Below, one piece after another: positions 1-64,000 of a DNA stretch of 64,000 nt. The stretch is from assembly GCA_016186795.1 (NCBI GenBank), contig JACPKY010000001.1, positions 65,357-129,356 of the forward strand. The letters run 5' to 3'. Both the position numbers and the translations under genes were made by a program. Each line of letters starts with the position of its first letter. The first letter of the stretch is position 1. The notes beneath the pieces were generated by a model. The model saw only the letters and a list, made by a program, of their open reading frames with translations, searched no databases and was not told where the DNA came from. The stretch comes from Candidatus Gottesmanbacteria bacterium (lineage in GTDB: Bacteria; Patescibacteriota; Microgenomatia; 2-02-FULL-39-11).

Positions 1-263
1 GGGGAATCGTAGAATTCATCACTTTCTTCCGGAGCATCGGTCGGAGTGATTGTTGGAGGTTTTGGGGTAGGTGTCCGAGAAATAATTCTAGAAATTTCAC
101 TCGGGACCGGTTGGGGAGAAAACGCTCGAGGAATAAATCGTGTTCCTACCTCGGAAAGTTTCGGTCCAGCAATTGCCCCAAGCAGAAGAACAATAAGACT
201 TCCTATTGCAATAACTGTACCTATTTCGCCCTGCTGATTATTAAATCGATTTTCATCTAACAT
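1..263 (-). CDS. Partial CDS running off the left edge: membrane-anchored protein with Pro/Thr-rich linker (N-terminal part only)
   Basis: The reverse-strand frame from ATG (rc of 261-263) stays open to position 1. Translation begins MLDENRFNNQQGEIGTVIAIGSLIVLLLGAIAG (one TM helix) followed by a PTPKPPTITPTDAPEE linker. It is not in the ORF track because it is truncated. Confidence 0.35.
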   Translation of the reverse strand, partial: MLDENRFNNQQGEIGTVIAIGSLIVLLLGAIAGPKLSEVGTRFIPRAFSPQPVPSEISRIISRTPTPKPPTITPTDAPEESDEFYDS

Positions 264-283
264 GAGAAAAACATCAAATGGAT

Positions 284-829
284 TTATTGTGCTCCGACTC
301 CATATCCTACAATCTGTAAATACCTGTTATCATCTGGATATTTAATTACTGCTTGACCGCTTTGTTTTGCTTTGAATGTGATCTTGGCAAGCATCATCGA
401 GCCTACCGGAAGAGTATTTGTTGCTCCTTTTACTACAAGGGCAACTCGGACAAAGTTATAGGTATTATCAAAACTCCCTTCTTTCATAACAACCGGCGCT
501 TCGGTAAACGCATAGGACGGATTTACTGTTTGAACTGCCGGAACAACATTTGTTGCCATAAGTTTCGCCTTATCATAAAGAATAGTCACATCCGCTCCAG
601 AAAGTTTTGCGCTTGAATCATTCATCTGAATCGTCGCAACAACGTCAAAATACTCTCCTGCATCGGGATTCGTATTCCCGGTAGATAAAAGAAGGTTAGC
701 ATTTCCTTGGAGTGCTCGAGGCCGAATATCTTGACCTTTCCGCGTCAGGTATAGAGTCACGGGAAGAGCAAAAAGAAGGAAAAGAAGGAAAAAGATAATG
801 AATTTTGAACGATTATTCATAGGTTGCAT
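284..829 (-). CDS. Hypothetical secreted/membrane-anchored protein (181 aa)
   Basis: N-terminal hydrophobic signal/TM (FIIFFLLFLLFALPVTLYL). It sits immediately downstream of, and overlaps, the subtilisin gene on the same strand. No recognisable catalytic motif. Confidence 0.5.
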   Translation of the reverse strand: MQPMNNRSKFIIFFLLFLLFALPVTLYLTRKGQDIRPRALQGNANLLLSTGNTNPDAGEYFDVVATIQMNDSSAKLSGADVTILYDKAKLMATNVVPAVQTVNPSYAFTEAPVVMKEGSFDNTYNFVRVALVVKGATNTLPVGSMMLAKITFKAKQSGQAVIKYPDDNRYLQIVGYGVGAQ

Positions 830-3371
830 ACAACGCTTGAATTTCTGTTGCCGTCAAAACTTTGTTGTACAATCGAACCTCATCAATTCGCCCTTTGAAT
901 GTTTTCCTCTCTGCATATAAATTCCCTATCGCTGCTTTTATATTACTATCATCCAGTCGGCTCCCGACACCAGTTGATTTCTCATTATGTTCATTTGCGG
1001 GAGCACCATTTTTATAAAACTTTACACCACTTGGATTTACAGACCCGTTCCATGTCACACAGACAAACTGCCACTGATCAAGTGCAATGAGATTATTCGG
1101 TCCAGATACTCGAAGATCCGATCCCGAGTAATTCACGCCGAACCGAAGTGTTTTATCAACGGTTCCCGCATTGTCATTTTCCAGTGAAAACCACAGTCTT
1201 GGACCTTTCGCATATATTCTTCCTTTGCCATCCTCACCAAAACTTTTCGGAAAAATCCATGCACATATGGAAAGTGCTGCAAGATTATTCAAAGATACAT
1301 CCGGATTCATGTACACTTTATCGTCGTCTCCATCAAACCTCCTCGCATTTCCAACTTTCCCGGGTTGAATTGATGTGCCTTCCGCAATCCCAGGATTTCT
1401 TCCTCTTTGATCAGCAACCGTTGTTCCAGATGTCTCATCCATCTTCCAATAACTGACAAGACCAGGAGAAACAGAAGGTGTTGGCGTTGGACTCCGTTGA
1501 GGAGTAGGAGTTGCTGTTGGATTCCCTCCTGGGGTAGGTGTAGACGTCGGATTCCCTCCTGGGGTAGGTGTTGCTGTTGGAACAGGACCGGTTGGAATTA
1601 CTTTTTTTCGTCTCCAAATTTCATAATCACTTAAATCAACAAAGTACGTTGATGAATTTCCTTCCACACATGAAAAATTGGCATTACTTTGAGAAGAGGG
1701 ACTCACAAATGTATTGTATTGCTGTACCCACAGTGCATAGTCCGCCTCATTTATAACGTTGTCACAATTCGCATCACCACTATTTTTTTGCGAACAATTC
1801 GCAGAAGGCGATGGACAATATGGACCTTGTGGATAGGGCGATGGAGGTATTTTGAGTAATTTTGGTGCTCCAGTTGTGGGATACGGTGTCATTGTTGGAA
1901 TTGTCGTAGGAGTTGGGGTTACTGTTGCTTCTGGCTGGTTTGATGGTGATGGAGTTGCGGTTGCCGCAACAGATGGCGTTCCTGTTAGTAAACTTTGGAG
2001 AGCAACAAGTGAGTTTACTCCGCCATGCGTACTTGCATTTCCTCCCCACGAGGAAACTCCAGCAGATTCAATAATTTGTCGAACAGCAGAATTTGAAAGT
2101 CCAGAATTTTTGGCAAGAATGAGAGCGGCAAGGGCTGCAACATGAGGAGATGCCTGTGACGTCCCTGCCATATAGGCATACTGACTATTCTTATAAAGAG
2201 AGACAATACACATGGCAACCTCACTATCCGGACAATCGTTCGGATTTGCATATCCAGTGCAACAATCGCCTCCTGGAGCTGCAACATCAACCCAATTTAC
2301 ATTTCCGCTATTGTGCTCAGAATATGAGGCGAGTTGGTTTGTCTTGGTAAGAGCAGCAACTGATATGACATTTGGGAAAGCTGCCGGATACATATTGGGG
2401 TTTGTCTCATAACCGGTTGGGGTAGGGTTTGTCCCATAAAAAATTGGGCAACTATTCGTTCCTCCGCAATTTCCTGCTGCTGCAACAACAACAATTCCCG
2501 CATTCCAGGCGCGATTTACTGCATCCCTTAGATCATTTTTTTCTGTTGCGTCAATATTTCCTTCATTCACTCCTAAACTCATATTGATGACATCAACATT
2601 TTGGGAAATAGCCCAATCGATACCACGGATAAGCATTGCCGTTGTTCCGGCTCCTTGGTAATTGAGAACTTTTGCCGAAACAATTTTTACTCCCCATCCG
2701 ACACTTGCTACACCTACTGAATTATTGGTCACTGCTCCAATAATTCCTGCCGCGTGGCTCCCATGTCCATGATCGTCAGCTCCTCCTGAGACACAACTTC
2801 CTGAAAGACAGTTCACACTTGTAACAATTTTCCCAGATAAATCGGGGTGATTTGCATCAACGCCGGTATCAAGAATTGCTACTTTAATCCCAGACGTTGC
2901 CGTATTAATTGCATTTCCCGAATTTCCCAAAATATCCCATCCCGACTGATTACCAGGGGTTGGATCGGCAACGCGAAAGGTAGAAAGATTCCATTGATCG
3001 GCAAACCCTGGATCGTTGGCCGTTGCCAGTGCATAGACGGTTGCCGGAATATATGCTGCCTCAACGTTCGGATTTGCCTTCACCTGAATGAGCGCTTGAT
3101 TTGCATCTCCAGTTACTCGGTAAACCAAGGCGTTTGTATTGGGGAGTCCACCCTCAAGGGACGTACCGGGCATAGAGGAAGACACTGAAAGGATCGATTC
3201 ACTTGCGGGAGCACTTTTTAATTTCACGACGATTTGCGTCGGTACGTCAGACGATTGGGCGATTTCTGACCGAGGAACAAAATCCTGTGCCGAAACGGTG
3301 AATCTCCCGATTGTTATAAGGAGCACCAATGTAAAAACACCCACAACTAATGTGGTGAGCTTTTTGGGCAT
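813..3371 (-). CDS. Secreted subtilisin-like serine protease (peptidase S8) with Pro/Thr linkers, a single dockerin-like Ca-binding repeat and a C-terminal LamG/ConA-like lectin domain
   Basis: Signal peptide (LVVGVFTLVLLITIG). S8 catalytic triad motifs: VAILDTGVDANHPDL (Asp), HGHGSHAAGIIGA (His), AAAGN (oxyanion Asn), GTSQASPHVAALAALIL (Ser). Tandem PTPTPGGNPT linkers. NCDNVINEADYALWVQQY resembles one dockerin repeat. C-terminal WKMDETSGTTVAD...RFDGDDDKV...RIDEVRLYNKVLTATEI matches the LamG_3/ConA-like fold. Confidence 0.85.
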   Translation of the reverse strand: MPKKLTTLVVGVFTLVLLITIGRFTVSAQDFVPRSEIAQSSDVPTQIVVKLKSAPASESILSVSSSMPGTSLEGGLPNTNALVYRVTGDANQALIQVKANPNVEAAYIPATVYALATANDPGFADQWNLSTFRVADPTPGNQSGWDILGNSGNAINTATSGIKVAILDTGVDANHPDLSGKIVTSVNCLSGSCVSGGADDHGHGSHAAGIIGAVTNNSVGVASVGWGVKIVSAKVLNYQGAGTTAMLIRGIDWAISQNVDVINMSLGVNEGNIDATEKNDLRDAVNRAWNAGIVVVAAAGNCGGTNSCPIFYGTNPTPTGYETNPNMYPAAFPNVISVAALTKTNQLASYSEHNSGNVNWVDVAAPGGDCCTGYANPNDCPDSEVAMCIVSLYKNSQYAYMAGTSQASPHVAALAALILAKNSGLSNSAVRQIIESAGVSSWGGNASTHGGVNSLVALQSLLTGTPSVAATATPSPSNQPEATVTPTPTTIPTMTPYPTTGAPKLLKIPPSPYPQGPYCPSPSANCSQKNSGDANCDNVINEADYALWVQQYNTFVSPSSQSNANFSCVEGNSSTYFVDLSDYEIWRRKKVIPTGPVPTATPTPGGNPTSTPTPGGNPTATPTPQRSPTPTPSVSPGLVSYWKMDETSGTTVADQRGRNPGIAEGTSIQPGKVGNARRFDGDDDKVYMNPDVSLNNLAALSICAWIFPKSFGEDGKGRIYAKGPRLWFSLENDNAGTVDKTLRFGVNYSGSDLRVSGPNNLIALDQWQFVCVTWNGSVNPSGVKFYKNGAPANEHNEKSTGVGSRLDDSNIKAAIGNLYAERKTFKGRIDEVRLYNKVLTATEIQALYATYE
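1490..1580. repeat. Imperfect ~30-bp tandem repeats encoding the PT-rich linker of the S8 protease
   Basis: Units gattccctcctggggtaggtgt[agacgtcg/tgctgttg] at 1520-1549 and 1550-1579, with a partial upstream copy. They encode PTSTPTPGGNPT repeats on the minus strand. Confidence 0.7.
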
Positions 3372-3435
3372 GTCCGTGTATTTATTCCAGTGTTGCAGAA
3401 AAAGAAAGTGGTGTCAATACAAAGATGCTAAGAAG

Positions 3436-6006
3436 TCATCTGCCAAATCGAGATCGGATCTCTTGGGTAGAAAGTACCCCACGATACATTTGCACTTCGT
3501 CAAGCGCCCCATCATAATAAAGTCCTTCAGGACCAATGGCACCAAAATAGAGATTCCTTGCTGAACTGTACTTTATTTCACCAGAAACTGATTTTGATGC
3601 TTTCTTTGCTCCATCGATATACAAAGCCATTTCTCCACTTCCGTAGGTACCAACTACTGAGTGCCATGTACCATCTAGAATAAGATTTTGAGGAAGTGAA
3701 AGTGAATCAGAGGTAATTTGCCCCTTCCCTACCAAAAAGTAAACAGTGTCTCGATACGTTCGAAATGTAATACCACTATAGGAAACAATATCGGTATTGG
3801 TGAAAAAATATTGACTACTACTGAATCCACCCAAATATTTTTGCGGAACTTGGGTATAATCAAATCCTGAAGGCCCAGGTGGTGGAACACCTTTTACCCA
3901 AAATCCAACAGTGAATGATTGCGGCTTGAGATTCTGGTTCATTGGAATTTCCACATATGACTTTTTGTTCCTGTCAAACACCCGCGCCAATCCCTCTTTT
4001 CCATTGGTAATTGTTGTTTGATAGGCAGTTCCATCATGATTTTTTTTGCTATCGCTTACGTTGTTTCCGGAATTTTCATCCATCTTCCAATCAGCTAAAA
4101 ATGTAGTATTTGCCGAAAGTGTAGGAGTTGGAGTACGGTTAGCCTGAATTGGTGTAGGTGTCTTTGTTGGTTGACCGGGGATAAGTGTCGGAGTCGGTGT
4201 TTTTGTCGGTTGTCCAGGTATAGTGGGTGTGGGAGTTCGTGTGGGAGTAGAAGGCTGCGTCGGTGTTGGCGTCTTGGAAGGATGTGGTGTTTGAGTGGTC
4301 GGAGTAGGAGTCGGGTTACCGCACTGGGGAGTTTTCCTGGCAACATGAGTACATGTTTGGAGTCCAGGTGGCTGCTGTACTATTTCGGTTGCCTCAACAA
4401 CTTTCCGCACCTGGTCACATGTTGATCCTGTTTTATAAAGATCATTGCAAGAACGCTTGAGGGCCTCTGCCATGTCTCGGAAGTTTGAACCTGCAGATAA
4501 ATATTTGTCCATCGCCCTATAAACAATTTGTATGGCTTTTTGTCTCTCAATACCTTGCATCGTGCACCCATTAAACGAACCTCCTTCTACGAGAAGATAG
4601 TACGTCTTATTCATAACTCCACTATTTGTATGCACCCCACCCGCATCGCTTGTACCACAATAGTAATAATTCGAATAGAGCCTGTCTGGATCGGATTTTT
4701 TGGGCGGATCATCCATGTATCGAAAAGGAGCATTGGGAATACTAGTATTTTCTCCTATCATCCAGTTTCCATCCATTTCCGATCCCATAATATCTGCCCA
4801 TGACTCATCAAGAGCTCCGGATTGGTTTTTGTAGACAAAATTCGATGTATAATCCGTCACTCCGTGCCCGAATTCATGACCAATAACATCGTACGCTACC
4901 ATTCCATTACAAAGCCTCATATGATCTCCATACCACCAAGCGTTTGGACAATACGGTGTAGTAGAGTCAACATGTACCCATGCCCGTTGTTTGGCTCCAT
5001 GATTATCGTAACTGTTCCGATGAAGTGTCTTGGAAACATAGTTGTATACGCTCCCCAATACGTCATATGAACCATCGACATCTGCATCGCCGTATGCAGG
5101 CTGTCCTTCTGTTCGCACAATTGGACACCCTCCGACGTTACAGTCTTTTATCTCCCGATTTGCCTCTTTCAGAAGAGATTCTTCGAAAATAACTGTTCCA
5201 TTTGACCTCTCAATAAAATATTTCATGGCAACTTGGGGATTTTCCGACTCTTCTTCGACGAAAACAGCAAACGTACTGTAGTTCGTCTCATCGTCAGAAA
5301 CGCCCAAGATACTTAAGTTGACAATGTATGGTTCTACTTTCATGACGCGGAAACCTTGAGCATTAGGATAGTCACTTTTTGCTTTCCCAAGAGCAATTCC
5401 TCTCGCCTGATCCTCAGAAATTGTTTGGACAGTTACTTCTGTACTTGTAGTGAGTGTTGCATCAATGGCATAAATCTCATTCCCATGACGCTCATGAAGA
5501 ATCATCTGCGCTGCGTATACTGGAGTTCCTCCAATTGTTTGCGTGTAAAAATAATGCTCCCCTTGCTTTTCAGGTGGTACCTCGGAGGTAGAATCTTCAG
5601 AATCGAGAATGACCCGAGAAAGTGTTGAGGAGGAAAAAAACCCGTCTGGAACAATCTTTACGAAGTCATCTCCACCCACTACCCTTCCCATAATTCCAAC
5701 CGTATTCCTGCCACTGGGAGCAGAATACGAAGGTGGGGAATTTAAAAATTCTGCAATCCCTGCTGCCCCTGACGATTGTGTCGTATAGAGATTTCCCTCC
5801 TCTGAATACAGAGAGTAACGCATTACTTTTGTTCCTGACGAAAAATACGAACCTCCAGAAAGGGCCGACGTATTGAGTGTTTTTAATGTTTGGGCTTTTC
5901 CCTGAAAGTAGGAACTGGTAGAAACGACCAATCCTGCGGTGATCAGGTTAAGGAGAAATAGAAGAAGAATCTTTGTGTTAAAAAGGTGATATCGACTTTT
6001 TTTCAT
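3436..6006 (-). CDS. Secreted thermolysin-like zinc metalloprotease (peptidase M4) with Pro/Thr linker and C-terminal LamG/ConA-like lectin domain
   Basis: Signal peptide/TM (ILLLFLLNLITAGLVV). M4 zinc-binding signature VIGHEFGHGVTDYTSNFVYKNQSGALDESWADIMG (HExxH plus ExxxD). Long PTPTxT linker (NPTPTPTTQTPHPSKTPTPT...). C-terminal WKMDENSGNNVSD...WHSVVGTYGSGEMALYIDG...LDEVQMYRGVLSTQEI module is paralogous to the C-terminus of the S8 protease. Confidence 0.8.
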   Translation of the reverse strand: MKKSRYHLFNTKILLLFLLNLITAGLVVSTSSYFQGKAQTLKTLNTSALSGGSYFSSGTKVMRYSLYSEEGNLYTTQSSGAAGIAEFLNSPPSYSAPSGRNTVGIMGRVVGGDDFVKIVPDGFFSSSTLSRVILDSEDSTSEVPPEKQGEHYFYTQTIGGTPVYAAQMILHERHGNEIYAIDATLTTSTEVTVQTISEDQARGIALGKAKSDYPNAQGFRVMKVEPYIVNLSILGVSDDETNYSTFAVFVEEESENPQVAMKYFIERSNGTVIFEESLLKEANREIKDCNVGGCPIVRTEGQPAYGDADVDGSYDVLGSVYNYVSKTLHRNSYDNHGAKQRAWVHVDSTTPYCPNAWWYGDHMRLCNGMVAYDVIGHEFGHGVTDYTSNFVYKNQSGALDESWADIMGSEMDGNWMIGENTSIPNAPFRYMDDPPKKSDPDRLYSNYYYCGTSDAGGVHTNSGVMNKTYYLLVEGGSFNGCTMQGIERQKAIQIVYRAMDKYLSAGSNFRDMAEALKRSCNDLYKTGSTCDQVRKVVEATEIVQQPPGLQTCTHVARKTPQCGNPTPTPTTQTPHPSKTPTPTQPSTPTRTPTPTIPGQPTKTPTPTLIPGQPTKTPTPIQANRTPTPTLSANTTFLADWKMDENSGNNVSDSKKNHDGTAYQTTITNGKEGLARVFDRNKKSYVEIPMNQNLKPQSFTVGFWVKGVPPPGPSGFDYTQVPQKYLGGFSSSQYFFTNTDIVSYSGITFRTYRDTVYFLVGKGQITSDSLSLPQNLILDGTWHSVVGTYGSGEMALYIDGAKKASKSVSGEIKYSSARNLYFGAIGPEGLYYDGALDEVQMYRGVLSTQEIRSRFGR

Positions 6007-6011
6007 AAAAC

Positions 6012-6659
6012 CTAATACTCAAACGAGGAAAGCATTGGTTGGTAGATAAACTCAGGACTGCCTTTTTTGTGAGAGATGAGGTAGACATAATTTTCCGACC
6101 AAAAAGCAGTTACTTCAAGAGGGTATTGAAAATACTCAGAAATTCCACCAAGGGTATAAACTTGTTTATTCGATACTGTTGATGCTGATGGTGTCGACAC
6201 ATGATAGAGAGCAAACGACCGTCTGAGTGGAGCAACCTCCTCACCAGTTGAGGTGCTCGTATTTCCTTCTAACCACGAAGATAAATCCTGGTAAGTTCCA
6301 CGATAGTAAGATGAGAGTCGAACCGAACCATCTTGTGAAGAGAGATCTTTCGGTATAAATTCAAGTATTTTATAGGCATAATTATTTTTCTCACTTCCAA
6401 TAGCGACTGGAATAACGTCATGCGTTGCTGGATACCTTAGTGAAAATTCGAGATCAGGATCATGATAGGTTAACCACGAAGTGTTTGGTTTCGGTTGAAT
6501 ATAAATGGCAAATCGTGGTCCCTCATACATTGTCAGCGTTGCTTCAAACAGTCGGAACCACACGATGACAAGAATAGCCATCAGAAGTATTCCAAGTGAG
6601 AGAACAATGGTAAAATCTGAAATTTTATTTGCGAAAAAATTCCTCATACTAAGAGTCAA
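6012..6659 (-). CDS. Hypothetical membrane-anchored protein (215 aa)
   Basis: N-terminal TM helix (FTIVLSLGILLMAILVIVWF). Shares a short SL(R/K)YP motif with the adjacent upstream paralog. No known domain recognised. Confidence 0.45.
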   Translation of the reverse strand: MTLSMRNFFANKISDFTIVLSLGILLMAILVIVWFRLFEATLTMYEGPRFAIYIQPKPNTSWLTYHDPDLEFSLRYPATHDVIPVAIGSEKNNYAYKILEFIPKDLSSQDGSVRLSSYYRGTYQDLSSWLEGNTSTSTGEEVAPLRRSFALYHVSTPSASTVSNKQVYTLGGISEYFQYPLEVTAFWSENYVYLISHKKGSPEFIYQPMLSSFEY

Positions 6660-7261
6660 TCAAAAGAAAGAGAAGAAATCATTTGGTGATAACTACTTCC
6701 AATTTTCTGGGCCTGTTGGGCGACAAAAATTGCATATTTATCAGTCAGAAAAAGTGTTGCCACTAAAGGATCGGCGATATCCGGATCGCCTATTGTAAAC
6801 TTGGCCGCCTCTTTGTCGTTTACAGTGCGATAAATAACGTTGTTGACTTGATATAACAAGAATTTCCCTGAGGACAAATCGCCAGAAGAAGTTGTATTTT
6901 CGACAATCCAATCTGATAGATTCTTACTATTTCTCTTTGGTAAAACCGTAACTAGAATTGGACTTTGCGCATCTTTTCCAGAAGGAATAAATGAAAGTGC
7001 GAGTAAAAAATCTCTACTTGTTGCAGTTAAATCTTCCATCGAATAAGTCAGTGGATATTTCAGTGATAATCCGAGATCTTCATTCGTATAGGATTGCTCA
7101 GTTCCCGATGTGGGATTTATTTCCGCTGGCCACTCAGATGGAGAAAGCCGGTCTGTTTTAACTAGTCTTACCAAAAAAAAGACAGCTATAAGAAAAACAA
7201 GAACTAACAGTGCAACAAGAATGTGATAAATATTTTTAATCATAAATAGCTCCCAAAACAT
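6656..7261 (-). CDS. Hypothetical membrane-anchored protein (201 aa), likely paralog of 6012-6659
   Basis: N-terminal TM helix (ILVALLVLVFLIAVFFLV). Similar length and architecture to the downstream gene, with a 4-nt overlap suggesting co-transcription. Confidence 0.45.
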   Translation of the reverse strand: MFWELFMIKNIYHILVALLVLVFLIAVFFLVRLVKTDRLSPSEWPAEINPTSGTEQSYTNEDLGLSLKYPLTYSMEDLTATSRDFLLALSFIPSGKDAQSPILVTVLPKRNSKNLSDWIVENTTSSGDLSSGKFLLYQVNNVIYRTVNDKEAAKFTIGDPDIADPLVATLFLTDKYAIFVAQQAQKIGSSYHQMISSLSFD

Positions 7262-9310
7262 TTAACATCCACCACCACATTTACACTGACCATTCGGGCA
7301 ACATACCGGATTATTATTCTCGCAAGGATAGCTATCACAACTGCCTGGATTGAAATTACATCCACCACCACCATCACCGGTACAACGTCCGCAGCAACCG
7401 CCATTACAGCCATAACCTGGCTCTTTATTACAACACTGTTCTGGACTTGAACAGCCTGAATGGCCATTGGGAACGCAGTAGGGCGGTTCTGTAGGTTCAG
7501 CTTTTTTTCCGCCGACGCAGTCATACCCCCATGTTTTGCTGGCATCAACGTACACACAGTAAACAGTTCCATCGGGGCATTCTGGCTTATCACCGCTACA
7601 TTTACTCTCATCAATCACTCGACAGATTGGTTCCCACGTATCATCTTCTTTCTGTGCACAGAGGATTGTTCCGGTGGAAGGACACGAAGGAGCAGTTTTC
7701 CCTTCACATTTATCCGCGTTCGGATCTACATCACATACGTCATCATTCCATTCCCACTTATCTTCCTCATCTTCTCCAACATTGATACACTCTTTGGCTT
7801 CCTCACAGGGTTTTTCCACATCCTTACACTCCTCTCCGTCGCTACTTACCGGATAACAATTTAATTTATATTTTCCGGAATCTTCCGAATCCTCTTCACA
7901 TTTGGTAGAATATTTTTTCCCGTCATCTGGACAATCTGCAGTCTGTCCCTCACATTTGTCTTTCGTAGTTGGAGGTGAAGTTGAGGCGGCAACACATGCT
8001 CCGGCAACACATGTTCGTTTGGGATCGTATGAGGCGCAATCTTCTCCAGTATCTTGCCATTTATAGGAAGTTTTTGTGTCATCGGGATCTGTATCAACAC
8101 ATGCTTGGGGATTCTTTGAACTAGGTGAACATCTCCTCTCGTTATTCGCAACTGCTACCTGATCACATTCGCTCTTAGTACTGTCTCCGCATGTGGCGTC
8201 TTTATCTGCTGCTGGTTGTATACAGTATGGTCCGTTGCATGAAACCTTGTCCTTTTTATAGCGGTGACTACTCGTATCACATTCCCAGTATCCACTTCGA
8301 TCACCCGTACAGGTATTGACACTACATGATGCTGGACTTTGAGAGAATGGCACGCACCCGGTTCCCTCAACACAATCCTCTTCGGAACCACAATCTTTCT
8401 TGGTGAGAGTTTTTCCATCGCTACTGCAGGAAACTTGGCGCTTTTTCCTCTGTCCCATGTCCTGGCAGGTAATCCCATTATTTTTGGCTTCATAGGTACA
8501 AAGCGTATCATCACATTTGCCGGTGGATTGGTTACATACTTTTCCATTAAGACAACCGTTGGGATCGGCAACCCACTGATTGCCGCTACTGCAGTTGTAC
8601 AATTTTCCATTAAAACATGCGGTGGTGTCATTGTCTGAATCACATGCCTTCTCCTTTTTTGGTTTACATTCGGCCTTGTCTGTACAATACTGGCTGTCTG
8701 CATCACACGGCGGATTAATATCGATCCAATTAGTCGAGTATTTGGGGCACTTTGATCGATAAATAACATTGTCCACCGGAGTGCAGTCATACAACTCTTC
8801 GGTGTTATTCCCATCGCACCCATCCGTCCCCAATGCACTTATATACTGCGCTTTCCCTGCTGCGGCAAGCTGATTATTGGCACAGAGTTGATTGCAGGCA
8901 ATTTTGTCATCAAGACTATCACTGTAAAACTGGCACGTCGACATCTGGTTGGTAAATAAATCTCGTTCGCAATATCCGTTCGTATTACAAACAAGGCATT
9001 GCCGAACCAAACTTGCCCCAGGTTGTTCAAGCTGCGTATCATCTCCAATCCCAATCCCCAGAAACGGTCCTTCAAAAATTGCTCTGGGGTTCATTGTAAA
9101 CACTCGTACAGTCATTGATCCGGCGTAAAAAGAGGCAAGGAGTGTTACTAAAACAAGAAGGAGAAGAAGAATCAGGGGAAACCGATGGTTTGACTCCAGA
9201 TGATGTTTCATCTGGTTCCATCGGGAAGACTTTTTCACTTGCATAGAAAACAGAGTGCTTTTACATGCACCCCTTTCTTCTAGTAAATGCTTTTTCCTTA
9301 GTCTTGTCAA
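7262..9310 (-). CDS. Large secreted, very cysteine-rich acidic protein (682 aa; roughly 90 Cys by eye)
   Basis: N-terminal TM/signal (FPLILLLLLVLVTLLASFYAG; alternative internal starts at MQVKK or MKHHLE are possible). The remainder is D/E/K/C-rich with dense CxxxC/CxC spacing. It ends in CCNKEPGYGCNGGCCGRCTGDGGGGCNFNPGSCDSYPCENNNPVCCPNGQCKCGGGC. No enzymatic motif. Confidence 0.6.
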   Translation of the reverse strand: MTRLRKKHLLEERGACKSTLFSMQVKKSSRWNQMKHHLESNHRFPLILLLLLVLVTLLASFYAGSMTVRVFTMNPRAIFEGPFLGIGIGDDTQLEQPGASLVRQCLVCNTNGYCERDLFTNQMSTCQFYSDSLDDKIACNQLCANNQLAAAGKAQYISALGTDGCDGNNTEELYDCTPVDNVIYRSKCPKYSTNWIDINPPCDADSQYCTDKAECKPKKEKACDSDNDTTACFNGKLYNCSSGNQWVADPNGCLNGKVCNQSTGKCDDTLCTYEAKNNGITCQDMGQRKKRQVSCSSDGKTLTKKDCGSEEDCVEGTGCVPFSQSPASCSVNTCTGDRSGYWECDTSSHRYKKDKVSCNGPYCIQPAADKDATCGDSTKSECDQVAVANNERRCSPSSKNPQACVDTDPDDTKTSYKWQDTGEDCASYDPKRTCVAGACVAASTSPPTTKDKCEGQTADCPDDGKKYSTKCEEDSEDSGKYKLNCYPVSSDGEECKDVEKPCEEAKECINVGEDEEDKWEWNDDVCDVDPNADKCEGKTAPSCPSTGTILCAQKEDDTWEPICRVIDESKCSGDKPECPDGTVYCVYVDASKTWGYDCVGGKKAEPTEPPYCVPNGHSGCSSPEQCCNKEPGYGCNGGCCGRCTGDGGGGCNFNPGSCDSYPCENNNPVCCPNGQCKCGGGC

Positions 9311-9475
9311 GAATTATTCATATCCAAACCCTATTCAGAAAGTCCTCTTTTTGGTACAATACCTTGCACCTATACTCTTCTTACTGTATTTTGCAACTTT
9401 TTCGTAAGAAAAATGTTGCTAAATCAGTCTAGAAGGAGTTATACCCGTAACAATTTCAATTGTGAAGGGTATATC

Positions 9476-9549
9476 GCCTCCTTAGCTCAGTGGCAGAGCG
9501 ACGGTTTTGTAAACCGCTGATGACAGTTCGATTCTGTCAGGAGGCTCCA
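9476..9549 (+). tRNA. tRNA-Thr (anticodon UGU), CCA encoded
   Basis: Manual cloverleaf: acceptor GCCTCCT/AGGAGGC, D-arm GCTC-AGTGGCA-GAGC, anticodon stem ACGGT/ACCGC with loop TTTGTAA (anticodon TGT), T-arm GACAG-TTCGATT-CTGTC, discriminator T followed by CCA. Confidence 0.8.
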
Positions 9550-10053
9550 GCTGAGGTGGCGGAGTGGACAACTAAATTTTTTGATTTAGAATACATACAT
9601 CATGTAGCCACATTGATAAAAAAACTTTTTGGTATTGATTCAAAGATAGCAACATCGAACAGTGGGTATTACGTGGTATATTTTGGCTCAACGGAGACGG
9701 TACGATGGTTACTTGGAATGGGACTGGTCTTCAATAAGGTTAAGAGCCAAGTCAATGCACCGGATTGGATACTTTCTCAGAAAGAGTATATGAAATTTTT
9801 CTTAAAGGGATTTTTTGATACTGATGGCTCAGTATATAAATTACGATTTGGTATCCAATTGTCCTTTACGAACAGATCAATACCCTTATTGAATTCGTTG
9901 CGACGTTGTCTTTTCGTACTTGGTTTCAAACCATCAATTATCAGCTGTTACCATATATACTTGACAAGACGTGATGATGTGAGTAAGTTTTTCCGAGAAG
10001 TTGGTCCTGCAAACAAGAAACATAGAGAAAGATTTCGACTATTCCATATGTGA
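9490..10053 (+). CDS. LAGLIDADG homing-endonuclease-like ORF (possibly N-terminally degenerate; true start probably downstream of the tRNA overlap)
   Basis: Contains ...SQKEYMKFFLKGFFDTDGSVYKLRF..., a classic LAGLIDADG block (hydrophobic-K/A-G-F-x-D-x-D-G-S). Only one clear motif is present, at about residue 112. The annotated ATG lies inside tRNA-Thr, so the N-terminus is uncertain. It is intergenic between two tRNAs. Confidence 0.5.
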   Translation: MAERRFCKPLMTVRFCQEAPAEVAEWTTKFFDLEYIHHVATLIKKLFGIDSKIATSNSGYYVVYFGSTETVRWLLGMGLVFNKVKSQVNAPDWILSQKEYMKFFLKGFFDTDGSVYKLRFGIQLSFTNRSIPLLNSLRRCLFVLGFKPSIISCYHIYLTRRDDVSKFFREVGPANKKHRERFRLFHM

Positions 10054-10066
10054 GATGCCCTTATTA

Positions 10067-10149
10067 GCCAGGATGGCTGAGTGGACTAAAGCACGAGACT
10101 GTAAATCTCGCGCCGTAAGGCTTCCTAGGTTCGAATCCTAGTCCTGGCA
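10067..10149 (+). tRNA. tRNA-Tyr (anticodon GUA), long variable arm, no encoded CCA
   Basis: Acceptor GCCAGGA/TCCTGGC, anticodon stem CGAGA/TCTCG with loop CTGTAAA (anticodon GTA), long variable arm CGCCGTAAGGCTTC, T-arm CTAGG-TTCGAAT-CCTAG, discriminator A. Confidence 0.8.
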
Positions 10150-10185
10150 CTGAAGAGGATTTTGGCCCATGTCAGTTTAGACATG

Positions 10186-10722
10186 TCACTTTAGGATAGT
10201 GATATTTGGTTGGCCAATCGGCAGATCTGATTTGGCCGGATCCCAAAGTAAGTAAACTTTCCCATACGTCTCATTTAACATTTCCACCACTTTGGCTGCT
10301 TCCGTTTCTGATAAATCAGGAAGTTTCGCATTGATTTTGGGAATCTCCTCTCTATGATAATGCCACAACTTTTGTTCGCCAGCGGTTAATCCTTTCCACG
10401 TATTTGTATCGACCACCGTCTCTACTCCTACAAGTCTTGCGTCTTTATCATCTGAATCGTACAGCTGACACTCAAACATACCGCCTTTGACCTGTTTACA
10501 GAAGTGATGTGCTATTTTTTTCTCATCAGCTGGGAAATGTTTCTCTGCATCAATATGAAGAGTAAATCCTTGGTATGGTTTATTTTCTACCTGAGTCATG
10601 GGAGAAGGCTGTGGTGTTTGTGTTGTTGTAGGGCTAACAGTTGCACCGCCTCTTACTACATATCCTAAAACTGCGCCAACGATCAGTACTACTCCTAGCA
10701 TCATCCATTTATTTTGTTCCAT
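10186..10722 (-). CDS. Hypothetical membrane-anchored protein (about 179 aa from the internal start)
   Basis: Best start is MEQNKWMMLGVVLIVGAVLG (TM helix), preceded by an AAGGAAGGGGGTGAG RBS on the minus strand. The longer ORF to 10860 lacks an RBS. Thr/Pro linker, then a His-rich soluble domain (HHFC...WHYH). Confidence 0.45.
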   Translation of the reverse strand: MEQNKWMMLGVVLIVGAVLGYVVRGGATVSPTTTQTPQPSPMTQVENKPYQGFTLHIDAEKHFPADEKKIAHHFCKQVKGGMFECQLYDSDDKDARLVGVETVVDTNTWKGLTAGEQKLWHYHREEIPKINAKLPDLSETEAAKVVEMLNETYGKVYLLWDPAKSDLPIGQPNITILK

Positions 10723-10810
10723 GTTTTTGGAACTCACCCCCTTCCTTTGTGATATACGCCACAACAAGTTTTTACTATAAAACTTTACCTTTTGCAATCT
10801 GGTATAATAA

Positions 10811-11023
10811 TTGTGTATGAAAAACGTCATTTCGATGCCGAAAGTATTCCAAGACCCCAAGTATCGGGGAAAACATATTATTCTCGCAGCTGGAAAAGTA
10901 TATACGGCTACTACTGGTGAGCAAGCGGCAAAAATTTTGAAGCGTCTGGAAAAAACACACCCCGAAGTAACCCCAGAAGTGGCCTATCTCCCCAAAGCTC
11001 GTTCCCTTATCTTATGGATGTAA
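10811..11023 (+). CDS. Small hypothetical protein (about 60-70 aa), conserved-looking partner of the downstream aspartic protease
   Basis: MPKVFQDPKYRGKHIILAAGKVYTATTGEQAAKILKRLEKTHPEVTPEVAYLP. Overlaps the start of the retropepsin-like gene by 10 nt, which suggests translational coupling. Confidence 0.45.
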   Translation: MCMKNVISMPKVFQDPKYRGKHIILAAGKVYTATTGEQAAKILKRLEKTHPEVTPEVAYLPKARSLILWM

Positions 11024-11424
11024 AATTTTCCTTCGAAGATGGAGGAAAAACTGCTCTTGGTCACATTTATCGACCCATTGCCAAAGTCACTTTTCATTCA
11101 CCAAAAGTAGAAAAAGCCGTTGATGTTTGGATGGTGGTTGATACTGGAGCAGACTATACTATACTTCCCCGTCATATTAGTAAAAAACTGCGTATTTCTT
11201 TTAAATCTGACTGTATCAAAGATAAAACCTTTGGTGTGGGAGGAAATCAAACAATTTATTTTTATAAATCGAAACTGAAAGCGACCATCGGATCAATTGA
11301 AAGAAAAATTCCGATTGCTTTTTTTGATAACAATGAAATTCCTCCTCTGTTAGGACGCCTCGGATTTTTGGAATCATTTGATACGGAGTTTCTAAAAACC
11401 CATATTGTAATCTTCAAAGACTAA
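11014..11424 (+). CDS. Retropepsin-like (clan AA) aspartic protease, 136 aa
   Basis: VWMVVDTGADYTILP contains the D-T-G-A active-site signature of single-domain retroviral-type aspartyl proteases. Size fits a homodimeric bacterial retropepsin-like protein. Confidence 0.6.
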   Translation: MDVKFSFEDGGKTALGHIYRPIAKVTFHSPKVEKAVDVWMVVDTGADYTILPRHISKKLRISFKSDCIKDKTFGVGGNQTIYFYKSKLKATIGSIERKIPIAFFDNNEIPPLLGRLGFLESFDTEFLKTHIVIFKD

Positions 11425-11425
11425 A

Positions 11426-12385
11426 ATGAAGATCATCGTAAGTTTGGGAATAATTCTAGTTGTAATACTTTTTGTAGTAAGCCTCTATTTCCTAGCTCCG
11501 ACAGGTTTTTCCGATGAAAAAATTCGTATCGTTCGCCCGCTCGATTTTCCTGCCGATACCATTTTTTCACAATTGGAAGATCAGAATCTTATCCGGTCGA
11601 AAACACTTCTTTCACTTCTCCTTTTCGTACTAAAACCCGGAGGAACTATTGAACCAGGAGCCTATCAACTCTCACATCGCATGAATCTATTCCAAATCGC
11701 AGACACTCTCCTCAATCACCCGTATCAGAAATGGGTAACTCTTATACCCGGTCTCAGAAAAGAGCAGGTTGCAGAAAAATTGGCAGAAAAATTTTCATGG
11801 AAAGATTCGCAAACGAAAGAATTTCTTGAAATTGCGAAGGAAGGATACCTTTTCCCGGACACGTATTTACTAAACGTCGATTATTCTCCTGAGGAAATGT
11901 ACCAGCGGATACTTTCCAATTTCAACGAAAAATTTGATGCGCAAATGCAAAAGGATTTACTTTCCCAAAACATTCGAAATGATACGGCAATCAAAATTGC
12001 CTCCCTCATCGAACGAGAAGCAGGTGGAGAAGATGATAAAGCATTGATTGCCGGTATCATTTGGAACCGGCTGAATAAGAATATGAAGCTGCAAATAGAT
12101 GCGACGATTCAGTATGCTATGGGAAAAGGTCATGGCTTTCCTGCCGATAGTTGGTGGCCGGAAGTTTCCCATGATGATATTCTCACAAATGAATCACCAT
12201 ACAACACGTATAAATATGAAGGACTTCCCCCAGGACCAATTGCTAGCCCTTCGCTTTCTTCAATCAAATCCGTTGTCTATCCCCAAGAAACCGATTGCCT
12301 CTACTACCTCCATGATGCTAATAAACAAATCCACTGTGCCGAAACTTACGAAGAACATCTGGAGAATATCAAAAATTATTTGTAG
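11426..12385 (+). CDS. mltG: Endolytic murein transglycosylase MltG (YceG family)
   Basis: N-terminal TM (IIVSLGIILVVILFVVSLYF). YceG-like body with EAGGEDDKALIAGIIWNRL, LQIDATIQYA and YNTYKYEGLPPGPIASPS motifs typical of MltG. Confidence 0.85.
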   Translation: MKIIVSLGIILVVILFVVSLYFLAPTGFSDEKIRIVRPLDFPADTIFSQLEDQNLIRSKTLLSLLLFVLKPGGTIEPGAYQLSHRMNLFQIADTLLNHPYQKWVTLIPGLRKEQVAEKLAEKFSWKDSQTKEFLEIAKEGYLFPDTYLLNVDYSPEEMYQRILSNFNEKFDAQMQKDLLSQNIRNDTAIKIASLIEREAGGEDDKALIAGIIWNRLNKNMKLQIDATIQYAMGKGHGFPADSWWPEVSHDDILTNESPYNTYKYEGLPPGPIASPSLSSIKSVVYPQETDCLYYLHDANKQIHCAETYEEHLENIKNYL

Positions 12386-12870
12386 TATAAAAGAAATATA
12401 TGAAGAAACTTTTTAATTGGGAACTTATTCTTTTTTCGGCAATTCTGTTCGTGGGAGTGGGCCTGACACAACTTTCCTCGATGAGTTTCTTGGATATCCA
12501 ACTCCCTTCAAATTTATTCAATACACAACCAAGTGTAACCCCTACCCCAACGCCTGAATCGTAAATTATTTTCGAAGTAAAAGAGGAAGAAAATGGCCAA
12601 TAACGCCTATCGCCAAAAATGACAACCCCCACCTTAAAGGATGTCCTCCAACTATCGGGTATGTAATAAGAATTCCCACTCCAACCCCGGCACACCAATG
12701 AATAACTGCATTGTAGTTTTCATGTTCCTTAAAGTAATCGCGCAGTTTTTGAAAATATGATTGCACAAAAATCACCCCTGAATACATTGTGAAAGATCGT
12801 ATAAACAAAGTCAATTGACTTTAGATTATTGAGGAATGGACGTATATTCTGATAGAATAAGACGTCTTTT

Positions 12871-12952
12871 GCCGAGGTGGCTCAGTGGTAGAGCGAGTAC
12901 TTGGTAAGTACTAGGTCACGGGTCCAATTCCCGTCCTCGGCTCAGAAATTTT
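12871..12952 (+). tRNA. tRNA-Thr (anticodon GGU) with atypical T-loop (TCCAATT)
   Basis: Acceptor GCCGAGG/CCTCGGC, D-arm GCTC-AGTGGTA-GAGC, anticodon stem AGTAC/GTACT with loop TTGGTAA (anticodon GGT), T-stem ACGGG/CCCGT. Position 55 is C rather than U, which is unusual. Confidence 0.7.
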
Positions 12953-12992
12953 GTTGAGTCAGATAAACGGTCCCGACTCAGTCGGGATTGAC

Positions 12993-13030
12993 TGTGGGTT
13001 CGATTCCCACCTCAGGCTCACAACGCGACC
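12993..13030 (+). other. tRNA-like 3' fragment (canonical T-arm plus 3' acceptor strand plus CA) lacking a matching 5' acceptor strand
   Basis: GTGGG-TTCGATT-CCCAC, then CTCAGGC-T-CA, sits 40 nt after tRNA-Thr(GGU). No GCCTGAG 5' partner exists nearby. It could be a pseudo-tRNA or an integration-site remnant. Confidence 0.3.
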
Positions 13031-13060
13031 CTAGAAATGGGCTTTTGGTGAATATTATAT

Positions 13061-13318
13061 CTATTGATTGATAACGTAATAGTCAATGAGTCGGCGTATC
13101 ATTGCTTGATAAGATGCTTTGTGTTTTTTGGCAACGCTCTTAAAAAAATCTAGGCTTTTCGAAGTCAACGTCAATGTTACGCGCGTTTTTTTCTCCTTAA
13201 GAATAAGATCTTCAGGCTTAGGGAGAAAATCGCTTACCACTCGTGCTTCAATTGGTTCGTTATTGTACCTGATTTTGCTTTTCATAGATTTTTTTCCCCT
13301 TTCTCCAGTAACCGGCAC
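13061..13318 (-). CDS. brnA: BrnA-type antitoxin (CopG/RHH-like)
   Basis: MKSKIRYNNEPIEARVVSDFLPKPEDLILKEKKTRVTLTLTSKSLDFFKSVAKKHKASYQAMIRRLID matches BrnA family antitoxins. Overlaps the 3' end of the upstream BrnT gene. The true start is probably the internal MKSKIRY at 13285. Confidence 0.6.
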   Translation of the reverse strand: MPVTGERGKKSMKSKIRYNNEPIEARVVSDFLPKPEDLILKEKKTRVTLTLTSKSLDFFKSVAKKHKASYQAMIRRLIDYYVINQ

Positions 13319-13544
13319 CGATTATTCGAATACGGTTTGCCCGGTAGGTAAATCGGACAGTTAGTACACCTCCTTTCACTTTTCCAAAAACATAATATCT
13401 TTTTTCTTTTTTACTATGTGATGTATCTTCGGCAACAATACGCATTGGATCTATAAATGCATATTGAGCCGTCTCAAAATCTACTCCATGTTTTTCTACA
13501 TTTTCACTATTTTTCTTCTCATCCCACTCAAATGAAGTTTTCAT
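13260..13544 (-). CDS. brnT: BrnT-family toxin (DUF497 ribonuclease toxin)
   Basis: FEWDEKKNSENVEKHGVDFETAQYAFIDPMRIVAEDTSHSKKEKRYYVFGKVKGGVLTVRFTYRANRIRIIGAGYWRKGKKIYE follows the DUF497/BrnT consensus (F.WD..KN..N..KHGV.F.EA...F.DP; ...IRIISAR...E...YE). Confidence 0.7.
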   Translation of the reverse strand: MKTSFEWDEKKNSENVEKHGVDFETAQYAFIDPMRIVAEDTSHSKKEKRYYVFGKVKGGVLTVRFTYRANRIRIIGAGYWRKGKKIYEKQNQVQ

Positions 13545-13645
13545 ATAGGTATGACTATTTTTCATATATTTTAGCATATATTTATATGAAATATCAATCC
13601 ACAAAAAAGCACCAAAATAAGAAATCTGCTACAATAGTCTAGCTT

Positions 13646-14446
13646 ATGCAGTCTACAAAATCTCGCATCGATATCGCCCGTGAAGGGTTTATGAAGAAGG
13701 AGAAAGATCTTTCTCTTGCCGCACATACCAAAAAAACAATTCAAGCATCGATAAACCACAAAGAAGGCCACAAGACGAGCTTTAATCTTCCTGAGATTAT
13801 TTTAGGCGGACAAGATGGACTGGTGAATGTCTTGGGGGTGATACTCGGAGTTGCAGCAGCAACTGGAGATACCCGAATCGTTGTTATTGCCGGACTTGCG
13901 GCCACATTTGCTGAAAGTATTTCCATGGGAGCTGTTGCCTACACCGCAACTCTTGCTGAAGTCGACTATTACCACTCAGAGCATGAAAGAGAAAAATGGG
14001 AAATAGAACACTTTCCAAAAGGCGAAAAAGAAGAAGTACGAAGTCTCTATAAGCGATATGGATTCAAGGGAGATCTTTTAGAAAAAATTGTCGACACAAT
14101 TACGTCTGATAAAAAGGTCTGGTTGGAGGTTATGATGAATCAAGAACTCAAACTCGAACCTGTGGATCGAGGAAGCGCACTGCAAAAGGCGTTCATCGTG
14201 GGAATTTCTGCAGTCATCGGATCGTTCATCCCTCTTACCCCCTATTTTCTTTTTTCGGTAAAAGACGCAACAGTCGTCTCGCTTTTTTTCTCGGCTTTTG
14301 TCCTTTTTGCAATCGGATACTATAAAGCGCGGGTAACACTTGGAAGGAAACTCATAAGTCAAGGTCTGCAGATGATGGTCATTGGAATGGTATCGGCAAT
14401 CGTGGGATACTTTATCGGGACACTTTTTAAAATAACTGGGTTCTAA
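13646..14446 (+). CDS. VIT1/CCC1-family (vacuolar iron transporter-like) membrane protein
   Basis: GGQDGLVNVLGVILGVAAATGDTRIVVIAGLAATFAESISMGAVAYT is the hallmark N-terminal TM block of the VIT family (PF01988). A C-terminal second TM bundle is present. Confidence 0.6.
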   Translation: MQSTKSRIDIAREGFMKKEKDLSLAAHTKKTIQASINHKEGHKTSFNLPEIILGGQDGLVNVLGVILGVAAATGDTRIVVIAGLAATFAESISMGAVAYTATLAEVDYYHSEHEREKWEIEHFPKGEKEEVRSLYKRYGFKGDLLEKIVDTITSDKKVWLEVMMNQELKLEPVDRGSALQKAFIVGISAVIGSFIPLTPYFLFSVKDATVVSLFFSAFVLFAIGYYKARVTLGRKLISQGLQMMVIGMVSAIVGYFIGTLFKITGF

Positions 14447-14497
14447 AAAACCATCCGTATTGCGGAAATCTTCTCGCTTGTATATAATTGCCGAACT

Positions 14498-14671
14498 ATG
14501 GCAAAGAAAGAAAAACGTGTCGTCATTGCTCTTGTCTGTACTGTTTGCAAAAGCCAAAATTACATAACGTCAAAAAATAAGTTAAACCAAAAAGAGAAAC
14601 TCGTACGGAGCAAATTCTGCAAGCATTGTCGCAAACATACCCAACACAAAGAGACGGAGAAGCTGGACTAA
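14498..14671 (+). CDS. rpmG: 50S ribosomal protein L33
   Basis: MAKKEKRVVIALVCTVCKSQNYITSKNKLNQKEKLVRSKFCKHCRKHTQHKETEKLD carries the L33 pattern (MAK...I.L.C..C..NY.T.KNK....L.L.K.C..C..HT.HKE.K). It is below the 60-aa cutoff of the ORF track. Confidence 0.8.
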   Translation: MAKKEKRVVIALVCTVCKSQNYITSKNKLNQKEKLVRSKFCKHCRKHTQHKETEKLD

Positions 14672-14674
14672 GCC

Positions 14675-15235
14675 ATGCCTAAAGGTACTGCATATCTTTT
14701 CATTGTCCTTTCTGCACTTGCATTTTTCCTGATTGGCTTTAATGCGGGCAAGATTCTTGGTCCCAAAAATGAAAGTATCACCATACTTCCTTCTCCAACA
14801 CCTTTTCCGCCAACACCCACCCCTTCACTCCTCCCTACCCTTCCATTGAAAGAGTCGACATCTTCGGGGCAAGTACAGGGAACATCAACATACACCAACA
14901 GGTCATGCGGATTTTCATTCTCCTATCCGGGATCGTACCTAAACCAAAAATCGGTCAATAACCAATCGATTATTCTGACCGACCCAAATAATCCAAATCT
15001 GGCAATAGCAACAACGTGTGCTGCACGACTACCAAAACCCTCCATAGGGCCTGAAAATATTGAGATTATTACTCTTGGCGGAGAAACGGCAACCCTCTAC
15101 CATGATAAAGATGAAGAAGGAAATCCGAGGGAAGATGTGTTTGTTACTCACCCGGAAACTGGGATGGAAATTATCATTGCCGGCTTTGGCGCAGCCTTCC
15201 AAAGCGCTCTTTCTACCTTTAAATTTATTCGATAA
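14675..15235 (+). CDS. Hypothetical membrane-anchored extracellular protein
   Basis: TM helix (YLFIVLSALAFFLIGF), then a PSPTPFPPTPTPSLLPTLP linker and a soluble domain. Its start is 4 nt after the rpmG stop. First gene of a tight plus-strand four-gene block. Confidence 0.5.
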   Translation: MPKGTAYLFIVLSALAFFLIGFNAGKILGPKNESITILPSPTPFPPTPTPSLLPTLPLKESTSSGQVQGTSTYTNRSCGFSFSYPGSYLNQKSVNNQSIILTDPNNPNLAIATTCAARLPKPSIGPENIEIITLGGETATLYHDKDEEGNPREDVFVTHPETGMEIIIAGFGAAFQSALSTFKFIR

Positions 15236-15250
15236 GCCCCATTTTTTGGT

Positions 15251-16045
15251 ATGCTGATGAAGCTCCACGGGCTTACGCCCGTGGTATCTTCAAATTCTTC
15301 GGCGAGCGGAATCCGCCGAAGCATAAAAACCTCGCTATCGTTATTGCAAATGGTTGTACTCCCCTGTAAAATTAATCAACTCATGTATCAATTCATCTTC
15401 CTAAAAAGTGCCATTTCTCACACTACAACGACCGAACTCGTATTGGCACTTGTTCAGAAAATCTCGGAACCGGGCCTCACAGTTCAAATACTCAAGCTCC
15501 CATATACTTCAAAGGTACCTGTCAAAGCCAACTACCTGAAAGAGCTGTACCTTTCACCGGATCTTTTCTCTTCTCTCCCCATAGAAAAATTGACAGCTGA
15601 GGAAATCCAGTCTGACGAATTCATTATCCATTTCCCATTCAAAGGCCAATCTCTTGACCCTCTCGATAACCGTTTTGGAGACCTCTTTGGAACTCTTGTA
15701 CGAGTCAACCACATGCTCTTTCCCCTTCCCCACACCGACCTTATAACACTAAACACCTCCGTCGACAGCCTGAGTGTAAGCCGATTTGCAACAGACTCAT
15801 CAACCCCCCAGAAACTCTATACCACCGAGCCTTTTTATCAATCTCTGGACCCAAACACCAACCCCGCATCTATCCAATGCCAAGTTAGAGACCCGAAAAC
15901 GGGGAGGCAATATTCTCGTGAAATTCAACTCAGTAACACAGGATTATCTTTTGACCTAGATCTTTCCGACCCTCTCAGAGAGGAACCAATAAGAGAAAAA
16001 TTTGCCCAATCAGGGCTTGCACTCGTATCATCACTCCTATGTTAA
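15251..16045 (+). CDS. Hypothetical protein (264 aa)
   Basis: Long ORF tightly packed with its neighbours (16-nt gap upstream, 7-nt overlap downstream). No recognisable motif. Confidence 0.4.
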   Translation: MLMKLHGLTPVVSSNSSASGIRRSIKTSLSLLQMVVLPCKINQLMYQFIFLKSAISHTTTTELVLALVQKISEPGLTVQILKLPYTSKVPVKANYLKELYLSPDLFSSLPIEKLTAEEIQSDEFIIHFPFKGQSLDPLDNRFGDLFGTLVRVNHMLFPLPHTDLITLNTSVDSLSVSRFATDSSTPQKLYTTEPFYQSLDPNTNPASIQCQVRDPKTGRQYSREIQLSNTGLSFDLDLSDPLREEPIREKFAQSGLALVSSLLC

Positions 16046-16338
16046 AGAAAAAGTCCCTCATACGAGAAATTCTTGTTGCAGATTGTCCTGTCTGCAAAGA
16101 AGATTTTTCCCTGGACTGCACCAACACCGCACCGTCACGGGGTGACTACGGTCTTTTCTTCCTTTATCCCCCTCTCAACAAAAGAACTCCCAGTGAAAAA
16201 TTTGCAGAACTAAACGAGCAATTACGAACAGAGTCTCCTTGCAAAGTAATCGAGGTCTGGGAAGAAAAACTCGAAGAGCACAGAAAAAACTGTCAAGGGC
16301 AGATCACAATTCAAGGACTCGAAACGAAGCCAAGCTGA
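16039..16338 (+). CDS. Hypothetical small protein with CxxC pair (99 aa)
   Basis: CPVCKEDFSLDC near the N-terminus and a C-terminal CQGQ. Overlaps the upstream gene by 7 nt. Confidence 0.4.
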   Translation: MLKKKSLIREILVADCPVCKEDFSLDCTNTAPSRGDYGLFFLYPPLNKRTPSEKFAELNEQLRTESPCKVIEVWEEKLEEHRKNCQGQITIQGLETKPS

Positions 16339-16344
16339 ACTACT

Positions 16345-16602
16345 ATGTCATCAACGTATCTGGTCTTCACTTGTCATAAATGCCAAAAAAGCCTCCAACT
16401 ATACCAAAAGTCTGAAGTAGACGTAACCTTGGTCGGATCACTTCTGAAAGAAAAAAACCAAAAAACAATTCGAACCGTTGGGATACTTTTGGTATGTCAA
16501 CAAAACATCCGCCACTTTCATCACTGGCTTGACGAAATTGTCATGCACCGTGTCGCGTGTGACGGAAGCGTGGAATTCGGCGGCCAGGGATTCCTTGACT
16601 AG
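16345..16602 (+). CDS. Hypothetical small protein with CxxC (85 aa)
   Basis: FTCHKCQKSLQLY. Begins 7 nt after the previous gene. Last member of the four-gene block. Confidence 0.35.
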   Translation: MSSTYLVFTCHKCQKSLQLYQKSEVDVTLVGSLLKEKNQKTIRTVGILLVCQQNIRHFHHWLDEIVMHRVACDGSVEFGGQGFLD

Positions 16603-16629
16603 TTTCTCGTATCGATCACCATTTTACGT

Positions 16630-18162
16630 ATGGAAGATAATTCTTCAATTCATTCCTCCCTCAACCACCACCGATACGCAACCTTTGCAATCGTCACTTT
16701 TCTTATCATTCTGACAATCGGTGTTGTCTTTATCTCTCAACAATTTCAACATCAGCTCGTTGCAATTTCTCAATCGAAAGCTGCAGAACCGACCCTTGCG
16801 GGAACAAATACATTCACTCATGGACCTCTTGTTGGTGCTGTTTCTGATACATCGGCAACGGTGTGGGTCCGAATACAAGAAGCCAAAACGAATCAAAATC
16901 TTTCTGTTTCCCTGAAATCACAAACGGCAGGAGAAGCCGTTAAAACGGCATCCCTTATTCCTGTCCACTTCACAACCGACTCAGGTTGGGACTATACGTG
17001 GAAGGCAGAAGTGGAAAATTTGACTCCACTCACGACCTATATCGTCAATGTCCGGAACAATGGCATCAATCTCGCTCCACCAATTGGGAAAAAAACTCAG
17101 TTCAAAACCTTTGCATCAAAAGGTGTGGATAAGGATTTTAAAATCCATATCTTTACCGATTTTGGCACGAAGAATTCGAGCCAGGATTACGTCGTAACAA
17201 ATACGTTTCCCTCAGCAGCAAGTGAGCCAATCAAGCCTGATATGGTTGTTGTTGGAGGAGATTTCTGGCACTTCAATAGCGCCCAAGGACTCAAACCTGA
17301 TCAACTGAATAAATTCATCAAAAACCAGCAGCAATATTTCAAATACAGCTATATGCTCAATAGTCCGATTGCTCCTCTTGATGATTTTGTCAGTCAGTTT
17401 CTTGCCAACTATCCGCTGGTACATTTTTTTGATGATCATGACCAAGGATTAAATAACACTGATAAAACATTCCAGTGGAAGACTCAATCAATTCAAGTTT
17501 TGAAAGATTTCTTCCCAGTCTATCAAGAAGAAAGTATGACGAATGGTGATTGGCAACAATTTTCCTATGGTCAGGCAGATTTCTTTGTTCTTGATACACG
17601 AAGTCAAAGAGATCCGAATAGTACTGCCGATGGTCCAGCGAAATCAATGCTTGGTCAAGAACAATTGCAATTTCTGAAAAATGGACTCATTTCTTCAACA
17701 GCGAAATGGAAAATCATCTTTTCACCCTCTCCGTTTAATCCAACCCTTCCAAAGAATGATGCATGGGCTGGGTTCAAATTTGAACATGACGATATCGTAA
17801 ATTTTGTCAAAACGAACGGAACACAAGGAGTTATCGTTATTTCAGGAGATGCTCATGCAGGAGGAATCGATGATGGAACCAATGCTGGTCTTGCTGAACT
17901 GTTTGTTCCTTCCCCTAACGTTGACCACTGTGCAACCGTTGGTCCAACACTTGGTACATGGAGTCATGGATCATATGGGACTGCAGACCATGGAGGAGAT
18001 GATCCTCCATGTCCGGGATATGGAACGGTGCGAATTTTAACCAATCCCGATCGGGCCGTCCTTCGTGTAAAAGATGATAATGGTAGGAAAAAACTCATGT
18101 ACCGATATTTTCTGAATCCTCAAGATAGCCAACGATACAAAAATCTTGCGGAAGATGAGTAA
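16630..18162 (+). CDS. PhoD-like metallophosphatase (alkaline phosphatase D family), membrane-anchored
   Basis: N-terminal TM (FAIVTFLIILTIGVVFI). PhoD_N-like GPLVGAVSDTSATVWVR, then the calcineurin-like core with VVVGGDFWH, FFDDHDQG and VISGDAHAGG metal-ligand motifs. Confidence 0.65.
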   Translation: MEDNSSIHSSLNHHRYATFAIVTFLIILTIGVVFISQQFQHQLVAISQSKAAEPTLAGTNTFTHGPLVGAVSDTSATVWVRIQEAKTNQNLSVSLKSQTAGEAVKTASLIPVHFTTDSGWDYTWKAEVENLTPLTTYIVNVRNNGINLAPPIGKKTQFKTFASKGVDKDFKIHIFTDFGTKNSSQDYVVTNTFPSAASEPIKPDMVVVGGDFWHFNSAQGLKPDQLNKFIKNQQQYFKYSYMLNSPIAPLDDFVSQFLANYPLVHFFDDHDQGLNNTDKTFQWKTQSIQVLKDFFPVYQEESMTNGDWQQFSYGQADFFVLDTRSQRDPNSTADGPAKSMLGQEQLQFLKNGLISSTAKWKIIFSPSPFNPTLPKNDAWAGFKFEHDDIVNFVKTNGTQGVIVISGDAHAGGIDDGTNAGLAELFVPSPNVDHCATVGPTLGTWSHGSYGTADHGGDDPPCPGYGTVRILTNPDRAVLRVKDDNGRKKLMYRYFLNPQDSQRYKNLAEDE

Positions 18163-18300
18163 CCTCCTCTTACACTTTTGGCAAAACTGCGCCTAGCCCG
18201 TTCATCTGTCTCCATACTCCAGCTTCCCGCCCTACAACATTTCCATCATACTCTATCGTATGGAAACACGAAAATTGGTATAATAAGCGGATTAAACGAT

Positions 18301-18374
18301 AGGCCCATAGGTTAATGGTAGACCAGAGGACTCCAAATCCTCTAGTGGGGGTTCGATTCCCTCTGGGCCTGCCA
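18301..18374 (+). tRNA. tRNA-Trp (anticodon CCA), CCA encoded
   Basis: Acceptor AGGCCCA/TGGGCCT, D-arm GGTT-AATGGTA-GACC, anticodon stem GAGGA/TCCTC with loop CTCCAAA (anticodon CCA), T-arm GGGGG-TTCGATT-CCCTC, discriminator G plus CCA. An extended -10 (TGgTATAAT) lies at about 18279-18287. Confidence 0.85.
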
Positions 18375-18378
18375 GCTT

Positions 18379-18816
18379 TTATTTGTACTTTGCCAGAGGT
18401 ACAACTCTTACGCCTTTGATTTTTGATTGATGCTTGGGGTTATCGGTAACAAGAATGGCGTCCTCTTTTTTAGCCAAAGCTGCAAATGCAGCATCATAAT
18501 ATGTGAACTTTTTATCACCAAGTAACCTCACTTCATATGCCATTTGATAAGTTTGAAAAGCTAGGTTAGGAGTTTCAGAAATAAACTCTATCGGAAGACT
18601 GGAGATTGTTCCCAAATTTTGATTAGCTTGATTCACTTCTATACCCTTTTTAAGTATCGCATTTCCCACCTCATATTTAGCAAGTTCGGGAGCTATCAAA
18701 ATCGCTTTTCCCGCCTGGGCATCCACAAGTATTTGGTTTGCCTCTTTTATATTCGATTCGTTATTCTGCTTGACCCATTTAACCATCACCGAACTATCCA
18801 CTACTACTTTTTTCAT
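18379..18816 (-). CDS. vapC: PIN-domain toxin (VapC-like)
   Basis: KKVVVDSSVMVKW (Asp-containing N-terminal strand), ...YDAAFAALAKKEDAILVTDN (conserved acidic residues of the PIN fold). Follows an antitoxin gene with a 2-nt spacing. Confidence 0.75.
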   Translation of the reverse strand: MKKVVVDSSVMVKWVKQNNESNIKEANQILVDAQAGKAILIAPELAKYEVGNAILKKGIEVNQANQNLGTISSLPIEFISETPNLAFQTYQMAYEVRLLGDKKFTYYDAAFAALAKKEDAILVTDNPKHQSKIKGVRVVPLAKYK

Positions 18817-18818
18817 AT

Positions 18819-19100
18819 CTATCTACGTGCTTCTCTATCTCTTGCTATAAATTTTGAAAGGCTACCTTTATATTTACCTTTATAAGAACGGGCTAAATTT
18901 ATTTTCCTCCATAACTCATCCCAGTCGACCTTTTTTTGACTTGAAGTATGGGGTCTTATAATGACTTCATCCTCTTTTTCGGCAATAATAGTTACCGCCG
19001 ATTGGGGAGACATCCAATCTCTACTCTTTCTTATAGATTCGGGTACTGTAAGCTGTCCTCGATCTCTTATAATGACTGTTTCCTGAATTTGCGTGTTCAT
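18819..19100 (-). CDS. vapB: AbrB/SpoVT-type antitoxin (VapB-like)
   Basis: VIIRDRGQLTVPESIRKSRDW is a swapped-hairpin AbrB/MazE-like DNA-binding motif. Immediately upstream of the PIN gene. Confidence 0.65.
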   Translation of the reverse strand: MNTQIQETVIIRDRGQLTVPESIRKSRDWMSPQSAVTIIAEKEDEVIIRPHTSSQKKVDWDELWRKINLARSYKGKYKGSLSKFIARDREARR

Positions 19101-19133
19101 TCTGAAAATCAGAATATCAGAAAATCAGAATAA
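19101..19133. promoter_or_regulatory. Putative vapBC operator: inverted plus direct repeats TCTGAAAATCAGA / TCAGAAAATCAGA
   Basis: tctgaaaatcagaatatcagaaaatcagaata lies directly upstream of the vapB start codon (rc at 19098-19100). TTCTGA-N3-TCAGAA is an inverted repeat, and the 13-mer recurs directly. Confidence 0.3.
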
Positions 19134-19252
19134 TGTCAAGGAAAATAAAACCCCGATAGATACTCCTCTGTGATTGCACCGAACCAACTGATGAATCAGC
19201 AGATCAATGACTAGTTTCTCTATCGGGGCTTTCGCACGTTCCTCCTTGGGGA

Positions 19253-19771
19253 TTATTTCAAAAGTACCACCACTCCTATGGCAATCAAGACAAACGCAAC
19301 GATTTGGATGGGCTGTATGGATTCTTTGGCGATAACCACTCCCAGAATTACCGGAATAAGGATTGATAATCCAACGGTAATTTGGGTTCCTACTGCAACA
19401 CTCAATCCCCTCGAGTATGCAATGAAGCTCAGGATTTCGGCAGTCCCAACTGCCAATCCTGCAAGTATCGCCAATACCACTCCGTGAGTCGTTACGTGTA
19501 TTGGTTGCCCGGTGACATACAAAAATAGTACCACCGCGATACCTTCGACCGCTGCGGTCACTTGCAATACCGCAGCTCCGAACGATGTGGTTATTCCTGT
19601 TTTGGCAGATCTGGAAATCAGGAATGTGTAGCCCCCGTATGCCACTCCTGCCATCAGTGCGAACACGCTGGGAATCACGATTTCCTCCTTCTTGATTGGC
19701 TTGGAGAAGGCGGCCTCCAAGGTTACTGTCGTCGCAGTACGACTATTAGGTCTGACGAACTCGAACGTCAA
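19253..19771 (-). CDS. Small multi-TM membrane protein (EamA/DMT-like half-transporter?)
   Basis: Four predicted TM helices rich in A/G/V/I. GC content is higher than the surrounding genome. Confidence 0.4.
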   Translation of the reverse strand: MTFEFVRPNSRTATTVTLEAAFSKPIKKEEIVIPSVFALMAGVAYGGYTFLISRSAKTGITTSFGAAVLQVTAAVEGIAVVLFLYVTGQPIHVTTHGVVLAILAGLAVGTAEILSFIAYSRGLSVAVGTQITVGLSILIPVILGVVIAKESIQPIQIVAFVLIAIGVVVLLK

Positions 19772-19961
19772 TCTGTGTCCACTTCGGATTCCACTCCTCG
19801 GAGAGTTCAGCGTAGCCGCCGATGATTTTTACTTTGGTATACTCTCTCGGCATTTTTGCACCTTGGTCGCTGGCTTTTTTGAGGATATCCGAAATCTTGT
19901 CACCCGTGGATGCATATACTTCCCACCGTTTACCGGCATTATCCACAATGGTAATTTCCAT
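19746..19961 (-). CDS. Hypothetical small protein (71 aa)
   Basis: ORF overlapping the start of the membrane protein by 26 nt. No motif recognised. Confidence 0.3.
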   Translation of the reverse strand: MEITIVDNAGKRWEVYASTGDKISDILKKASDQGAKMPREYTKVKIIGGYAELSEEWNPKWTQIDVRVRQT

Positions 19962-20367
19962 ATTGCCTCCTTTAGACTGTAAATCTTATCCTGCTTCCGC
20001 CCTTGAGAGGATTCTTACCCACTGTCACGGTTTCCCCAAGCAAGATGGTGTTGTGGGATACCAGTTGTCAAAAATGTGACACCTCGTACCCCACAACACT
20101 CCCCTGCAAGGAGAAAAGCTCTCTAAAATTTAAACGTGCGAATTCGAAGTTGGTTCAAAACTTCGATTAAGATAAACTGTTATAAGTCTTCCATTGACTT
20201 AGTGAAGTTCTTGATTTGAGAATAAAAACTCATTCTTCCTCAAGAACTATAGGATTCTATCGCTCACTATTTTGTCTGTCAAATATTATCAACATGAAAC
20301 CGTAATAACTCTTCTTTTTGAAGCTAAAATGCGTCAATATTTACTGTTGTGATATAATGACAACAAT

Positions 20368-21108
20368 ATGGAAGATTTCTTTCTTCGCTTCGGCCTGACC
20401 CAAAAAGAAAACACAGCCTTTCTGGAGTTGGTAAAGCTGGGTGCCTCTCCTATAAGCCTGTGGGCAAAACACGCCGGAATTCATCGCTCTTCGATGTATG
20501 TTCTTTTGGAAAGGCTAAAGTCAGAGGGACTTGTCACCACATTTATCCATAAAGGGGTGATGCACGTCCAGGCTATCCCAATGGCTGAGCTTTCTTCCCT
20601 TCTGTATGGCAAAGAACAAATTCTTGACCACACCAAAAACCTTCTTGAGAAATATTTACCTGACTTACAAAAGCTGGAAAAAACGTACGGAATTACTCCA
20701 AAAGTGAAATTTTACGAGGGAAAAAAGCGGGTCGAGGCAATGTACGAGGAGATTCTCAAAGAACGATCATTTAGAGCATTTTTCCACCCTGAGAGAGTCA
20801 AAAGCATGATGCCAGAGTATTTCCATAAGATTCCCCTCGCCATACGAGAAAATCACGGATCGGCACAAGAGCTCGTGATCCGCTGCAAAGAGGCTGACGA
20901 ATATATACGGTTATACCGGTCTGCCAACCATCAGATAGAACGTTTAGCTCCATCAATTACGTTCTCATCTGATACAATTATCACTAAACAGAAGATTTTT
21001 TTGGTCGGCTACTCCGAAAACGACGTCGTGGCAACAGAGATCTGGAATAAAGAACTTGCCCAAACCCAAGCAGTTTTGTTTGACTTGATTTGGTCAACGA
21101 TGACATAG
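20368..21108 (+). CDS. TrmB-family HTH transcriptional regulator
   Basis: N-terminal winged HTH: LTQKENTAFLELVKLGASPISLWAKHAGIHRSSMYVLLERLKSEGLVTTF. About 245 aa with a C-terminal effector domain, like TrmB-type sugar regulators. Confidence 0.5.
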   Translation: MEDFFLRFGLTQKENTAFLELVKLGASPISLWAKHAGIHRSSMYVLLERLKSEGLVTTFIHKGVMHVQAIPMAELSSLLYGKEQILDHTKNLLEKYLPDLQKLEKTYGITPKVKFYEGKKRVEAMYEEILKERSFRAFFHPERVKSMMPEYFHKIPLAIRENHGSAQELVIRCKEADEYIRLYRSANHQIERLAPSITFSSDTIITKQKIFLVGYSENDVVATEIWNKELAQTQAVLFDLIWSTMT

Positions 21109-21356
21109 TCTATGACAGAAGGCGTAGAAAGAATTGACCTATTTGCGATTCCCCAGCGGTACAGATACAACCCTTGGCTTGATGATGGGAGCGGAAATTT
21201 AAATGTCCGAAGCGATGTTCGCCCTAGCACCTTTGAATCTCGCTTTAAAGGACTTAACGAAAGAAACGCGATTGAAGGAAGCGGAAAAATATGCAAAGCT
21301 TGCGGGTTTTGCAACACTACAAGATTTTATTGATTCACAGGGATAAACTGATTGTA

Positions 21357-21647
21357 TTACCCATACAATTCTTCGTGCGTTCCCAGTAGAACAAAGTAAG
21401 CAACTACTTCATCTCCAACCCATATCTCTTTATAGATTGCTCGGTAATCTGAGGTGATATTTATACTTCTTTGACTCGAATATTCTCGATGGAGTAAGTG
21501 ATTATTTAGTTGAGGATCGTATGGATTTTTTGAAAAAAGTTTTATCCTCTCTCTTACTAATATTCTAATTCTGACGTCTACTTTTTTGAGTTTTTCATAA
21601 AACTCAGGGTCAAAAGCGACATTCATATTCCCTGTTTGTCTAACCAT
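21357..21647 (-). CDS. relE: RelE/ParE-superfamily toxin (YafQ-like)
   Basis: Size (96 aa), basic composition and a C-terminal ...YRAIYKEIWVGDEVVAYFVLLGTHEELY block typical of RelE/YafQ toxins. Overlaps the upstream antitoxin gene by 25 nt. Confidence 0.6.
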   Translation of the reverse strand: MVRQTGNMNVAFDPEFYEKLKKVDVRIRILVRERIKLFSKNPYDPQLNNHLLHREYSSQRSINITSDYRAIYKEIWVGDEVVAYFVLLGTHEELYG

Positions 21648-21907
21648 GCAACTGCCTCTTTTCCAGTTTTAAAAATTGGAGAGTGTTTTCCCTCTTTCCA
21701 ATTCTTTTCTGCTTGTTTTAAGATGGCACGCGTTTTTTTATTGGGAATTTCGGGAGTAGTAGTGAAAGTAACCGTTTTTGTTTTGACAAGCTGGCGAAGA
21801 TACGCATTGACCAAAGAGCTCAAACTAAATCCCAACTCTTTGGCAATCTTTTGGGCTTTGGCTTTTATCTGCGGTTCTGTTTTGGTGATAATGACTGCGG
21901 TATTCAT
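21623..21907 (-). CDS. relB: RelB/DinJ-family antitoxin
   Basis: MNTAVIITKTEPQIKAKAQKIAKELGFSLSSLVNAYLRQLVKTKTV is the RHH-like RelB/DinJ N-terminal fold. Upstream partner of the RelE-like gene. Confidence 0.6.
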   Translation of the reverse strand: MNTAVIITKTEPQIKAKAQKIAKELGFSLSSLVNAYLRQLVKTKTVTFTTTPEIPNKKTRAILKQAEKNWKEGKHSPIFKTGKEAVAWLDKQGI

Positions 21908-22022
21908 ATATACAAAGTATATATAATGTATAAATACTTGTCAAGAAGTGTTGATGTGTACCAGACTGAAAGCGATTGCGTGAAGGCCCCTCGCCTTCAA
22001 GTCTGGTACACATGCGATGCGA

Positions 22023-22880
22023 TTACTGCGTCGGCAGGACTTCGAAATCGGAGACGACTTTTACGAACTGGAGATAGTTTGGCTGGGTATAGTGCCAGAA
22101 GGCGACATACCCTTCCAAACGGCACGGACCGGAAAAATCGTCCGGCACCTGAAACTCCAGGTGGAATTCGGTATAGGTAATTCGGATCCCACCGCCCCAG
22201 TGGTTGATCAGCTTCAATCCACAGCTGCTCTCAAACGAGTTCCCCGCCGGACGTTCAAAATTCACTAGATGACGAATATTTGTCAGTTGCCCTGAGGGGA
22301 GCAAAAGTCCGATATCCGTCAGTTCCGCCGGGCTTTTGGCGACGATGCCAAACGAAGCGGTCAATCCTTGGTATGCTGGCGGATTGAACCACATTTCGGC
22401 GCTGGGCGGCTCGGTGCCTTGGACAATCTTGATCGATCGCGTCCTATGCTTGGTCTGCCCATTGATCTCGCCTTTCACGTCGAGTAATTTGAATGTCCCC
22501 AAACGCCGACCGCTTTTGAGCGTAAACAAGAGCGTCGTGTAATCGCCGGGCAAAATGTCACCCGTCCACAGATAGCGGCATCTTTTCGCACACCCAAGGG
22601 AACTCACGGTGCTGTTTCCAGATACCAGAACACCAGGTTCTTGCTTATTTGTCGCCCGACCTCCGACGACCACCTGCAGTTCAAAGTGCATCGGCTTGTT
22701 AGTCTCGTTTCGAACCATAGCACCAGCGCTGAAAGGGACCCACCCGAAAATCACTTTAGGCGGGATTTCGAAAGCAATCGAACCATCCGGCGCGGCGCTG
22801 GCGGGGGTGCTGCCCACGAGCAAAAGCGCGAGCGCAATCGAAACGAACAGCACGAACATTGCAAAACGTAGCGTTTTCAT
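22023..22880 (-). CDS. Hypothetical secreted protein (285 aa) on a GC-rich segment
   Basis: Clear Sec signal peptide MKTLRFAMFVLFVSIALALLLVGSTPASAAP. By eye the GC content is about 50%, against the mid-30s elsewhere. Confidence 0.5.
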   Translation of the reverse strand: MKTLRFAMFVLFVSIALALLLVGSTPASAAPDGSIAFEIPPKVIFGWVPFSAGAMVRNETNKPMHFELQVVVGGRATNKQEPGVLVSGNSTVSSLGCAKRCRYLWTGDILPGDYTTLLFTLKSGRRLGTFKLLDVKGEINGQTKHRTRSIKIVQGTEPPSAEMWFNPPAYQGLTASFGIVAKSPAELTDIGLLLPSGQLTNIRHLVNFERPAGNSFESSCGLKLINHWGGGIRITYTEFHLEFQVPDDFSGPCRLEGYVAFWHYTQPNYLQFVKVVSDFEVLPTQ

Positions 22881-23370
22881 TTTTTGCCTCCTGGCTGAAT
22901 TTGGTGCAAATTACACCTGATTTGAGACGTACGATCGAAAAAACGCGGAGTGAACTGACGGATGTTTCACCTCCTAAAAAATTTCTACGGACTTCAATTG
23001 ATGCAGAAAAGATTTGCATCAAATCAATCCGTAGAAACTAGAACTCATCTCATAAGCTGCTTTCGTTGCGAAAGACGGATTCTATAATCGCATCTTGTAA
23101 AAGAGCTCCGCCTCTTCGGCGGATAAATCTATTTGCCAACAAAAAAGAAGTGTTGCATATAACACTTCCCTCTATGGGCAAATGGTCCTCTTTATAGCAT
23201 AATCCCAATGGAATGTCAATCACTATAGGATATCTATTTGAATATCCACATCACTTCTGATAGGATCGCCTCAATCTTGTGACTTTTCTCACAGGCGAGA
23301 AACAGTCGCTCTTTTTAGTTTAATCTTCAGAGCGTCCTATCGGGAATCAAAAAGGAAAGGAAATCGGTCA

Positions 23371-23712
23371 ATGAAAACAGGAACTTCAGCTCGACCAAGA
23401 TCTCCGTCGCCGACCGGAATTTTGCTCAGACTTATTCAGGAACGAGCAAAAAGAGAGATAAAAGTCCGAACAGACATTTTGGTCATAACAGTGAAACTCA
23501 GCGTTCCATGGGAGGTGGTAAAAAGATTGATTGAGCGTACCGATTTGAGATATTCGATAATTATTCTCCAAGGAATTCATCGGTACAACGTTCCCCATCT
23601 CATTCTTGTTGCAGGGTCAAGAGAAACCTTGATGCAAGAATGGGAAAGACGAAAATCAGAGTTCAATCAAAAGGGTTATAACATCCATAACCCCACATCC
23701 AAGTATTTTTAG
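23371..23712 (+). CDS. Hypothetical protein (113 aa)
   Basis: ORF with no recognised motif. Lies in a moderately GC-rich island. Confidence 0.3.
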   Translation: MKTGTSARPRSPSPTGILLRLIQERAKREIKVRTDILVITVKLSVPWEVVKRLIERTDLRYSIIILQGIHRYNVPHLILVAGSRETLMQEWERRKSEFNQKGYNIHNPTSKYF

Positions 23713-23725
23713 AAGGAGGACTTCC

Positions 23726-24076
23726 ATGTTCGCAACTGATAATCTCATCAGGCAGATTGTCCCGCGAATGCAAGCTAGTCTTACCAAGCCGACCTCTTTT
23801 CTCAAAGTTGAGGTTCCGGTGACGATGGCTGACTATCCAGCAGTACGGGGACTGCTTGTCCGCGGGGAAATGCCCGTATATATCATAACCCTTCAAGGCT
23901 GGGACCATCCCCGAGTGAGGCAACCTCATGTCGTTTTGATGGCGCACACCGAAGCGGGTATCATTGGTGCCATCGATAAACATTTCGATGCGCTACGGGC
24001 ACAAGGGTATGAATTCAAAACGCAAACAAAACCGGCAATGATTGCGTATATAAAAACCCGAAAGATTGCCGGCTAG
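23726..24076 (+). CDS. Hypothetical protein (116 aa)
   Basis: Begins 14 nt after the previous ORF. Followed by a long nested palindrome. Confidence 0.3.
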   Translation: MFATDNLIRQIVPRMQASLTKPTSFLKVEVPVTMADYPAVRGLLVRGEMPVYIITLQGWDHPRVRQPHVVLMAHTEAGIIGAIDKHFDALRAQGYEFKTQTKPAMIAYIKTRKIAG

Positions 24077-24390
24077 ATTCTTGACGACTCGGTGTGTAAT
24101 ACACCAACCAATTTGCATACCGAGTCGTCTCCATTCAATCCACTCTTTCATTCACTCCCTTTTCTTTGATCTACATTACAATCTTGATATAATACCCATC
24201 TTCACAATAAATGAACTCCAGATATATGATTTTGGACAGTTTATTTGTTGTGAAAATTTTTGTACGTTAACAACTTGCGAAATGAATCTATAAGCGTGGT
24301 TGTTGGCGGAATATCTGCAAATTTTGTAGCTATCCTGTCAACAATCATGCACTCCGTTGACAAATCCAAAATTCCTTAAGGAGGACCCAC

Positions 24391-25236
24391 ATGTTCTACA
24401 CGTTTGCATTCCTGTTCATTTTCGCACTAGCGGCGTACGTGCTGTCTATCCGCTACATCGAGCAGCACCCAGGAGAAAGTGGCATGCTCACATTTCCCAA
24501 ATTTGGGATCGAGGGAGAGAGCAGCTGGAAGGGAGCCGCGACGTTTGGAATTCTGCTTCTGATAGTTCTCATCGTCGGGGTTGTCATCATGACGGTACTG
24601 ACCAAGATCGTCAGTCTCTTTAACGCATTCTTTGCCCTCATGATGATTTCCATGTCGCTGCTTTTTGTCAGCGACTACAGTAATAGCATGGCAAAACTCG
24701 TGCGCCATCGGACATTCGGGCTGATCATCCAAATCGGTCTGGCATTGTTTTTGGGACTAGGATGGTTGATTGCGCCATCCTGGCCTACGTATGATGTCGC
24801 CGCGTTCATTGCCATCTATGTGATACTGCGGAACATCGGCCCAGTAAGACTACGATATCTTTTACTGGGATTTGCCGGAATAATGATCTATGATGTCTGG
24901 GGCGTTTTGGGATCGGGACTCATAAGCGGAATCGTTATGGGGAAAACCCTCCCCCCGCTCCTGATTCTTGTTCCTGATAATCTGTTCTCGGTGAAATCCC
25001 AGGTATCATATCTCCTCGGCGCCGGAGATCTGCTTGTCGGAGGAATCGCCGTTATGACAGCCCGAAAGTACCACATCGAGAAGTACGTTTTCCTAGGATT
25101 TGCGGTGGGATTATTCTTGGCGCCGGTTGTGACCATGTTCATCCGCGTCGTACCGGCAACGGTTCCTATTGCCATTCCGGTCTTGATTGCTTTCCTCATT
25201 GCAATGAGGATTAAAAAAATCAGCCCCGAGTGGTAA
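24391..25236 (+). CDS. Polytopic membrane protein, candidate presenilin/signal-peptide-peptidase-like (GxGD) intramembrane aspartyl protease
   Basis: About eight hydrophobic helices. One helix contains IMIYDVWGV (YD motif), a later helix YLLGAGDLLVGGI (GxGD motif), and the C-terminal helix PIAIPVLIAFLI (PAL-like). GC-rich codon usage; preceded by an AAGGAGGA RBS. Confidence 0.45.
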   Translation: MFYTFAFLFIFALAAYVLSIRYIEQHPGESGMLTFPKFGIEGESSWKGAATFGILLLIVLIVGVVIMTVLTKIVSLFNAFFALMMISMSLLFVSDYSNSMAKLVRHRTFGLIIQIGLALFLGLGWLIAPSWPTYDVAAFIAIYVILRNIGPVRLRYLLLGFAGIMIYDVWGVLGSGLISGIVMGKTLPPLLILVPDNLFSVKSQVSYLLGAGDLLVGGIAVMTARKYHIEKYVFLGFAVGLFLAPVVTMFIRVVPATVPIAIPVLIAFLIAMRIKKISPEW

Positions 25237-25341
25237 TAAAAAAGGAGGAAATCATTTCGCAAGGAAAAGAGCAAAGGTGCTGGGTTGGCTTATCCAACTC
25301 GTTGTTAAAACCCAGTACCTTTGCTCTGATATAATCTCCTT

Positions 25342-25770
25342 ATGAATACTTCACCAACTACACATAAATTTGTCGCAGTCCTGAATAAAAAGATTGAAAT
25401 TGGGAAACTTGTAAATGCCTTGGGCCACATGGCAGCAGGACTCTCCTCTCTTATTCCTGATAAAGTTTCCATGCGTTTTGACACGTACATAGATAAAAGC
25501 GGAAGTGAACACAAAAATATTTCAGATAATCCATTTATTATCCTCGCAGCAGATAACTCCAATCAAATAAGAACACTTCGAAACGAGCTTATTGCGCTAC
25601 AAATCCCTTTTACTGATTTCACAAACACGATGACCGTTGGAACATTTTTGGAACAAAAACAGAAAACGCGTGAAACACCGGAACTAGAGCTGGAATACTA
25701 CGGCATCTGCTTTTTTGGGGAAATTACCCAACTTTCCGATCTTACTCGAAAATTTTCCCTGTGGAGATAA
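25342..25770 (+). CDS. Hypothetical cytoplasmic protein (142 aa)
   Basis: Compact ORF, no motif recognised with confidence. Confidence 0.4.
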   Translation: MNTSPTTHKFVAVLNKKIEIGKLVNALGHMAAGLSSLIPDKVSMRFDTYIDKSGSEHKNISDNPFIILAADNSNQIRTLRNELIALQIPFTDFTNTMTVGTFLEQKQKTRETPELELEYYGICFFGEITQLSDLTRKFSLWR

Positions 25771-25825
25771 TTTTTCAGAGAATCCCATTGACAGGGATAG
25801 GAAGACTCTCTATGCTGAGAGTATT

Positions 25826-26626
25826 ATGGCCTCATCAGCAGAAAAAATTCCTTCAGATCTCTACCCAACACTGAAAATTACCCGCATCAAAAATCCAAAC
25901 AAATTTTATGCAATCCCTCTACTTGGTTTTTTGGTAAAAATTATTATCCTTCTTCCTGTGTATATCGTCTTTGCTATTTACGGAGTTGCACTCTTCCTTA
26001 TCCTTGCAATAAATTCGTTTTATATCCTTTTTACTGGCAAATTTTGGAAAAGCGCATATGACTTTGAACTCGGATTCATGCGCTATACCGCAAAATTGTA
26101 CTTTTTCTTTTTCGGACTAACTGACACGTATCCTGGTTTTGACTTCACCATCCATGACTCATATACTTTGGATATTCACTATCCCAAAAATCCCAGTCGC
26201 TTTTTTGCCATACCGATCCTGGGGGGAATTGTCCGGATGATTCTCCTTGTGCCATATTTTATCTTCGAACAGGTCGTGAGCACCGGCGGATTTATTGGTG
26301 TTGTTGTATCATTCTATAGAGTGTTAACAAAAGGAGAATATCCCGAAAGCACCTTTGAATTGGCACGCGACTCAGTCCGTATCCGAGAAGCTGCCGGAGC
26401 CTACATGATGGGACTATCAGACTCCTACCCAAGTTTCTGGATTTCCTTCAATCACAAAAATATAAAAATCGCCCTCATCATCGCAGGTATCGTTGTAAGC
26501 TTCGGAAACTGGACCAATCAAGATTTCTTCCACAATCAGTACGAGTACGATAGCAAATATCGTGATGAAAAACCTTTCTATGTCCCCAACCTTGAAGGAA
26601 GAGACCGAGGAATTCGTGCTTTGTAA
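25826..26626 (+). CDS. Membrane protein with two DUF4389-like repeats
   Basis: Two homologous halves, each with a hydrophobic hairpin followed by ...YTAKLYFFFFGLTDTYPGF... or ...AGAYMMGLSDSYPSFW.... The internal start MASSAEK is used to avoid overlap with the previous gene. Confidence 0.45.
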   Translation: MASSAEKIPSDLYPTLKITRIKNPNKFYAIPLLGFLVKIIILLPVYIVFAIYGVALFLILAINSFYILFTGKFWKSAYDFELGFMRYTAKLYFFFFGLTDTYPGFDFTIHDSYTLDIHYPKNPSRFFAIPILGGIVRMILLVPYFIFEQVVSTGGFIGVVVSFYRVLTKGEYPESTFELARDSVRIREAAGAYMMGLSDSYPSFWISFNHKNIKIALIIAGIVVSFGNWTNQDFFHNQYEYDSKYRDEKPFYVPNLEGRDRGIRAL

Positions 26627-26694
26627 CGTATTTTGGTTTAGGTTCTGGTAAATTTTCCCTTGCAATTCCCATTTTTTTATGATGTACTATTCCC

Positions 26695-27423
26695 ATGACT
26701 CCTGCCCAAGATAAAACTCAAAACCAACCATCGACTCTCCCACCCACTCCACCGCAAGTACCCACTCCACCTCCAATTGATCCACTCACTTCACCAATCT
26801 CACAATCACCAAGTCAAGCCCCACAAGTAAACGAACCAGGTATTCCCCTTCATCATGATACTTTGGGTGAAACCACGTCTCAAACTCCTCCAGTCTCACA
26901 ATCTGAACCTCTCCAAAGGGCAGTTCCACCAATTCCACCCTCAACAATTGCATCTCCGCCACCAAAAGACGAATCCATGCCTCATCCGCCACCATCAGCT
27001 CCACCTTTCGAGACTCCTCCATCACCTCCGCCGCCGCCTCCACCGCCACCAGGAGTTCCTCCTCCGCCGGTTATCGCAAATCCCAATGCGTATGGAAGTA
27101 AATTCCCGCATATGTTTGTCACCATCCTTATCGCTATCGTCATGCTTGGATTTTCTGGATCATTCCTCTACTTCCAATTGGTTCGTTCAAAACCAAATGT
27201 CACCAAACCTGCCATCACTCCTCCGGTATCCATACCGGTTGAACCATCAATCACCCCAGTGGTAAACCCATTTGCCACATCATCTGCTGAACTTGAAAAT
27301 CCATTCGCTACACCTTCTGCTGCAGTTGAAAATCCATTTGGACAAGCAGAAAATCCCTTTGAGCAATTTTCCGAAAGCACCAATTCCGGATCAGCACCCT
27401 ATACAAATCCATTTGCGCAGTAA
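26695..27423 (+). CDS. Proline-rich single-pass membrane protein with C-terminal NPF repeats
   Basis: N-terminal 140 aa are P/T/S-rich and include a PPSPPPPPPPPPGVPPPPV polyproline run. One TM helix (MFVTILIAIVMLGFSGSFLYF). C-terminus carries five (E)NPF(A/G/E) repeats. Confidence 0.5.
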   Translation: MTPAQDKTQNQPSTLPPTPPQVPTPPPIDPLTSPISQSPSQAPQVNEPGIPLHHDTLGETTSQTPPVSQSEPLQRAVPPIPPSTIASPPPKDESMPHPPPSAPPFETPPSPPPPPPPPPGVPPPPVIANPNAYGSKFPHMFVTILIAIVMLGFSGSFLYFQLVRSKPNVTKPAITPPVSIPVEPSITPVVNPFATSSAELENPFATPSAAVENPFGQAENPFEQFSESTNSGSAPYTNPFAQ

Positions 27424-27429
27424 CTTCGT

Positions 27430-28671
27430 ATGCAAAAAAAAATTACAACAATTCTTATCATCGTTATTTCCTTTTTTTTCCTAAGTCTTTTCGCCCCCTC
27501 AAATACGTCGGCACAGTACGTCCGGTTCCCGATTCCTGAACTTGGCTACTGTGAGGATCCAATCAGCTGTTATGATTTCTGTCAAATTCCAGAAAATTCT
27601 CCCGCTTGTTGGTCGTATGGGAAGTTTATCCTTAAAAAAAATGTCCTTGGAGAAGAAACGGAAACTCCGGAAGAAAAGGCAAGAAAAGCGGGAATTACTT
27701 TTCCTGTTGCGGAACTTGGGAATTGTACGGATGCAAAGTCTTGTATGGCCTACTGTAATGAGCCGGACCACTACGAAGCATGCAGTCAGTTTGCCCAAAA
27801 ACACGGTCTTAGGAAAAACGAAGATAACCAAAATGAGCCAAATCAGAAAATTCTCCAAGCTGCTGCCACTGAGCTAGGCTGTACCACTCCTGATGCATGC
27901 AAAGCTTTTTGCCAACGGGAAGAAAACGCAACGAAATGTAGTGAGTTTGGAGAAAAACATAAGCTCATCCAGTCAAAAAATAAGGTCACACGAGAGGTTA
28001 TTGCAAAAGCAAAACAAGAGCTCGGGTGCAACTCTGAATCCTCATGTCGAACCATTTGTAGTCAGGTAGAAAATCAGGAAAAATGCATGGCGTTTGGGAA
28101 GAAAGTTGGACTTGTAGAAGAAGAGAAATTCCAAAAATTTCAGGAAAACCAACAGGATCAGATGCGGACTTTAGAAAAAGCAAAACAGGAGCTTGGATGC
28201 GACTCGAGAGAATCTTGCAGTAATTTTTGTGAAAGAGAGGAAAATAAAGATAAATGCATACGGCTTCATGAAAGTGTGAGCCGGGACGATCGCGAAGGAA
28301 AAAATACAATCCAATCGGAAAATCGAGGTCCGTCAGAAAACCAAGGTCCATCCGAAAACCAGGGTCCAAGTGATAAGCGACCAGTTCAGACAAATCAATC
28401 CAGAGGTTCCGATACTCAAGGCTGCAAAACAGAAGCAGAATGCAAGGCAATTTGCGAAAAAAACCCAGATAAATGTCCCGGATTTTCCGAGTCTTCCTCA
28501 AAGATGGGAAAATCAAGCGCTGGATTTGAGGCCATTCGAGTCAAGGAAGAAGAAGAATTACGACGACAAAAAGGAAATAGTCCAAACGATTCACCTCGGG
28601 AGATTCCCAATCAGGAAAAACCAAAAGAAAATACTTCAACCAATACGTCGAATGGTGGATTCCCTCAATAA
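27430..28671 (+). CDS. Secreted cysteine-repeat protein (6 x about 35-aa four-Cys ELGC modules)
   Basis: Signal peptide (ILIIVISFFFLSLFAPSNTSA). Six copies of the [A/Q/T]ELGC-x4-5-C-x3-C-x5-8-C-x2-(F/H)G-x-K-(H)-x-L module, plus a tandem ENRGPSENQGPSENQGPSD repeat. Confidence 0.6.
   Translation: MQKKITTILIIVISFFFLSLFAPSNTSAQYVRFPIPELGYCEDPISCYDFCQIPENSPACWSYGKFILKKNVLGEETETPEEKARKAGITFPVAELGNCTDAKSCMAYCNEPDHYEACSQFAQKHGLRKNEDNQNEPNQKILQAAATELGCTTPDACKAFCQREENATKCSEFGEKHKLIQSKNKVTREVIAKAKQELGCNSESSCRTICSQVENQEKCMAFGKKVGLVEEEKFQKFQENQQDQMRTLEKAKQELGCDSRESCSNFCEREENKDKCIRLHESVSRDDREGKNTIQSENRGPSENQGPSENQGPSDKRPVQTNQSRGSDTQGCKTEAECKAICEKNPDKCPGFSESSSKMGKSSAGFEAIRVKEEEELRRQKGNSPNDSPREIPNQEKPKENTSTNTSNGGFPQ
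28321..28377. repeat. 18-bp tandem repeat (x3) encoding (S/R)ENQGP within the Cys-repeat protein gene
   Basis: ggtccgtcagaaaaccaa / ggtccatccgaaaaccag / ggtccaagtgataag. Confidence 0.6.
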
Positions 28672-28694
28672 TGTGAAATTGGGGCTTTCTTCCT

Positions 28695-29339
28695 ATGAAC
28701 CAAGATTCCTCTGCTCACATTCTCCTTCTTACCCTTCTGATTGTCATCACGATTAATCTCTTTATCCTTGATATTAAAATTTTTACACCAGCTGCCACCA
28801 GGTTTTCCGATATTAGTACGACTATTGTCCCAACTGCTCCTGTCGTATCGGCAGATGCAAATGAAAATAGCTGCCCGGCAAGTTGTGTAGGACTTATTCA
28901 AAATATCCAAACCTCTCAAACAAGTGCTGAATTGCCAATTCAATCCCAGACATCCTCCCAACTTCCCACAACTCGTGAATACTACATCCCTCTTGGGAGC
29001 GGATCAACCCAAAATACCCAGTGGGAAGATCTCACGACCACCGAAACGCTTATCGATACCGCTCTCTATGGGACAGTGAAAGAAGCGTATTTTATCGCTG
29101 CCCTTTCTAATCCTACGCAAAATGGCATTATCGAGGCTCAACTGTATAATGCGACTGATAAACATGCAGTATGGAATTCAAAAGTCACTATGAACGGTCC
29201 GTCATCACAGACCATCTCTTCAGGCTCGATAACGCTTGATGCTGGATCCAAACTTTACCGAGTTCAGCTTAAAAGCGGACTGGGATTTTCTGCATCTGTC
29301 ACTTCGGCAAAGATTAGAATTGTGACAACCCAGTGGTAA
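28695..29339 (+). CDS. Hypothetical membrane-anchored/secreted protein (214 aa)
   Basis: N-terminal TM (AHILLLTLLIVITINLFIL), then a Ser/Thr-rich region. No motif recognised. Confidence 0.45.
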   Translation: MNQDSSAHILLLTLLIVITINLFILDIKIFTPAATRFSDISTTIVPTAPVVSADANENSCPASCVGLIQNIQTSQTSAELPIQSQTSSQLPTTREYYIPLGSGSTQNTQWEDLTTTETLIDTALYGTVKEAYFIAALSNPTQNGIIEAQLYNATDKHAVWNSKVTMNGPSSQTISSGSITLDAGSKLYRVQLKSGLGFSASVTSAKIRIVTTQW

Positions 29340-29914
29340 AAATCCATTTTCCATTCTGGGAAATCCTTCTTATTTCTTTTTTGATTTCCCTCGGATTATT
29401 TTTACTGTATAGCAGCATTTCCACCTCTCCTTCCCCCACCATTCCATTGCCTTCGCCAACGCTTTCTCCTCCACTATCCCAATTCCCCTCCCTTTCTCCA
29501 ACACCTCATGATACTTTGGAGACAGCTACCGTCGGTCGTATTGTTGATGGCGATACCATTGAACTTACCGACGGACGAAAAGTTCGATATATAGGGATCG
29601 ATACTCCTGAATCGAAAGATCCACGATCTCCCGTTGAGTGTTTTGGACAAAAAGCTTCGGAGAAAAATGCAGAACTAGTTTTGGATAAAGAAATTACGAT
29701 GGAGAAAGATATTTCGGATAAAGACTCTTTTGGAAGACTGCTACGGTATGTTTTTGTTGGTGATGTATTTATAAATGACTACCTTGTCCGCCAAGGGTAT
29801 GCGCAGATAAGTATCTACCCCCCAGATGTGAAGTATCAAGACGAATTTCTTGCCTCACAACAAGAAGCCAGGGAGAATAATCGAGGATTGTGGAAGGAAT
29901 GCACCAATAGTTAA
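29333..29914 (+). CDS. nuc: Membrane-anchored thermonuclease (staphylococcal nuclease/SNase family)
   Basis: TM anchor plus PS/PT linker, then SNase fold motifs: ATVGRIVDGDTIEL, VRYIGIDTPES, ECFGQKASEKNAELV, and the FGRLLRYV(F)... Arg/Tyr cluster. Confidence 0.75.
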   Translation: MVKIHFPFWEILLISFLISLGLFLLYSSISTSPSPTIPLPSPTLSPPLSQFPSLSPTPHDTLETATVGRIVDGDTIELTDGRKVRYIGIDTPESKDPRSPVECFGQKASEKNAELVLDKEITMEKDISDKDSFGRLLRYVFVGDVFINDYLVRQGYAQISIYPPDVKYQDEFLASQQEARENNRGLWKECTNS

Positions 29915-30027
29915 CTATCAAATAAATAATTCCGGTTTTTATGCCAAAGAATCTTAGAAAAAAATATTTCTCTTTCTATAATGACGGATTGACATACTAA
30001 TTTAAACACCCCTACAATGGAGAAAGA

Positions 30028-31155
30028 GTGACAAAACTGATTTTGGTCATTAGTTGTTTTTTTATTTTCCTACTCCTCTTTACCCTTCAACCTGTCCAAG
30101 GCGCATATAGCCTTCGGCAAAGTTCAGTCGATGGAAAATCCCAAATCATCCTTATAAAAGAACCAGAAAACAGTGTAATGCCAAATGTGAGCTTTGGTAA
30201 TCTCCTTGGTCTTCCATCAAAGACTCAGTCGCTAACGCCTTTCCTAAATTCAACCCTTCGCGCAAACAATATAAAAAGTGTCCTTGCGCAACTTGATGAG
30301 TATCAACCGATTAAAAATAATTTCCCCACTCCCACCCCGCAGATACTTGGTACGTCGACCTCAATGGCGATTCCTACTCTAATCTCTGCAGTTTCTTCCT
30401 TTGTCCAAGGTGACGATGAATTGCTTCCTCTGTATACCCCTACTCCAACCCCAATAACTACTCTAGTGCCACAAATCGGCGATCTTGTAAAAAATCCAAA
30501 AAACACCTACATCATTGCCCTTTTGGGAGATTCAATGGTAGACACGATGGGAAGGGATTTACGTGTCCTAAACGATTATCTCAAAGAAGCATTCCCTACA
30601 GGCTCTTTCGCACTTCTGAACTACGGATTTGGGTCAACAGATATGGAAAGTGGTTTGACGAGGCTCACTCGCTATTCAACATATTTAGATAAATTCTATC
30701 CACCGGTTCTTTCCTATAGACCAGACATCCTCGTTGTCGAATCGTTTGCATACAACCACTGGAGTGGAAACCAGTACGATCTGGACCGGCATTGGTTAAC
30801 AATTGCCAAAATCATTGACATCGTGAAAGAGAAATCGCCAAGTACGCAAATTGTCCTGTTCTCAACGATTGCCCCCCACCCACTCATATTTGGCGACGGA
30901 GCACTTAACTGGCCGGCAACAATGAAATGGCAATCTGCCCAAATTATTAAAAGCTATCTCGAAAATATGACCCGCTTTGCGATTTCAGAAAAATACCCGC
31001 TTGCCGATGCGTACCATCCCTCGCTTGACTATCAAGGATACGGCATCAAAACGTATATTAATCCCGGCGATAACCTTCACCTCTCCGATGAAGGAAGACG
31101 ATTTGTCAGTAAAAAAATCGTCGATACGATAAAAGAAAATAAACTGATACAGTAA
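30028..31155 (+). CDS. SGNH/GDSL-type hydrolase (lipase/esterase-like), secreted
   Basis: Signal/TM (LILVISCFFIFLLLFTL). YIIALLGDSMVDTMG (GDS block I with nucleophilic Ser), the GFG(S) block and a C-terminal NLHLSDEG (DxxH-like block V). Confidence 0.5.
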   Translation: MTKLILVISCFFIFLLLFTLQPVQGAYSLRQSSVDGKSQIILIKEPENSVMPNVSFGNLLGLPSKTQSLTPFLNSTLRANNIKSVLAQLDEYQPIKNNFPTPTPQILGTSTSMAIPTLISAVSSFVQGDDELLPLYTPTPTPITTLVPQIGDLVKNPKNTYIIALLGDSMVDTMGRDLRVLNDYLKEAFPTGSFALLNYGFGSTDMESGLTRLTRYSTYLDKFYPPVLSYRPDILVVESFAYNHWSGNQYDLDRHWLTIAKIIDIVKEKSPSTQIVLFSTIAPHPLIFGDGALNWPATMKWQSAQIIKSYLENMTRFAISEKYPLADAYHPSLDYQGYGIKTYINPGDNLHLSDEGRRFVSKKIVDTIKENKLIQ

Positions 31156-31156
31156 T

Positions 31157-31927
31157 ATGCACTGTCCATCTTGCGGCAATCTACTACAGAAACTGGAAGT
31201 CACGACTCTTGGAGGTATAAAATTCTCCGTTGACCACTGCGGCTACTGCGGTGGTACATGGTTTGATCCATTTGAAATCAATCGAGTTCCCTATCATGAG
31301 GTAGTGCGTCTTGCAAAACTCACTGTTCTTCCGAAACATGCACCAATTCCACCAAGGACACTCCTTTGCCCACGAGATCATACAAAACTTGAGCGGTTCC
31401 ACTCTGAAAGTCTGCCAACCAATGTCATTATTTTCCGCTGTCACAAGTGTCACGGGTACTGGGCGACACAAAAGAGTCTGGAAATCCTCAAAGAGACAGA
31501 GGAAAAACGAGAAGATCGATTTTCCAAAAAGCGCGGTTTTTATAAATCTGTCAGCGCCATACTCTGGCCGGCTTCATTTCTTGTCCTTCTTCTTATTGCG
31601 TCTTTTGTAACAATCGTCAATACTGGAAAACCACAAACTGTTTCGACGAAAGCAACGGAGGTTATAACAGCTCTTTCCATTATTCCCATTACAAAAACTT
31701 CAGTCACGATTTCTTTCCAAACCCAAACTCCCTACCGCTCTTCCATTTCCTATGGCAGGACACTCCTTGATATGCGTACTCTTCCTATTTCAACCGTTCC
31801 AACGACATCACACAGCCGAATCCTTATTGGTTTGGACGAAGATACTTCCTATATCTACCGGCTAACTCTTATTGACCAAAATAATCAAACGCTCACCTCA
31901 CCAGAGAGCGTATTTTCCTCAAAGTAG
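31157..31927 (+). CDS. Membrane protein with two N-terminal zinc-ribbon (CxxC...CxxC-GxWFD type) domains
   Basis: MHCPSCGNLL...HCGYCGGTWFDPFE and CPRDHTKL...CHKCHGYWATQKSLE (zf-TFIIB-like, PF13453 pattern), then a TM helix (ILWPASFLVLLLIASFVTIV) and a T/S-rich extracellular tail. Confidence 0.5.
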   Translation: MHCPSCGNLLQKLEVTTLGGIKFSVDHCGYCGGTWFDPFEINRVPYHEVVRLAKLTVLPKHAPIPPRTLLCPRDHTKLERFHSESLPTNVIIFRCHKCHGYWATQKSLEILKETEEKREDRFSKKRGFYKSVSAILWPASFLVLLLIASFVTIVNTGKPQTVSTKATEVITALSIIPITKTSVTISFQTQTPYRSSISYGRTLLDMRTLPISTVPTTSHSRILIGLDEDTSYIYRLTLIDQNNQTLTSPESVFSSK

Positions 31928-32570
31928 TCAAATAACCATCAACAAATAACGTCCTATGGAGGCGAGTAACCCCGTATTTTTGTATTGCCTGTTGATGATC
32001 ACCGGTCCCGTAGCCTTTATTCTTCCCCCACTGATATCTTCTATATTTCTTTGCTAACTTCTGCATCAAAGTATCTCTATAGACTTTGGCAATAATTGAT
32101 GCGGCGGAAACTGAAAGGCATTTTTCATCACCTTTTATAATCGCCTTTTGACGATTTAGACCAATCCCGGCTATATACTTTACATGAAAAGCATCTATTA
32201 AAACGAATTGTTTCATTGTTGCATTGATATATTGTTTAATTGTTAAATTTTTTATTGCTCTTCTCATCGCTTTCTCGGTGGCTTTTACTATCCCAAAGCG
32301 ATTTATTTCTTCTACACTTCCCTCGCCGACAGCCCAATGAAAGTATTTTTTAATGTATGGGACAAGTTCTTTTCTCTTCGTAGCGGAGAGTTTCTTCGAA
32401 TCATTCACTCCCAAATCTATCACGAATGATTGACTACTAATTTCTTTCAGTGCAACAGCACCAGCAACGACAGGCCCAGCAAATGCACCACGGCCTACTT
32501 CATCAACTCCGATAATCCGTCTATATCCTTTCTTCCACAACAAAAGCTCATAGGAAAAGTCAGGAAGCAT
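31893..32570 (-). CDS. rnhB: Ribonuclease HII
   Basis: GVDEVGRGAFAGPVVAGAVAL (catalytic DEVGRG motif) and ...DSKKLS...; length about 225 aa. Confidence 0.85.
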   Translation of the reverse strand: MLPDFSYELLLWKKGYRRIIGVDEVGRGAFAGPVVAGAVALKEISSQSFVIDLGVNDSKKLSATKRKELVPYIKKYFHWAVGEGSVEEINRFGIVKATEKAMRRAIKNLTIKQYINATMKQFVLIDAFHVKYIAGIGLNRQKAIIKGDEKCLSVSAASIIAKVYRDTLMQKLAKKYRRYQWGKNKGYGTGDHQQAIQKYGVTRLHRTLFVDGYLTTLRKIRSLVR

Positions 32571-32598
32571 ATCTATCGTTTATTGTATAGGGGGAGTA

Positions 32599-33480
32599 TT
32601 ACAGTTTCAAACTCTTGAGGTATTTGCGGAAGTTTCCATTGACATCCGGATGCTGGAGCGCAAACTCAATGACAGTTTTCAAATACTCGTACTTATCTCC
32701 GGTATCATAGTACGTAGCATCCTTTATTTCACAGACGAGTACTTTTTCGATTTTTTTGAGCTGCTCGATTGCCTCAGGAAGCCACAGTTCTCCACCTTTC
32801 CCTGGTTTGAGATTTTCAATGATCGGGAAGATTTCCGGAGGAAGGATGTATGCTCCATGAGCTGCTAAATTTGAAGGGGCTCGATCAGGATCGGGCTTTT
32901 CAAAAATATCGATAAGCTCATATACATTGTCTTTCACATTTTTGACTTTTGCTATCCCGTAACGGGAAAGATCGCTCTTCTCTTTAATTCGGACACCGGA
33001 AATAACAGGCTTCCCATACTCGGCATAGACATCAATCATCTGTTTGAGACGGGGAGGCTTGGAATGGATAAATTCATCACCCCAGAGGACTGCAAAAGGC
33101 TCGTTCCCAATGACATTCTTGGCACAAAGAACTGGAGTTGCATTCCCATATGGGCCCTTCTGACGGACATAAATAAAATTAGCCATTTCGGCAATGCGGC
33201 GGACTTCTGCAAGTTGCTTTTCTTTCCCTGCCTCTTCTAATCGCTTTTCTAATTCGAACGGATAGTCAAAATGGTCCTCGATCGACCGTTTATGCCACCC
33301 TGTTATCATGACAATATCCGTAATACCAGATGCCACAATCTCTTCCACAACATACTGAATAACGGGTTTATCAACAATCGGAAGCATCTCCTTGGGCATT
33401 GCCTTGGTTTGGGGAAGAAATCTGGTACCAAATCCTGCAGCTGGAATAACGGCTTTCCGAATCTTTGTGTTATGTTTCAT
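32599..33480 (-). CDS. galU: UTP--glucose-1-phosphate uridylyltransferase
   Basis: KAVIPAAGFGTRFLPQTKAMPKEMLPIVDKPVIQYVVEE (GalU G-rich loop), VLCAKNVIGNEPFAVLWGDE. The ORF extends a further 49 codons to 33627, but the conserved start is MKHNTKIRKAVIPAAG. Confidence 0.8.
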   Translation of the reverse strand: MKHNTKIRKAVIPAAGFGTRFLPQTKAMPKEMLPIVDKPVIQYVVEEIVASGITDIVMITGWHKRSIEDHFDYPFELEKRLEEAGKEKQLAEVRRIAEMANFIYVRQKGPYGNATPVLCAKNVIGNEPFAVLWGDEFIHSKPPRLKQMIDVYAEYGKPVISGVRIKEKSDLSRYGIAKVKNVKDNVYELIDIFEKPDPDRAPSNLAAHGAYILPPEIFPIIENLKPGKGGELWLPEAIEQLKKIEKVLVCEIKDATYYDTGDKYEYLKTVIEFALQHPDVNGNFRKYLKSLKL

Positions 33481-33730
33481 AGAATAAAGAAAGTATTCTC
33501 GATGATACACCGTCCAATATTCATAAGTCAAACTATCATACCCGCCATAAAATGGAATTTCGTCCTGAGGAAAACCTGTTGTATAATCCTCTCTTACCCA
33601 AAACTTGTCCTTGGGGCAGTTTAACAATCTGGATCAAAACGAGAGATTTCTTTTTCCGCCGGATTACTCCGACAGAAGAAGGAGTCTCTCGTGAGGGCGA
33701 CACGAAAGTCTCGATAATCACTGGAGGAAC

Positions 33731-34079
33731 GATGAAAACCACCATAAGATTAAGATACGAAAAAGTGCGACCTCGAAAATGCCACATCTGTGGAAAACCA
33801 GTACCCTTTCACGAGAATGCAGATGCAGTTCTGGCATTCTCCACAAACAATGCGAAATTGTTTTGTAAAGTGCTGGACAATCGCACCAGAGTTCATCATG
33901 CCCTCCCGAAAGGGAAATGTCCCGGCGATCCGAAGATCGTCGAAGCCAATCAAGGCAAAACAACCCACCAAGCCGCCGCTAGTATCCGCCGGACATTAAA
34001 ACTTTTTTCCGCGTGGGGCAAATACAACTACGACCGTGGTACATGGCTCGCGGAGTTTTTCGACGATATTACGTCATGA
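33731..34079 (+). CDS. Hypothetical basic protein with CxxC (about 116 aa)
   Basis: Start at MKTTIRLRYEKVRPRKCHICGKPVPFHENADAVLAF, preceded by a GGAGGAACG RBS. The longer track ORF (33552) overlaps galU on the opposite strand. Confidence 0.3.
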
Positions 34080-34391
34080 GAAACCACAAGAAAAGGAGGA
34101 ACTATCGGTAACTGAAAAAATTCTCGCGTGTAACACTGTACACGCACATAACAACTTCAGTAATAACGGTGAAGCAGGTTAAGGCAGGAATTATCTGCCT
34201 CAGGATCTGCCTGAGGAGGTCTGCAACTCAATGCGGCCGTTGATCCAGAAAAATCTCAATGTATCAGAGAAGATGCCTCAAAGCATTTCGTCGCCCATTT
34301 CCAGATGCTGCACTTCTCTGATACATTATTCTTTCCTTCTCTTTCCAATAGAATTGCACTTCCGCGTCTATTTATGATACACTCGTATCCT

Positions 34392-34610
34392 ATGCAATCG
34401 CCAACAATTATGATGCCGGATTTCAAGGGAAATCCAGTGGTATTTCTCAAAGAAGTACGTGCAGAACTCGTAAAAGTGATCTGGCCAGGACGAGCGGAAG
34501 TTATAAAATTAACAATAGTTGTCATCATGATTTCATTGGTATTCGGACTCTATATCGGCGGACTTGATTTGCTTTTTACCAAACTTACTGATGTACTTAT
34601 AAAACGGTAA
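34392..34610 (+). CDS. secE: Preprotein translocase subunit SecE
   Basis: ...NPVVFLKEVRAELVKVIWPGRAEVIKLTIVVIMISLVFGLYIGGLDLLF is the SecE signature (K.l.Ev.aElkKV.WP.r.e) plus a single TM. Stop overlaps the nusG start, which is the canonical arrangement. The start codon among the M30/M36/M37 candidates is uncertain. Confidence 0.65.
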   Translation: MQSPTIMMPDFKGNPVVFLKEVRAELVKVIWPGRAEVIKLTIVVIMISLVFGLYIGGLDLLFTKLTDVLIKR

Positions 34611-35263
34611 TGCCAGACGAATCAAACAAGACAAAACAAGCACAAACAGGAGAAATTCCTCAAAAAGAAGAACAAAAACCTGAGGTAAAAACTCCTACTG
34701 AAGCTCTCCCTGAAGAAAAACCGCAACCTGCGCCAAAACCGCCCGGACAATGGTTTGTCGTCCATACGTATTCTGGCCATGAAAATAAAGCAGCTGAAGC
34801 TCTTAAACAGCGCATCAAGACAATGAATTTAACTTCCAACGTTTTTGATGTTGTTGTCCCAACGCGAAATATTGTCGTAGTCCGTCATGGAAAAAAGGAA
34901 GAAACAAAAGAGAAAATCTTCCCCGGATACATCCTTGTCAATATGAACCTCAATGACGAAACGTGGCTTGCGGTACGCACAACTCCGGGAGTTACGGCAT
35001 TCGTCGGAGTTGGCAATAAGCCAACACCTATTTCTGATAAAGAGGTTGATGCTATCCTTAAATTTACCCAACTTGCAGCTCCCAAATTCAAAACTAAATT
35101 TAGTAAAGGCGAAGCTGTTAAAATTATTGACGGACCATTTGTCGACTTTCTGGGAACAGTTGATGTCATCGATGAAGATAAAGGAAAAGTCAAGATTTTG
35201 GTATCAATCTTTGGCCGCGAAACCCCAGTTGAGTTAGACTTCCTCCAGGTCGCCAAACTGTAA
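34610..35263 (+). CDS. nusG: Transcription termination/antitermination factor NusG (with about 45-aa K/E/P-rich N-terminal extension)
   Basis: NGN domain: GQWFVVHTYSGHENKAAEALKQRIK...FPGYILVNMNLNDETWLAVRTTPGVTAFVG. KOW domain: FSKGEAVKIIDGPFVDFLGTVDVIDEDKGKVKILVSIFGRETPVELDFLQVAKL. Confidence 0.85.
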   Translation: MPDESNKTKQAQTGEIPQKEEQKPEVKTPTEALPEEKPQPAPKPPGQWFVVHTYSGHENKAAEALKQRIKTMNLTSNVFDVVVPTRNIVVVRHGKKEETKEKIFPGYILVNMNLNDETWLAVRTTPGVTAFVGVGNKPTPISDKEVDAILKFTQLAAPKFKTKFSKGEAVKIIDGPFVDFLGTVDVIDEDKGKVKILVSIFGRETPVELDFLQVAKL

Positions 35264-35384
35264 AGATTCATTTCCTGTGAATTGTGTCATATTTATATCC
35301 TATATTTTCCGTGAAAACTTTTCTATAGGTTATTATGTGGATAATTTATCCATGACTTATAATAATTTCTCCCAAAAACGCTCT

Positions 35385-35651
35385 CTATTCCCATACTTCC
35401 AATCCTTTATAAATAAGTTGTTTTAAGAAAGATTGGTATGGAATATCCATTTTATGAGCCCGAATCTTGACCCGATCAATGAGTCCAACTGGAAGTCTTA
35501 TTGTGATGGGACGGGTTGTAAGCCGGAGATTGGGAAAACTGACTCTTACCGCTTTGGAATAATCCACATACTCGGTAGAATCGTGCGTTTGCCACCATTC
35601 TCGTTCTTCTTTCTCATTGTCAAATTTTGGAATCTTTTTCAACTTCTTCAT
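35385..35651 (-). CDS. brnA: BrnA-type antitoxin (second copy)
   Basis: ...REWWQTHDSTEYVDYSKAVRVSFPNLRLTTRPITIRLPVGLIDRVKIRAHKMDIPYQSFLKQLIYKGL fits the BrnA consensus. Overlaps the 3' end of the BrnT gene by 32 nt. Confidence 0.6.
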   Translation of the reverse strand: MKKLKKIPKFDNEKEEREWWQTHDSTEYVDYSKAVRVSFPNLRLTTRPITIRLPVGLIDRVKIRAHKMDIPYQSFLKQLIYKGLEVWE

Positions 35652-35943
35652 ATTGCCTCCTTTCTTTTTTATTTGCAGCTCTTACAGAAATAATTCTGAT
35701 AAAAATTCCCCGTATGGTAAATATTGCGAATAGTCTTTTCCGATTGACTGTTTTTCCTATGGCGATAAACCGTTCTTCTTTTTCTGAATGGGATACGTCT
35801 TCAAGGAAGAGAATCTGTTCATCCAGAAATATTTCTTCTGCTTCCCTCGGTGTAATTCCATGCTTCTGATAGCTTTTATCAATATTTCCCTTGTCCCATT
35901 CAAATTGAAAAGGCTTCTGGAAATCAACCATTGTACATATCAT
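35620..35943 (-). CDS. brnT: BrnT-family toxin (DUF497), second copy
   Basis: FQFEWDKGNIDKSYQKHGITPREAEEIFLDEQILFLEDVSHSEKEERFIAIGKTVNRKRLFAIFTIRGIFIRIISVRAANKKERRQYEE matches the DUF497 consensus including IRIISAR...ER..YE. Confidence 0.7.
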   Translation of the reverse strand: MICTMVDFQKPFQFEWDKGNIDKSYQKHGITPREAEEIFLDEQILFLEDVSHSEKEERFIAIGKTVNRKRLFAIFTIRGIFIRIISVRAANKKERRQYEEVEKDSKI

Positions 35944-36115
35944 ATATGTACACTATTTACCTGTCAAGTTTTTCGCTTCTCCTCTTTCATTTTTTATCCC
36001 TCTATGATATAGTTACCCTACCTCGGAAAACTCTGAGGAAGTTGGCCTAAACGGCAACGAGATACCTCTTTACGCTTTCCATTTTTGTATCCGTTGTATC
36101 CGTTTCAATTTAATC

Positions 36116-36538
36116 ATGGCAAAAAAAGTAAAGACGATCATTAAACTCAACCTCCCAGCCGGTGAAGCAACTCCTGCACCCCCTGTTGGTCCGGCTCTTG
36201 GACAGCATGGGGTCCCTATTATGGATTTTGTCCGCGCGTATAACGAAAAAACCGCAAAGCTCAAAGGACAGATAATCCCTGCTGTCATTACCGTCTACGT
36301 TGATCGAACATTTGCGTTTATCACGAAACTCCCGCCGGTTGCCGAGATGATCAAAAAGAAGCTTGGCATCCAGAAAGGATCTGGAAAAACAGGTCGGGAA
36401 CAGGCAGGGATACTCAAAAAGGCCCAAGTTGAGGAAATTGCCAAGGAAAAAATGGCAGATTTAAACTGTGACACGGTTGAGTCTGCAGTAAAAGTTGTAG
36501 AAGGAACAGCAAGGAGCATGGGAGTGAAAGTAGAATAA
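36116..36538 (+). CDS. rplK: 50S ribosomal protein L11
   Basis: [33 protein letters not shown]...; full-length, about 140 aa. Confidence 0.9.
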
Positions 36539-36539
36539 T

Positions 36540-37412
36540 ATGGGTAAAATACGTGTTTCAACATTAGGTAGTGAGGAAGAGCAAGAGATTCGAAATAAGC
36601 AGAAAACTCGCCGTGAAGAGAAAAAGAAGCGAGTACAAGCTGCAAAAGTCCATATTTCCGGGATGAAAGGTGGCGAGAGAGTCAAAAGTGTCGGCGCAGA
36701 ATCTGAAGAAGAAATAGAAAGACTGGCAAAATTGACAGAAGAAGTAGAAAAAGACCAGGCAGAAGGTATTAAAATCGGTGAAAAGCCGGAAAAAAAGAAA
36801 AAGTTTAAGGTTAGAGAGCGTTCCCCCCGCTATAAGCAGGCAGCAATGAAAGTAGATCAGGGGAAGATATATCCGATTTCTGAAGCACTACCTCTTCTTC
36901 GGAATATTTCGCTAACCTCATTTGATGCAACGGTTGAACTCCATATTAATACTACGGAGAAAGGTCTGCGGGGGGCGGTCACCCTCCCTCACGGGACAGG
37001 AAAAGAAGTTCGTGTAGAAATTGCCAACACTACGACAATTGACAAAATTATTGAAAAAGTAGAAAAAGGCACAATTGACTTTGATGCTCTCATCGCCCAC
37101 CCTCAAGTGATGCCCCAACTTGCCAAAATCGCACGGTATTTAGGCCCAAAAGGTCTTATGCCCAACCCAAAAGCCGGAACAATCTCACAAACTCCAGAAA
37201 AAGTTGCAGAGAAGCTTAGAGGCGGAGAAATCCAGTGGAAAACAGAATCAGATTTCCCTCTCATTCACATGCGCCTAGGGAAACTCTCGTTTAAAGACAA
37301 CCAACTTGAGGAAAACTTCAAAACGCTCATCAAAGCAATCGGTGAGACAAAAATCAAGGCCATCACCCTTAAGTCAACGATGAGTCCTGGAATAAAAGTG
37401 CAAGTAGAATAG
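36540..37412 (+). CDS. rplA: 50S ribosomal protein L1 (with about 85-aa K/E-rich N-terminal extension if the first ATG is used)
   Basis: L1 core begins at ...RYKQAAMKVDQGKIYPISEALPLLRN... and continues through ...GPKGLMPNPKAGT.... The ORF starts 2 nt after the rplK stop with MGKIRVSTLGSEEEQEIRNKQKTRREEKKKR.... Confidence 0.85.
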   Translation: MGKIRVSTLGSEEEQEIRNKQKTRREEKKKRVQAAKVHISGMKGGERVKSVGAESEEEIERLAKLTEEVEKDQAEGIKIGEKPEKKKKFKVRERSPRYKQAAMKVDQGKIYPISEALPLLRNISLTSFDATVELHINTTEKGLRGAVTLPHGTGKEVRVEIANTTTIDKIIEKVEKGTIDFDALIAHPQVMPQLAKIARYLGPKGLMPNPKAGTISQTPEKVAEKLRGGEIQWKTESDFPLIHMRLGKLSFKDNQLEENFKTLIKAIGETKIKAITLKSTMSPGIKVQVE

Positions 37413-37480
37413 TCATAACCTCAAACCCGTCCGCCTACTGGCGGATCCACCATGAGTCCGGGGATAAAAGTCCAATTCCC
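37380..37480. repeat. Degenerate direct duplication of the rplA 3' terminus flanking a hairpin (insertion scar)
   Basis: 37380-37408 atgagtcctggaataaaagtgcaagtaga versus 37452-37480 atgagtccggggataaaagtccaattccc (about 80% identity over the first 20 nt). Between them lies the hairpin gtccgcc-tact-ggcggat (37428-37446). Confidence 0.5.
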
Positions 37481-37509
37481 TTGACAATTCCTACCAACAA
37501 TCATATACT
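37481..37509 (+). promoter_or_regulatory. Sigma70-like promoter for the vapB-like/PIN cassette
   Basis: TTGACA, a 17-nt spacer, then TATACT, starting immediately after the duplicated rplA terminus. Confidence 0.45.
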
Positions 37510-37531
37510 GAGTATGAATTCATTTCATACT

Positions 37532-37759
37532 ATGGATACTCAACGCATCACCATCAGTCTTCCTGGATACATCTATAAACGTCTCAGAAAGACAATACCG
37601 TCTCGTGGTATAAGCCAATTTGTGGCAAAAACCGTGGAAAAAGAACTTATGGATATGAAAGCAGAAGACCCTATCCAAGGATTTTTTGAACTTCAGAATC
37701 ATTTTCCAAAACTGACCACAAAACAAATTCTCAACGCAATCAGAAAAGGAAGAACGTGA
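37532..37759 (+). CDS. RHH (CopG/Arc-like) antitoxin
   Basis: MDTQRITISLPGYIYKRLRKTIPSRGISQFVAKTVEKEL is the ribbon-helix-helix N-terminal beta-strand plus helices. Its stop overlaps the start of the PIN gene by 4 nt. Confidence 0.5.
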   Translation: MDTQRITISLPGYIYKRLRKTIPSRGISQFVAKTVEKELMDMKAEDPIQGFFELQNHFPKLTTKQILNAIRKGRT

Positions 37760-38169
37760 AGATTTTTATTGTGGATGCTTCTATACTGCTCCGAACTCTC
37801 TCAAATAAAGGTGGTACCGCTGACATTTTCCTTCGGAAACTTCTTGCAGACCAAAAAAGCAATTCTACTCATCTCTATTCCACTTCATTTCTGATGATAG
37901 AAGTTGCAAATGGATTACGTTTCTCTCTTGGCGATGAAAAATTTGCTAGAGATTCCCTAAGACGGCTTTCAATTCTGCCAATTCGGTATATCGAAATAAC
38001 CAGTTCTTATCTCGAAGAAGCGCTACGGTGGTCCTATACGTACAAAACAACCGTCTACGACAGTATCTATCATGTCGTAGCAAAAATGCTTGATGGGACG
38101 TTTCTGACATGCGATGACGAGTATTACCAGAAAGCAAAATCAGTCGGGAATATCAAGCTTCTCAGTTAA
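37756..38169 (+). CDS. vapC: PIN-domain toxin (VapC-like), second copy
   Basis: MKIFIVDASILL (first conserved Asp), ...FLMIEVANGL..., ...IYHVVAKMLDGTFLTCDDEYY (conserved C-terminal Asp). Confidence 0.7.
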   Translation: MKIFIVDASILLRTLSNKGGTADIFLRKLLADQKSNSTHLYSTSFLMIEVANGLRFSLGDEKFARDSLRRLSILPIRYIEITSSYLEEALRWSYTYKTTVYDSIYHVVAKMLDGTFLTCDDEYYQKAKSVGNIKLLS

Positions 38170-38582
38170 CATTTGACTTCTCTTCCCTACTTTTTTACAA
38201 TACTTTCTTAGTAGTGACAATGATGTCCTCCCAGTAACATGGGAGGCTTATTTTAAGGAAGGCACTTTAACATCTGCATACCCAAATAGCCAAAACCCGG
38301 AACGCAGTAATGAGGAAATAACGTCGTACTAACTGATCTCAGCTTTATCTCTTGGGGTCCTGCCGCGCGGCAGCCCAAAAATCATCCACAAGGGGTCCCC
38401 GATTTTCGGGCTCCCGCCTTGCGTCACCCCTACATCTGTGTTGATGTCAGTTTATTACGGTTGAATAGAAGTGCTTATTTTCTCTCTGCTGCGTTCTTGG
38501 TTCATGGCGAAGATGTATCGTGGGCGGGTATACATTTGAAACGTGAACAAAGAAAGCAGCGATTCCAAGGAGGAACCAAACC

Positions 38583-38798
38583 ATGAAAAACCCGATTTTG
38601 ATCCTGGCACTTGGAGCAGCCATAGTTGCTCTTGCGCTGACTCAACTTGGCGGTGCTACTCTACCTACAAACGAACCGAATTGGAGATGTAAACCAAACG
38701 GTCACCGCTTCTATTCGGCGACGAAACCTGCCAAGTGCCCTTCATGCTATTCCGGCGACATCGAACCGTTCAGCTATCCTGGCGCGAAGAAAACCTAA
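38583..38798 (+). CDS. Small secreted Cys-containing protein (71 aa) on a GC-rich segment
   Basis: Signal peptide MKNPILILALGAAIVALALTQLGGA, then CKPNGH...CPSCYSG (zinc-ribbon-like C..H...CxxC). Preceded by a GGAGGAAC RBS. Confidence 0.3.
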   Translation: MKNPILILALGAAIVALALTQLGGATLPTNEPNWRCKPNGHRFYSATKPAKCPSCYSGDIEPFSYPGAKKT

Positions 38799-39175
38799 CC
38801 GTCGCCCGGCGCGATTCCAATTGCCACAAAACCCGCCCGTTTGTATTCAATCTCAGTATAATTGCAAGGTAGGAGATACAGAAATCTCAAGTATCATCAT
38901 AATCATCTGTATCTCCTGTCTGAAGGGAGGTTTTATTTTTTTTTGCGGTATGCAGTTTTTTCCGGTTTTATTGGGGTTGATTTTTGAAGGATCAAAGCAA
39001 TTGATCCCTCTTGCAATAACCCCAATAAGACTTAGAGCCTGTTTGAGAAGTCCCTTTCGTTACGAAAGGTTGCAGGTTCAAGCGAAAACAGCGCATCATG
39101 ACGAAGGAGTATACGAAGGTATACTTCTAGGAATGATAAGCTGTTTGCAGCTGAATCCTGCAATCTTGCAGTAGA

Positions 39176-40126
39176 ATGCGACTTTTCAAACAGGCTCTTA
39201 AATCAAAAATCCCCTTAATTCCTTTTGCGGAATCTGAGGGGATTTTTGCTGTTGATTTCATTGGTTTGAACCTCTACAATGCGCCCATGCCAGCCGAAAG
39301 ACTTGCTGCTTTACCTATTGATGAAATTCTAGAGTACGAACAGATACGTCGAGATGCCCTCCAATCTCGACTTCTTGCTGTATATCGCTGGATTCCTGAT
39401 GTACTTGGACATGATATGCGATTTCCTGTAGGTTATTTTGCCGATATCGGAGGATACGATCTTTTCCAAACTGGGACTATCGCACAATTTGCCCACCATA
39501 TTACAGAAATTGATATTGATAAAGATATCATGGAGAAAGGCAAAAGTCGTCCTGAAGTCCAGGAGCTTATTAAAGCTGGAAGTGTAGATTTTGTTGTCCA
39601 TGATGCTCAGAATTTACCCATGATCCCTTCCCGCTCACAAGATATTACTGCACTTGTAGAAGTTTTGGGTGCAGGGCTTGAGGGCCCTGAAGAATTTCAA
39701 ACTGTCTATAACGTTATTCACGAAGCTCAAAGGATAACCGCTCCTCATGGCGCCTTGGTATTAACTGCCAAAAATGCTGTCCTTGCGCTTCATCTAGCCG
39801 GACTTGGAGTCCATATGGAAAAAGGTATCCCGGTTCATATAGAACAGCTGGAGTTTTTAAACCAGATGTTTGGAAAAGTAACAGTATATGGACAAATAAA
39901 TTATTTCAATGCATATGATGATGGAAGAGATAGATTATGGCTAAGACCTCCTCCGGGAACAGCCGCTTATGATTCCAAAGGTCGTAGATATATGAGATAC
40001 ACAGATGATGACCTTATTCCCCGTCTTTACCTTCCTGAGGCTGATGTAACTCCTGCATTTATGGTATTAGTCTGTCAATACCCTATAGATTTGGAAGAAC
40101 GGCATATAGGTATTGACAACACGTAG
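39176..40126 (+). CDS. Hypothetical protein, possible class I SAM-dependent methyltransferase fold
   Basis: YFADIGGYDLF (motif I-like hhDhGxG), ITEIDIDKD (acidic end of beta2), DFVVHDAQNLP (motif II-like). Ends 4 nt before the IS1595 transposase gene. GC-rich. Confidence 0.35.
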   Translation: MRLFKQALKSKIPLIPFAESEGIFAVDFIGLNLYNAPMPAERLAALPIDEILEYEQIRRDALQSRLLAVYRWIPDVLGHDMRFPVGYFADIGGYDLFQTGTIAQFAHHITEIDIDKDIMEKGKSRPEVQELIKAGSVDFVVHDAQNLPMIPSRSQDITALVEVLGAGLEGPEEFQTVYNVIHEAQRITAPHGALVLTAKNAVLALHLAGLGVHMEKGIPVHIEQLEFLNQMFGKVTVYGQINYFNAYDDGRDRLWLRPPPGTAAYDSKGRRYMRYTDDDLIPRLYLPEADVTPAFMVLVCQYPIDLEERHIGIDNT

Positions 40127-40150
40127 TAGATGTGTTATACTGAGGCTAAC

Positions 40151-41041
40151 ATGAAACAGTTTAGCCTCAAAACATTTTTGCGAAAATATCCTAATGACGA
40201 AGCGTGCCTAGAGGAGATTAAGAATACCCGTTGGCCTCAAGGTATTACTTGCCCCAAATGCCAAAAAATCACCAAATTCTATAAAATAACAGACCGCACA
40301 GCTTACTCTTGTGAGTTCTGTAGGACGCAGGTATTCCCATTAGCAGGTACTATCTTTGAGAAAAGCACAGTATCCCTTAGATTATGGTTTTATGCCATGT
40401 TTTTGATGATTAAGACACGGTCTGGTATATCTGCAAAACAACTAGAGAGAGAATTAGGAGTTTGTTACAAAACCGCCCACCGCATATTTAAGCAAATCCG
40501 TATGCTTATGGACGAAGGAAACGGAGATAAATTGACAGGAAATGTAGAAGTAGATGAAACATTTATCGGCGGAAGGGGTGTGAATAGAAGATATAAGCCT
40601 AATTTTAGTGAGATACCAAAAGAAGTAGTTATGGGTATGATACAAAGAAACGGAAAAGCATATTTAAGACATATACCAAACACAGGTAAATGGACACTTC
40701 TAAAACAGATAAGAGATAATGTTGATGTAAAAGCACGAGTTATTACAGACCAATGGTTAGCTTATGGTAGTTTACCCAAATATGGATATAAACACGATTT
40801 TGTAAATCATCAGGAAACCTATGTAAAAGGCGATATTCATACACAAAACGCAGAGATGATGTGGAGTATCTTAAAAAGAGATATTTACGGAGTTTATCGC
40901 CATGTATCGGCTCAATATTTACAAAATTATGCCAACGAATATGCCTGGCGATACAACCATAGAAACAGTGAAGATATGTTTACTGATTTACTCAAGCAGA
41001 TTGCTTTGGTGAAGGTCGTGAAGGCGAAACAGCTCGTCTGA
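40151..41041 (+). CDS. IS1595-family (ISXO2-like) transposase
   Basis: N-terminal transposase zinc-ribbon (CPKCQKITKFYKITDRTAYSCEFCRTQ), then the DDE_Tnp_IS1595 core (VEVDETFIGG..., ...ITDQWLAYGSL..., ...HQETYVKGDIHTQNAE...). Confidence 0.8.
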   Translation: MKQFSLKTFLRKYPNDEACLEEIKNTRWPQGITCPKCQKITKFYKITDRTAYSCEFCRTQVFPLAGTIFEKSTVSLRLWFYAMFLMIKTRSGISAKQLERELGVCYKTAHRIFKQIRMLMDEGNGDKLTGNVEVDETFIGGRGVNRRYKPNFSEIPKEVVMGMIQRNGKAYLRHIPNTGKWTLLKQIRDNVDVKARVITDQWLAYGSLPKYGYKHDFVNHQETYVKGDIHTQNAEMMWSILKRDIYGVYRHVSAQYLQNYANEYAWRYNHRNSEDMFTDLLKQIALVKVVKAKQLV

Positions 41042-41122
41042 GAAGTTCTAAGAAGTCTTTTTTTTCAATCGTTGGATTTTTCTTTAATTGTCCGTTCTTA
41101 AGAGAGAATTTTGTTTTTTTCA

Positions 41123-41356
41123 TTATTTACATTCCTTAATCCATTCTTCTTCAGGAATACCTGTTCTTTTCACCATTTCTTTTACGTTTTTCCAATGAAT
41201 AGTTTTATAATTAAAGATTACTTGAACACTTTTAGTTATACCATTTTCGTTTTTTATATATGTTTCGTGTGTTCCTTCTCTATTTATAAATTCCCACCCT
41301 CTATTAATTAGAAACCTAGCCGCTTTTTCTGGTCTTAGATTGTTAACCTTTGTCAT
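41123..41356 (-). CDS. hicA: HicA-family mRNA-interferase toxin
   Basis: LRPEKAARFLINRGWEFINREGTHETYIKNENGITKSVQVIFNYKTIHWKNVKEMVKRTGIPEEEW follows the HicA/YcfA pattern (L.K.GW....GSH..Y.....G......P.H....I..G.L..IL...GI). Confidence 0.7.
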   Translation of the reverse strand: MTKVNNLRPEKAARFLINRGWEFINREGTHETYIKNENGITKSVQVIFNYKTIHWKNVKEMVKRTGIPEEEWIKECK

Positions 41357-41733
41357 TATTGGAATGCAATTCGTTGTCCTTCATAGGGAAGATTTATGAG
41401 AGTAAAATAAGAGGGTTTTTTATTTTTGGCGATAGGGTTCTTTTTGTTAAAAGACCTATTAATTAATTCACTCGCATATTCAATTTCTTTTAACTTGTCT
41501 AAGAATCTTTTTTCTGGAATTTGATTTAAATAGTCTTCAGAAAGCTTTTTTTTCCTGACTGTTTTTAAATACGACAAAGATGCCTCTTCAATACTTTGTT
41601 TGAGCTTTTTAGGATCAGAGTCATATTCTACTAAATTTAAATTCAAACAAACTGCAACATAATCTTCATCTTCCTTATACATTATGTAAGTAAAAAATCC
41701 TTTATCTTTAGTATTTAAGTAAGTTTTAAGCAT
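41356..41733 (-). CDS. hicB: HicB-like antitoxin (UPF0150 fold)
   Basis: FTYIMYKEDEDYVAVCLNLNLVEYDSDPKKLKQSIEEASLSYLKT resembles the HicB N-terminal RNase-H-like fold (Y.a...kE.dgy.a.cPeL.v...g.T.eEA..nl.EA). Its stop overlaps the hicA start. Confidence 0.55.
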   Translation of the reverse strand: MLKTYLNTKDKGFFTYIMYKEDEDYVAVCLNLNLVEYDSDPKKLKQSIEEASLSYLKTVRKKKLSEDYLNQIPEKRFLDKLKEIEYASELINRSFNKKNPIAKNKKPSYFTLINLPYEGQRIAFQ

Positions 41734-42046
41734 ATTACTTTCCCTTCTTAGGATAATTATTATCTCATGTCATGTCAATAGATCATAATCATTTGGAGCT
41801 TTGTAACAATCTAAAAAAAGGTGCTAATAAAAGTGTTAAAGGAGCGTATCATTTTTAATTTGATCTAGAAGTTAATTGAGGGATATAAAAGAGGGGTATT
41901 GATTTTTTGACAAATTAGTTGCAATAATGGTAATATACATGTCCTCTGTTCACTTGAAACATACTTTGATAGGTAGCTTTAAAATTAACTTGTTAGAAAT
42001 CTATGTTTTACCGAGTTAGGTAATAATAGTTTACTATTCTTTTCAA

Positions 42047-42081
42047 AGAAAAAACCTCGCATTCGCTTGCGGGGTTTTTTT
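42047..42081. terminator. Bidirectional rho-independent terminator-like hairpin
   Basis: aaaaaacctcgcattcgcttgcggggttttttt: GC-rich stem CCTCGCA/TGCGGGG flanked by an A-run and a T-run. Confidence 0.4.
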
Positions 42082-42590
42082 GTACGTTGATAAGTGTTCA
42101 CATGCAGCACTTCCTTCCTGTTTCTTGATTGAAGGTATGAAACACCTGAAGCTTGGTAATGTAGAAAAGGGGAAAGTTAACTTGGCTGTCTATCAAGGCA
42201 GGTTCCAAATATTATTTTGCAAATATCTAAAACTCCTGATTCCGCTGGTACAAGCTGGCTTACAGAAGGCCAATAAACCAGCGGAACCAAGAGTCTTAGT
42301 TCTGTAATTTGCTTGTTTTTTAAAGTGCTATTTTTCTAGAATCATTTTATCAAAAAAGCAGATGCAGTCAAGTAGTTCTGTGATATTTCTTCATAAATAG
42401 AAAAATGAGGCTAGATAAAAGTACTTTTCATTTACGTGTTCTCCCTACATATGTGCCGGAAGAACCTATTGCTAAAGTTGAACCCTTATGATATAAATAC
42501 CTTTATCCAAAGACAGTAGGCAACCATAAGACCTACCGAGGAAAAATTAGTATCTAGTATTTGGTATCAAGTATTTAGAAGATTAATTTA

Positions 42591-42613
42591 CCTCGGAAAT
42601 CCGAGGTTTTTTG
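42591..42613 (+). terminator. Hairpin plus T-run immediately upstream of rplJ (leader attenuator or terminator)
   Basis: cctcggaaatccgaggttttttg: stem CCTCGG/CCGAGG, loop AAAT, then T6. It ends 20 nt before the rplJ start. Confidence 0.4.
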
Positions 42614-42632
42614 TTATTTGTTTTCTGAAACT

Positions 42633-43181
42633 ATGCCATCACAGAAAAATAAAGACTTAGTATTAGTTTTAAAAGAAAAGCTCTCCAAAGCGTCAACTCT
42701 TTTCCTTACTGACTACCGGGGACTTACTCATCAGCAATTGGAACAACTTAGAAAGTCACTAAAAAAAGTCAAGGCGGAATATATCGTTGCTAAAAATACT
42801 CTTTTGAAAATTGCTTTGAAAGAGGATAAGCGCAAAGGTTTGGATGAAGAATCACGAACAAAACTAGAAGAAAAGCTTCAGGAACCAACTGCAACGCTTC
42901 TTTCATACGGTGACGAAATGGAAGCGATTAAAACCCTTGATACATTCATAAAATCAGCCCAAATTCCCAAAATAAAAATAGGATTTTTTGCCGGAAAAAT
43001 CGCTACAGAAATGGACTTTAAATCCCTTGCAAATCTCCCAAGCCGAGATGTACTTCTGGCAACTCTTGTTTCTCGCCTACAATCCCCTCTTTATGGGCTT
43101 CATCATGCCATGAGATGGAATCTGAGTAAATTGGTATATGCGTTAGATGCTGTTGCCAAGAAAAGGGCCATAAATTCGTAA
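42633..43181 (+). CDS. rplJ: 50S ribosomal protein L10
   Basis: MPSQKNKDLVLVLKEKLSKASTLFLTDYRGLTHQQLEQLRKSLKKVKAEYIVAKNTLLKIAL is the L10 N-terminal domain. The ORF extends 5 codons upstream, but MPSQ is the likely start. Confidence 0.85.
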   Translation: MPSQKNKDLVLVLKEKLSKASTLFLTDYRGLTHQQLEQLRKSLKKVKAEYIVAKNTLLKIALKEDKRKGLDEESRTKLEEKLQEPTATLLSYGDEMEAIKTLDTFIKSAQIPKIKIGFFAGKIATEMDFKSLANLPSRDVLLATLVSRLQSPLYGLHHAMRWNLSKLVYALDAVAKKRAINS

Positions 43182-43209
43182 TTTTCAAAGTAGAAAAAGG
43201 AGGTGATTT

Positions 43210-43611
43210 TTGATGGCAAAACATACAAAAGATGAACTATTAAAAGCTGTTGAGGAAATGACAGTCTTGGAACTAGCTGATTTTGTGAAATCGCTTGAGG
43301 AGAAATTCGGCGTTACAGCAGCAGCTCCTGTTGCAGTTGCCGCGTCTCCACAAGCAGGTGGTCCGCCAACTGGCGGAGGTGAAGCAGCTCCTGAACAAAC
43401 CTCATTTAATGTTGTTTTGGCAAATGCCGGAGCCAATAAAATCTCCGTCATTAAAGCAGTTCGGGAACTAGTTCCCACACTTGGCCTTCAGGAAGCAAAA
43501 ACACTCGTTGAATCTGCACCAAAGGAAGTTCTAACTGGTGTGAACAAAAAAACCGCAGAAGAAGTAAAGACAAAACTCACAGCAGCTGGTGCAACTGTTG
43601 AGTTGAAGTAA
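43210..43611 (+). CDS. rplL: 50S ribosomal protein L7/L12
   Basis: [34 protein letters not shown], then an Ala/Pro hinge, then [77 protein letters not shown] upstream. Confidence 0.9.
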
Positions 43612-43639
43612 TTCTCGACAGTTTGTATAATCGCGTATT

Positions 43640-43662
43640 CCCCTCTTATTAGAGGGGTTTTA
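43640..43662 (+). terminator. Rho-independent terminator after rplL
   Basis: cccctcttattagagggg followed by tttt: 7-bp GC-rich stem, TATT loop, then a T-run. Confidence 0.6.
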
Positions 43663-43674
43663 CGTATAATTTTT

Positions 43675-44370
43675 ATGATAGAACAATTGGATCGACCCCC
43701 TATAGAATACCTACCCCTTACTCCTATTGTCATTAATAATCAACAAGGCAACCTTCATCAAGATGTATTACCGTTTGTTCAATATTTTCTAGAACTATAT
43801 AACAGAGGCCGAAGACTTCAAGGAAAGGAGCGAGCTCTATTTCCTGGTGTAATTTCTCGCGTTGAGATTCAATTAGGTCAGGCAAGCATAGCACAAACAG
43901 AACCTCCATATATATTTGCCATTGGAGCAAGTGGTACTACTGGATCTGCCGGAGGACACAAGAGAGAATTTGCCAATATTATTGGTTGGGACGGTCAACG
44001 TGCACAAGCCACATCAGCAAAAACTGTGCGAGTAAACTTTACTCACCAACAAAATATTCGTCAACAAGAAGGAGCTATTATAGAACTTGCCACATGGGAA
44101 AATATTCTTGACCGTATTATCCAAGCTACAGATGAAGAAATTTGGAGAAGGCATTTACAAGCTACCAAAGGTACACTCTTGAGCGTCCCTTATGCAGAAA
44201 TTATGGCGCAAGATAACGAATTAAAACTAACACGGGAGTGGCTGGAAAATAATTGGAATCTTCTACCAGATTTTATAGGGACTGGAAGAACTTCAGCGGG
44301 ATTTTCAGAATATTTTATATCTGCTGCTGCTTTTCGAAATGCTCCTGCAGTAGTAGTATACATACCATAA
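43675..44370 (+). CDS. Hypothetical protein (231 aa) occupying the position where rpoB normally follows rplL
   Basis: No recognised motif. Gly/Thr/Ser-rich centre (AIGASGTTGSAGGHK). Confidence 0.4.
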   Translation: MIEQLDRPPIEYLPLTPIVINNQQGNLHQDVLPFVQYFLELYNRGRRLQGKERALFPGVISRVEIQLGQASIAQTEPPYIFAIGASGTTGSAGGHKREFANIIGWDGQRAQATSAKTVRVNFTHQQNIRQQEGAIIELATWENILDRIIQATDEEIWRRHLQATKGTLLSVPYAEIMAQDNELKLTREWLENNWNLLPDFIGTGRTSAGFSEYFISAAAFRNAPAVVVYIP

Positions 44371-44558
44371 CAATCTATCTCGAAGTGATTGCGTATCTTT
44401 GATGTCTATTGACAACATTCAAATCCATATGTTACAGTAACAACCGTATTGATGCGCTCATGGTAATGGTGAGCGTCCTAGAAGCATAAACTGTCCGTTT
44501 TATTAATTTTTTAAACTAGCTGCAAACAGACAGTTTTCAAAAAGGAGTAAACCTACAT

Positions 44559-44765
44559 ATGGCATTCGGTGATGAATGGCCGGACCTTTTAACTGTCCGG
44601 GAAGTTGCAAAAATTCTCCGTGTTTCCCCCCTCACGATCAAACGGTGGGGTAAGCGTGGAAAACTTCCTGCGATTAGAATCAATTCTCGAGGTGATCGAA
44701 GATACAAGAAAGAAGCGGTCCTTTGGCTCTTGGGGCTTCAACAAAAGGGAACATCAAACAGTTAA
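44559..44765 (+). CDS. Excisionase-family HTH DNA-binding protein (HTH_17/MerR-like)
   Basis: LLTVREVAKILRVSPLTIKRWGKRGKLPAIRINSRGDRRYKKEAV matches the excisionase/XisF-type HTH (LT..E.A..L.VS..T..RW...G.LP....G...R....). Confidence 0.6.
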   Translation: MAFGDEWPDLLTVREVAKILRVSPLTIKRWGKRGKLPAIRINSRGDRRYKKEAVLWLLGLQQKGTSNS

Positions 44766-45634
44766 TTTTCTTCTTTTTCCGAAATTACCTTCTTTAATTC
44801 CTCTGCTGCTTTGGAAGGATCAATGATATTTACGGATAGTCCAGTACCTAACTCAAATCCAGCTCTGTGGATAAGACGTGGAATAATCCGGATAAACCAA
44901 TCTTTCGCATGATGAATATAAAAGTTATAGGCAAATGTTTTCTCTCCATGAATCTTTTTCACTTTTGCATCTTCATACAGTACTGCTAATCGTTTGATAC
45001 TCCGCTGTAATATCGTTGCCAAATCTTCCAACTCTTCATTTTGGATTTCAGAAAATGTGGTGCCGAGCTTTTTGGGAGAAATCCATACTTCATACGGCCA
45101 TTGGGAAAAATCAGGGCAATAGGTCACAAAGTACTGGTTATCTTCAACTACATTCATAAGAGGTTCACGAACAAGTGCATCAAGGTTAATCTGGTGAGGA
45201 ATAACTACAAGTTGAGAGTGTGGATGCGAGAGGGAAGCCCCGGAATGCTCACCATGATTATGGAAAATCATAACCTGACCATTTTGCATATTTGCCTGGA
45301 ATCGGACTCTATAGACATTGAGAAGATCAATAACGAGAGATACATCTGTGGACTCAATATCTTTTTCGTGATCCGGGCTATGGATGATGACCTCATGGAT
45401 ATCGGTGATGGGAAATAAGTTGGGAACAACTCGTATTTTCCATCCGGGTTTATCTTTTTCTCCAGATCCTACTCTCATAATTTCAGACGGCGTCATGGAT
45501 TCATTTCCGCTACAAAAAGGACACGCATGTTGTTTTGGGGGTACAACTTCTTTCTGTTCATCCGGTCGATCAACTCGAGAAGGCGCAATAACAATCCACC
45601 GTTGCGTTTTGATATCAGGTACAAATTTAGCCAT
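44762..45634 (-). CDS. galT: Galactose-1-phosphate uridylyltransferase-like (HIT superfamily, GalT family)
   Basis: HACPFCSGNESMTPSEI (Zn-binding CxxC...), GWKIRVVPNLFP, HEVIIHSPDHEKD, HGEHSGASLSHPHSQLV (HPH.Q active-site histidine motif). Confidence 0.7.
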   Translation of the reverse strand: MAKFVPDIKTQRWIVIAPSRVDRPDEQKEVVPPKQHACPFCSGNESMTPSEIMRVGSGEKDKPGWKIRVVPNLFPITDIHEVIIHSPDHEKDIESTDVSLVIDLLNVYRVRFQANMQNGQVMIFHNHGEHSGASLSHPHSQLVVIPHQINLDALVREPLMNVVEDNQYFVTYCPDFSQWPYEVWISPKKLGTTFSEIQNEELEDLATILQRSIKRLAVLYEDAKVKKIHGEKTFAYNFYIHHAKDWFIRIIPRLIHRAGFELGTGLSVNIIDPSKAAEELKKVISEKEEN

Positions 45635-45654
45635 AGCGTTGGTATGAAGATCGG

Positions 45655-46422
45655 TTAGTTTTTCTCAAAGTAGAGGGTAACGGTTGAGGTAATTGTTTGT
45701 ACACCGGGCTCAAATGATGGGCCGCCACCACCTCCTGCTTCTGCAGCATACCTGGCTGATTGATACGGGAGAACAATTCCATTTGGACTTACCTCGACAA
45801 TATTAGTAATTTTGCCCAATCGGATCCCTAAAGAACTTGCTAGCTGCTGCGCTTGCTCTCTTGCATTGGCAATTGCTTTGTCCCGAGCGAGCTTGCGATA
45901 CTTCTCAGGTTTATCAATAACAAAGCGCGTCCCCTGAATCTGATTTGCACCTGCTTTTGTTGCTTCGTCAACAACTTTTGTAGCTAAATCTGGATCCCCC
46001 ACTTTGATTGTCAACATGGCGTTCCCGTTATAACCACTTATGCGATTTTGATTATTCTCATAGACGTAATTTGGGTAAACTGAGTAGTTTGTGGTTTTAA
46101 TGTTTTGGGTATCAATCCCCAGACTTTTCATGGCGGCAATTATTTTGTTATTAACCGTTGTGAGTGTCTGCTGTGCAGCTTCTGTTGTTGCTGCATTACT
46201 AACAGCAATCCCTGCATCGATATAAACTGTATCGGGAACTGCATCCACTTTCCCCTCTCCAACGACAGCAAGCTCTGTCGATTTTGTGGTTGTTGTGATA
46301 GTTATCGGGTAACTAACATCGAATGTTTTAATGATAATAAGAATCAAAAAGATGGCAAAGAAAAAGGTGAAGTACGAGAGGAGTTTTTCTGCCAGATTTA
46401 AATCTTTTACATTCATCAACAT
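45655..46422 (-). CDS. SIMPL/DUF541-family secreted protein
   Basis: N-terminal TM/signal. Two-domain DUF541 pattern with ...GNAMLTIKVGDPDLATKVVDEATKAGANQIQGTRFVIDKPEKYRKLARDKAIANAREQAQQLASSLGIRLGKI.... Confidence 0.6.
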   Translation of the reverse strand: MLMNVKDLNLAEKLLSYFTFFFAIFLILIIIKTFDVSYPITITTTTKSTELAVVGEGKVDAVPDTVYIDAGIAVSNAATTEAAQQTLTTVNNKIIAAMKSLGIDTQNIKTTNYSVYPNYVYENNQNRISGYNGNAMLTIKVGDPDLATKVVDEATKAGANQIQGTRFVIDKPEKYRKLARDKAIANAREQAQQLASSLGIRLGKITNIVEVSPNGIVLPYQSARYAAEAGGGGGPSFEPGVQTITSTVTLYFEKN

Positions 46423-46470
46423 ACCTTTCTATTGAAATACTTTTGGGGTAGAAAATCAAGGGGATGAAAA

Positions 46471-46502
46471 GGTGGCCAAGACAGGCAGAATTCTTGGCCA
46501 CC
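46471..46502 (-). terminator. Perfect 11-bp-stem hairpin downstream of the minus-strand gene 46515-46961
   Basis: ggtggccaaga-caggcagaat-tcttggccacc. On the minus strand it is followed by TTTTCATCCCC. Confidence 0.4.
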
Positions 46503-46514
46503 TCCAGGTGGCAA

Positions 46515-46961
46515 TCATTTCATCTCCGCCTGCAGCATGCGCAGGATTTCTTCGCGAGCGTTTCTGGCCTGAATCACGACCAGGTATTTTTCCGTCTGAT
46601 ACTTTTGGGGAACTTTGTCTTCTTCTCTGTAAATCATTACCACAAAGACGCAGTTCCTCCACTTTCGCCGTGCCTCTGTCACTACCTCATCCATTCTCTG
46701 CGGTTTTCCGATAGGTGTGGCATCTATGATCACAAGATGAATGGGCGGTTTAACATCATCCACGGCATTTGTATTTTGAACCCGGCGGAAATAGAGGTTC
46801 GGAATATGGGGTTGGAGAAACTGCTCCAACAGTCTCCCGTACCCCATATTTTTTGAGATGATAACGACTCGGTTGAACATCTTCGCTCTCCTTGTAAACT
46901 CACTGTCCGGTATTGTTGTCCAACTTGAGAAGGACAATGGGAACAAAGTCGGTGACAGCAA
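46515..46961 (-). CDS. Hypothetical protein, possibly CheY-like receiver fold (GC-rich segment)
   Basis: Likely start MFNRVVIISKNMGYGRLLEQF..., then PIHLVIIDATPIG and CVFVVMIYREED, reminiscent of receiver-domain beta-strands with acidic pocket residues. Weak call. Confidence 0.3.
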   Translation of the reverse strand: MLSPTLFPLSFSSWTTIPDSEFTRRAKMFNRVVIISKNMGYGRLLEQFLQPHIPNLYFRRVQNTNAVDDVKPPIHLVIIDATPIGKPQRMDEVVTEARRKWRNCVFVVMIYREEDKVPQKYQTEKYLVVIQARNAREEILRMLQAEMK

Positions 46962-47496
46962 AGATCATATCCGTTCCCTCGGGCAGTTCTCCGCGGAAGC
47001 ACTGAATTCCTCCGACCTCATTGAGCGCCTTATTGTACCGAGCCCATTCGGGAGGACACTCTGTCAATTCGAGATTTAACGGAGTCTCCTCGACAAACTC
47101 TATCGCCCGATATCCTATCACAACAGGTACATTTTCCTGATAGTCATTCGAGGCGACCAAAAAGAATCCCCTTGAGACGAACTCGCTTGTCATTGCGATA
47201 ATCGTTTGCTGTCCAGTGTAGGAAGTGAATGTCTTCTGACCTTCTACAGCCGGACCAAAGACGACAAGGAACGTCGCTGTTGGTTCCTTCTGGAAGCGCT
47301 TGTCAATAGCGCGGACCGCGTAGCCAGTCCCAAAACTCCCCGCGACGATTCCCATCGCGATCAATGCGAACACGACCACCGCCGCAATCTTTGGTAGCGT
47401 TTTCACCTCGTAACCCTCCGTTGATCTCTCATCCGTTATTTCCATTGGAAATAAAGGCAAAAGATCGTGATTTAAGTCTTGCCACCAGTATCTCAA
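46900..47496 (-). CDS. Hypothetical membrane-anchored protein (GC-rich segment)
   Basis: TM helix IAAVVVFALIAMGIVAGSF, then a soluble domain. No motif recognised. Confidence 0.35.
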   Translation of the reverse strand: MRYWWQDLNHDLLPLFPMEITDERSTEGYEVKTLPKIAAVVVFALIAMGIVAGSFGTGYAVRAIDKRFQKEPTATFLVVFGPAVEGQKTFTSYTGQQTIIAMTSEFVSRGFFLVASNDYQENVPVVIGYRAIEFVEETPLNLELTECPPEWARYNKALNEVGGIQCFRGELPEGTDMIFAVTDFVPIVLLKLDNNTGQ

Positions 47497-47556
47497 AGAG
47501 CGAGATGGGCCGATTATACCAAATAATCTTAAATATGAAGAATTGAGGGAATACAG

Positions 47557-48405
47557 TTATTGAAGGAGACTATTCCAGTCTTCCCAAAATTTAGCAATTC
47601 CAATAGTGGTTAAATCGTGGGAAATATTGTATTCTTGCCATGGTTTTCCCAGAGTAATATCCTCTTTGTATGGAATTGGTTTAAGCTTTCCAACGGGATA
47701 AACATAGCTTGTATCTGGTATTGTAAATCCACCATCTGCCCACGTTTTGAAGACTTTAAATGGACAGGTAATAATGTCCGAACCAAGTCTGAGAGCATAG
47801 AGGATATGGTCAACTCCTCGAAGGCTTGCTGTTAATACTTCTACATGTCCGTCCCCTGAGGTATACATCTCCAGAATATTTTCCACAACCTGCATCCCAT
47901 TCTCTCCTCTATCATCAAGTCTACCTACAAAAGGAGAAATAAAAACAGGATACTTTGCTCCCTTTGTTGCTTCATAGACTGCGGCTGCTTGTGATTGAGA
48001 AAATACCAATGTTATATTAACTGGCATTTCTTTACAGGCAATTTCTGCTGCGGTAAGTCCTTCTTTCGTGCATGGAAATTTTATCGAGTGGTTGGGTATC
48101 CATGTTTTCCTTGCCCGGGCTTGTCTGAGCATTTCATCAGCCTTTGTTTCTTCCTGAGCAAAAACTTGAATGGATATTGAGCCTTCTGGAATAATTCCGC
48201 TCATCTGCCTAACCACTCGTTTGTATTCATCAAGTGCTTGAGTTTCAGTAAGCTTTGTTCCCCCGGCTTTTGCGGTATAGTTTTTTGCAATAAGAGATGG
48301 ATTGGTCGTCTGACCATCTAAGAAACCTAGAAGTACTTTGGCCTGACGAGTTTCTTGAGGAGACCCCCCATCAATAAAAATTTTCGAGCTAATATTTTTT
48401 GGCAT
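47557..48405 (-). CDS. tal: Transaldolase
   Basis: IFIDGGSPQETRQAKVLLGFLDGQTTNPSLIAKN is the transaldolase N-terminal signature (D...TTNPSL). Confidence 0.75.
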   Translation of the reverse strand: MPKNISSKIFIDGGSPQETRQAKVLLGFLDGQTTNPSLIAKNYTAKAGGTKLTETQALDEYKRVVRQMSGIIPEGSISIQVFAQEETKADEMLRQARARKTWIPNHSIKFPCTKEGLTAAEIACKEMPVNITLVFSQSQAAAVYEATKGAKYPVFISPFVGRLDDRGENGMQVVENILEMYTSGDGHVEVLTASLRGVDHILYALRLGSDIITCPFKVFKTWADGGFTIPDTSYVYPVGKLKPIPYKEDITLGKPWQEYNISHDLTTIGIAKFWEDWNSLLQ

Positions 48406-48409
48406 AGAT

Positions 48410-50299
48410 TTATTTTACTAACTGTACAGCTTCTCTCACAATCGATTTGGCAGATATTCCCTCAAAATCCATAAGTTCATCGGGCTTTCCGCTTCTGGGA
48501 AGCTTGGAAACTGCTAGCTTTTTCACCTGAATATTTTCTAAATTAATAAGCTCATTTAATACCGCATCCCCCAGTCCTCCCTCGTACCAATGATCCTCGA
48601 CAACGATAACATTTCTTGCTTCTTTTGCAAGTTTCCGAAGGGTTACTCCATCAATCGGTTTGACAGAATAACAGTCAACAACAATCGCTTCAATATTTTT
48701 CTTGATTAACTCTTCCTGTGCTTTTAACGCTTCAAAAAACGTCACACCAGCTCCGATAATAAGTACTTTTTTCTGTTCTTTGTTTTTTGTCTGCCCTGAG
48801 CGGAGCCGAAGGGTTTTCTGTTTACTGATTCTATGAATCTTACATCCACCTATAGGAAATTTCTCAGATGGAGCATAGATTACCGGCGTTGCCGGCCGTG
48901 TTGTTCTCATATATCCCATGTGCGGTGCACGGATCATTTCTCCGACAAGCTGAAACGTTGATGTTGCATCCGATGGGTAGACAACAAAACATCCTTGAAT
49001 GGTTCGAAACATAGAAAGGTCCTCAAGTCCCATCTGCGATGGACCATCTTCACCGATAGATACTCCTGCATGAGAACCGCAGATTTTGATATTTGCCCCG
49101 GACAAAACTCCCATCCGGATTTGGTCGTACGCTCGTGTTAAAAATGCGGCAAAAGTCGATGCGAAGGGAATCTTCCCCATTTTGGATAGCCCTATTGCCG
49201 CTCCCATCATGTTCTGTTCGGCTATGTACATTTCAAAGAACCGTGTTGGAAATTCTGCTTTGAATATTTCTGCAAAGGTTGAATTTTTCACTTCGCCATC
49301 CAGTACGACGAGATTTGGTACAATTCTCCCGTAGAACGCCAAAGCCTCTCCGTAGGCTTTGCGTGTTGCGACTTTATCACCGAGTTTGTAGGGAGCTTTG
49401 ATATTTGATCCGCCAACTAGCGGATGATATTTGATATTTGCTGCAGGCGGTTTCTTAACACTAATTTTCAAATCTGTATCAATGTCTCCTAATTCTTTAA
49501 TAGCCTGTTCATATTGATCTTGCGGCAACGGCTTTCCATGCCAACCAAGTTTATCTTCAAGAAACGAAACTCCCTTCCCCTTAATCGTTTTTGCGATAAT
49601 CATGTATGGACCGGTTGTTCTCCCAATCTGCTCATATGCTTTCTCAATCTGCCGAAAGTCATGGCCATCAATGATTTTCGTTGCCCACCCAAAACTTTCG
49701 ACTCGTTTCTGGTAAGTCGATAGATCATATTCAAGCATTGTTGCCTCACTTTGACCCAGGCGGTTCACATCCAAAATTGCTGTAAGATTATTCAGTTTGT
49801 ATTTTCCAGAAAGTGCAAGAGCTTCCCAGACAGATCCTTCGGCCATTTCCCCATCGCCTAAAAGGACGACTGTCATATAGTCGGATTTATCCAAATACTT
49901 TCCATTGAGCGCACACCCAACGCCAATCGATAACCCTTGGCCTAAAGAGCCCGTTGCAGCCTCTGCATAGGGAAAACGAAACGTCGGATGCCCTTCAAGA
50001 TTACTTGTAAAAGTCCGGTAGGAATGCACATCTTCCTCTTTTAGAACATCTGCAAGCATAAAAAGGGCATAATACAGGGGCGATGCATGGCCTTTACTAA
50101 ATATTAATCTGTCATTGGTGGGATTTTTCGGATTTTTAAAATCATAGCGGAAGTATTTTGAAAAAAAAACACTCATAAGATCTGTTGCAGAAAGTGATGA
50201 AGTGGGATGGCCAGATGCTGCCAAAGTTGACATCTGAAGAATCAAATATCGAATCTTTTTGGAAATTTTTTCAAAATCAGGGTTTGGTGAGATCTGCAT
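48410..50299 (-). CDS. tkt: Transketolase
   Basis: ThDP-binding signature ASGHPTSSLSATDLMSVFF, GDGEMAEGSVWEA, and the pyrimidine/C-terminal domains across 629 aa. Confidence 0.9.
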   Translation of the reverse strand: MQISPNPDFEKISKKIRYLILQMSTLAASGHPTSSLSATDLMSVFFSKYFRYDFKNPKNPTNDRLIFSKGHASPLYYALFMLADVLKEEDVHSYRTFTSNLEGHPTFRFPYAEAATGSLGQGLSIGVGCALNGKYLDKSDYMTVVLLGDGEMAEGSVWEALALSGKYKLNNLTAILDVNRLGQSEATMLEYDLSTYQKRVESFGWATKIIDGHDFRQIEKAYEQIGRTTGPYMIIAKTIKGKGVSFLEDKLGWHGKPLPQDQYEQAIKELGDIDTDLKISVKKPPAANIKYHPLVGGSNIKAPYKLGDKVATRKAYGEALAFYGRIVPNLVVLDGEVKNSTFAEIFKAEFPTRFFEMYIAEQNMMGAAIGLSKMGKIPFASTFAAFLTRAYDQIRMGVLSGANIKICGSHAGVSIGEDGPSQMGLEDLSMFRTIQGCFVVYPSDATSTFQLVGEMIRAPHMGYMRTTRPATPVIYAPSEKFPIGGCKIHRISKQKTLRLRSGQTKNKEQKKVLIIGAGVTFFEALKAQEELIKKNIEAIVVDCYSVKPIDGVTLRKLAKEARNVIVVEDHWYEGGLGDAVLNELINLENIQVKKLAVSKLPRSGKPDELMDFEGISAKSIVREAVQLVK

Positions 50300-50341
50300 G
50301 GATGTTAATGGTTGTTATTGTAACGCAGACGATGCCTTTTC

Positions 50342-51010
50342 TCAAGACTGAGGAGGGGGTTTGTCGGGATTTCGAAGTGAAGAATCTGCTTGCCCAAGTA
50401 TCTGAATAGCCTTGGAAACATCTGGGGAAGAAAAAATATATGAATTGGCATTGATTCGTGTTGCACCAGAAGATAGTACTTTTTTTGCATTCTCCGGATT
50501 CATCGCCCCATCAACAGTAATTGGTATATCCATATCAATTTCCCGAATTTTTTTTATTTTTTCAACCGTATCCTCTCTATAAGGCCGTCCAGAGAATCCG
50601 GCATCAATTGCCATAACTAAAACACCATCTAAATGGATAATAAACTTATGAATTTTCTCAAAATCAGTCGGGCCATCAATTGCCAGACCTACCTCAACGC
50701 CAAGTTTATATGCTTGTTCAATGTACTCATCGACATAGTCACCTTCAACATGGGCATAAAAGCGCTTAAACCCAACTTTTGCAAAATTCTCCAAGTACCT
50801 GAGTGGATCTTTCACCATCATGTGTAGTTCAAGCTTTGCAGGAGTTTTGAGTGCAGCAAATGCTTGAGAATCAGTAAACGTTTCGTTGGGAACAAGGGTT
50901 CCATCTGCTATATCAATCTGAATCCACGAAACAAATTTTTCAACTAGATGGATCTTTTTTTCTATTTCTCCAAAATCTTTCTCGAGGATGGCAGGAATGA
51001 CTTCAACCAT
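50342..51010 (-). CDS. rpe: Ribulose-phosphate 3-epimerase
   Basis: MVEVIPAILEKDFGEIEKKI, LELHMMVKDP, HLDGVLVMAIDAGFSGRPY (RPE TIM-barrel motifs). Confidence 0.8.
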   Translation of the reverse strand: MVEVIPAILEKDFGEIEKKIHLVEKFVSWIQIDIADGTLVPNETFTDSQAFAALKTPAKLELHMMVKDPLRYLENFAKVGFKRFYAHVEGDYVDEYIEQAYKLGVEVGLAIDGPTDFEKIHKFIIHLDGVLVMAIDAGFSGRPYREDTVEKIKKIREIDMDIPITVDGAMNPENAKKVLSSGATRINANSYIFSSPDVSKAIQILGQADSSLRNPDKPPPQS

Positions 51011-51476
51011 ATTCTTCTATCTGCTTCAGCCTTCTCACATGCCGTTCTTCTCCGGAAAATTCCGTATCAAGCCATGTTTTAAGAATCTTTTTTGCTTCAT
51101 GCTCTTCCAGCCAATCGCCTGATAACGCAAGAATATTCACGTCATTATGTTCTCGACAGTGCCTTGCGGAGCGAACATCAAATGCAAGCGCAGCTCGTGC
51201 GCCGGAAACTTTGTTTGCCGCAACCACCATTCCTGCAGCAGATCTACAGCACAAAATCCCTTTTGATCTGTCTTTCCAGTGGTAGGGGAAACGAATTCCT
51301 TTCTTTTCGTCAAGACTCACTTTCTGCCCAACAAGAAAGGCAAATTGGGGATAATCATCTTCTTTGTCATACATGGCATTTCCCACATCCTCAACACTAT
51401 ACCCCCAGGTTTTTAACCATCCCTTTATTTTTTCTTTAAGATCAAAACCTCCGTGATCACTCCCTATGTAAATCAT
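51003..51476 (-). CDS. rpiB: Ribose-5-phosphate isomerase B
   Basis: MIYIGSDHGGFDLKEKIKGWL...ILCCRSAAGMVVAANK (RpiB/LacAB family). Confidence 0.8.
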   Translation of the reverse strand: MIYIGSDHGGFDLKEKIKGWLKTWGYSVEDVGNAMYDKEDDYPQFAFLVGQKVSLDEKKGIRFPYHWKDRSKGILCCRSAAGMVVAANKVSGARAALAFDVRSARHCREHNDVNILALSGDWLEEHEAKKILKTWLDTEFSGEERHVRRLKQIEEYG

Positions 51477-52408
51477 TTATGTCCTCCGAATTCAAATCTT
51501 AACGCCTGTACGATTTTACCAGAAAATGTCGGCTTCTCAACTGATTTTTTCCTAGCCGCAAGTGATGTTTTTATCACAGGAACCTCAACCTTCAACCTAC
51601 GGGCAGTCCGTACAGCCCACTCTCCAGTTGTTCCACCTCCTACCATCCCTGAAACATTTGCAAGTCCTGGATCATTGGCCAAGGCGCGATTCAAAAGTTC
51701 CATGAGGAATCCACGGACAATACTTCCATGACTCCAATTGTGTGCCACCCGCTTTAGATCGATTGGAAAAGGAGATTTCGCCAAAAGTTCAAATCCCTCG
51801 CCAATTGCTTCAAGCATGCCATATTCAACCCCGTTATGGACCATTTTCACAAAGTGGCCTGACCCAGATGGACCAAAATACTCAAATCCGCTGGGTGTAG
51901 CAATTGTTGAGAAAAAATCTTTGAGCTGAATAAAAATTTCCTCATCTCCCCCAATCATCAGACAGGCGCCATCTCTTGCTCCTTCAAGACCGCCGCTTGT
52001 ACCAATATCGAGAAAGTGGATTCCCTTTTTCTTCAACTGATCGTGCCGCTTCATTGAATCTTTATAGAAAGAATTACCTCCATCAATAAGAATATCTCCA
52101 ACTTTCAGCTTTGCTTTCAGAAGTCCGCGAATGAGGCTCTCGACAGGATTACCATGTTCAACCATTATCCAGATGATACGAGGTGGAGAAACGTTCTTTA
52201 TAAGCTGTTCTAAATTGTAGGAGGGAGTAAGATTTCCGTACGGAGAGGGTGGAAACGGATTTTTCTGCAAAGTCTTCTCAAAGTCTTGTAAAAGCTCTTG
52301 GGTCTTTTCTGGGCTTCGATTGAAAACAACAACGTCAACACCTTTTTCCAGAAGATGCAATACCATGGCCCTCCCCATTCTTCCCAAACCAATAAACCCA
52401 AGTTTCAT
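51473..52408 (-). CDS. gnd: 6-phosphogluconate dehydrogenase, decarboxylating (short-chain form)
   Basis: NAD(P)-binding MKLGFIGLGRMGRAMVLHL. 6PGDH catalytic block DGGNSFYKDSMKRHDQLKKKGIHFLDIGTSGGLEGARDGACLMIGGDEE. Confidence 0.75.
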   Translation of the reverse strand: MKLGFIGLGRMGRAMVLHLLEKGVDVVVFNRSPEKTQELLQDFEKTLQKNPFPPSPYGNLTPSYNLEQLIKNVSPPRIIWIMVEHGNPVESLIRGLLKAKLKVGDILIDGGNSFYKDSMKRHDQLKKKGIHFLDIGTSGGLEGARDGACLMIGGDEEIFIQLKDFFSTIATPSGFEYFGPSGSGHFVKMVHNGVEYGMLEAIGEGFELLAKSPFPIDLKRVAHNWSHGSIVRGFLMELLNRALANDPGLANVSGMVGGGTTGEWAVRTARRLKVEVPVIKTSLAARKKSVEKPTFSGKIVQALRFEFGGHK

Positions 52409-52465
52409 GTTTTCATTATATTCTACTTTCTTTGCGTACTCAAAGAAATAGATAATAATGTATAT

Positions 52466-53170
52466 ATGGATAATATTTGGCTAAGCCAAATTATAAGAAA
52501 TCTAGAACTATTTGAACGTGATTTTGTAATCGCTTGCCAAAAGGCTGGGAGGAAAAAAGAAGATGTACAGATTCTCTACGCCACAAAATATCTTCAACCC
52601 CACGAATTTTTGGAATTTGTAAACTTTCTTCACGATACAAAGCGCCCGATCATCATCGGAGAAAATCGCATACAGGATGGAAAGAAGAAGTTAGACTTTG
52701 TTAAAAATCAAAAGCCAATACTTTTCAAGTACATTACTCCAATATCTATTGGGACTCTTCAAACGAACAAAATAAATACCGCACTGACCTACTTTTCAGA
52801 AATTCACTCGGTCGATTCTCTTGACCTCGCTGTGGACTTGAACAATCGTCTCGCAAGATCGGGAAAAACCCTTGCTGTGTATATAGAAGTCAATGCGTCA
52901 GGAGAACAAGCAAAGCATGGATTGACTCCTTCTGAATTTCCACGCGTGTATACTACAATTCAACAATTGAAATATATTCATGTAAAAGGACTTATGACAA
53001 TGGCACCATTAACAGAGAATGTAAAAACTATTCATAATGTCTTCAGGAAAGCAAGAACCTTGGCCAACACATATGGTCTTCTCACGTCTATGGGCATGAG
53101 TCATGATTGGAAAATAGCGCTCGAAGAAGGAAGCGTTATGATAAGAATTGGTTCAGCAATTTTTTCATAA
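52466..53170 (+). CDS. yggS: YggS-family pyridoxal-phosphate homeostasis protein (PLPBP)
   Basis: [11 protein letters not shown] (PLP Lys), [55 protein letters not shown]. The track ORF starts at 52298, but that overlaps gnd; the internal MDNIW start is used instead. Confidence 0.7.
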
Positions 53171-54679
53171 CCACGTTCTCCCGTCCTTTTCTAAAAGACG
53201 CTTTGCTTCATCTGGACCCCAACTTCCAGGAATATAGATTGGAAGAGGATACGTCTCATTTTTCTCCCAAACATGCAATATTCTCGTGATAAACTCCCAA
53301 CTTGCAGCTAACTCATCACTTCTATTAAATAACATCTGATCTGCTTGAAACGCCGAGAGTAATACTCGTTCATAGGCTTCTATTGGCTTTCTGCCGACAA
53401 AGGACTGCTCATAGTGCATCTCTAAATCAGCCGGTTTCATGACAAATTTATGCTGTGGCTCTTTGGTAATAAAACGGATTCGAATTCCCTCTTTGGGGCT
53501 TATACAAAAAGTAAGAACATTCCCCTCCTCCGGACATCCGTATTCTTTAAAGAGGATATGACATGTCTGTTTAAATACTATTGAGATTTCTACCCTATCC
53601 TCCTTCATTCGCTTACCGCTTCGTAAGTACCAAGGTACTCCTTGCCAACGGGCAGAATCTGAAAAGACTTTCATTGCAACAAACGTCTCTGTTTTGGATA
53701 ATCGATCGACACCTTTTTCCTCTCTATATGGACCATATTGGCCGCGGATAACGTGAGAGTTTACCTCACTTTCTTTCAAACACCGAAGCGATTTTATTGC
53801 CGAAGTACGAGCGTCACGCACACTATCACCTGAGAAACTCTTTGGCTGTTCCATAGCAATAAGAGCAAACATTTCAAGTACATGATTTTGCATTACATCC
53901 CGAAGAGCTCCAAGTCCATCGTAGAGCTTACCCCTTCCATCAACTCCACCGGCCTCAGCCATGGTAATTTGGATATGATCAACATATTCCTTATTCCAAA
54001 TCGGCTCAAAGATACTGTTAGCAAATCTAAATGTAATAATGTTTTGGATTACCTCTTTGCCAAGATAATGATCAATTCTATAAATTTGTTTTTCTTCAAA
54101 CGTAGCTGCCAGCTTCTCTTCAAGTAACTTTGCCTGGTCTATATCTTTTCCAAAGGGTTTCTCAATAAGAATTCTTGTCCAACGGTTACTACCCTGTCCA
54201 CAACCTTCTGCAAGTTTTGTTTTTTCAAGCTTTGTCAAAATTGTTGAATAATTTTGCGGGGGAGTTGCCAAATAAAAAAAACGACTAATACACGCGCCCA
54301 TTTGTTTATCAAATGAGGAAAGAAGTTCTATAAGCTTTCCATATGGGCTATCATCTTCAAAAAGACCCTCTTGATAAAAGAGATTTTTAGAAAGTTTATT
54401 CCAGACTGATCCATCGACATTTTTTGTCAGTCTCTGTTTATCCAAGGATACTCTGATCATTTTCCGGAACTCCTCATGTGACATTGGACGACGGGAAAAA
54501 CCAACGATGAGAAACGCCTCAGGAAGGATCTTTTGTGAAAGTAAACTCAAAAGAGCCGGTATAAGTTTTCTTTGCATCAAATCCCCTGTTGCGCCAAAAA
54601 TGACCATGACGAAAGGAGAAATTGTAGGATTCATAGCCGCTTTATTTTTCTTTCTTATGATGCGAACTGCCAATTGCAC
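53165..54679 (-). CDS. zwf: Glucose-6-phosphate 1-dehydrogenase
   Basis: NADP-binding [21 protein letters not shown], active-site [16 protein letters not shown]. Confidence 0.85.
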
Positions 54680-55028
54680 TCAGAATTAATGCAAGAAACA
54701 GAAAACCCCACCCTGCAATATAGAAAAGTATAGGAAAAAGGTCAGACAGAATAAGGTTGACGATCCGTTGAAGTTTGAAATGAGGTTGAACCGTAATGAG
54801 AGATCGTAATGTCTGTTCCCGAAGACCAGTTATAATATGTTTGTCGTACTCATAGGAGAAAAGAAGGATAGCAAATGCCAGAAGAATGAAAGTTGAGACC
54901 CGTGATGGTCGATAAAGAGAGAGACTAATTCCAAGAATAATCCCCATGAAGTAGGCAAATGCTTCATAGTTGTGGGAAAAAAGAAGATACACTGTTACTA
55001 TGATATTCTGTTGAAGATCCGGAGCCAT
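54642..55028 (-). CDS. Hypothetical small membrane protein (128 aa)
   Basis: Three or four TM helices. Sits between pgl and zwf in the same orientation. Confidence 0.4.
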
Positions 55029-55040
55029 TCTCTTATTCTA

Positions 55041-55823
55041 CTAGATTTGAACATCAGTAAAAAGGTGAACATACTTTATTTCATCTAAGATTATTGCTGG
55101 AAAAATACCAAGGTTTTTCCTATTGTGATAGTCCTGTAACTTTTTTAAAATGGATCTTTTCTTCTCACCAACAACATAAACAACAGCCACATCCATCAAT
55201 CGAAGAGCTTTCGGAGTTAAAGTAATCCTTTGAGGAAATTGTCCTGTGTTTCTATAACCTACAACGAGGTGATCTATGTTCCATTTCTGTCCGTACCCAG
55301 GCAAGAGTCCAGCGGTATGGCCATCCTTCCCCATCCCTAGAAGAGCAATTTTATAAAAATCTTCCGAAAATAATTGCTTTATTTCTTTTTCGTATCCTTG
55401 TGCCGAAATCCCGAGCGTCCCTTTTTGAGAAACTAGATGTACCGGAATATTTTTCCCTTTGCAAACGTTCCAAAGTCCAGTTTTGCCTATCTCAATAGCA
55501 TTAATAGAGCTTGTGTTCTTTTGTCCTCTGTTTACTGTTATCTGTTTACTGTTATCTGTTTTCTGAGATGGCTGGAATCGTTCATCAACTTGCGCAAGAG
55601 CAAGATGGGTATGTCTCACTTGTTTAAGATAAATGCCGAATTGGACATAAACATCTACCAAACTTCCTCCGGATAAAAAGAGGGAAACTCCTTTGTTTAA
55701 ATTCCTCTGGAGCTGAGATAAAATGAAAACCACTAAATTTTCAATAGTTTTCTCTCTGGATACAAAAGTATGGACTAAAACACTCTCCATTGATTTAATC
55801 TTTCTTTTGAAGAAGATCAGCAA
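55041..55823 (-). CDS. pgl: 6-phosphogluconolactonase-like (NagB/Pgl family) with an internal low-complexity insertion
   Basis: LFLSGGSLVDVY and LLGMGKDGHTAGLLPG match the Pgl/NagB family. The central segment QPSQKTDNSKQITVNRGQKNTSS is encoded over a 14-bp tandem repeat. Confidence 0.55.
   Translation of the reverse strand: MLIFFKRKIKSMESVLVHTFVSREKTIENLVVFILSQLQRNLNKGVSLFLSGGSLVDVYVQFGIYLKQVRHTHLALAQVDERFQPSQKTDNSKQITVNRGQKNTSSINAIEIGKTGLWNVCKGKNIPVHLVSQKGTLGISAQGYEKEIKQLFSEDFYKIALLGMGKDGHTAGLLPGYGQKWNIDHLVVGYRNTGQFPQRITLTPKALRLMDVAVVYVVGEKKRSILKKLQDYHNRKNLGIFPAIILDEIKYVHLFTDVQI
55528..55565. repeat. 14-bp tandem repeat (ctgtttactgttat x2 plus a partial third) inside pgl
   Basis: ctgtttactgttat ctgtttactgttat ctgttttctg. 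Confidence 0.6.
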
Positions 55824-56892
55824 GTTTTTCTTTTATTCTCTCGGTTACTTCAACAAACACAACTCCTTCTTCGGGTTGGCCGTACAAAACGACTGACCCT
55901 AAAGGAGCAAGAAGAATAGCCGGCACCCCGGCAAGGTCATCTTCACCGTCAACCACAATGATGGTTGATGTAAGATTAAAAACTGCACGATGAAATGAAT
56001 CATAAATTGCATCAACAAGATTTTTTGTAATGGTACTAGGCGGATTGAATGCCTGTACTCGTATATATTGTTTGGCATCGGCGGATTCGCTCAGGATGAC
56101 AGAATCAGGAAATCCCAACTCAGAAATTGAATTATATTTCCTGATTCTGTGCACTTTAAAATCAATAACCGCGATATGGATTTTTTGATCAATGGTATTG
56201 AACAGTTTGGTTACCTCATCCCCAATTGTGATCACAAGATTTTCTTTCTTTAACTTCGCTTGGAGAATATCTGTTAGTTCACCTAAGTTGTTTGGGTTAC
56301 CGGCAACAAGTTCCCCTTGTGGTTTCTTCAGTTTCTGCCGGATATCTTCTGGAATACCGGACTCAAAAAAGCAAAGAGATCTATAGAGATGACCATATCT
56401 ATCAATTTCACCCTGCCGAATCCGGGTTGATGCAATTGAACGGTTATCTTCGGCCATTATCAAAGGTACTTCAATAAGTTTGAGTTTGGGAAGATTTAAC
56501 TCAACTCTTTTTCGATTTACCTCTTCTCCTCCTTTTTGTGAATCTTTTGTCACTACAAGAGCTTGGATCTGGGTCCTTTCTATAGCAGGTCCATAGACAT
56601 CATGAATTTCCACAATTTCCGCCCGTGGTAAGAAACCTTTTTCCTTCAAAAAATTTTCTAACTCTTTTTTTCTCTCTCCAAATTTTTGATATGTGATATG
56701 TATTTTTGATTTTTGTCCGCCAGCTGGCGGATTGATTTTTGATTTTGTGTAAACATCCGATGTTAATCCAATAATAACTTTGTCGCTTAACTCAAACGCC
56801 TTAAGGATAAAGGATTTGTGTCCCTGATGGAGACGGTCAAAGGTACCAGCAATGGCAACAACGGGATACGAATATGAAGACTGTTGAACCAT
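55795..56892 (-). CDS. Predicted bifunctional CoA-biosynthesis enzyme: archaeal-type phosphopantetheine adenylyltransferase (cytidylyltransferase fold) fused to a DUF359 GTP-dependent dephospho-CoA kinase-like domain
   Basis: N-terminal VVAIAGTFDRLHQGHKSF (the (H/T)xGH nucleotidyltransferase motif), IIGLTSD, and SIASTRIRQGEIDRYG (ISSTxIR motif) as in archaeal PPAT. C-terminal half has ...VITIGDEVT..., ...IAVIDFKVHR... and IIVVDGEDDLAGVPAILLAPLGSVVLYGQPEEGVV, matching my recollection of DUF359 (archaeal DPCK). Confidence 0.45.
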   Translation of the reverse strand: MVQQSSYSYPVVAIAGTFDRLHQGHKSFILKAFELSDKVIIGLTSDVYTKSKINPPAGGQKSKIHITYQKFGERKKELENFLKEKGFLPRAEIVEIHDVYGPAIERTQIQALVVTKDSQKGGEEVNRKRVELNLPKLKLIEVPLIMAEDNRSIASTRIRQGEIDRYGHLYRSLCFFESGIPEDIRQKLKKPQGELVAGNPNNLGELTDILQAKLKKENLVITIGDEVTKLFNTIDQKIHIAVIDFKVHRIRKYNSISELGFPDSVILSESADAKQYIRVQAFNPPSTITKNLVDAIYDSFHRAVFNLTSTIIVVDGEDDLAGVPAILLAPLGSVVLYGQPEEGVVFVEVTERIKEKLADLLQKKD

Positions 56893-56906
56893 ATAATAAA
56901 TATAAA

Positions 56907-58298
56907 TTAGAATGTTCCGGAAAGGAGTTTTTCGTACAATTCTCGGTATTTTCCAGCACTTTTCTCCCAGGAAAAATCAGTTTGCAATGCATTTTGTACC
57001 ATCGTCTCATATGACTTCCTATGGTTTTTCCAGATATTGATTGCTTTTGATACAGTATTTTCCAGAGACTTTGCCGAATAATTCTCAAATAAAAATCCGT
57101 TGAACCCATCCCGTATGGAATCGGCAAGTCCTCCGGTTTTGTGAGCAATGGGAAGTGCTCCAAACTCCATCGCACTCATCTGAATAAGCCCACATGGTTC
57201 AAATCTCGATGGGATAAGAATGAAATCTGCTCCACCATATATTTGATGAGCTAAAATTGTATCAAAGGTAAGTCTTGTTGCAATGGTTTTCGGATAAAAC
57301 GTTGATAACCATTGAAACCGATCTACCCATTGAATGTTACCCGATCCAAGAACTATCATCTGGTAGTCGTCCCGGTTACTCCCCTGCAGCATCTCGTAAA
57401 GAATTTCAATTCCTTTTTGGTTTGGGTCAAATCTGCCGATAAACGCAAGAAGTGGAATGGCGTTTCCTACTTTGAGCTTCAGTTTCCTTTGCAAAAACAG
57501 CTTATTCTTTCGCTTTACTTCTTCCCAATCAGGAAGTGTTGGAATCTTCACATAGCGATTGTTTTTCCAATGGTTCTGAATGCCATTGAGAATTCCAAAT
57601 AGCCTTCCTTCTTTTCCGCGTAATATTTCATCCAAACCCATCCCGTATTCTGTCGTTGTGATCTCCCGAGCATATGTTGGAGAAACTGTTGTGACAATAT
57701 CAGTATGAATAATTCCTTCCGCAAGCATTCGAGACGTTTCGCTACTGCCCTCCCACTTGGATACTTTCGATGAAAGATGTGGATATCCCATTTTTGTAAA
57801 GACTCCAAGCGGTATCGATCCCTGATATAAAAGATTATGGATGGTAAGAAGTGTTTTCATGGGAATCTTTTCCTCCTTTAAAAGAAGGGGAATAAGTCCT
57901 GTATGGTGATCGTTACAGTGGATAATATCCGGCCTCCAGTCGAGAATTTTCTGCTTGATGATGGAAATAATAACGCTATTGAAGAATGGGAATGTATCTG
58001 GAGGTTTTGGAACATCAAAAAAGGTGGAATTTTGCAAAAGGTATACGGAAATAGCCGAAGTAGGATGACGAATGGTAAAAATTTCAATTCGCTCTTTTTT
58101 CCTATCATAGGCAAGAGTGAGATTTCCTATTTTTGTTTTCCGCGATTGGTGAAGTTTTATCGCCTTGTAGTAAGGCATGATGACCCGTACTTCAACTCCG
58201 AGTGTCGACAAAGCTGCAGGAAGAGAGGAAGCAACATCCCCAAGACCTCCCCTTTTTAAGAACGGATCCATTTCCCAGGAAACAAAAAGAACGTTCAT
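56907..58298 (-). CDS. glgA: Glycogen/starch synthase (GT5, GlgA-like)
   Basis: MNVLFVSWEMDPFLKRGGLGDVASSLPAALSTLGVEVRVIMPYY is the GlgA N-terminal K-x-GGL motif. C-terminal GT-B domain with ...SRFEPCGLIQMSAMEFGALPIAHKTGGLADSI. Confidence 0.8.
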   Translation of the reverse strand: MNVLFVSWEMDPFLKRGGLGDVASSLPAALSTLGVEVRVIMPYYKAIKLHQSRKTKIGNLTLAYDRKKERIEIFTIRHPTSAISVYLLQNSTFFDVPKPPDTFPFFNSVIISIIKQKILDWRPDIIHCNDHHTGLIPLLLKEEKIPMKTLLTIHNLLYQGSIPLGVFTKMGYPHLSSKVSKWEGSSETSRMLAEGIIHTDIVTTVSPTYAREITTTEYGMGLDEILRGKEGRLFGILNGIQNHWKNNRYVKIPTLPDWEEVKRKNKLFLQRKLKLKVGNAIPLLAFIGRFDPNQKGIEILYEMLQGSNRDDYQMIVLGSGNIQWVDRFQWLSTFYPKTIATRLTFDTILAHQIYGGADFILIPSRFEPCGLIQMSAMEFGALPIAHKTGGLADSIRDGFNGFLFENYSAKSLENTVSKAINIWKNHRKSYETMVQNALQTDFSWEKSAGKYRELYEKLLSGTF

Positions 58299-59482
58299 CG
58301 TGATGCTTTTTTCATCTTTATCACCTTCTGATAAACTTTTTCATATCCACCAACGAAAGTGCGGATGGAAAAATTCTTTTCGACGTGCAAACGTGAGTTT
58401 TCTCTCATTTTTTTATATTCGAAAGGAGCGAGTGATTGAAGTTTTTTCAACGCTTCGATAAGTCCCTTTTCACCAACCTCTTTTATTAGATAGTCACCTG
58501 TTCTGTGATTGCTATCTGAATTTACTAAAAATCCCGTTACCCCATCAATTACAATTTCCGAAACTGCTCCCCTCGCAAATGCAATAACTGGAGTCCCACA
58601 AGCCATCGCTTCAATCATGACCATCCCAAACGGCTCCTCCCACTCTATGGGAAAAAGAAGCGCCTGAGCACCTCCATAGAGAAGAAACTTATCCCTCCCG
58701 TTTACCATCCCCGGTTTTCCGATGAGCTTGTTCCCCAAATAGGGCTTTACGCTGTTGACAAAATAATCTGATTCATGTGTTGCGTCAGGAAATTCAGTCC
58801 CAATCTCGAGCCGATTATTAACTGCGAGACAAGCAGAAATTGCATGGTGGAGTCCTTTTTCAGGGATGAGTCTTCCCATAAAAAGAAAATAATCCGATGC
58901 CTCTTTATATACAGGAAAATGTTGAGATTTTACTCCATGGTAGACTGTATCAATAAAATTTAATTTCAAATCTTTATGATGGCGAAATGAATTACTGATT
59001 GAGACATATGGATGATCTTTGAATTTTTTCAAAAGCCAGTAGACAAGCCCGTTTTCCTCAATCGGTAAAGGATCATGAAGCGTATACACTGTCGGAACAA
59101 GACTTAACGTATCAAAAAAATGAGCCATCGTATCATGGTATGAATGAATAATATCGAACTTTTCTACCTTTGCCATTTTGTAGCAACGAGAAGTCAAATC
59201 TATTTCATAGTTTCTTTTCAATCCGAAAAAACTAGACCATTTCGCTCTTTCAGTATAGCCTCGCATTTTTTCCTCAATCATATTTTTCCCAAGCAAATTA
59301 GGATCTCCTGAGATAATCTTAGCCTTTGTCGGCGTATCGGGGGTTGTAAAAAAATAGACTTCGTGTCCCTCACTAACTAGACCATCCGCAAGATCAATTG
59401 CAAGATCTCGAGGGGCAAATATCATTTCCCCATATCGTTTTGGAGACATATAGATGGATGGCAAAAGAAGTCCTATTCTCAT
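58295..59482 (-). CDS. Glycosyltransferase family 4 (GT-B, GT1 domain)
   Basis: EEPFGMVMIEAMACGTPVIAFARGAVSEIV (EX7E motif region). Confidence 0.75.
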   Translation of the reverse strand: MRIGLLLPSIYMSPKRYGEMIFAPRDLAIDLADGLVSEGHEVYFFTTPDTPTKAKIISGDPNLLGKNMIEEKMRGYTERAKWSSFFGLKRNYEIDLTSRCYKMAKVEKFDIIHSYHDTMAHFFDTLSLVPTVYTLHDPLPIEENGLVYWLLKKFKDHPYVSISNSFRHHKDLKLNFIDTVYHGVKSQHFPVYKEASDYFLFMGRLIPEKGLHHAISACLAVNNRLEIGTEFPDATHESDYFVNSVKPYLGNKLIGKPGMVNGRDKFLLYGGAQALLFPIEWEEPFGMVMIEAMACGTPVIAFARGAVSEIVIDGVTGFLVNSDSNHRTGDYLIKEVGEKGLIEALKKLQSLAPFEYKKMRENSRLHVEKNFSIRTFVGGYEKVYQKVIKMKKASR

Positions 59483-60567
59483 TGAATTGATCCTTTCGGA
59501 TTATGTGTTGCAAAAAAACTATCTGTCACCTCTCCTACCGTTTTTGCTAATATGCGATACGATTGTGTCGTTTCCGGTGCAGAATATTCTTTTGTTACCG
59601 GACGCATCTCACTAGCTTGGAAGGCTTTCTTGAAAGTAGAAAAATCAAAATGCTCGTCAAAACTATCTGGTAATTTATTATATATATCAGGAACGGCAAT
59701 ATCACGTTCCTGGTAATACCGTTTAAAACTGGTTGCTATTTCCCAAAATCTCCTTGGCGACACAATTGATGCTAAACGAGCCGATACATAATATGGATTA
59801 TTCCGTAAATTTTCCATCTGAATTGATTGTCCCTTATACGTAATCTCTTCATGAGGGGCAAAAGGAATTAGATCCTCGTATATCCGACCTATCTCAGGCT
59901 GAGTCTTGTCCAGATTCGCATAAATTTTCTGATAGTCAGGATTGTAACCATAATGCCGAAGAACTCGCTCCGTAGATAAAACAGTAACTCCTCTTTTATC
60001 CAACCCGAATGCTTTGATCGTTTCCCAAAGCCTGGGAATATGCCATTCAGATGACATAATCGCTAAATTCCCTTCCCAATATCCTCCAGCCTCCTTATCA
60101 AGAAAATTAATACCTTCCAAAATATTAAAGGTCGTTGAACTGGCTTTAGTATCCAATATTCTCGTTTTCTGATCGGCAATTTGTCTTTGCTCAGGACGTA
60201 TATGTTGTGGCTGAGTTCTATCGTACGTTGCGGCTAAAAGGCTAGCCTCGGTTAACGCTTGTTCAATAGGATGAGAATGAGGATTATTTTTTGCACTATC
60301 GTAACCGCTTAAAATGACTCTTTCTGTCATTCCACCGACAACAAGTAATTTTGCTGCCACAGCATTAAGCGTCGTATATATATTTTTCGCAACAGGATTA
60401 TCTTCTTCCATAACTAAACCTCTTCCTACTCCTTGTACTAATTGATTATTACTCTTAGCCGGCTCTAGATGTCTTCGGAGAGCCAATGGACCCATTCCAC
60501 AAACAATGACTCCATCAAGTGGTGCTTTCCCAACAGTTTCAACTCTTGGTGGACCCTCTCCGTTCAT
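59479..60567 (-). CDS. Hypothetical protein (362 aa) embedded in the glycosyltransferase cluster
   Basis: No motif recognised with confidence. Starts 4 nt inside the upstream GT4 gene. Confidence 0.4.
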   Translation of the reverse strand: MNGEGPPRVETVGKAPLDGVIVCGMGPLALRRHLEPAKSNNQLVQGVGRGLVMEEDNPVAKNIYTTLNAVAAKLLVVGGMTERVILSGYDSAKNNPHSHPIEQALTEASLLAATYDRTQPQHIRPEQRQIADQKTRILDTKASSTTFNILEGINFLDKEAGGYWEGNLAIMSSEWHIPRLWETIKAFGLDKRGVTVLSTERVLRHYGYNPDYQKIYANLDKTQPEIGRIYEDLIPFAPHEEITYKGQSIQMENLRNNPYYVSARLASIVSPRRFWEIATSFKRYYQERDIAVPDIYNKLPDSFDEHFDFSTFKKAFQASEMRPVTKEYSAPETTQSYRILAKTVGEVTDSFFATHNPKGSIQ

Positions 60568-61651
60568 ACGAATAATTTTTCAAAACTTTCTCTAATGCTT
60601 TCTCATACCCATTGACCATTTTTTCAATCGTAAAATTTTCCTCAATGTGCTTTCGACAATCCTCGCGCCGAATAGAATTTATTTTCTTGACTGCTTCTAC
60701 CATCCTTACTTCACTATTATCTTCTATAACAAAACCGGTCTTACCATCAACTACTATCTCAGTAATTGCACCGTTTCCAAAAGCAACAACCGGCGTCCCA
60801 CAGGCCATTGCTTCAATTAATACTAATCCGAACGGCTCTTCCCAAAGAGTTGGAAATAGAAAGCCTCTTGCTTCTTGATACAGGGTAACAATCTCTGATT
60901 TGGAAATTTCTCCAACCCATTGAATGTCTGTTCCATTGATATGTGGGGCAATTTCCGTTTGATAATACCCCTGATCTTTTATTCTCCCTCCGATTTTAAG
61001 TGGAACACCGGCTTTTTTTGCTACACGAATTGCAGCTACCGGATTTTTGTTTCGAGCAATTGATCCGAGATAAAGGAAATAATTCTTCGGTGTATCATTG
61101 TATGCAAAAACCCCCGTATCTACTCCATTGTAAACTGTCGCTATATAGTTTAAATGTGGGTACGCTTTTCTTTGCGCATTCGATATTGAAATAAGCGGAG
61201 TCTTATATTTTTCTAGTTGAGAAACAAGTTCATCAAAAAGAGGCAAATGCATCACATGAACAACCGGTTTCTTGATATAGTGAAGGACCGGTAAAACTAT
61301 TGATTCCCCTCTCAAATTATTTAAAACTATATCATAATCATTTTGCCGTTTTATAAGTTCTTCCAAAACATTCCCCAGTTGGGCAATTTCAAGGCGAAGT
61401 TTATACGATGATCCAATCCGGATAGTATCCTCATCTATCTTTTTCCCAACGCCTAAAAGCGTTTCTCCGACTCCAATATCAACAAGATCAATATGTGCAT
61501 GATGAATCGTTGATGTCCCCGGTGCAAAAAGGGAAACCTTGTGATTTTTCGCGGCAAAACCAAGCGCTTGAGAATATACAAGCTGTTCTATTGCGGCCTG
61601 TCCAGACGGAGGAATTGAGGTAGATACCGATCCTAAGAGCGCAATACGCAT
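60539..61651 (-). CDS. Glycosyltransferase family 4
   Basis: EEPFGLVLIEAMACGTPVVAFGNGAITEIV. Confidence 0.75.
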   Translation of the reverse strand: MRIALLGSVSTSIPPSGQAAIEQLVYSQALGFAAKNHKVSLFAPGTSTIHHAHIDLVDIGVGETLLGVGKKIDEDTIRIGSSYKLRLEIAQLGNVLEELIKRQNDYDIVLNNLRGESIVLPVLHYIKKPVVHVMHLPLFDELVSQLEKYKTPLISISNAQRKAYPHLNYIATVYNGVDTGVFAYNDTPKNYFLYLGSIARNKNPVAAIRVAKKAGVPLKIGGRIKDQGYYQTEIAPHINGTDIQWVGEISKSEIVTLYQEARGFLFPTLWEEPFGLVLIEAMACGTPVVAFGNGAITEIVVDGKTGFVIEDNSEVRMVEAVKKINSIRREDCRKHIEENFTIEKMVNGYEKALEKVLKNYSYERRGSTKS

Positions 61652-61711
61652 GAATCTATCATAGCGGGAATTAGTGGAGGAGTAAAGCTGAAGGAGTGGG
61701 AAAATTCGGTA

Positions 61712-62917
61712 CTATTTATTCCGGACAAGACCCCGATATACGCTATCAAATCGCTCTGCAATTTTTGTCCAAGTAAATTTCTCCTCAACTGTCTTTCTTG
61801 CGGCAAGACCCATTTTTCTACATTTTTCCTCGTTAGTAAAAAGTCCATTTACTTCTCGTACTATCTCTTTACTATTTCGGGGACGGACAAAGATCCCATT
61901 GACGCCATCTTTTATTGCCATGACAGTTCCTCCCTTTCTGGTGACAATGACAGGAGTACTACTTGCCATGGCTTCAATCGTTGTCAGTCCCAATGGCTCA
62001 TCCCAGACAGCTGGAGAAACAAAAACATCAGAAAGATAGTAAAGATCGATAACTTTTGCAGGGTCATTAAAAAACCCAAGCATGGTCACGTTTTTCAGGT
62101 TCATATCCTTTATCATTTGCTCTAAGAATTTCTTTTGCGGTCCATCCCCTGCTATCACCACCTGACCATGGATGTTTTTGGCAGCTTTCACAAGATACGC
62201 TACACCTTTCTCACTGATAATACGACCAGTAAATAGTGCAATCTTCTTCCCTTGAAGGCCTAGTTCTTTCCTTAAACCATCAGTGTTTTTACGAATGGGA
62301 AACATACTAAGAGGAATGCCACCAGGAATTGTCCGGGTTTTTTGGGAAAGATTTGTCCCAAACATTTTAATAAGTTTTGCTCTGGTATCACCAGATACGA
62401 CTGTAATGGCAGAAGCGGCATTCAGCGCGTCTCGACTCAAGCGGAAATAGCGACGATCACGGCTAATAGCATGGATGCAACTTCCATGAGAGGTAACAAT
62501 GAATTTAATGCCAAAAATGCTACGAACAAAACGCGCAGCCCAACTATTCACTGCGACATGATGGACGTGAATAATATCCGGTTTGAAACTGTTCACTGCT
62601 TCGATTGTGCCATCAATGAACCCTTTATAGAGATCCGCAATCTCACTTGGGTTCAGTTCTGCATATCGCTTGGATTTTGGAAGACCAGGTCTTCCGATAA
62701 AAACGGGAATTTGCGGAAGTTTTATTGGGAAAATGGGAATCCTTGGATCAAAGACATGCTTTTCAGGAGCAGCAATTGCTATTTTATCCTTATAATGGTA
62801 TCTCTCTACCAGCCTAAGTGCCAAATACTTCACATAGGCACCTGATCCCCCACCATGGAGAGGAAAATCATAGAGGAACAGAATCTTCGGTCTGCCATTT
62901 CCGTTTCCTTTCATCAT
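61712..62917 (-). CDS. Glycosyltransferase family 4
   Basis: DEPLGLTTIEAMASSTPVIVTRKGGTVMAI. N-terminal GT4 donor-binding domain with HVHHVAVNS. Confidence 0.75.
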   Translation of the reverse strand: MMKGNGNGRPKILFLYDFPLHGGGSGAYVKYLALRLVERYHYKDKIAIAAPEKHVFDPRIPIFPIKLPQIPVFIGRPGLPKSKRYAELNPSEIADLYKGFIDGTIEAVNSFKPDIIHVHHVAVNSWAARFVRSIFGIKFIVTSHGSCIHAISRDRRYFRLSRDALNAASAITVVSGDTRAKLIKMFGTNLSQKTRTIPGGIPLSMFPIRKNTDGLRKELGLQGKKIALFTGRIISEKGVAYLVKAAKNIHGQVVIAGDGPQKKFLEQMIKDMNLKNVTMLGFFNDPAKVIDLYYLSDVFVSPAVWDEPLGLTTIEAMASSTPVIVTRKGGTVMAIKDGVNGIFVRPRNSKEIVREVNGLFTNEEKCRKMGLAARKTVEEKFTWTKIAERFDSVYRGLVRNK

Positions 62918-62949
62918 GAACTTGATAGTACAGATTCAAGGTAAGAAAA

Positions 62950-63795
62950 TCAAGAATGAATACGGGCCATCAGGACGCGGTAAAAAAACTCTCCTCCGCG
63001 TAATTGCCGAGGAAGTCTTTGAGGATTTAGAAGGAGACGAAAAAGCCATTCAAAACCTCTCTCTCGTACCCACTTTGGCGCCCGGGGAACACTTCCTGAT
63101 AAATAATCCAGCGCACCTCCAACAGCCATGAGAACGAGAGGACGGGAAGAGAAATGGGAGAAATGAGACGAGAGAAGATGAATGAAATATTCTTGTTTGG
63201 GATGACCTAGTGCGACAAAGAGAATGTCAATATTCTTTTGACGCACGACTCTTGCAAGATTCCGAAAGTACTTCTCCGCTCCCAGAGGTGGGTTTCCGTT
63301 TGAATGAATCAGAATCTGTTGAGGACTTTGTGCCACTTTTATTTCTGGTGCATCCAACACTGTAACACGAAGATTGTTATAGCTTCTTTCTAAGCACTCA
63401 CCTGCACTGAGTGCTACTTTCCCTTTCCCACCTATAAGTCCTATCCGAAAGCCCTTTTGAGACGACAACTGACACAACTCAGCTACGAAATCAACTCCGG
63501 AAATTTTTTCGATTCGGCCCTTTTGCAAAAACCGCAACGCCCACACAATGCCATTCCCGTCGGGAATGTTTATATGGGCCTTTGCAACAATCTCTTTAAA
63601 TTTCTTATCATGAAATGAAAACGCAATAATTTCCGGGTTCGGAGTAAAAATAGAAAGTGTTTTTGGCTGTTTTTTTTTCTTTTTTTCTTCGCTCTTTCTC
63701 GTTTTTCCTAACCACTTTTCAATTTCCTCTAGGATAGTAGCCTTTTTAGCACTTGTTATTGGTATTCCGAAAAGTTCTTTAAAATTTTTCCTCAT
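62950..63795 (-). CDS. WecB/TagA/CpsF-family glycosyltransferase (GT26)
   Basis: ...GVDFVAELCQLSSQKGFRIGLIGG..., NIDILFVALGHPKQEYFI, FEWLFRLLLNPQRLPRQ (typical GT26 C-terminal block). Confidence 0.75.
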   Translation of the reverse strand: MRKNFKELFGIPITSAKKATILEEIEKWLGKTRKSEEKKKKKQPKTLSIFTPNPEIIAFSFHDKKFKEIVAKAHINIPDGNGIVWALRFLQKGRIEKISGVDFVAELCQLSSQKGFRIGLIGGKGKVALSAGECLERSYNNLRVTVLDAPEIKVAQSPQQILIHSNGNPPLGAEKYFRNLARVVRQKNIDILFVALGHPKQEYFIHLLSSHFSHFSSRPLVLMAVGGALDYLSGSVPRAPKWVRERGFEWLFRLLLNPQRLPRQLRGGEFFYRVLMARIHS

Positions 63796-64000
63796 AACAA
63801 ATCCTACAAGTCTTTTTTATCAGATTTCTTTCCTCCGAAAAAGTGCAAGATTGAGTACATTTTGTTTTTCTGTCTTTCTTATTTTTATAAAAGGAAAATA
63901 TGATCAAATTTTTTGGGAAAAAAAACTCTTTTTTTGCCTTTTTTGCCTATTTACTATGAGTCCTTATATAAAATTCCTTTTCACTGCTGAAAAATAATCT

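Follow-up and report, generated by a model that had tools for sequence, protein, structure and literature searches.

The subtilisin-like S8 peptidase encoded at the left end of the window (by which we mean the whole 64,000-nucleotide stretch analysed here) is, on balance, probably the cargo of a cohesin-dockerin cassette for surface display, which is small, non-cellulosomal and conserved among Gottesmanbacteria. Domain identities, gene order and its conservation were observed directly for this cassette, and from them we infer the steps by which it would work. The DNA comes from Candidatus Gottesmanbacteria, a CPR bacterium of groundwater type that is uncultured; CPR bacteria are commonly regarded as symbiotic.

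A subtilisin with a dockerin variant and its cohesin neighbour

Two adjacent ORFs on the minus strand, separated by 64 nt, encode an S8 subtilisin of 852 aa (813-3371) and an M4 (thermolysin-family) metallopeptidase of 856 aa (3436-6006), at the coordinates given by the first-pass annotation. Both proteins are already deposited in NCBI, as the identical entries P0001 ([quoted passage not shown]) and P0121 ([quoted passage not shown]). The ORF map and Pfam agree with the earlier claim that the two genes share one architecture, a protease followed by a Pro/Thr-rich (PT) linker and a C-terminal LamG-type domain: the M4 ORF reads M4, PT linker and Laminin_G_3, and the S8 ORF reads S8, PT linker, dockerin-like module, PT linker and Laminin_G_3.

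The subtilisin opens with a predicted Sec signal peptide (residues 1-29, ending in FTVSA ahead of QD; 3285-3371, minus strand), read by eye from the sequence, whose hydrophobic N-terminus ending in A-Q is kept across the S8 alignment A1, followed by an N-terminal pro-region. The catalytic domain (residues 160-437; 2061-2894, minus strand) matches Peptidase_S8 (PF00082, E 6.9e-53, 180.3 bits against a cut-off of 21.8), and its triad is intact in subtilase order, with D168 (DTG), H203 (HGHGSH), S405 (GTSQASP) and the oxyanion residue N301 all invariant in A1. One PT linker (residues 461-507; 1851-1991, minus strand) joins the catalytic domain to the dockerin-like module, and a second (residues 593-637; 1461-1595, minus strand) separates that module from the LamG tail. 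The linkers had been described as products of DNA tandem repeats, which holds for the second S8 linker only: it contains the one real tandem repeat of the region (1476-1581, period 30 nt, 3.5 copies, 76% matches, encoding TPTPGGNPT[SA]), whereas no DNA tandem repeat was found in the M4 linker (residues 551-632; 4111-4356, minus strand), in which the peptide IPGQPTKTPTP occurs twice.

The module between the S8 linkers (residues 508-592; 1596-1850, minus strand), examined in alignments A1 and A2, a profile search and a structural model, is assigned as a dockerin by profile-level homology. Behind a lead-in of the form PPxPYPxGPYCPx5C, the first Ca-loop/helix segment is canonical (GDANCDNVINEADYALW), with loop residues D533, N535, D537, N541 and D544. 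The second segment (NANFSC...VDLSDYEIWRR) keeps loop positions 1, 3, 9 and 12 (N563, N565, D579 and D582), has Ser at position 5 and carries a hairpin insertion of ~9 residues, so that Ca2+ binding and the binding mode may depart from those of canonical dockerins. Four cysteines (519, 526, 536 and 568) are near-invariant in this variant. As a single sequence the module misses the Pfam cut-off for Dockerin_1 (PF00404, 13.6 vs 22.9 bits), but the dockerin-like repeat noted in the first-pass annotation is confirmed by the profile: the best 25 matches of profile A2 to PDB sequences are all dockerins (top match 2y3n_B, E 2.5e-6), and EF-hand proteins appear only at E>1. The module also aligns with the Pfam-called dockerin of the homologue P0018, and the orthologue from lineage L017 passes the Dockerin_1 cut-off at the same position (23.1 bits). 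The predicted structure of the region is a helix-hairpin-helix of moderate confidence (pLDDT 57-85).

A gene at 284-829 (minus strand), overlapping the 3' end of the subtilisin gene, had been overlooked in the earlier reading. With the first ATG taken as its start, the overlap with the end of the S8 gene is 17 nt, and with the second ATG it is 8 nt. The product, a 181-aa protein that NCBI lists as "hypothetical protein HYW55_00305", is a membrane-anchored protein with a single cohesin, a domain identified alike by Pfam, the fold match and the PDB profile. It consists of a transmembrane helix (residues 6-30; 740-814), an invariant QDIRPRA motif (residues 33-39; 713-733) and a cohesin beta-sandwich (residues about 44-176; 302-700), all on the minus strand; the cohesin domain begins ~10 residues past the helix and so would sit close to the membrane. 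The Pfam Cohesin model (PF00963) is matched at E 1.4e-6 (29.0 bits against a cut-off of 24.1), and the orthologues in L014 and L017 pass this cut-off as well. Searched against PDB sequences, the profile of the nine-member family gives three matches only, all of them cohesins. Among the top 50 Foldseek matches in the PDB to the AF2 model (pLDDT 80.7), 47 are cohesins, and these are the best 47 consecutively (probability 1.00, E 2e-5 to 1e-3), which assigns the model to the nine-stranded beta-sandwich fold of cohesins. That such a gene overlaps the 3' end of the subtilisin gene shifts the picture from "delivery" to "tethered display".

Conservation and composition of the cassette

In eight of the eight lineages sampled (the window with L001, L005/6, L007/15, L010-12, L013, L014, L016 and L017), the cohesin gene is preceded, on its own strand, by a gene for an S8 peptidase with the dockerin variant, at cohesin identities of 34-75%. 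In L001, L005, L007, L010 and L013, for which the spacing was measured, the two genes lie -17 to +43 nt apart, and in L017 one cohesin-like gene lies between them. The region behind the dockerin varies: in L007, L008 and L010 the S8 protein terminates exactly at the dockerin, L013 and several homologues have a Cys-rich or SdrD-B tail, and LamG occupies this position in just two lineages, the window's own and its sister.

Further components are encoded past the left edge of the window, where there are dockerin-bearing proteins of 753 and 487 aa and cohesin-like proteins of 487 and 199 aa. The C-terminus of the 753-aa protein matches the dockerin profile (94.8%, E 4.9e-8); the cohesin profile matches the N-terminus of the 487-aa protein (93%) and the 199-aa protein (86%), and the 487-aa C-terminus scores 21.6 bits against Dockerin_1 (cut-off 22.9). 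The locus thereby totals three cohesin-like and three dockerin-like modules, and several components probably assemble. In the relatives, L014 encodes a PA14+LamG_3 protein and a Cohesin+LamG_3+Dockerin_1 protein, and L017 encodes a CBM96 protein bearing a dockerin module.

The dockerin-like stretch might instead merely stabilise the subtilisin by binding Ca2+, with the beta-sandwich protein next door functionally unrelated and the adjacency implying no interaction. Subtilisins are commonly Ca2+-stabilised, and the sub-threshold Pfam score and altered second loop of the window module fit such a role. We nevertheless regard it as very improbable, given that the adjacency persists at the cohesin divergence seen across all eight lineages, that canonical dockerins stand at the equivalent position in P0018 and L017, that this dockerin module also terminates a non-protease protein of the locus, and that the downstream partner has a cohesin fold.

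Cargo of the cassette comprises the S8 peptidase and proteins with CBM, LamG or PA14 modules, each cohesin protein has one cohesin, and the cassette proteins that were scanned contain no glycoside hydrolase domain. Lacking both glycoside hydrolases and a multi-cohesin scaffoldin, the cassette falls outside the strict definition of a cellulosome; it would work like cellulosome-type display but is no cellulosome. A targeting or binding role for the LamG tail is plausible, since glycan-binding modules of other kinds (PA14, CBM96) and further LamG_3 domains occur in orthologous cassettes.

The LamG tails and the M4 neighbour

The M4 protein comprises an N-terminal signal/anchor, an FTP-type propeptide region, the catalytic domain, the PT linker and LamG_3, and has no dockerin. 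Its catalytic region (residues 307-535; 4402-5088, minus strand) matches, above the Pfam thresholds, Peptidase_M4 (PF01447, E 9.6e-13, 49.3 bits) and Peptidase_M4_C (PF02868, E 2.1e-35, 122.5 bits), and the catalytic residues are intact (HEFGH at 377-381, the zinc ligand E401 in GALDESWAD, and H459).

Both C-terminal tails, that of S8 (residues 638-852; 816-1460, minus strand) and that of M4 (residues 633-856; 3439-4110, minus strand), match Laminin_G_3 (PF13385) well above the cut-off of 27.6 bits: S8 at E 3.9e-22 and 79.5 bits (residues 680-845, profile 1-151 of 151), M4 at E 1e-19 and 71.6 bits (residues 681-850, profile 3-150 of 151). The AF2 model of the S8 tail is a two-sheet jelly roll of the ConA/LamG type (pLDDT 80-97; Foldseek E down to 6e-10), and the M4 tail has weak PDB sequence matches to laminin alpha-1 LG and pappalysin-2. 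The two tails are significantly similar in a domain-only phmmer comparison (E about 1e-9, 33 bits) and in a global alignment (63 of 199 aligned positions identical, 32%); BLASTP of the C-termini gives E=1e-18 at 30% identity over 276 columns, low-complexity linker included. The LamG/ConA-like identity of the tails and their mutual similarity, both asserted in the first-pass annotation, are therefore borne out.

That annotation went further and read the tails as one paralogous lectin module, duplicated or shuffled onto both proteases for coordinated delivery to a common glycan surface such as a host envelope. The similarity of two PF13385 tails, the closeness of the genes on one strand, kept in the sister lineage L006, and the CPR affiliation of the organism speak for this view, and ConA-like lectins have been discussed as attachment factors of Patescibacteria (PMC12911398). 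The tails are, however, not each other's closest relatives. They belong to different LamG_3 subfamilies, that of S8 large and well populated, that of M4 divergent and with a ~20-residue insertion, and each is nearer to LamG domains of unrelated proteins: with the S8 tail as reference, 148 of 153 foreign LamG proteins score higher than the M4 tail (median 75 and up to 168 vs 33 bits), with the M4 tail as reference, 26 score higher than the S8 tail, and the M4 tail scores 318 bits against its orthologue P0122 and 33 bits against the S8 tail. The motifs WKMDE.SG, R.FD and DEV..Y..L...EI are present in both tails, but the "conserved block" they form is the family-wide consensus of PF13385, present in dozens of foreign sequences. 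Where the S8 tail has the acidic loop FDGDDD, a putative binding site, M4 has FDRNKK; a common ligand is hence not implied, and the difference suggests differing sites.

Phyletic distribution points the same way. LamG fusions among close S8 and M4 relatives are confined to the window lineage and its sister, and the nearest M4 relatives after the LamG-bearing ones have Dockerin_1 (P0124 and P0127) or SdrD_B where LamG sits; as the closest relatives of both proteases lack LamG, the tails appear to have been added separately. In L005, whose S8 is near-identical to that of L006, a PIN gene and no M4 lies upstream of S8, so the M4-S8 neighbourhood is unstable even between near-identical strains. 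A check for recurrence of the LamG module, as proposed in the first-pass annotation, found no further copy in the 64-kb window or in the 10 kb beyond its left edge. We accordingly give the single shared module little credence, and the best reading of these comparisons is that the tails are lineage-specific, independently acquired binding modules, a convergent use of a common module and not a duplication. LamG_3 is very common, on other peptidases too, the S8-tail relatives numbering 55,890 cluster representatives. Two proteases each with a LamG tail are ordinary in themselves, and the dockerin with its overlapping cohesin gene is more informative.

What the tails bind was considered from the fold. 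The Foldseek matches of the S8 tail include the HCN domain of TeNT/BoNT, AbnA domain 4, a pentraxin and PAPP-A, and among its structural neighbours are domains that bind sugars (AbnA domain 4), others that bind proteins or lipids, and some without known role. The best fold matches are domain 4 of the Geobacillus stearothermophilus GH43 arabinanase AbnA (5hon/5hp6) and clostridial neurotoxin HCN (5n0b, 1a8d), at E 6e-10 to 1e-9 and 17-22% identity across some 200-230 columns; by sequence, too, 5hon is weakly matched (E 0.0023), and both differ from the S8 tail in their low identity and unrelated parent proteins. Although the structure of AbnA domain 4 contains a bound ligand, none is agreed upon for HCN, and what the S8 tail binds therefore does not follow from its fold.

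One alternative is that the tails act as protein-recognition exosites, or as C-terminal extensions that are removed or serve folding or secretion, with no surface targeting. Many secreted M4 and S8 enzymes carry C-terminal domains, and secreted thermolysin-like and subtilisin-like proteases are often C-terminally processed. Pentraxins and a metalloprotease module, the LamG-like one of PAPP-A, are among the structural neighbours, and the slot behind the dockerin holds unrelated (Cys-rich, SdrD-B) tails in relatives. Against this, the tails are about as conserved as the dockerin (compared with the sister lineage, the LamG tails show 63% and 67% identity, the dockerin 64%, the catalytic domains 71% and 91%, and the M4 linker 46%), long flexible PT linkers set them apart as is typical of independent binding modules, and the cassettes of relatives bear recognised carbohydrate-binding modules (PA14, CBM96); we consider it improbable. 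A second alternative, that the tails serve retention by attaching to the producer's envelope (its own wall polysaccharide or S-layer glycan) and form the only anchor of M4, would explain why M4 lacks the dockerin of its nearest non-LamG relatives, as if LamG had replaced this mode of anchoring, and why an L014 LamG_3 sits within a scaffold-like protein with cohesin and dockerin. It is quite unlikely, as members of the S8-type LamG subfamily occur in many phyla whose envelopes differ, and a second self-anchor would be redundant on an S8 already anchored by its dockerin and the adjacent cohesin.

A probably tethered protease and its relation to known systems

In the tethered-display mechanism that we favour, the S8 pre-pro-enzyme would be exported by Sec and mature outside the cell, where its Cys-stabilised dockerin would bind the single cohesin of the 181-aa protein, probably with Ca2+. 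The evidence for this particular pairing, out of the several that the modules of the locus would allow, is gene adjacency, and the 181-aa protein is the likely partner. The single N-terminal helix is predicted to hold the cohesin protein in the membrane, so that the protease would stay on the producer's surface, access of the cohesin through the wall being assumed. The two PT linkers (~45 residues each) would let the catalytic and distal LamG_3 domains reach outward, and LamG_3, as a ligand-binding module (most likely for glycan, possibly for protein), would keep the protease, once tethered, in contact with a polymer or with the surface of a foreign cell. M4, a lineage-specific neighbour whose LamG_3 belongs to another subfamily and was probably acquired independently, would be either released or, having no dockerin, retained only by its own LamG; its tie to the cassette would be one of adjacency, which is variable (L005).

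Dockerin-bearing S8 peptidases are documented in cellulosomes, and cohesin/dockerin pairs are documented outside them (PMC12484212, PMC2930009). The nearest systems combine single-cohesin anchoring proteins with cargo other than glycosidases; they are the cellulosomal S8 peptidases and serpins of Clostridia, the dockerin-peptidases of Ruminococcus flavefaciens and non-cellulosomal pairs (Peer et al. 2009). They share with the cassette a cohesin beta-sandwich on an anchoring protein, an enzyme dockerin with Ca-loop/helix segments (a canonical first one and a probable, altered second one in the cassette), PT-type linkers, carbohydrate-binding modules in the assembly and a dockerin-bearing S8 peptidase. 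Unlike them, the Gottesmanbacteria cassettes have no dockerin-bearing glycoside hydrolase among those scanned, the anchor is a bare N-terminal transmembrane helix instead of SLH or sortase, the dockerin has a loop-2 hairpin insertion and four conserved cysteines, and the host is a small-genome CPR bacterium; in contrast to a multi-cohesin scaffoldin, cohesin and cargo genes are adjacent or overlapping, one-to-one. LamG_3 is found on bacterial surface proteins and on other secreted peptidases, such as Flavobacterium columnare C6N29_05315 (S8+CUB+Laminin_G_3), P0311 (M14+2xLamG_3) and P0164 (M4+LamG_3, Ardenticatenia), which likewise have PF13385 at full profile coverage, with the hallmark motifs, C-terminally behind a linker, and multi-LamG proteins are known in Wolfebacteria and Moranbacteria; what sets the S8 peptidase apart is a LamG behind a dockerin in a cohesin-linked cassette. 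The pappalysins (PAPP-A/PAPP-A2), matched by Foldseek (7ufg, S8 tail) and weakly by sequence (8sl1, M4 tail), also fuse a protease to a LamG-type jelly roll, but are eukaryotic metzincins with an N-terminal LamG and neither cohesin nor dockerin.

For public annotation, the "hypothetical protein" is corrected to a cohesin, and the cellulosome field gains a dockerin variant that is Cys-stabilised, bears an insertion and probably pairs one-to-one with a TM-anchored cohesin, the cargo being a protease. Outside Saccharibacteria, in which a dockerin-domain protein was found to be essential (PMC10633639), little is known of how CPR/Patescibacteria attach to other cells and draw nutrients from them. 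The cassette could be a dedicated contact organelle of an episymbiotic cell, in which interchangeable lectin/CBM modules (LamG, PA14, CBM96), displayed on membrane cohesins along with the protease, would recognise surface glycans of a host and the protease, with released M4, would digest host S-layer or envelope proteins for peptides; we hold this to be unlikely, and if it were true, the module that varies behind the dockerin would act as a host-range determinant. As a compact, conserved unit of a probably tethered protease and swappable lectin-like modules, the cassette offers a concrete, testable hypothesis for Gottesmanbacteria.

The protease genes and a small gene overlapping one of them

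Three tightly packed genes lie on the minus strand of the window between positions 284 and 6006: an M4 metallopeptidase gene (3436-6006, 856 aa), an S8 subtilisin gene that follows after a 64-nt gap (813-3371, 852 aa), and an ORF of 181 aa (284-829) that shares 17 nt with the end of the S8 gene (ATGCAACCTATGAATAA). This gene order recurs in four independent metagenome assemblies, and NCBI holds proteins identical to both proteases, named 'S8 family serine peptidase' and 'M4 family metallopeptidase', from Candidatus Gottesmanbacteria bacterium. Pfam confirmed the domains that the first-pass annotation had assigned to the S8 protein (Peptidase_S8, 6.9e-53; Laminin_G_3, 3.9e-22) and the M4 protein (Peptidase_M4, 9.6e-13; Peptidase_M4_C, 2.1e-35; Laminin_G_3, 1e-19). 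Catalytic residues are intact in the two proteins, and hydrophobic N-termini and Pro/Thr-rich linkers are common to them. The idea that these linkers are encoded by tandem DNA repeats holds for the second S8 linker (1476-1581, 30 nt x 3.5), the only one with such a repeat, and fails for the M4 linker, in which TRF and repeat searches revealed none.

The 181-aa ORF, missed by the first-pass annotation and recorded at NCBI as a 'hypothetical protein', is a cohesin by both sequence and structural model. It scores 29.0 bits against Pfam Cohesin (cut-off 24.1), and its AF2 model (pLDDT 80.7) comprises one transmembrane (TM) helix (residues 6-30) followed by a beta-sandwich, for which cohesin modules make up 47 of the top 50 PDB fold matches, the best 47 being unbroken. 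A cohesin profile compared with PDB sequences gave three matches only, all of them cohesins from cohesin-dockerin complexes, and since these are weak (E 0.15-0.29) it is the fold search that settles the identity. The family is small, with nine clusters in the protein database and carriers among four of ~185,000 species genomes, two of which are named Gottesmanbacteria. Straight after the TM helix (713-733, minus strand; residues 33-39), a Q-D/E-I-R-P-R-A motif is invariant in 9/9 members of the cohesin-family alignment; it matches no known motif and may serve in processing, anchoring or recognition.

Several other features of the window were recorded. Directly upstream of the M4 gene (6012-7261, minus strand) are two paralogous small proteins of 215 and 201 aa with an N-terminal TM helix (27% identity, E 3e-9) and a weak, sub-threshold PsbP_2 match, a pair that is syntenic in the metagenome loci L001 (the contig of the window lineage), L002 and L004. 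The adjacent gene (7262-9310, minus strand) encodes a 682-aa, very Cys-rich, secreted-looking protein with many CxxC/CxC motifs and the C-terminal end CKCGGGC, which is without a Pfam match; the gene keeps this upstream position in metagenome contigs. Far from the proteases, a low-GC stretch (40130-41733; 33% versus ~42%) just upstream of the ribosomal L10 leader (42489-42621) carries an IS1595-family transposase (PF12762 at 7e-35, zinc ribbon) and a pair of small genes, one encoding a 77-aa protein that weakly matches HicA toxin, and is probably a mobile-element insertion.

Origins of the two LamG_3 tails

The C-terminal LamG_3 domains (hereafter tails) of the S8 and M4 proteins are homologous as judged by sequence comparison: the C-termini match at E=1e-18 by BLASTP with the linker included, the domains alone match at ~1e-9 (33 bits) by phmmer, and the two are 32% identical over the 199 aligned positions of a global alignment, in which the M4 tail has an insertion of ~20 residues. 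The first-pass annotation had gone further and treated them as one shared paralogous module, a reading that comparison with foreign proteins does not support. The domain type is common: with the S8 tail as query of an exhaustive search, 55,890 cluster representatives passed E<=1e-3 and 1,642 passed E<=1e-30. Per-domain re-scoring of the 153 retrieved proteins showed that 148 contain a domain closer to the S8 tail than the M4 tail is (median 75 bits, best non-orthologue 168 bits; the M4 tail itself reaches 33 bits). In the reverse test 26 of the 153 beat the S8 tail as a match to the M4 tail, and the finding that the M4 tail is not the closest relative refers to this set, retrieved with the S8 tail as query. 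Multi-LamG surface proteins, from Wolfebacteria, Moranbacteria and elsewhere among bacteria, lead the foreign matches, along with an M14 carboxypeptidase that has two LamG_3 domains. All of them contain the 'conserved block' previously taken to mark the pair (WK.DE.SG, FDG.DD, IDEVR.YN..L...EI), which is therefore a family consensus; the acidic loop FDGDDD of the S8 tail corresponds to FDRNKK in the M4 tail.

Among close relatives of the two proteases, LamG is confined to the window proteins and their sister-lineage orthologues (S8 P0002, 65% identity; M4 P0122 and P0123, 74-75%). In the S8 relatives that come next, the tail is missing, Cys-rich or of the SdrD-B type, and in the corresponding M4 relatives Dockerin_1 or SdrD_B occurs instead. 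This restriction to the window lineage and its sister, combined with the closer foreign matches, argues that the two tails are separate acquisitions from different LamG_3 subfamilies. The peptidase-LamG_3 architecture is recurrent, being found in the database proteins P0311 and P0164 and in F. columnare C6N29_05315, a peptidase with LamG_3 (PMC9936825). We conclude that two LamG-tagged proteases, as first stated, are an ordinary finding.

The LamG/ConA assignment of the S8 tail is secure. In the AF2 model, which covers residues 505-852 of S8, the tail forms a confident jelly roll (pLDDT 80-97), whose best PDB matches (E 6e-10 to 2e-8) are clostridial neurotoxin HCN domains, domain 4 of the arabinanase AbnA (5hon), SAP-like pentraxin and PAPP-A, a fold that does not by itself specify a ligand. 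An NCBIfam scan of the proteases gave nothing beyond weak domain-level matches to mycosin and to NF052521, 'TafC family fimbrial protein' (34.2 bits at 816-1460 and 18.5 bits at 3439-4110, far under the cut-off of 410), the latter hinting that the jelly roll of the LamG tails may also be used in a fimbrial protein family.

A variant dockerin and its cassette across lineages

The dockerin-like repeat noted earlier on the subtilisin was upheld at the profile level, on which the call is based, the single-sequence Pfam match of the isolated stretch being sub-threshold. The module is conserved in CPR subtilisins, can be aligned to the canonical dockerin that Pfam calls in the S8 homologue P0018, and as a profile has dockerins for all of its best 25 PDB matches (top 2.5e-6), while the orthologous module of locus L017 exceeds the Pfam Dockerin_1 cut-off. 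We take the module to be a variant of the canonical dockerin, in which the first Ca-loop is canonical and the second has an insertion of ~9 residues, modelled as a hairpin. It also displays (1596-1850, minus strand; residues 508-592) near-invariant cysteines C519, C526, C536 and C568 behind a PPxPYPxGPYCP lead-in, features suggestive of two disulfides that are absent from canonical dockerins.

An S8 gene with the dockerin module lies upstream of the cohesin gene on the same strand in 8/8 recovered lineages, with one cohesin-like gene between them in L017, and in three loci (L007, L008 and L010) the subtilisin terminates at the exact end of the dockerin (...FVDLNDFEIWRKNKSP*). The ancestral unit is therefore S8-dockerin followed by cohesin, with LamG added later in a variable slot after the dockerin. 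The M4 gene is found, among cassettes, in the window lineage and in the sister-lineage locus L006 only. Comparison of L006 (1-3438) with a second sister-lineage locus, L005 (1-2090), revealed nearly identical S8-LamG genes, preceded by the M4-LamG gene in L006 and by a PIN_3 gene with a small partner in L005; thus, M4-S8 adjacency varies between close strains.

For this genome the analysis covered the window and, through L001, about 10 kb more. Further components are encoded downstream, just past the window's left edge, in the 9174-13600 region of L001, and bring the locus to three cohesin-like and three dockerin-like modules: a 753-aa protein that ends in an S8-type dockerin module (hhalign 94.8%), a 487-aa protein in which a TM helix and a cohesin-like N-terminus (93%) are joined by a PT linker to a C-terminal Dockerin_1 (21.6 bits), and a 199-aa protein with a TM helix and a cohesin-like domain (86%; hhalign with the cohesin-family profile), whose BLASTP match to the 181-aa cohesin (E 0.011) is nearly uninformative. 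The 753-aa protein contains two ~200-aa internal repeats, the repeated domain having no Pfam match, and long PT linkers; the scaffold-like 487-aa protein echoes the QDIRPRA-type motif as QQQDLRKQA. Related cassettes have their lectin or CBM modules on other components: L014 (4916-9706) encodes an 887-aa PA14+LamG_3 protein and combines Cohesin, LamG_3 and Dockerin_1 in one 686-aa protein, and L017 (6603-9437) encodes a CBM96 protein bearing the dockerin module. Binding modules appear to move between members of one assembly; none of the cassettes showed a glycoside hydrolase. Two cassette-carrying MAGs, L014 and L015 (CAYIFB010000025.1, CAYGXQ010000008.1), are titled 'uncultured Gammaproteobacteria bacterium', a label that looks doubtful because all other named relatives are Gottesmanbacteria or Roizmanbacteria.

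A putative surface display system

From these features a mechanism can be proposed. The subtilisin, given its signal peptide, would be exported and, in view of the domain identities and the invariant gene linkage, tethered via its dockerin to the membrane-anchored cohesin; the immediate juxtaposition of the S8 and cohesin genes suggests coupled expression. Its catalytic and LamG domains would extend on PT linkers, and the tail may bind a polymer or a foreign surface, as glycan-binding modules in orthologous cassettes and the conservation of the tail would imply (compared with the sister lineage, the tail is 63% identical, the dockerin 64% and the catalytic domain 71%). The M4 enzyme, having no dockerin, is probably released or retained by its own LamG domain, and its gene would be a recent addition to the locus.

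Both S8 peptidases bearing dockerins and cohesin-dockerin pairs outside cellulosomes have been described (PMC12484212; PMC2930009, which cites Peer et al. 2009), and the Gottesmanbacteria cassette can therefore be regarded as a variant of known cohesin-dockerin systems; the literature searched yielded no paper linking Gottesmanbacteria with dockerin. ConA-like lectins are considered typical surface and attachment modules of Patescibacteria (PMC12911398), and in a cultivated Saccharibacterium one protein with a dockerin domain is essential (PMC10633639). We conclude that this CPR lineage has a putative TM-anchored display cassette built on one cohesin, in which the cargo is a protease, the dockerin is modified and the lectin modules are swappable.

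Follow-up and report, generated by a model that had tools for sequence, protein, structure and literature searches.

The locus and its gene cassette

The window (the whole 64-kb stretch of DNA that was analysed) comes from Candidatus Gottesmanbacteria, a tiny CPR groundwater bacterium, and contains a cassette of co-oriented genes headed by one that encodes an extremely cysteine-rich protein, denoted here as P0001. The product is an exact match to NCBI MBI2616565.1 (HYW55_00330, Candidatus Gottesmanbacteria, 660 aa), annotated at NCBI as "hypothetical protein". This match settled the taxonomy, for which transketolase had given an ambiguous result (53-60% identity to many phyla). The elements of the locus are the following:

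9282..9310, minus strand: promoter-like block, read from the sequence (TTGACA at 9310-9305, a spacer of 17 nt and TTTACT at 9287-9282)
9245..9282, minus strand: 5' leader hairpin reaching up to the start codon (folding; terminator-like flag at 9273-9252)
7262..9244, minus strand: gene for the Cys-rich protein, 660 aa plus stop codon (ORF and translation)
6656..7261, minus strand: paralog A, TM-anchored, ~200 aa, with a weak PsbP_2 match (PF18933, E 1.2e-4, below the gathering score)
6012..6647, minus strand: paralog B, TM-anchored, 211 aa, with a PsbP/Mog1-like ectodomain (exact NCBI match MBI2616563.1)
3436..6006, minus strand: secreted M4 (thermolysin-like) metalloprotease with a C-terminal LamG_3 (Peptidase_M4_C 2e-35, Peptidase_M4 1e-12, Laminin_G_3 1e-19)
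813..3371, minus strand: secreted S8 subtilase with a C-terminal LamG_3 and a dockerin-like motif (Peptidase_S8 7e-53, Laminin_G_3 4e-22)
284..829, minus strand: TM-anchored cohesin-like protein (PF00963, E 1.4e-6, 29 bits, above the cutoff)

The original prediction had placed two proteases and two membrane paralogs on the same strand as the Cys-rich protein, and this co-orientation was confirmed. However, the Cys-rich gene does not close this secretome block, as had been stated, but opens it in the direction of transcription. The cassette genes in the window abut or overlap, and the cohesin-like gene is the last one that lies whole within it. The same order, with the Cys-rich gene followed by one or more PsbP-like TM proteins and then by proteases carrying LamG, S8 either alone or together with M4, was observed in the window and in loci L002, L003, L084 and L085, and the Cys-rich gene comes first at every locus that shows it; L086 contains only the downstream part of the cassette. 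In L002 and L085 the S8 gene directly follows the paralogs and M4 is absent, while the Cys-rich gene is present. S8 is the only protease shared by all the loci whose length allows it to be seen. The cohesin-like protein of L086 occupies the same position with 75% identity, and this putative anchor follows the proteases in two loci. A dockerin-like sequence, DANCDNVINEAD, is located at residue 533 of the S8 protease (regex only). The structure of paralog B modelled with AlphaFold2 (pLDDT 72, pTM 0.64) gave PsbP entries 1v2b, 2vu4 and 2lnj as top Foldseek matches (E 2e-5 to 9e-5), which shows a PsbP-like fold for the model; paralog A can be aligned with paralog B. No thioredoxin, DsbA or VKOR genes were detected in the 64-kb window by Pfam and a CxxC regex.

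The members of the cassette differ greatly in their rate of divergence. The M4 protease shares 74-75% identity with its counterparts in L084 and L086, S8 identity between loci is 64%, and paralog B is 52-58% identical to its counterparts; paralog A diverges fast, with 27-28% identity. In the direct comparison with L084, M4 and paralog B retain 74% and 58% identity, respectively, whereas the Cys-rich protein can be aligned over its first 190 aa only. The Cys-rich protein is thus the fastest-evolving member of the cassette.

Start, selection and upstream elements of the Cys-rich gene

The long open reading frame spanning 7262-9310, originally described as encoding 682 residues, is present on the minus strand, but its product is 660 aa long. 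A plus-strand reading of the interval was rejected, as it yields only stop-riddled sequence. The protein starts at the ATG at 9244, as in the NCBI record. The TTG at 9310, which would give the 682-aa version, was rejected because it forms the first half of a -35-like hexamer, TTGACA, which is also conserved before the homologous genes; there, stop codons interrupt the frame ahead of the true start (as seen in L001 and L084). Residues M23-M34 of the 682-aa frame are maintained at the protein level among the homologues, with one Arg encoded by synonymous codons (CGA/AGG). Some gene callers choose an alternative ATG at 9211, yielding 649 aa. The C-terminal and internal strings quoted in the original prediction were all found, the product ending in ...CCNKEPGYGCNGGCCGRC...KCGGGC.

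This is a genuine gene, subject to purifying selection, as follows from pN values of 0.22-0.49 (0.22 in the proximal and 0.49 in the distal region) against a saturated pS of 0.79-0.82, as well as from the conservation of the promoter block and the start; pN and pS are given in place of dN/dS, which is not computable because synonymous sites are saturated. L001 and L084 share the promoter-like block, TTCTTGACAA...AAAAAGC-TTTACT, despite coding sequences that are 31-53% identical. A consensus promoter scanner did not flag the block at 9282-9310, since its -10 element lacks the A at position 2. The leader hairpin has a folding energy of -15.7 kcal/mol (z = -4.5), and counterparts built from other stem sequences are found in L001 (z -2.5) and L084 (z -2.2), while folding revealed none in L002. 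This hairpin could be a translational or attenuator element.

Regions of the protein and their conservation

The comparison of the five family members (P0001 to P0005) divides the protein into the following regions:

9119..9244, minus strand: basic cytoplasmic N-tail (residues 1-23) and single TM helix (~24-42), from hydropathy and identity
9032..9112, minus strand: conserved juxtamembrane segment, AGS-x-T-x-x-V-F ... A-x-FEGPF-x-G-I-G-I-G, from the alignment of the five members
8867..8998, minus strand: six-Cys "head" module, C-x2-C-x5-C-x11-C-x12-C-x3-C (CLVCNTNGYCE...CNQLC), common to all five
7481..8866, minus strand: variable, non-repetitive Cys-rich ectodomain, acidic and Lys-rich, recognized by the absence of repeats and low distal identity
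7265..7480, minus strand: CC/GGC-rich C-terminal tail, ending in KCGGGC, from the Cys positions

The Kyte-Doolittle profile (19-residue windows) reaches its maximum, 2.65, at residue 24, with every other window at or below 0.52. The N-tail and TM region form the most conserved part of the family, with 70-76% identity between P0001 and P0002, P0003 and P0004. They are followed by the juxtamembrane segment, in which identity is 52-63% even when the most distant members are included and the residues S, A, G, S, T, F, A, F, E, G, P, F, G and G are invariant in all five. The invariant residues of the head module are C, C, G, Y, C, E, C, S, C, N and C, and the profile matches to P0004 and P0005 are limited to the N-terminal region containing this module. 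Distally, the identity of the ectodomain to its homologues drops to 2-25%, being no higher than 20% at the far end. The C-terminus of P0001 is a hydrophilic Cys/Gly tail without a TM helix, and a Cys/Gly-dense tail is present in each member (CGGGC, GGCTAGICCT, GGCSAGICCI, CPGGECK and CGGGTCCC). The (F/Y)EGP segments found next to the membrane in both the Cys-rich protein and paralog B gave no support for homology (hhalign probability 0.6%).

A basic N-tail and one strong hydrophobic helix, with the rest of the protein non-hydrophobic, support the notion that P0001 is exported or membrane-anchored. The protein had been described as secreted, and the signals for export or anchoring are indeed there, albeit the membrane-anchored reading is preferred. 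The anchor is probably kept rather than cleaved off, because 70-76% identity across tail and helix would be unusual for a disposable signal peptide. Alternatively, the protein could be released, given that the conserved A-G-S past the helix suits a signal-peptidase (-3, -1) site.

The cysteine pattern

The 660-aa protein contains 68 Cys (10.3%; 69, or 10.1%, in the 682-aa frame), a fraction that rises to 11.8% when counted from the first ectodomain Cys onward and to ~22% in the last 71 residues, with 16 Cys. The initial estimate of one Cys in seven residues was therefore too high for the protein as a whole and too low for its tail. This enrichment is highly significant, both in relation to the other long ORFs of the window, which have 0.88% Cys (P ~4e-49), and in relation to random codons of the same base composition, for which 3.3% is expected (P ~5e-16). 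The acidic and Lys-rich background described originally was recovered (D 10.4%, E 6.4%, K 8.3%), with 97 acidic versus 59 basic (K+R) residues; VLIFMWY together account for only 15% and His for 0.3%.

Several observations point to a disulfide-knotted architecture as the best reading of the protein. The Cys counts of the five members (68, 72, 74, 52 and 60) are all even. Cys residues are preferentially conserved: in the N-terminal half, all 36 Cys of P0001 are kept in P0002, compared to 61% of the other residues, and in a three-sequence comparison the figures are 47 of 68 Cys and 122 of 581 other residues. An even Cys number and Cys conservation above background are the marks of the general class of disulfide-bonded extracellular proteins, and both are present here. 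Finally, the Cys lie 3-21 residues apart, and only three CC, one CxC and two CxxC motifs occur among the 68, nearly all within the last 71 residues; CxxC counts in the closest homologues range from 2 to 5. Complete pairing would probably give ~34 disulfide bonds. Extracellular thiols might, on the other hand, stay reduced in the presumably low-oxygen groundwater, which would count against the disulfide model. CPR bacteria encode MdbA-like oxidoreductases beside VKOR, and most of them have MdbA-like proteins (bioRxiv 10.1101/335083).

The periodicity of Cys spacing that the original prediction had proposed to look for was not found: self-BLAST of P0001 disclosed no internal repeats, the autocorrelation of Cys positions was not significant versus gap shuffles (z <= 3.4 over 120 lags), with best lags that differ among homologues, and segments of the alignment compared with each other by hhalign gave probabilities of at most 2.3%.

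A family of five proteins

When 1.84 billion cluster representatives and 5.8 billion proteins were searched exhaustively, only five members of the family were retrieved, with lengths from 464 to 709 aa. The expectation that homologues would be restricted to related episymbiotic lineages thus holds in an extreme form, with five proteins in all the public data searched. The same searches (5.8e9 and 1.84e9 proteins) found no paralogue in the same organism, so the gene is single-copy. Neither tblastn against plasmids nor searches of GTDB species genomes and JGI metagenomes with the profiles of the family and of paralog B gave any relatives, and a word-indexed search with the alignment of the N-terminal module had no matches, missing even the query sequences (probably because of Leu-rich words). 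No relevant literature was found for Gottesmanbacteria and cysteine.

The whole protein has no Pfam family at E <= 0.1; its segments gave nothing relevant at E <= 10, and the 72-aa tail alone matched no family at that threshold. Scans of the family proteins against NCBIfam and PHROGs gave nothing significant, and sequence and profile searches of the PDB were empty except for chance TOM40 matches (E ~0.4). The original statements that no enzymatic motif is visible and that the protein belongs to no nameable family are in agreement with these results, since no enzymatic or other domain was identified in Pfam, NCBIfam, PHROGs or PDB and the only relatives are those of the five-member family. AlphaFold2 on the full protein with a three-sequence alignment reached a pLDDT of 32.7, and this model was considered unusable.

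A possible role at the cell surface

These observations can be integrated in a model, which we favor tentatively, in which P0001 is an N-anchored, disulfide-knotted and protease-resistant stalk or adhesin that makes up the outer, variable portion of a protease module at the cell surface. It would be a type-II (N-in/C-out) membrane-anchored surface protein of Candidatus Gottesmanbacteria, fixed in the membrane by its basic tail, TM helix and juxtamembrane segment. This anchor region probably also docks it to conserved partners, most likely the co-encoded TM-anchored PsbP-fold proteins. The ectodomain of ~580 residues, almost without a hydrophobic core, would be held by ~34 disulfides in a non-repetitive framework, resulting in a rigid stalk that resists proteases, with very rapid evolution of the two thirds farthest from the membrane. 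Because the gene comes first in an operon that continues with S8 (and M4) proteases bearing lectin-like LamG domains and then with a cohesin-like anchor gene, P0001 may be the variable, contact-making outer component of a surface proteolytic module, involved in feeding or attachment. It could act there as an adhesin or as a shield, enduring beside the cell's own proteases. Such an adhesive or protective role would have precedents among other Cys-rich proteins: attachment has been proposed for the large extracellular ones of CPR Peribacteria (PMC4736985), and the Cys-rich ectodomains of Giardia VSPs withstand proteases and shield the cell (PMC6341118). No homology to any adhesin was found in Pfam or NCBIfam with the whole protein and its segments. 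The fast distal divergence could also come from relaxed constraint rather than from selection for binding diversity.

One alternative takes the association with the proteases as the key to function and proposes that P0001 is a membrane-tethered, multi-headed, disulfide-rich inhibitor that protects the producer by blocking the co-encoded S8 and M4 enzymes at its surface. Operon-encoded inhibitors of secreted proteases are known, many inhibitor families are small disulfide-rich modules, and a TIL-type Cys-rich insect inhibitor targets thermolysin-like enzymes. The gene is always immediately upstream of the secreted-protease cassette, co-oriented and tightly spaced, and the tail of P0002 has a sub-threshold match (18.7 bits vs a cutoff of 24.3) to the EB module, which accompanies Kunitz inhibitors in nematode proteins. 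However, no significant match to an inhibitor family was obtained in Pfam, NCBIfam or PDB, and the Cys-rich gene persists in L002 and L085 without M4. Furthermore, the proteases are conserved (M4 74-75%, S8 64%) while the Cys-rich ectodomain, in proteins of 464-709 aa, is unalignable past 190 aa, the reverse of what is predicted for a specific inhibitor-enzyme pair, and we consider this role unlikely. The high Cys content might instead serve the envelope itself, with P0001 being a wall- or S-layer-associated cross-linker whose ectodomain, above all the CC-rich tail, forms intermolecular disulfides that rigidify it, in functional likeness to the chlamydial Cys-rich OmcA and OmcB. The predicted membrane anchor and the presence of a Cys/Gly-dense terminal tail in every member would agree with this, and rigidity has been suggested as one role of the Peribacteria Cys-rich proteins (PMC4736985). 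Nevertheless, even Cys counts in all five members suit complete intramolecular pairing, a wall protein with a housekeeping role should neither evolve more rapidly than the genes around it nor be known from only five sequences, and the linkage to proteases would be left unexplained, so that this possibility appears rather improbable.

Two further readings were judged to have even less to recommend them. If the thiols were reduced in anoxic groundwater, P0001 could be an extracellular metal or redox buffer, binding Zn, Fe or Cu (for instance, supplying the Zn-dependent M4) or scavenging oxidants; the CC, CxxC and CxC clusters of the tail (CCGRC, CKCGGGC), the fact that Dsb or VKOR genes were not seen in the 64-kb window and the partial dependence of Giardia VSP protease resistance on bound metal (PMC6341118) would speak for it. 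Yet the Cys of the body lie 3-21 residues apart, with six close motifs among 68 Cys and 0.3% His, unlike metallothionein-type clusters; even parity in five out of five members is not predicted by metal binding, and M4 is missing from two loci. Metal binding is thus disfavored for the body of the protein and conceivable only for the CC-rich tail, and this reading as a whole is quite doubtful. Of the two likenesses proposed in the original prediction, that to disulfide-knotted adhesins is retained as regards the knotted architecture, with adhesion itself as a plausible extension, whereas that to metal-binding proteins is not. The remaining notion, that the ectodomain is a polyprotein precursor from which the co-encoded proteases release small disulfide-knotted peptides acting as toxins, signals or antimicrobials, is suggested by the operon link to two endoproteases, by Lys-rich and dibasic stretches between Cys clusters (KPKKEK, RKKRQ) and by the C-x6-7-C-x5-CC spacing in the tails of P0001 and P0005, which partly recalls knottin-type patterns. 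But P0001 shows neither repeating peptides nor regular Cys spacing, P0003 does not keep the dibasic sites, and the tail matches none of the toxin, knottin, granulin or hevein models of Pfam, all of which makes it very improbable.

The stalk-or-adhesin model can be extended to a bolder proposal, which we regard as speculative and not likely to hold in full: that P0001 is a bacterial counterpart of the protozoan Cys-rich shield, a fast-evolving, disulfide-knotted and protease-proof surface protein that spares an ultra-small episymbiont self-digestion by the broad-spectrum S8 and M4 enzymes working on its own surface. The proteases would be tethered by cohesin/dockerin and LamG, the variable tip would touch the host cell or substrate, and the tail, TM helix, FEGPFxGIGIG segment and PsbP-fold partners would constitute an undescribed membrane docking platform of a CPR "surface digestosome".

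CPR bacteria depend on other cells, and the molecules of their contact surfaces are almost unknown. The union of an N-anchored, hyper-Cys-rich variable protein, PsbP-fold partners, LamG-bearing S8/M4 proteases and a cohesin-like anchor makes this compact conserved cassette a concrete candidate for a Gottesmanbacteria surface feeding or attachment apparatus. In addition, P0001 would represent an extreme non-repetitive disulfide framework in a bacterium, with ~34 predicted bonds and no domain repeats detected, which could be of interest for protein stability studies. Considering that CPR Cys-rich surface proteins had been noted before and that P0001 was already deposited as a hypothetical protein, this family of five sequences appears as an interesting lead, though not as a surprising one.

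Comparison with known systems

Among the classes of Cys-rich proteins, metallothioneins are small, cytoplasmic and have clustered Cys, in contrast to P0001, with six motifs among 68 Cys, 660 residues and an export signal. The tail spacing (C-x7-C-x5-CC-x7-C-x3-CC-x2-C) is only partly knottin-like, which sets it apart from the knottin, hevein and granulin patterns. The inhibitor modules of the TIL/IMPI, Kazal, SSI and EB-associated Kunitz types share with P0001 a small-core, disulfide-stabilised character and a tie to M4/S8-type proteases, but the ectodomain of P0001 is far more variable than the proteases that it would have to inhibit. The Kazal, TIL, SSI, WAP and Kunitz/EB models gave no above-threshold match, the best being EB (18.7 bits, in the P0002 tail only). 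The chlamydial OmcA and OmcB are Cys-rich envelope proteins whose disulfides are thought to give mechanical strength, a likeness between bacterial envelope proteins that extends to P0001 in view of its predicted bonds. However, the Cys content of OmcB is several-fold lower, both proteins are tied to a diderm outer membrane and lack a protease operon, and no sequence relationship to P0001 was detected (no Pfam match).

The Giardia VSPs (PF03302) resemble P0001 in being single-pass membrane proteins with ~11-12% Cys, a conserved anchor-proximal part and a highly variable ectodomain, and their protease resistance is relevant because a protein next to co-secreted proteases would need it. Their anchor is C-terminal, with a conserved cytoplasmic tail, whereas that of P0001 is N-terminal (residues 24-42), and they are dominated by CXXC motifs, of which P0001 has only two among 68 Cys; no PF03302 match was found in P0001 (Pfam, whole protein at E <= 0.1, segments at E <= 10). 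Moreover, VSPs form a switching family of ~200 genes, and a switching coat of this type is not supported here because the gene is single-copy.

The Cys-rich proteins described in Peribacteria by Anantharaman et al. (2016, PeerJ, PMC4736985) share with P0001 a CPR host, a groundwater origin, predicted export or membrane association, very high Cys (10.3% in P0001, versus 0.88% in the window) and the lack of a functional annotation. No sequence relationship to them was detected, as the family profile matches five proteins only, all with the same N-terminal module, and some of the Peribacteria proteins weakly resemble Myxococcus Cys-rich repeats or FG-GAP, a likeness that P0001 does not show in Pfam or NCBIfam. 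The Peribacteria proteins are also larger (~1,655 aa, ~7% Cys, in a 14-gene cluster), while the protein described here is smaller, with 10-13% Cys, is encoded by a single-copy gene and heads a protease operon. Roles in rigidity or attachment were proposed for the Peribacteria proteins, and a similar proposal is made here for P0001.

Gene Limits and Upstream Region

The original prediction placed a 682-aa open reading frame at window positions 7262–9310. A long frame is indeed present, on the minus strand: the peptide strings and C-terminal tail quoted for it match the minus-strand translation exactly, and a plus-strand reading of the interval was rejected because of stops throughout. The predicted start was not retained, as the TTG that opens the frame is itself the beginning of a TTGACA hexamer. 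A block, TTCTTGACAA-N-AAAAAGCATTTACT, is conserved ahead of the gene's homologues in L001 and L084, two other loci that carry the Cys-rich gene, and in both of them in-frame stops lie between the promoter-like block and the first ATG. In addition, the stretch from the ATG at 9244 to the next ATG at 9211 is conserved at the protein level (e.g., CGA/AGG synonymous Arg codons), and an NCBI record carries the 660-aa form (MBI2616565.1, HYW55_00330, Candidatus Gottesmanbacteria bacterium, 193,780-bp contig), under which the protein is already known as a deposited "hypothetical protein". On the basis of the stops, the conserved stretch and the record, the gene was taken as 7262–9244.

Cys-rich gene and upstream region
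7262–9244, minus strand: Cys-rich gene, encoding 660 aa
9245–9310, minus strand: conserved promoter-like block (TTGACA, 17 nt, TTTACT) and leader hairpin; also in L001 (~640–723) and L084 (~860–938)

The leader hairpin, extending up to the start codon, has a folding energy of −15.7 kcal/mol (z −4.5). When L001, L084 and the further cassette locus L002 were compared by folding, hairpins with different stem sequences were found at the equivalent position in the first two, and none in L002. It may act as a control element of the translational or attenuator type.

Protein Architecture and Cysteine Content

Hydropathy analysis revealed a single strong helix (residues 24–42, KD 2.65; ≤0.52 everywhere else), preceded by a basic N-terminal tail with five K/R, three H and one acidic residue, and followed by an invariant A-G-S.

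Regions following the A-G-S
9032–9112, minus strand: conserved juxtamembrane segment, terminating in FEGPFxGIGIG
After a short linker, minus strand: six-Cys head, C-x2-C-x5-C-x11-C-x12-C-x3-C, common to all five members (the window protein and four homologues)
About 460 residues after the head, minus strand: variable Cys-rich ectodomain
C-terminal end, minus strand: Cys/Gly-dense tail

The Cys-rich protein (9032–9112, minus) and paralog B, a TM-anchored protein of the same cassette (6480–6540, minus), both have an (F/Y)EGP(F/R) motif, equally far from their TM helices; a profile–profile comparison of both segments was not significant (probability 0.6%).

The protein contains 68 Cys (10.3%, or 11.8% from the first ectodomain Cys to the end), 16 of them within the C-terminal 71 residues, so that the estimate of one residue in seven overstates the content of the whole protein. 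The other long ORFs of the window average 0.88% Cys (binomial P ~4e-49 for the Cys-rich protein), and random codons of the same base composition would yield 3.3% (P ~5e-16). The acidic/Lys-rich background was confirmed in the ectodomain (D 10.4%, E 6.4%, K 8.3%), where only 15% of the residues are hydrophobic. Cys counts are even in all five members (68, 72, 74, 52 and 60), which random parity would produce about once in 32 times. CC, CxC and CxxC motifs are few (six in the window protein) and mostly within the tail. The suggested internal periodicity of the Cys spacing was not found: self-BLAST gave no internal repeats, autocorrelation peaks disagreed among homologues (z ≤ 3.4 over 120 lags), and hhalign of sub-alignments against each other gave no repeat relation (probabilities ≤2.3%).

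A second, unrelated Cys-rich secreted protein is encoded at 27430–28671 (plus; 413 aa, 5.8% Cys). It presents a signal peptide ending in SAQ, a Q/N/E-rich spacer and six ELGC-x4-5-C-x3-C-x7-8-C units, and had no match in Pfam or NCBIfam.

Relatives and Conservation

Among 5.8 billion proteins, a phmmer-type search returned only the protein itself and the homologues P0002 (49% identity) and P0003 (32%). P0004 and P0005 came from an exhaustive HMM search of 1.84 billion cluster representatives, and their match is confined to the N-terminal 125–175 positions. All five members derive from five SRA runs assembled in Logan; the window protein is also in NCBI. No relatives were found in GTDB species representatives, JGI metagenomes or plasmids, and no matching family in PHROGs. 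Whole proteins, segments and the family profile had no match in Pfam, NCBIfam or PDB, in keeping with the initial impression that no family could be named, and AlphaFold2 on a three-sequence alignment gave no usable model (pLDDT 32.7). The protein belongs to an orphan family, distinctive in both architecture and operon, within a loosely defined known kind.

In support of a real gene, all five proteins have the N-terminal module in common as well as long open frames. In the comparison with the closest homologue (L001), saturation is seen at synonymous sites (pS 0.79–0.82), and pN is 0.22 for residues 1–430 and 0.49 for residues 431–660. Cys positions are conserved far above the rest of the protein: 36 of 36 Cys are kept in the N-half versus P0002, against 230 of 378 among the other residues, and 47 of 68 versus 122 of 581 in a three-sequence comparison. 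Identity to P0002, P0003 and P0004 is 70–76% in the tail plus TM helix and 52–63% in the juxtamembrane segment; it is 34–86% in the six-Cys head and 2–37% in the distal third with the close homologue P0002 included (≤29% for the other three members).

Operon Organization

In every locus of sufficient length the Cys-rich gene comes first, followed by one or two TM-anchored proteins of ~210 aa and then by secreted proteases.

Cassette genes following the Cys-rich gene in the window
6656–7261, minus strand: paralog A, PsbP-like, TM-anchored
6012–6647, minus strand: paralog B, PsbP-like, TM-anchored
3436–6006, minus strand: M4 metalloprotease
813–3371, minus strand: S8 subtilase
284–829, minus strand: TM-anchored cohesin-like protein

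Order of genes downstream of the Cys-rich gene
Window and L003: A, B, M4-LamG_3, S8-LamG_3, cohesin-like, 753-aa protein
L084: A, B, M4-LamG_3
L002: A, B, S8
L085: one paralog, S8
L086 (contig without the Cys-rich gene): B, M4, S8, cohesin-like

Spacing is tight: A follows the Cys-rich gene with a gap of 0 nt, B and M4 are 5 nt apart, and S8 and the cohesin-like gene share 17 nt. Upstream neighbors differ by locus (toxin–antitoxin pairs, tRNA genes or a divergent MltG gene), which marks the Cys-rich gene as the 5′ boundary of the unit. The toxin–antitoxin pairs (RelB/YafQ, MazE/PIN) lie directly upstream in L001, L002 and L084; PIN-domain toxin genes are also dispersed in the window (18379–18816, minus; 37756–38169, plus). 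At 9476–10150 (plus), the gap between tRNA-Thr(TGT) and tRNA-Tyr is filled by a LAGLIDADG-type ORF (9490–10053; LAGLIDADG_3, E 1.4e-11). As the GTG listed as its start overlaps tRNA-Thr, the actual start probably lies farther 3′.

For paralog B, the predicted fold comprises a TM helix and a PsbP/Mog1-like domain (pLDDT 72), with Foldseek matches to 1v2b (E 1.8e-5) and, more weakly, to EagT6, SciW, DcrB, Apa and MTC28; paralog A has a weak PsbP_2 match in Pfam. Between the window and L084, identity is 74% for M4, 58% for B and 28% for A, while for the Cys-rich protein an alignment was possible over no more than the first 190 aa (43%). Within the cassette, evolution is fastest in the Cys-rich ectodomain and in paralog A. 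The rates of the PsbP-like paralogs are very unequal: identity to the counterparts is 27–28% for A, a divergence similar to that of the Cys-rich ectodomain, and 52–58% for B.

A dockerin-like DANCDNVINEAD motif (regex only) occurs in S8 at residue 533, and the adjoining gene encodes the cohesin-like protein (PF00963, 29 bits), a pair conserved in L086. The motif and its neighbor suggest a cohesin–dockerin tether that would keep S8 on the cell surface.

Elsewhere in the window, an IS1595-family transposase gene (40130–41041, plus; DDE_Tnp_IS1595, 7e-35) lies directly 5′ of the L10 leader, L10 and L7/L12, in a patch of 33% GC at positions 40–42 kb versus ~42% in the rest. A compact sugar-metabolism cluster (47557–58298, minus) encodes transaldolase, transketolase, ribulose-phosphate 3-epimerase, RpiB, 6-phosphogluconate dehydrogenase, G6P dehydrogenase, a 6-phosphogluconolactonase-like protein and glycogen synthase, and is followed by glycosyltransferase genes.

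Proposed Role and Comparison with Known Systems

We tentatively propose, as a reading that may well prove wrong, that the Cys-rich protein is an N-anchored, disulfide-stabilized contact or shield element of a surface proteolytic module. It would be anchored N-in/C-out, its hydrophilic ectodomain stabilized by ~34 predicted disulfides in a unique, non-modular framework that would be rigid and protease-resistant, conserved close to the membrane and variable at its outer end. Because the tail, TM helix and juxtamembrane part are unusually conserved, the anchor is probably retained and in contact with conserved partners, for which the TM-anchored PsbP-fold proteins would be the obvious candidates. 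The predicted co-transcription with secreted S8 and M4 suggests that these proteases, their LamG_3 lectin-like domains and the cohesin-like anchor could form a surface-organized proteolytic module, with the Cys-rich protein as its outward-facing, contact-making or shielding element.

A specific protease inhibitor would agree with the operon, but it is an unlikely explanation, given that no inhibitor-family match exists and that the ectodomain varies far more than the proteases. The CC-rich tails could instead point to an intermolecular cross-linker of the envelope, a role rendered rather doubtful by the even Cys counts and the narrow distribution. The tail motifs would also suit a metal or redox buffer, which we regard as improbable since nothing beyond them fits, and a polyprotein precursor, lacking both repeated units and conserved cleavage sites, seems very improbable.

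Three earlier findings bear on this reading. Attachment or rigidity has been proposed as the role of Cys-rich extracellular proteins in Peribacteria (PMC4736985), MdbA-like oxidoreductases occur widely among CPR together with VKOR (bioRxiv 10.1101/335083), and the Cys-rich ectodomains of Giardia VSPs are protease-resistant (PMC6341118). The Cys-rich protein, with its tiny family and inferred function, gives tangible access to the surface biology of CPR. By analogy, the closest systems in manner of working would be protozoan VSP-type shields or CPR Cys-rich surface proteins. The protein differs from Giardia VSPs in every testable trait of membership: it does not match the VSP signature PF03302, its CXXC motifs are few, its gene is single-copy, and its anchor is N-terminal, whereas that of VSPs is C-terminal. 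Likewise, it has no sequence link to the repeat proteins of Peribacteria or Myxococcus.

What the first reader, a model, noticed from the sequence alone, without database searches (positions are those of the whole stretch)
9476..43662. Conserved tRNA-Thr/Tyr ... tRNA-Trp-rpmG-secE-nusG-rplKAJL locus expanded to about 34 kb by serial accessory insertions
In most bacteria tRNA-Thr, tRNA-Tyr, (tRNA-Gly), tRNA-Thr, tufB, tRNA-Trp, rpmG, secE, nusG, rplK, rplA, rplJ, rplL and rpoBC lie within a few kb (established knowledge). Here the same anchors occur in the same order and orientation but far apart: tRNA-Thr(UGU) 9476, tRNA-Tyr 10067, tRNA-Thr(GGU) 12871, rpmG 14498, tRNA-Trp 18301, secE 34392, nusG, rplK, rplA, rplJ 42633, rplL. 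Every gap holds accessory cargo, namely TA modules, secreted or surface protein genes, an IS, GC-rich islands and an excisionase. rpoB does not follow rplL. This looks like a housekeeping operon acting as an integration hotspot.
Basis: partly seen in the sequence, partly recalled or inferred. Interest (0 to 1): 0.7.

Follow-up and report, generated by a model that had tools for sequence, protein, structure and literature searches.

The report
Ribosomal gene cluster split by insertions
In this tiny-genome Gottesmanbacteria (CPR) bacterium, the normally compact tRNA / secE-nusG / ribosomal-protein gene cluster is stretched from about 5 kb to 34 kb because accessory genes (toxin-antitoxin pairs, a transposase, a homing endonuclease, orphan genes) and some relocated housekeeping genes sit between its operons; the same junctions are variable across the whole lineage, so it is a real but fairly ordinary gene-turnover hotspot.

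Summary
They span 34.2 kb, against about 5.2 kb in outgroup bacteria. The organism is a Candidatus Gottesmanbacteria bacterium (CPR).

In 80 related species, secE-nusG, rplK-rplA and rplJ-rplL are never split. The junctions nusG|rplK, rplA|rplJ and rplL|next gene hold more than 300 bp of extra DNA in 78%, 70% and 65% of species, against 0-26% for other conserved adjacencies and 1 of 28 outgroups. The junction content is mostly species-specific.

The expansion is therefore lineage-wide turnover at operon boundaries, not a peculiarity of this genome. This genome's cargo is unusually rich in type II toxin-antitoxin modules (four firm, two weak), plus an IS1595 transposase and a LAGLIDADG ORF.

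- About 8 kb of the largest gap (25.3-33.5 kb) is a conserved block.
- Absence of rpoBC and tuf is ancestral to the clade.
- The 'excisionase' is a highly conserved BldC-like HTH gene.
- No integrase or att repeats exist.

Verdict: new member of a known kind (core-flanked gene-turnover hotspot). Moderate interest.

The parts
9476..9549 (+). tRNA-Thr(UGU), first anchor
   Evidence: ARAGORN; Rfam 66.3 bits
9557..10053 (+). LAGLIDADG homing-endonuclease-like ORF filling the tRNA-Thr/tRNA-Tyr spacer. Start uncertain: the ORF is open from 9490, inside the tRNA.
   Evidence: Pfam LAGLIDADG_3 1.4e-11, 44.9 bits; no homolog in 80 relatives
10067..10150 (+). tRNA-Tyr(GUA)
10186..12385 (.). Gap 2 content: DUF1264 (-, 10186-10860), aspartyl-protease-like (+, 11014-11424), YceG/MltG housekeeping gene (+, 11426-12385)
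   Evidence: Pfam (YceG 241 bits); none syntenic in relatives
12871..12943 (+). tRNA-Thr(GGU)
12966..13027 (+). tRNA-like 3' fragment (variable-arm-like hairpin, T-arm GTGGGTTCGATTCCCAC), not a callable tRNA; possible remnant
   Evidence: sequence; weak Rfam T-arm match 12994-13010; 13-mer shared with the tRNA-Trp T-arm
13061..13604 (-). BrnT/BrnA type II toxin-antitoxin module
   Evidence: BrnT 86.6 bits; BrnA weak, 20.4 bits; absent from relatives
13646..14446 (+). VIT1-family transporter
   Evidence: Pfam 204 bits
14498..15235 (+). rpmG (L33, 14498-14671) plus its conserved partner ORF o186 (14675-15235)
   Evidence: Pfam L33; L33-o186-tRNA-Trp block in 13-14 species
15251..18162 (+). Lineage-specific block between o186 and tRNA-Trp: three orphan ORFs plus a PhoD-like phosphatase (16630-18162)
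   Evidence: Pfam PhoD 90.7 bits. The L33-to-tRNA-Trp distance of 3629 bp is the largest of 19, the next being 1954 bp. No homologs in relatives.
18301..18374 (+). tRNA-Trp(CCA)
18379..19100 (-). VapBC-like TA (PIN toxin plus AbrB-type antitoxin), starting 4 nt after tRNA-Trp
   Evidence: Pfam PIN; NCBIfam AbrB domain
19253..25236 (.). Lineage-specific, partly GC-deviant stretch: EamA fragment (-), TrmB-like regulator, YafQ/RelB-like TA (21357-21907, -), GC-rich secreted orphan (22023-22880, -, GC3 0.63), orphans, multi-TM protein with YD/GxGD motifs (24391-25236, GC3 0.60)
   Evidence: Pfam; GC; translations; no homologs in relatives
25342..33480 (.). Clade-conserved block inside the tRNA-Trp-to-secE gap: DUF2000, DUF4389, o242, o413, o214, SNase, GDSL, Zn-ribbon, RNase HII (-), NTP-transferase (-)
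   Evidence: Syntenic homologs in L011/L174, L171, L173, L014, L021, L008, L015, L031; the NTP-transferase lies upstream of secE in 63 loci
33552..34079 (+). Orphan ORF (175 aa) between the NTP-transferase gene and secE
   Evidence: No Pfam/NCBIfam hit; absent from relatives
34305..35263 (+). secE (probable start 34392) and nusG, overlapping by 1 nt; a unit never split
   Evidence: Pfam; adjacent in 80/80 loci
35385..35943 (-). BrnT/CopG type II TA in the nusG|rplK junction
   Evidence: CopG_antitoxin 98 bits, BrnT 80.5 bits; same layout in Logan assemblies; only a CopG-like fragment in L007
36116..37412 (+). rplK-rplA unit. L1 is 290 aa with a roughly 92-aa charged N-terminal extension.
   Evidence: Pfam; translation; the pair is adjacent in 63/63 loci
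37481..38169 (+). VapBC-like TA (small antitoxin ORF plus PIN), followed by a terminator-like hairpin at 38227-38246
   Evidence: Pfam PIN
38964..39198 (.). Two very stable hairpins (69 nt and 165 nt) overlapping the doubtful ORF 38647-39174
   Evidence: MFE -120.8 kcal/mol, z = -13.0. Logan contigs from several runs end at about 39077 and resume at about 39171.
39176..41041 (+). SAM-methyltransferase-like gene (39176-40126) directly followed by an IS1595-family transposase (40130-41041)
   Evidence: DDE_Tnp_IS1595 120.7 bits plus Zn_ribbon_IS1595; only one genomic context found
41123..41733 (-). HicA-like two-gene cassette, 28% GC (foreign composition)
   Evidence: HicA_toxin weak, 19.2 bits; GC 0.275-0.291 against 0.416 for the window
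42489..42621 (+). L10 leader (autoregulatory RNA) retained directly upstream of rplJ
   Evidence: Rfam RF00557 50.8 bits; same arrangement in L011 after a 4.3-kb gap
42618..43611 (+). rplJ-rplL unit, with a terminator-like hairpin at 43640-43657
   Evidence: Pfam; adjacent in 43/43 loci; terminator
43675..44370 (+). Orphan 231-aa ORF in the variable rplL|HTH slot
   Evidence: No family hit; no homolog in relatives; this slot holds more than 300 bp in 15/23 species
44559..45634 (.). Conserved right flank: BldC/excisionase-family HTH (44559-44765, +) and GalT/HIT-like gene (44762-45634, -). rpoB is absent.
   Evidence: NCBIfam; Pfam; HTH found in 35 and GalT in 30 species loci; no RpoB/RpoC motifs

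Best explanation
The locus is the conserved translation-gene supercluster (tRNA-Thr, tRNA-Tyr, tRNA-Thr, rpmG, tRNA-Trp ... secE-nusG, rplKA, rplJL) of a Candidatus Gottesmanbacteria (CPR) bacterium. In this lineage the supercluster has come apart into self-contained units: single tRNAs, rpmG-o186, secE-nusG, rplK-rplA, and L10 leader-rplJ-rplL. The boundaries between units act as permissive, fast-turnover slots where genes are gained and lost. The tightly coupled pairs are never interrupted. In this genome the slots hold type II toxin-antitoxin cassettes, an IS1595 transposase, a LAGLIDADG ORF, GC-deviant secreted or membrane orphans and a few relocated housekeeping genes. An 8-kb block in the largest gap is older and shared with related species. 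Shown: anchor identities, unit integrity, junction-restricted variability across 80 species, species-specific cargo, and compositional foreignness of some cargo. Inferred: each unit is transcribed from its own signals (only the L10 leader and an rplL terminator are seen); cargo arrives by non-site-specific routes (transposition, illegitimate or flank-homology recombination); TA addiction slows its loss.
For: Anchors are verified. The organism comes from a 100% NusG match named Candidatus Gottesmanbacteria. Across 80 species-representative loci, secE-nusG, rplK-rplA and rplJ-rplL are always adjacent, with maximum apparent gaps of 313, 519 and 163 bp including unaligned termini. The nusG|rplK gap exceeds 300 bp in 51/65 loci (median about 1.4 kb, maximum 8.5 kb). 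The rplA|rplJ gap exceeds 300 bp in 33/47 loci (median 0.9 kb, maximum 5.7 kb). rplL|HTH does so in 15/23 and tRNA-Trp|f9 in 11/11. Twelve other conserved adjacencies score 0-26%; the remaining distances tabulated (f20|f9, f9|NTP-transferase, NTP-transferase|secE) score 52-75% because they are themselves variable or span intervening genes. In outgroup bacteria nusG|rplK has a median of 66 bp and exceeds 300 bp in 1/28. rplJL moves as a unit: it is inverted in L037 and L083. About 165 of roughly 200 junction ORF families are singletons, and their Pfam content is heterogeneous: Ig-like surface protein, MFS, IS200, PIN, Fic, AbiEii, Phd, sigma factor. Junction content has a mean Jaccard similarity of at most 0.3 even for species pairs with at least 90% identical L1, and close pairs such as L017/L037/L027 or L065/L067 share nothing. 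None of the window's TA, IS or HE genes has a homolog in the 80 loci, apart from a CopG fragment in L007. The HicA-like cassette is 28% GC; orphans at 22-25 kb have GC3 0.50-0.63. The L10 leader sits directly before rplJ here and in L011 despite gaps of 5.2 and 4.3 kb. Within the window, all TA, IS and HE elements lie inside the 34-kb locus and none was noticed in the roughly 30 kb outside it; only three of those flanking ORFs were scanned against Pfam, the rest read from their N-termini only.
Against: Hotspot status is judged only against neighbouring junctions within 10 kb of nusG, not genome-wide; the rest of this genome was not available. TA modules are rare in the junctions of other species (2 PIN, 1 Fic, 1 AbiEii, 1 Phd among 209 ORFs), so TA richness may reflect a TA-rich sub-lineage rather than the locus. 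Relative L173 also carries several TA modules. In one large subclade the nusG|rplK slot holds the same two genes (f12, f25) in up to 19 species, which is stable inheritance rather than turnover. Shared cargo is always less conserved than the flanks, so no recent inter-species transfer is visible. Independent transcription of the units is inferred; no convincing promoter was found in the 172 bp upstream of rplK. tRNA-Trp-to-secE distances are censored at 10 kb in relatives.
Confidence: 0.7

Rival explanations
1. Classical site-specific integration: integrase-bearing islands (ICE, IME or prophage-like) inserted serially into the 3' ends of tRNA genes and ribosomal-protein genes, as in streptococci, and later decayed to leave only cargo.
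For: Several cargo blocks start right after the 3' ends of tRNA or r-protein genes. The PIN cassette begins 4 nt after tRNA-Trp; a tRNA-like 3' fragment lies next to the BrnTA cassette. In streptococci, ICEs integrate at the 3' ends of rplL, rpmG and tRNA genes (PMC4701971).
Against: No integrase, recombinase, conjugation or phage gene was found among the roughly 58 ORFs scanned. No repeat of 11 nt or more of any tRNA or gene 3' tail occurs in the following gap, and no long direct repeats flank the cargo. The cassettes are single small modules, not island-sized. The 'excisionase' is a conserved host gene.
Confidence: 0.1
2. Mostly ancestral layout: the spacing reflects old rearrangements that moved ordinary chromosomal genes between the anchors, later trimmed differently in each species. 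There is little recent insertion and no hotspot.
For: An 8-kb block (25.3-33.5 kb) and o186 are conserved in relatives. MltG, RNase HII and a nucleotidyl transferase are housekeeping-type genes. rpoBC and tuf are absent in all 80 relatives. f12 and f25 are stably inherited in one subclade. Shared cargo looks vertically inherited.
Against: Differential loss predicts families shared patchily among species, but most junction families are singletons. The closest species pairs differ completely. Cargo includes self-mobile or selfish genes (IS1595, IS200, LAGLIDADG, TA) and compositionally foreign genes.
Confidence: 0.15
3. Assembly or binning artefact: a chimeric MAG contig joins fragments of the cluster with unrelated DNA.
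For: The source is a metagenome-assembled genome. Logan contigs break reproducibly near 39077-39171.
Against: Independent assemblies from 5-6 runs reproduce GDSL to nusG-TA-rplKA-TA, and MTase-IS-HicA-like-rplJL-HTH-GalT. The one break coincides with a -120 kcal/mol hairpin region. Eighty other genomes show the same kind of layout.
Confidence: 0.02

Closest known systems
Canonical bacterial cluster thrU-tyrU-glyT-thrT-tufB / (tRNA-Trp-rpmG)-secE-nusG / rplKA / rplJL-rpoBC (E. coli and many other bacteria; established knowledge)
   Same: Same genes, order and orientation. The same operon boundaries (secE-nusG | rplKA | rplJL) are where the breaks fall. An L10 leader precedes rplJ. Outgroup loci fetched here show the compact form of about 5.2 kb followed by rpoBC.
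   Different: The span is 34 kb instead of about 5 kb. There is no tRNA-Gly, no tuf and no rpoBC. rpmG precedes tRNA-Trp with a conserved extra ORF between them. Units are separated by 0.85-16 kb. These differences are shared across Gottesmanbacteria.
Core-gene-flanked hotspots of horizontal gene transfer (Oliveira et al. 2017, Nat Commun 8:841, PMC5635113)
   Same: Accessory genes concentrate in a few intervals between conserved core genes. Turnover is rapid. Many such hotspots lack integrases or recognisable mobile elements, and 29% contain tRNA or tmRNA genes. Defence-type or selfish genes are present.
   Different: That definition rests on within-clade pangenomes and a genome-wide null model. 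Here the comparison is between species, around one locus only, in an uncultured CPR lineage with genomes of about 1 Mb.
Streptococcal ICE/IME integration at the 3' ends of rplL, rpmG, rpsI and tRNA genes (Ambroset et al. 2016, PMC4701971)
   Same: Foreign DNA lies immediately downstream of the same kinds of conserved translation genes.
   Different: Those elements carry tyrosine or serine integrases and are bounded by 12-54-bp direct repeats of the target 3' end. Here neither an integrase nor such repeats are found.
Chromosomal type II toxin-antitoxin modules (BrnTA, VapBC, RelBE/YafQ, HicAB) as selfish, horizontally mobile two-gene cassettes (established knowledge)
   Same: Small two-gene cassettes with toxin domains BrnT (two copies), PIN (two copies), and YafQ-like and HicA-like (both weak). 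Their GC is low and they are species-specific.
   Different: Four firm and two weak such cassettes within 34 kb of a translation-gene cluster in a CPR genome. Activity is untested; two of the six rest on sub-threshold hits.

Membership tests
Conserved tRNA / rpmG / secE-nusG / rplKAJL supercluster | Presence of the anchor genes with correct identities | tested here: met
   ARAGORN and Rfam for four tRNAs; Pfam for L33, SecE, NusG, L11, L1, L10, L12
Conserved tRNA / rpmG / secE-nusG / rplKAJL supercluster | Canonical order and common orientation | tested here: met
   All on the + strand, in the same order as in outgroup loci L124, L132, L149 and L168
Conserved tRNA / rpmG / secE-nusG / rplKAJL supercluster | Compactness (a few kb in total, short intergenic spacers) | tested here: not met
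   34.2 kb against about 5.2 kb. nusG|rplK is 852 bp against an outgroup median of 66 bp; rplA|rplJ is 5205 bp against 220 bp
Conserved tRNA / rpmG / secE-nusG / rplKAJL supercluster | rpoB-rpoC downstream of rplL; tuf upstream of rpmG | tested here: not met
   No RpoB, RpoC or EF-Tu motifs in the window or in any of the 80 Gottesmanbacteria loci. Positive controls were found in outgroup loci.
Conserved tRNA / rpmG / secE-nusG / rplKAJL supercluster | L10 leader RNA upstream of rplJ | tested here: met
   RF00557 at 42489-42621, 50.8 bits, above the gathering score of 44
Core-flanked HGT / gene-turnover hotspot (sensu Oliveira et al. 2017) | Interval bounded by conserved core genes | tested here: met
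   nusG/rplK, rplA/rplJ and rplL/HTH-GalT flanks are present in 45-80 of the 80 species loci
Core-flanked HGT / gene-turnover hotspot (sensu Oliveira et al. 2017) | High diversity and turnover of interval content among related genomes | tested here: met
   Singleton families dominate. Mean Jaccard similarity is at most 0.3 at 90% or more L1 identity. The comparison is between species, not within a species.
Core-flanked HGT / gene-turnover hotspot (sensu Oliveira et al. 2017) | Excess of accessory genes relative to a genome-wide null model | tested here: inconclusive
   Only local controls were possible: 65-100% occupancy at these junctions against 0-26% at twelve other adjacencies within 10 kb. 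Whole genomes were not available.
Site-specifically integrated island (ICE / IME / genomic island) | Integrase or recombinase gene | tested here: not met
   None found among the ORFs scanned with Pfam and NCBIfam
Site-specifically integrated island (ICE / IME / genomic island) | Direct repeats duplicating the 3' end of the target tRNA or gene | tested here: not met
   No exact repeat of 11 nt or more of any anchor tail in the following gap; no tRNA 3' repeats. Only an orphan tRNA-like fragment at 12966-13027.
Type II toxin-antitoxin modules | Two small adjacent, overlapping or tightly spaced genes, one with a toxin domain | tested here: met
   BrnT 86.6 and 80.5 bits; PIN 33.2 and 37.9 bits; CopG antitoxin 98 bits; AbrB antitoxin. 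YafQ (21.8 bits) and HicA (19.2 bits) are below the Pfam cut-offs and therefore tentative.
Type II toxin-antitoxin modules | Toxicity neutralised by the cognate antitoxin | not testable with these tools
   Requires expression experiments
IS1595-family insertion sequence | DDE_Tnp_IS1595 transposase with N-terminal zinc ribbon | tested here: met
   120.7 and 50.3 bits
IS1595-family insertion sequence | Terminal inverted repeats, target-site duplication, multiple copies | tested here: inconclusive
   The only candidate is a 26-nt, 81% inverted repeat at 40100-40125 / 42433-42458, no better than chance pairs. A single genomic context was found in 4 assemblies.

The most novel reading that the evidence does not exclude
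In Gottesmanbacteria, and perhaps other CPR bacteria with genomes of about 1 Mb, the operon boundaries of the most conserved gene cluster in the genome serve as the preferred, integrase-independent landing pads for new genes. The near-invariant flanks (nusG, rplK, rplA, rplJ, rplL, and the 94-98% identical HTH gene) would act as homology arms for recombination of DNA taken up from relatives. Toxin-antitoxin cassettes would then lock the acquisitions in. This would make a specific locus a readable record of gene flow in uncultured episymbionts.
Probability: 0.2. Interest if true: 0.6.

Novelty: new member of a known kind. Interest (0 to 1): 0.35.

Why it matters
CPR bacteria have small, streamlined genomes, and little is known about where and how they take up accessory genes. 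This locus shows that even their most conserved gene cluster tolerates, at exactly its operon boundaries, kilobases of fast-changing cargo. The pattern holds across 80 species.

Practical uses:
- The nusG|rplK and rplA|rplJ junctions are easy-to-find sites for strain-specific genes (defence, TA, surface proteins) in CPR metagenomes.
- Assuming ribosomal-protein synteny when binning or scaffolding needs caution in this lineage.
- The pattern independently confirms which gene pairs must stay coupled: secE-nusG, rplKA, and leader-rplJL.

It does not reveal a new kind of element or mechanism.

Tried and rejected
- **att-type repeats.** I searched for repeats of tRNA 3' ends and of the last 60 nt of rpmG, o186, nusG, rplA and rplL in the following gaps. 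Nothing of 11 nt or more was found.
- **Long repeats flanking cargo.** A scan of 9-45 kb for long direct or inverted repeats gave only chance-level matches.
- **IS boundaries.** I tried to delimit the IS by inverted repeats and by finding other copies. The repeat at 40100/42433 is unconvincing and only one context exists.
- **Within-population polymorphism.** Look-ups of exact NusG, L11 and transposase proteins returned the same layout on every contig. The exact L33 is not on record.
- **Recent inter-species transfer.** I tested whether shared cargo is more similar than the flanks. It never is, except the HTH gene, which is simply ultra-conserved.
- **Orphan ORFs.** An NCBIfam scan of 20 ORFs without clear Pfam assignments named only two, the AbrB-type antitoxin and the BldC/excisionase-family HTH; the other 18 gave nothing.
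- **Metagenome scan with L33.** It returned mostly distant bacteria. These were useful as a compact-cluster baseline but gave no close relatives.
- **Walking upstream in the window's subclade.** Using o214 homologs, no tRNA-Trp lies within 10 kb upstream of o214. Whether tRNA-Trp is still linked to secE in those species remains unknown.
- **Literature.** No paper was found describing this locus structure in Gottesmanbacteria or CPR.
- **Initial guess.** From GC content and TA richness I first guessed a cyanobacterium (Microcystis). The NusG search rejected this.

Full report
**1. Observation**

ARAGORN and Rfam agree on four tRNA genes on the + strand:
- tRNA-Thr(UGU) 9476-9549
- tRNA-Tyr 10067-10150
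- tRNA-Thr(GGU) 12871-12943
- tRNA-Trp 18301-18374

Pfam confirms the protein anchors:
- L33 at 14498-14671
- NusG 34610-35263
- L11 36116-36538
- L1 36540-37412
- L10 42618-43181
- L12 43210-43611

Rfam also finds the L10 leader at 42489-42621, and a terminator-like hairpin follows rplL at 43640-43657.

The locus spans 34.2 kb. In outgroup loci recovered with an L33 profile, the same set from tRNA-Thr(UGU) to rplL occupies about 5.2 kb (L124, L149, L168). There tuf sits before rpmG and rpoB-rpoC follow rplL.

**2. Organism and reliability**

The NusG protein is 100% identical to an NCBI protein named Candidatus Gottesmanbacteria bacterium, and all near hits are Gottesmanbacteria or Patescibacteria. 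This is therefore a CPR bacterium. Relatives have chromosomes of about 1.0-1.2 Mb, judging from the contig lengths.

Independent Logan assemblies of several sequencing runs reproduce GDSL...secE-nusG-BrnT/CopG-rplK-rplA-PIN and MTase-IS1595-HicA-like-rplJ-rplL-orphan-HTH-GalT. The layout is not an assembly chimera.

**3. What fills the gaps**

- **Gap 1 (517 bp):** a LAGLIDADG ORF.
- **Gap 2 (2.7 kb):** DUF1264 (-), an aspartyl-protease-like gene and YceG/MltG.
- **Gap 3 (1.55 kb):** a tRNA-like 3' fragment, BrnT/BrnA (-) and a VIT1 transporter.
- **Gap 4 (3.6 kb):** a conserved partner ORF (o186), then three orphans and a PhoD-like phosphatase.
- **Gap 5 (15.9 kb):**
  - PIN/AbrB TA (-), starting 4 nt after tRNA-Trp
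  - an EamA fragment and a TrmB-like regulator
  - a YafQ/RelB-like TA (-)
  - GC-rich secreted and membrane orphans
  - the run DUF2000, DUF4389, o242, o413, o214, SNase, GDSL, Zn-ribbon, RNase HII (-), NTP-transferase (-)
  - an orphan ORF
- **nusG|rplK (852 bp):** BrnT/CopG (-).
- **rplA|rplJ (5.2 kb):**
  - a PIN TA
  - a roughly 1-kb stretch with two very stable hairpins
  - a methyltransferase-like gene
  - an IS1595 transposase
  - a HicA-like pair at 28% GC
  - a small ORF
  - the L10 leader
- **After rplL:** an orphan ORF, then a BldC/excisionase-family HTH gene and a GalT/HIT-like gene (-).

No integrase, recombinase, phage or conjugation gene was found.

From the coordinates the 34.2 kb divides roughly as follows:

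| Class | Share |
|---|---|
| Anchors | 11% |
| Genes syntenic in relatives | 25% |
| TA, IS and HE genes | 15% |
| Other genes with a family assignment but no synteny | 19% |
| Orphans | 17% |
| Intergenic | rest |

**4. Comparison with 80 related species**

A NusG profile scan of one genome per species returned 80 Gottesmanbacteria or Microgenomates loci with 10-kb flanks. I annotated them by tblastn with the window's proteins and by ARAGORN.

Three pairs are never separated. The gaps below are apparent gaps that include unaligned termini.

| Pair | Loci | Maximum apparent gap |
|---|---|---|
| secE-nusG | 80 | 313 bp |
| rplK-rplA | 63 | 519 bp |
| rplJ-rplL | 43 | 163 bp |

The junctions between units, in contrast, are usually occupied:

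| Junction | Loci with more than 300 bp | Median | Maximum |
|---|---|---|---|
| nusG\|rplK | 51/65 | about 1.4 kb | 8.5 kb |
| rplA\|rplJ | 33/47 | 0.9 kb | 5.7 kb |
| rplL\|HTH | 15/23 | - | - |
| tRNA-Trp\|next conserved gene | 11/11 | - | - |

- At least two species have no rplK within 10 kb of nusG.
- Twelve other conserved adjacencies in the same loci exceed 300 bp in only 0-26% of cases. The remaining distances score 52-75%, either because they span intervening genes (NTP-transferase|secE, f9|NTP-transferase) or because they are themselves variable (f20|f9).
- In outgroup bacteria nusG|rplK has a median of 66 bp and exceeds 300 bp in 1 of 28.
- The rplJL unit is found inverted as a unit in L037 and L083.
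- The breaks fall at the boundaries of the transcription and autoregulation units known from E. coli (secE-nusG, rplKA, rplJL; established knowledge).

**5. Turnover**

The 245 ORFs in the two main junctions fall into about 200 families, of which 165 are singletons.

A Pfam census of 209 of these ORFs is heterogeneous:
- an Ig-like surface protein family (16 members)
- an MFS transporter (7)
- IS200 transposases (3)
- PaaX and Trp-repressor-type regulators
- single PIN, Fic, AbiEii and Phd proteins, a sigma factor and methyltransferases

Junction content decays quickly with divergence. Mean Jaccard similarity is 0.3 (nusG|rplK) and 0 (rplA|rplJ) for species pairs with at least 90% identical L1. 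Close pairs such as L017/L037/L027 or L065/L067 share nothing.

Not all content is volatile. In one subclade the surface protein and MFS genes are inherited stably. Shared cargo is always more diverged than the flanks, so there is no sign of recent inter-species transfer.

None of the window's TA, IS or HE genes has a homolog in the 80 loci, except a CopG-like fragment just after nusG in L007.

**6. What is ancestral**

- The NTP-transferase gene lies upstream of secE in 63 loci.
- GDSL, Zn-ribbon, RNase HII, SNase, o214 and o413 are syntenic in the window's subclade.
- Walking upstream with o214 homologs shows that DUF2000-DUF4389-o242-o413-o214-SNase is conserved in L173, and o242 through NTP-transferase in L171 and L174. 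Different insertions lie inside the block in each species: an AbiEii TA in L173; a radical-SAM gene and a synthetase-like gene in L171; a 23S-IVP gene in L174.
- About 8 kb (25342-33480) of the largest gap is therefore old.
- No tRNA-Trp lies within 10 kb upstream of o214 in those relatives. A large or broken tRNA-Trp-to-secE distance is a subclade state, not peculiar to this genome.
- RpoB, RpoC and EF-Tu motifs are absent from the window and from all 80 loci, while positive controls work in outgroups.
- The 'excisionase' is a 68-aa BldC/excisionase-family HTH. It is present next to GalT in 35 species loci at 94-98% identity and is more conserved than NusG, L1 and L11 in 113 of 117 pairs. It is a host gene, not a mobile-element marker.

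**7. Mechanism**

Shown: unit integrity, junction-restricted variability, species-specific cargo, foreign composition of some cargo (HicA-like pair 28% GC; orphans with GC3 0.50-0.63 against a window GC of 41.6%), and retention of the L10 leader directly before rplJ here and in L011.

Not found: integrases, att repeats, target duplications or repeated flanking elements.

The best-supported reading has three parts:
- In this lineage the supercluster has relaxed into autonomous units.
- Only inter-unit boundaries tolerate insertions.
- Cargo arrives by non-site-specific routes (transposition, with IS1595 here and IS200 in relatives; homing; illegitimate or flank-homology recombination) and is lost slowly when it carries addiction modules.

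This matches the general description of core-flanked transfer hotspots, many of which lack integrases or mobile elements (PMC5635113). It differs from streptococcal ICE integration at rplL, rpmG and tRNA 3' ends, which needs integrases and leaves direct repeats (PMC4701971).

**8. Limits**

- Hotspot status is relative to neighbouring junctions only.
- Comparisons are between species.
- tRNA-Trp-to-secE distances are censored at 10 kb.
- Transcription is inferred.
- Two of the six TA calls are below Pfam cut-offs.
- Within the 64-kb window all TA, IS and HE elements lie in the locus. For eight elements this is roughly p = 0.007 under uniform placement, by my arithmetic. The rest of the genome was not available, and only three of the ORFs outside the locus were scanned against Pfam.

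**9. Verdict**

It needs correction on four points: the trait is lineage-wide, part of the gap content is ancestral, rpoBC loss is ancestral, and there is no site-specific integration and no excisionase.

This is a new, well-documented example of a known kind of genome feature in an under-studied phylum. Interest is moderate.

Noticed in passing
window 38964-39198: Two adjacent, extremely stable hairpins (69 nt and about 165 nt; MFE -120.8 kcal/mol, z = -13 against shuffles) lie just upstream of the methyltransferase and IS1595 genes. They overlap a doubtful 175-aa ORF. The 25-nt arms at 39034-39058 and 39174-39198 enclose 115 nt containing a weak promoter-like match. Logan contigs from several runs stop at about 39077 and restart at about 39171. 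No other copy was found, and no Rfam match. It could be a MITE-like palindrome, an invertible segment, or simply an assembly obstacle.
   Followed up: partly
window 9551-10053: A two-domain LAGLIDADG ORF exactly fills the spacer between tRNA-Thr(UGU) and tRNA-Tyr. Its first 23 nt (GCTGAGGTGGCGGAGTGGACAAC) resemble a class-II tRNA acceptor plus D-arm (16/23 identical to the 5' end of tRNA-Tyr). It is absent from all 80 relatives.
   Followed up: partly
window 12966-13027: An orphan tRNA-like 3' fragment (variable-arm-like hairpin, canonical T-arm, acceptor-like tail) lies 23 nt after tRNA-Thr(GGU) and next to the BrnTA cassette. It is not called by ARAGORN and has only a weak Rfam T-arm match. 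Its tail matches none of the four tRNAs in the window.
   Followed up: partly
window 36540-36815 (N-terminus of rplA); also the nusG N-terminus at 34610-34745: Ribosomal protein L1 carries a roughly 92-aa Lys/Glu-rich N-terminal extension. tblastn alignments cover residues 1-289 in about 50 Gottesmanbacteria species, so it is conserved there. It is missing in more distant Microgenomates, where alignments start near residue 94. NusG also has a roughly 45-aa Pro/Glu/Lys-rich N-terminal extension.
   Followed up: partly
window 44559-44765: A 68-aa BldC/excisionase-family HTH protein is 94-98% identical across species whose NusG, L1 and L11 are only 43-75% identical. It is the most conserved protein in the whole locus and always sits next to a GalT/HIT-like gene.
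   Followed up: partly
window 14675-15235: A membrane-anchored 186-aa ORF with no Pfam or NCBIfam family is conserved between rpmG and tRNA-Trp in 13-14 Gottesmanbacteria species at 24-34% identity. This suggests a lineage-specific gene co-transcribed with rpmG.
   Followed up: no
window 24391-25236: A GC3-rich (0.60) multi-pass membrane protein has YD and GxGD (LGAGD) motifs reminiscent of presenilin / signal-peptide-peptidase-type intramembrane proteases. It has no Pfam or NCBIfam hit, and the resemblance is from memory only.
   Followed up: no
L173 1-7213; L174 1929-3316: Relatives of the window's subclade also carry several TA modules in the region upstream of the conserved block: BrnT, PIN and AbiEii in L173, and two ParE/Phd pairs in L174. 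TA richness may therefore be a sub-lineage trait rather than specific to the ribosomal junctions.
   Followed up: no
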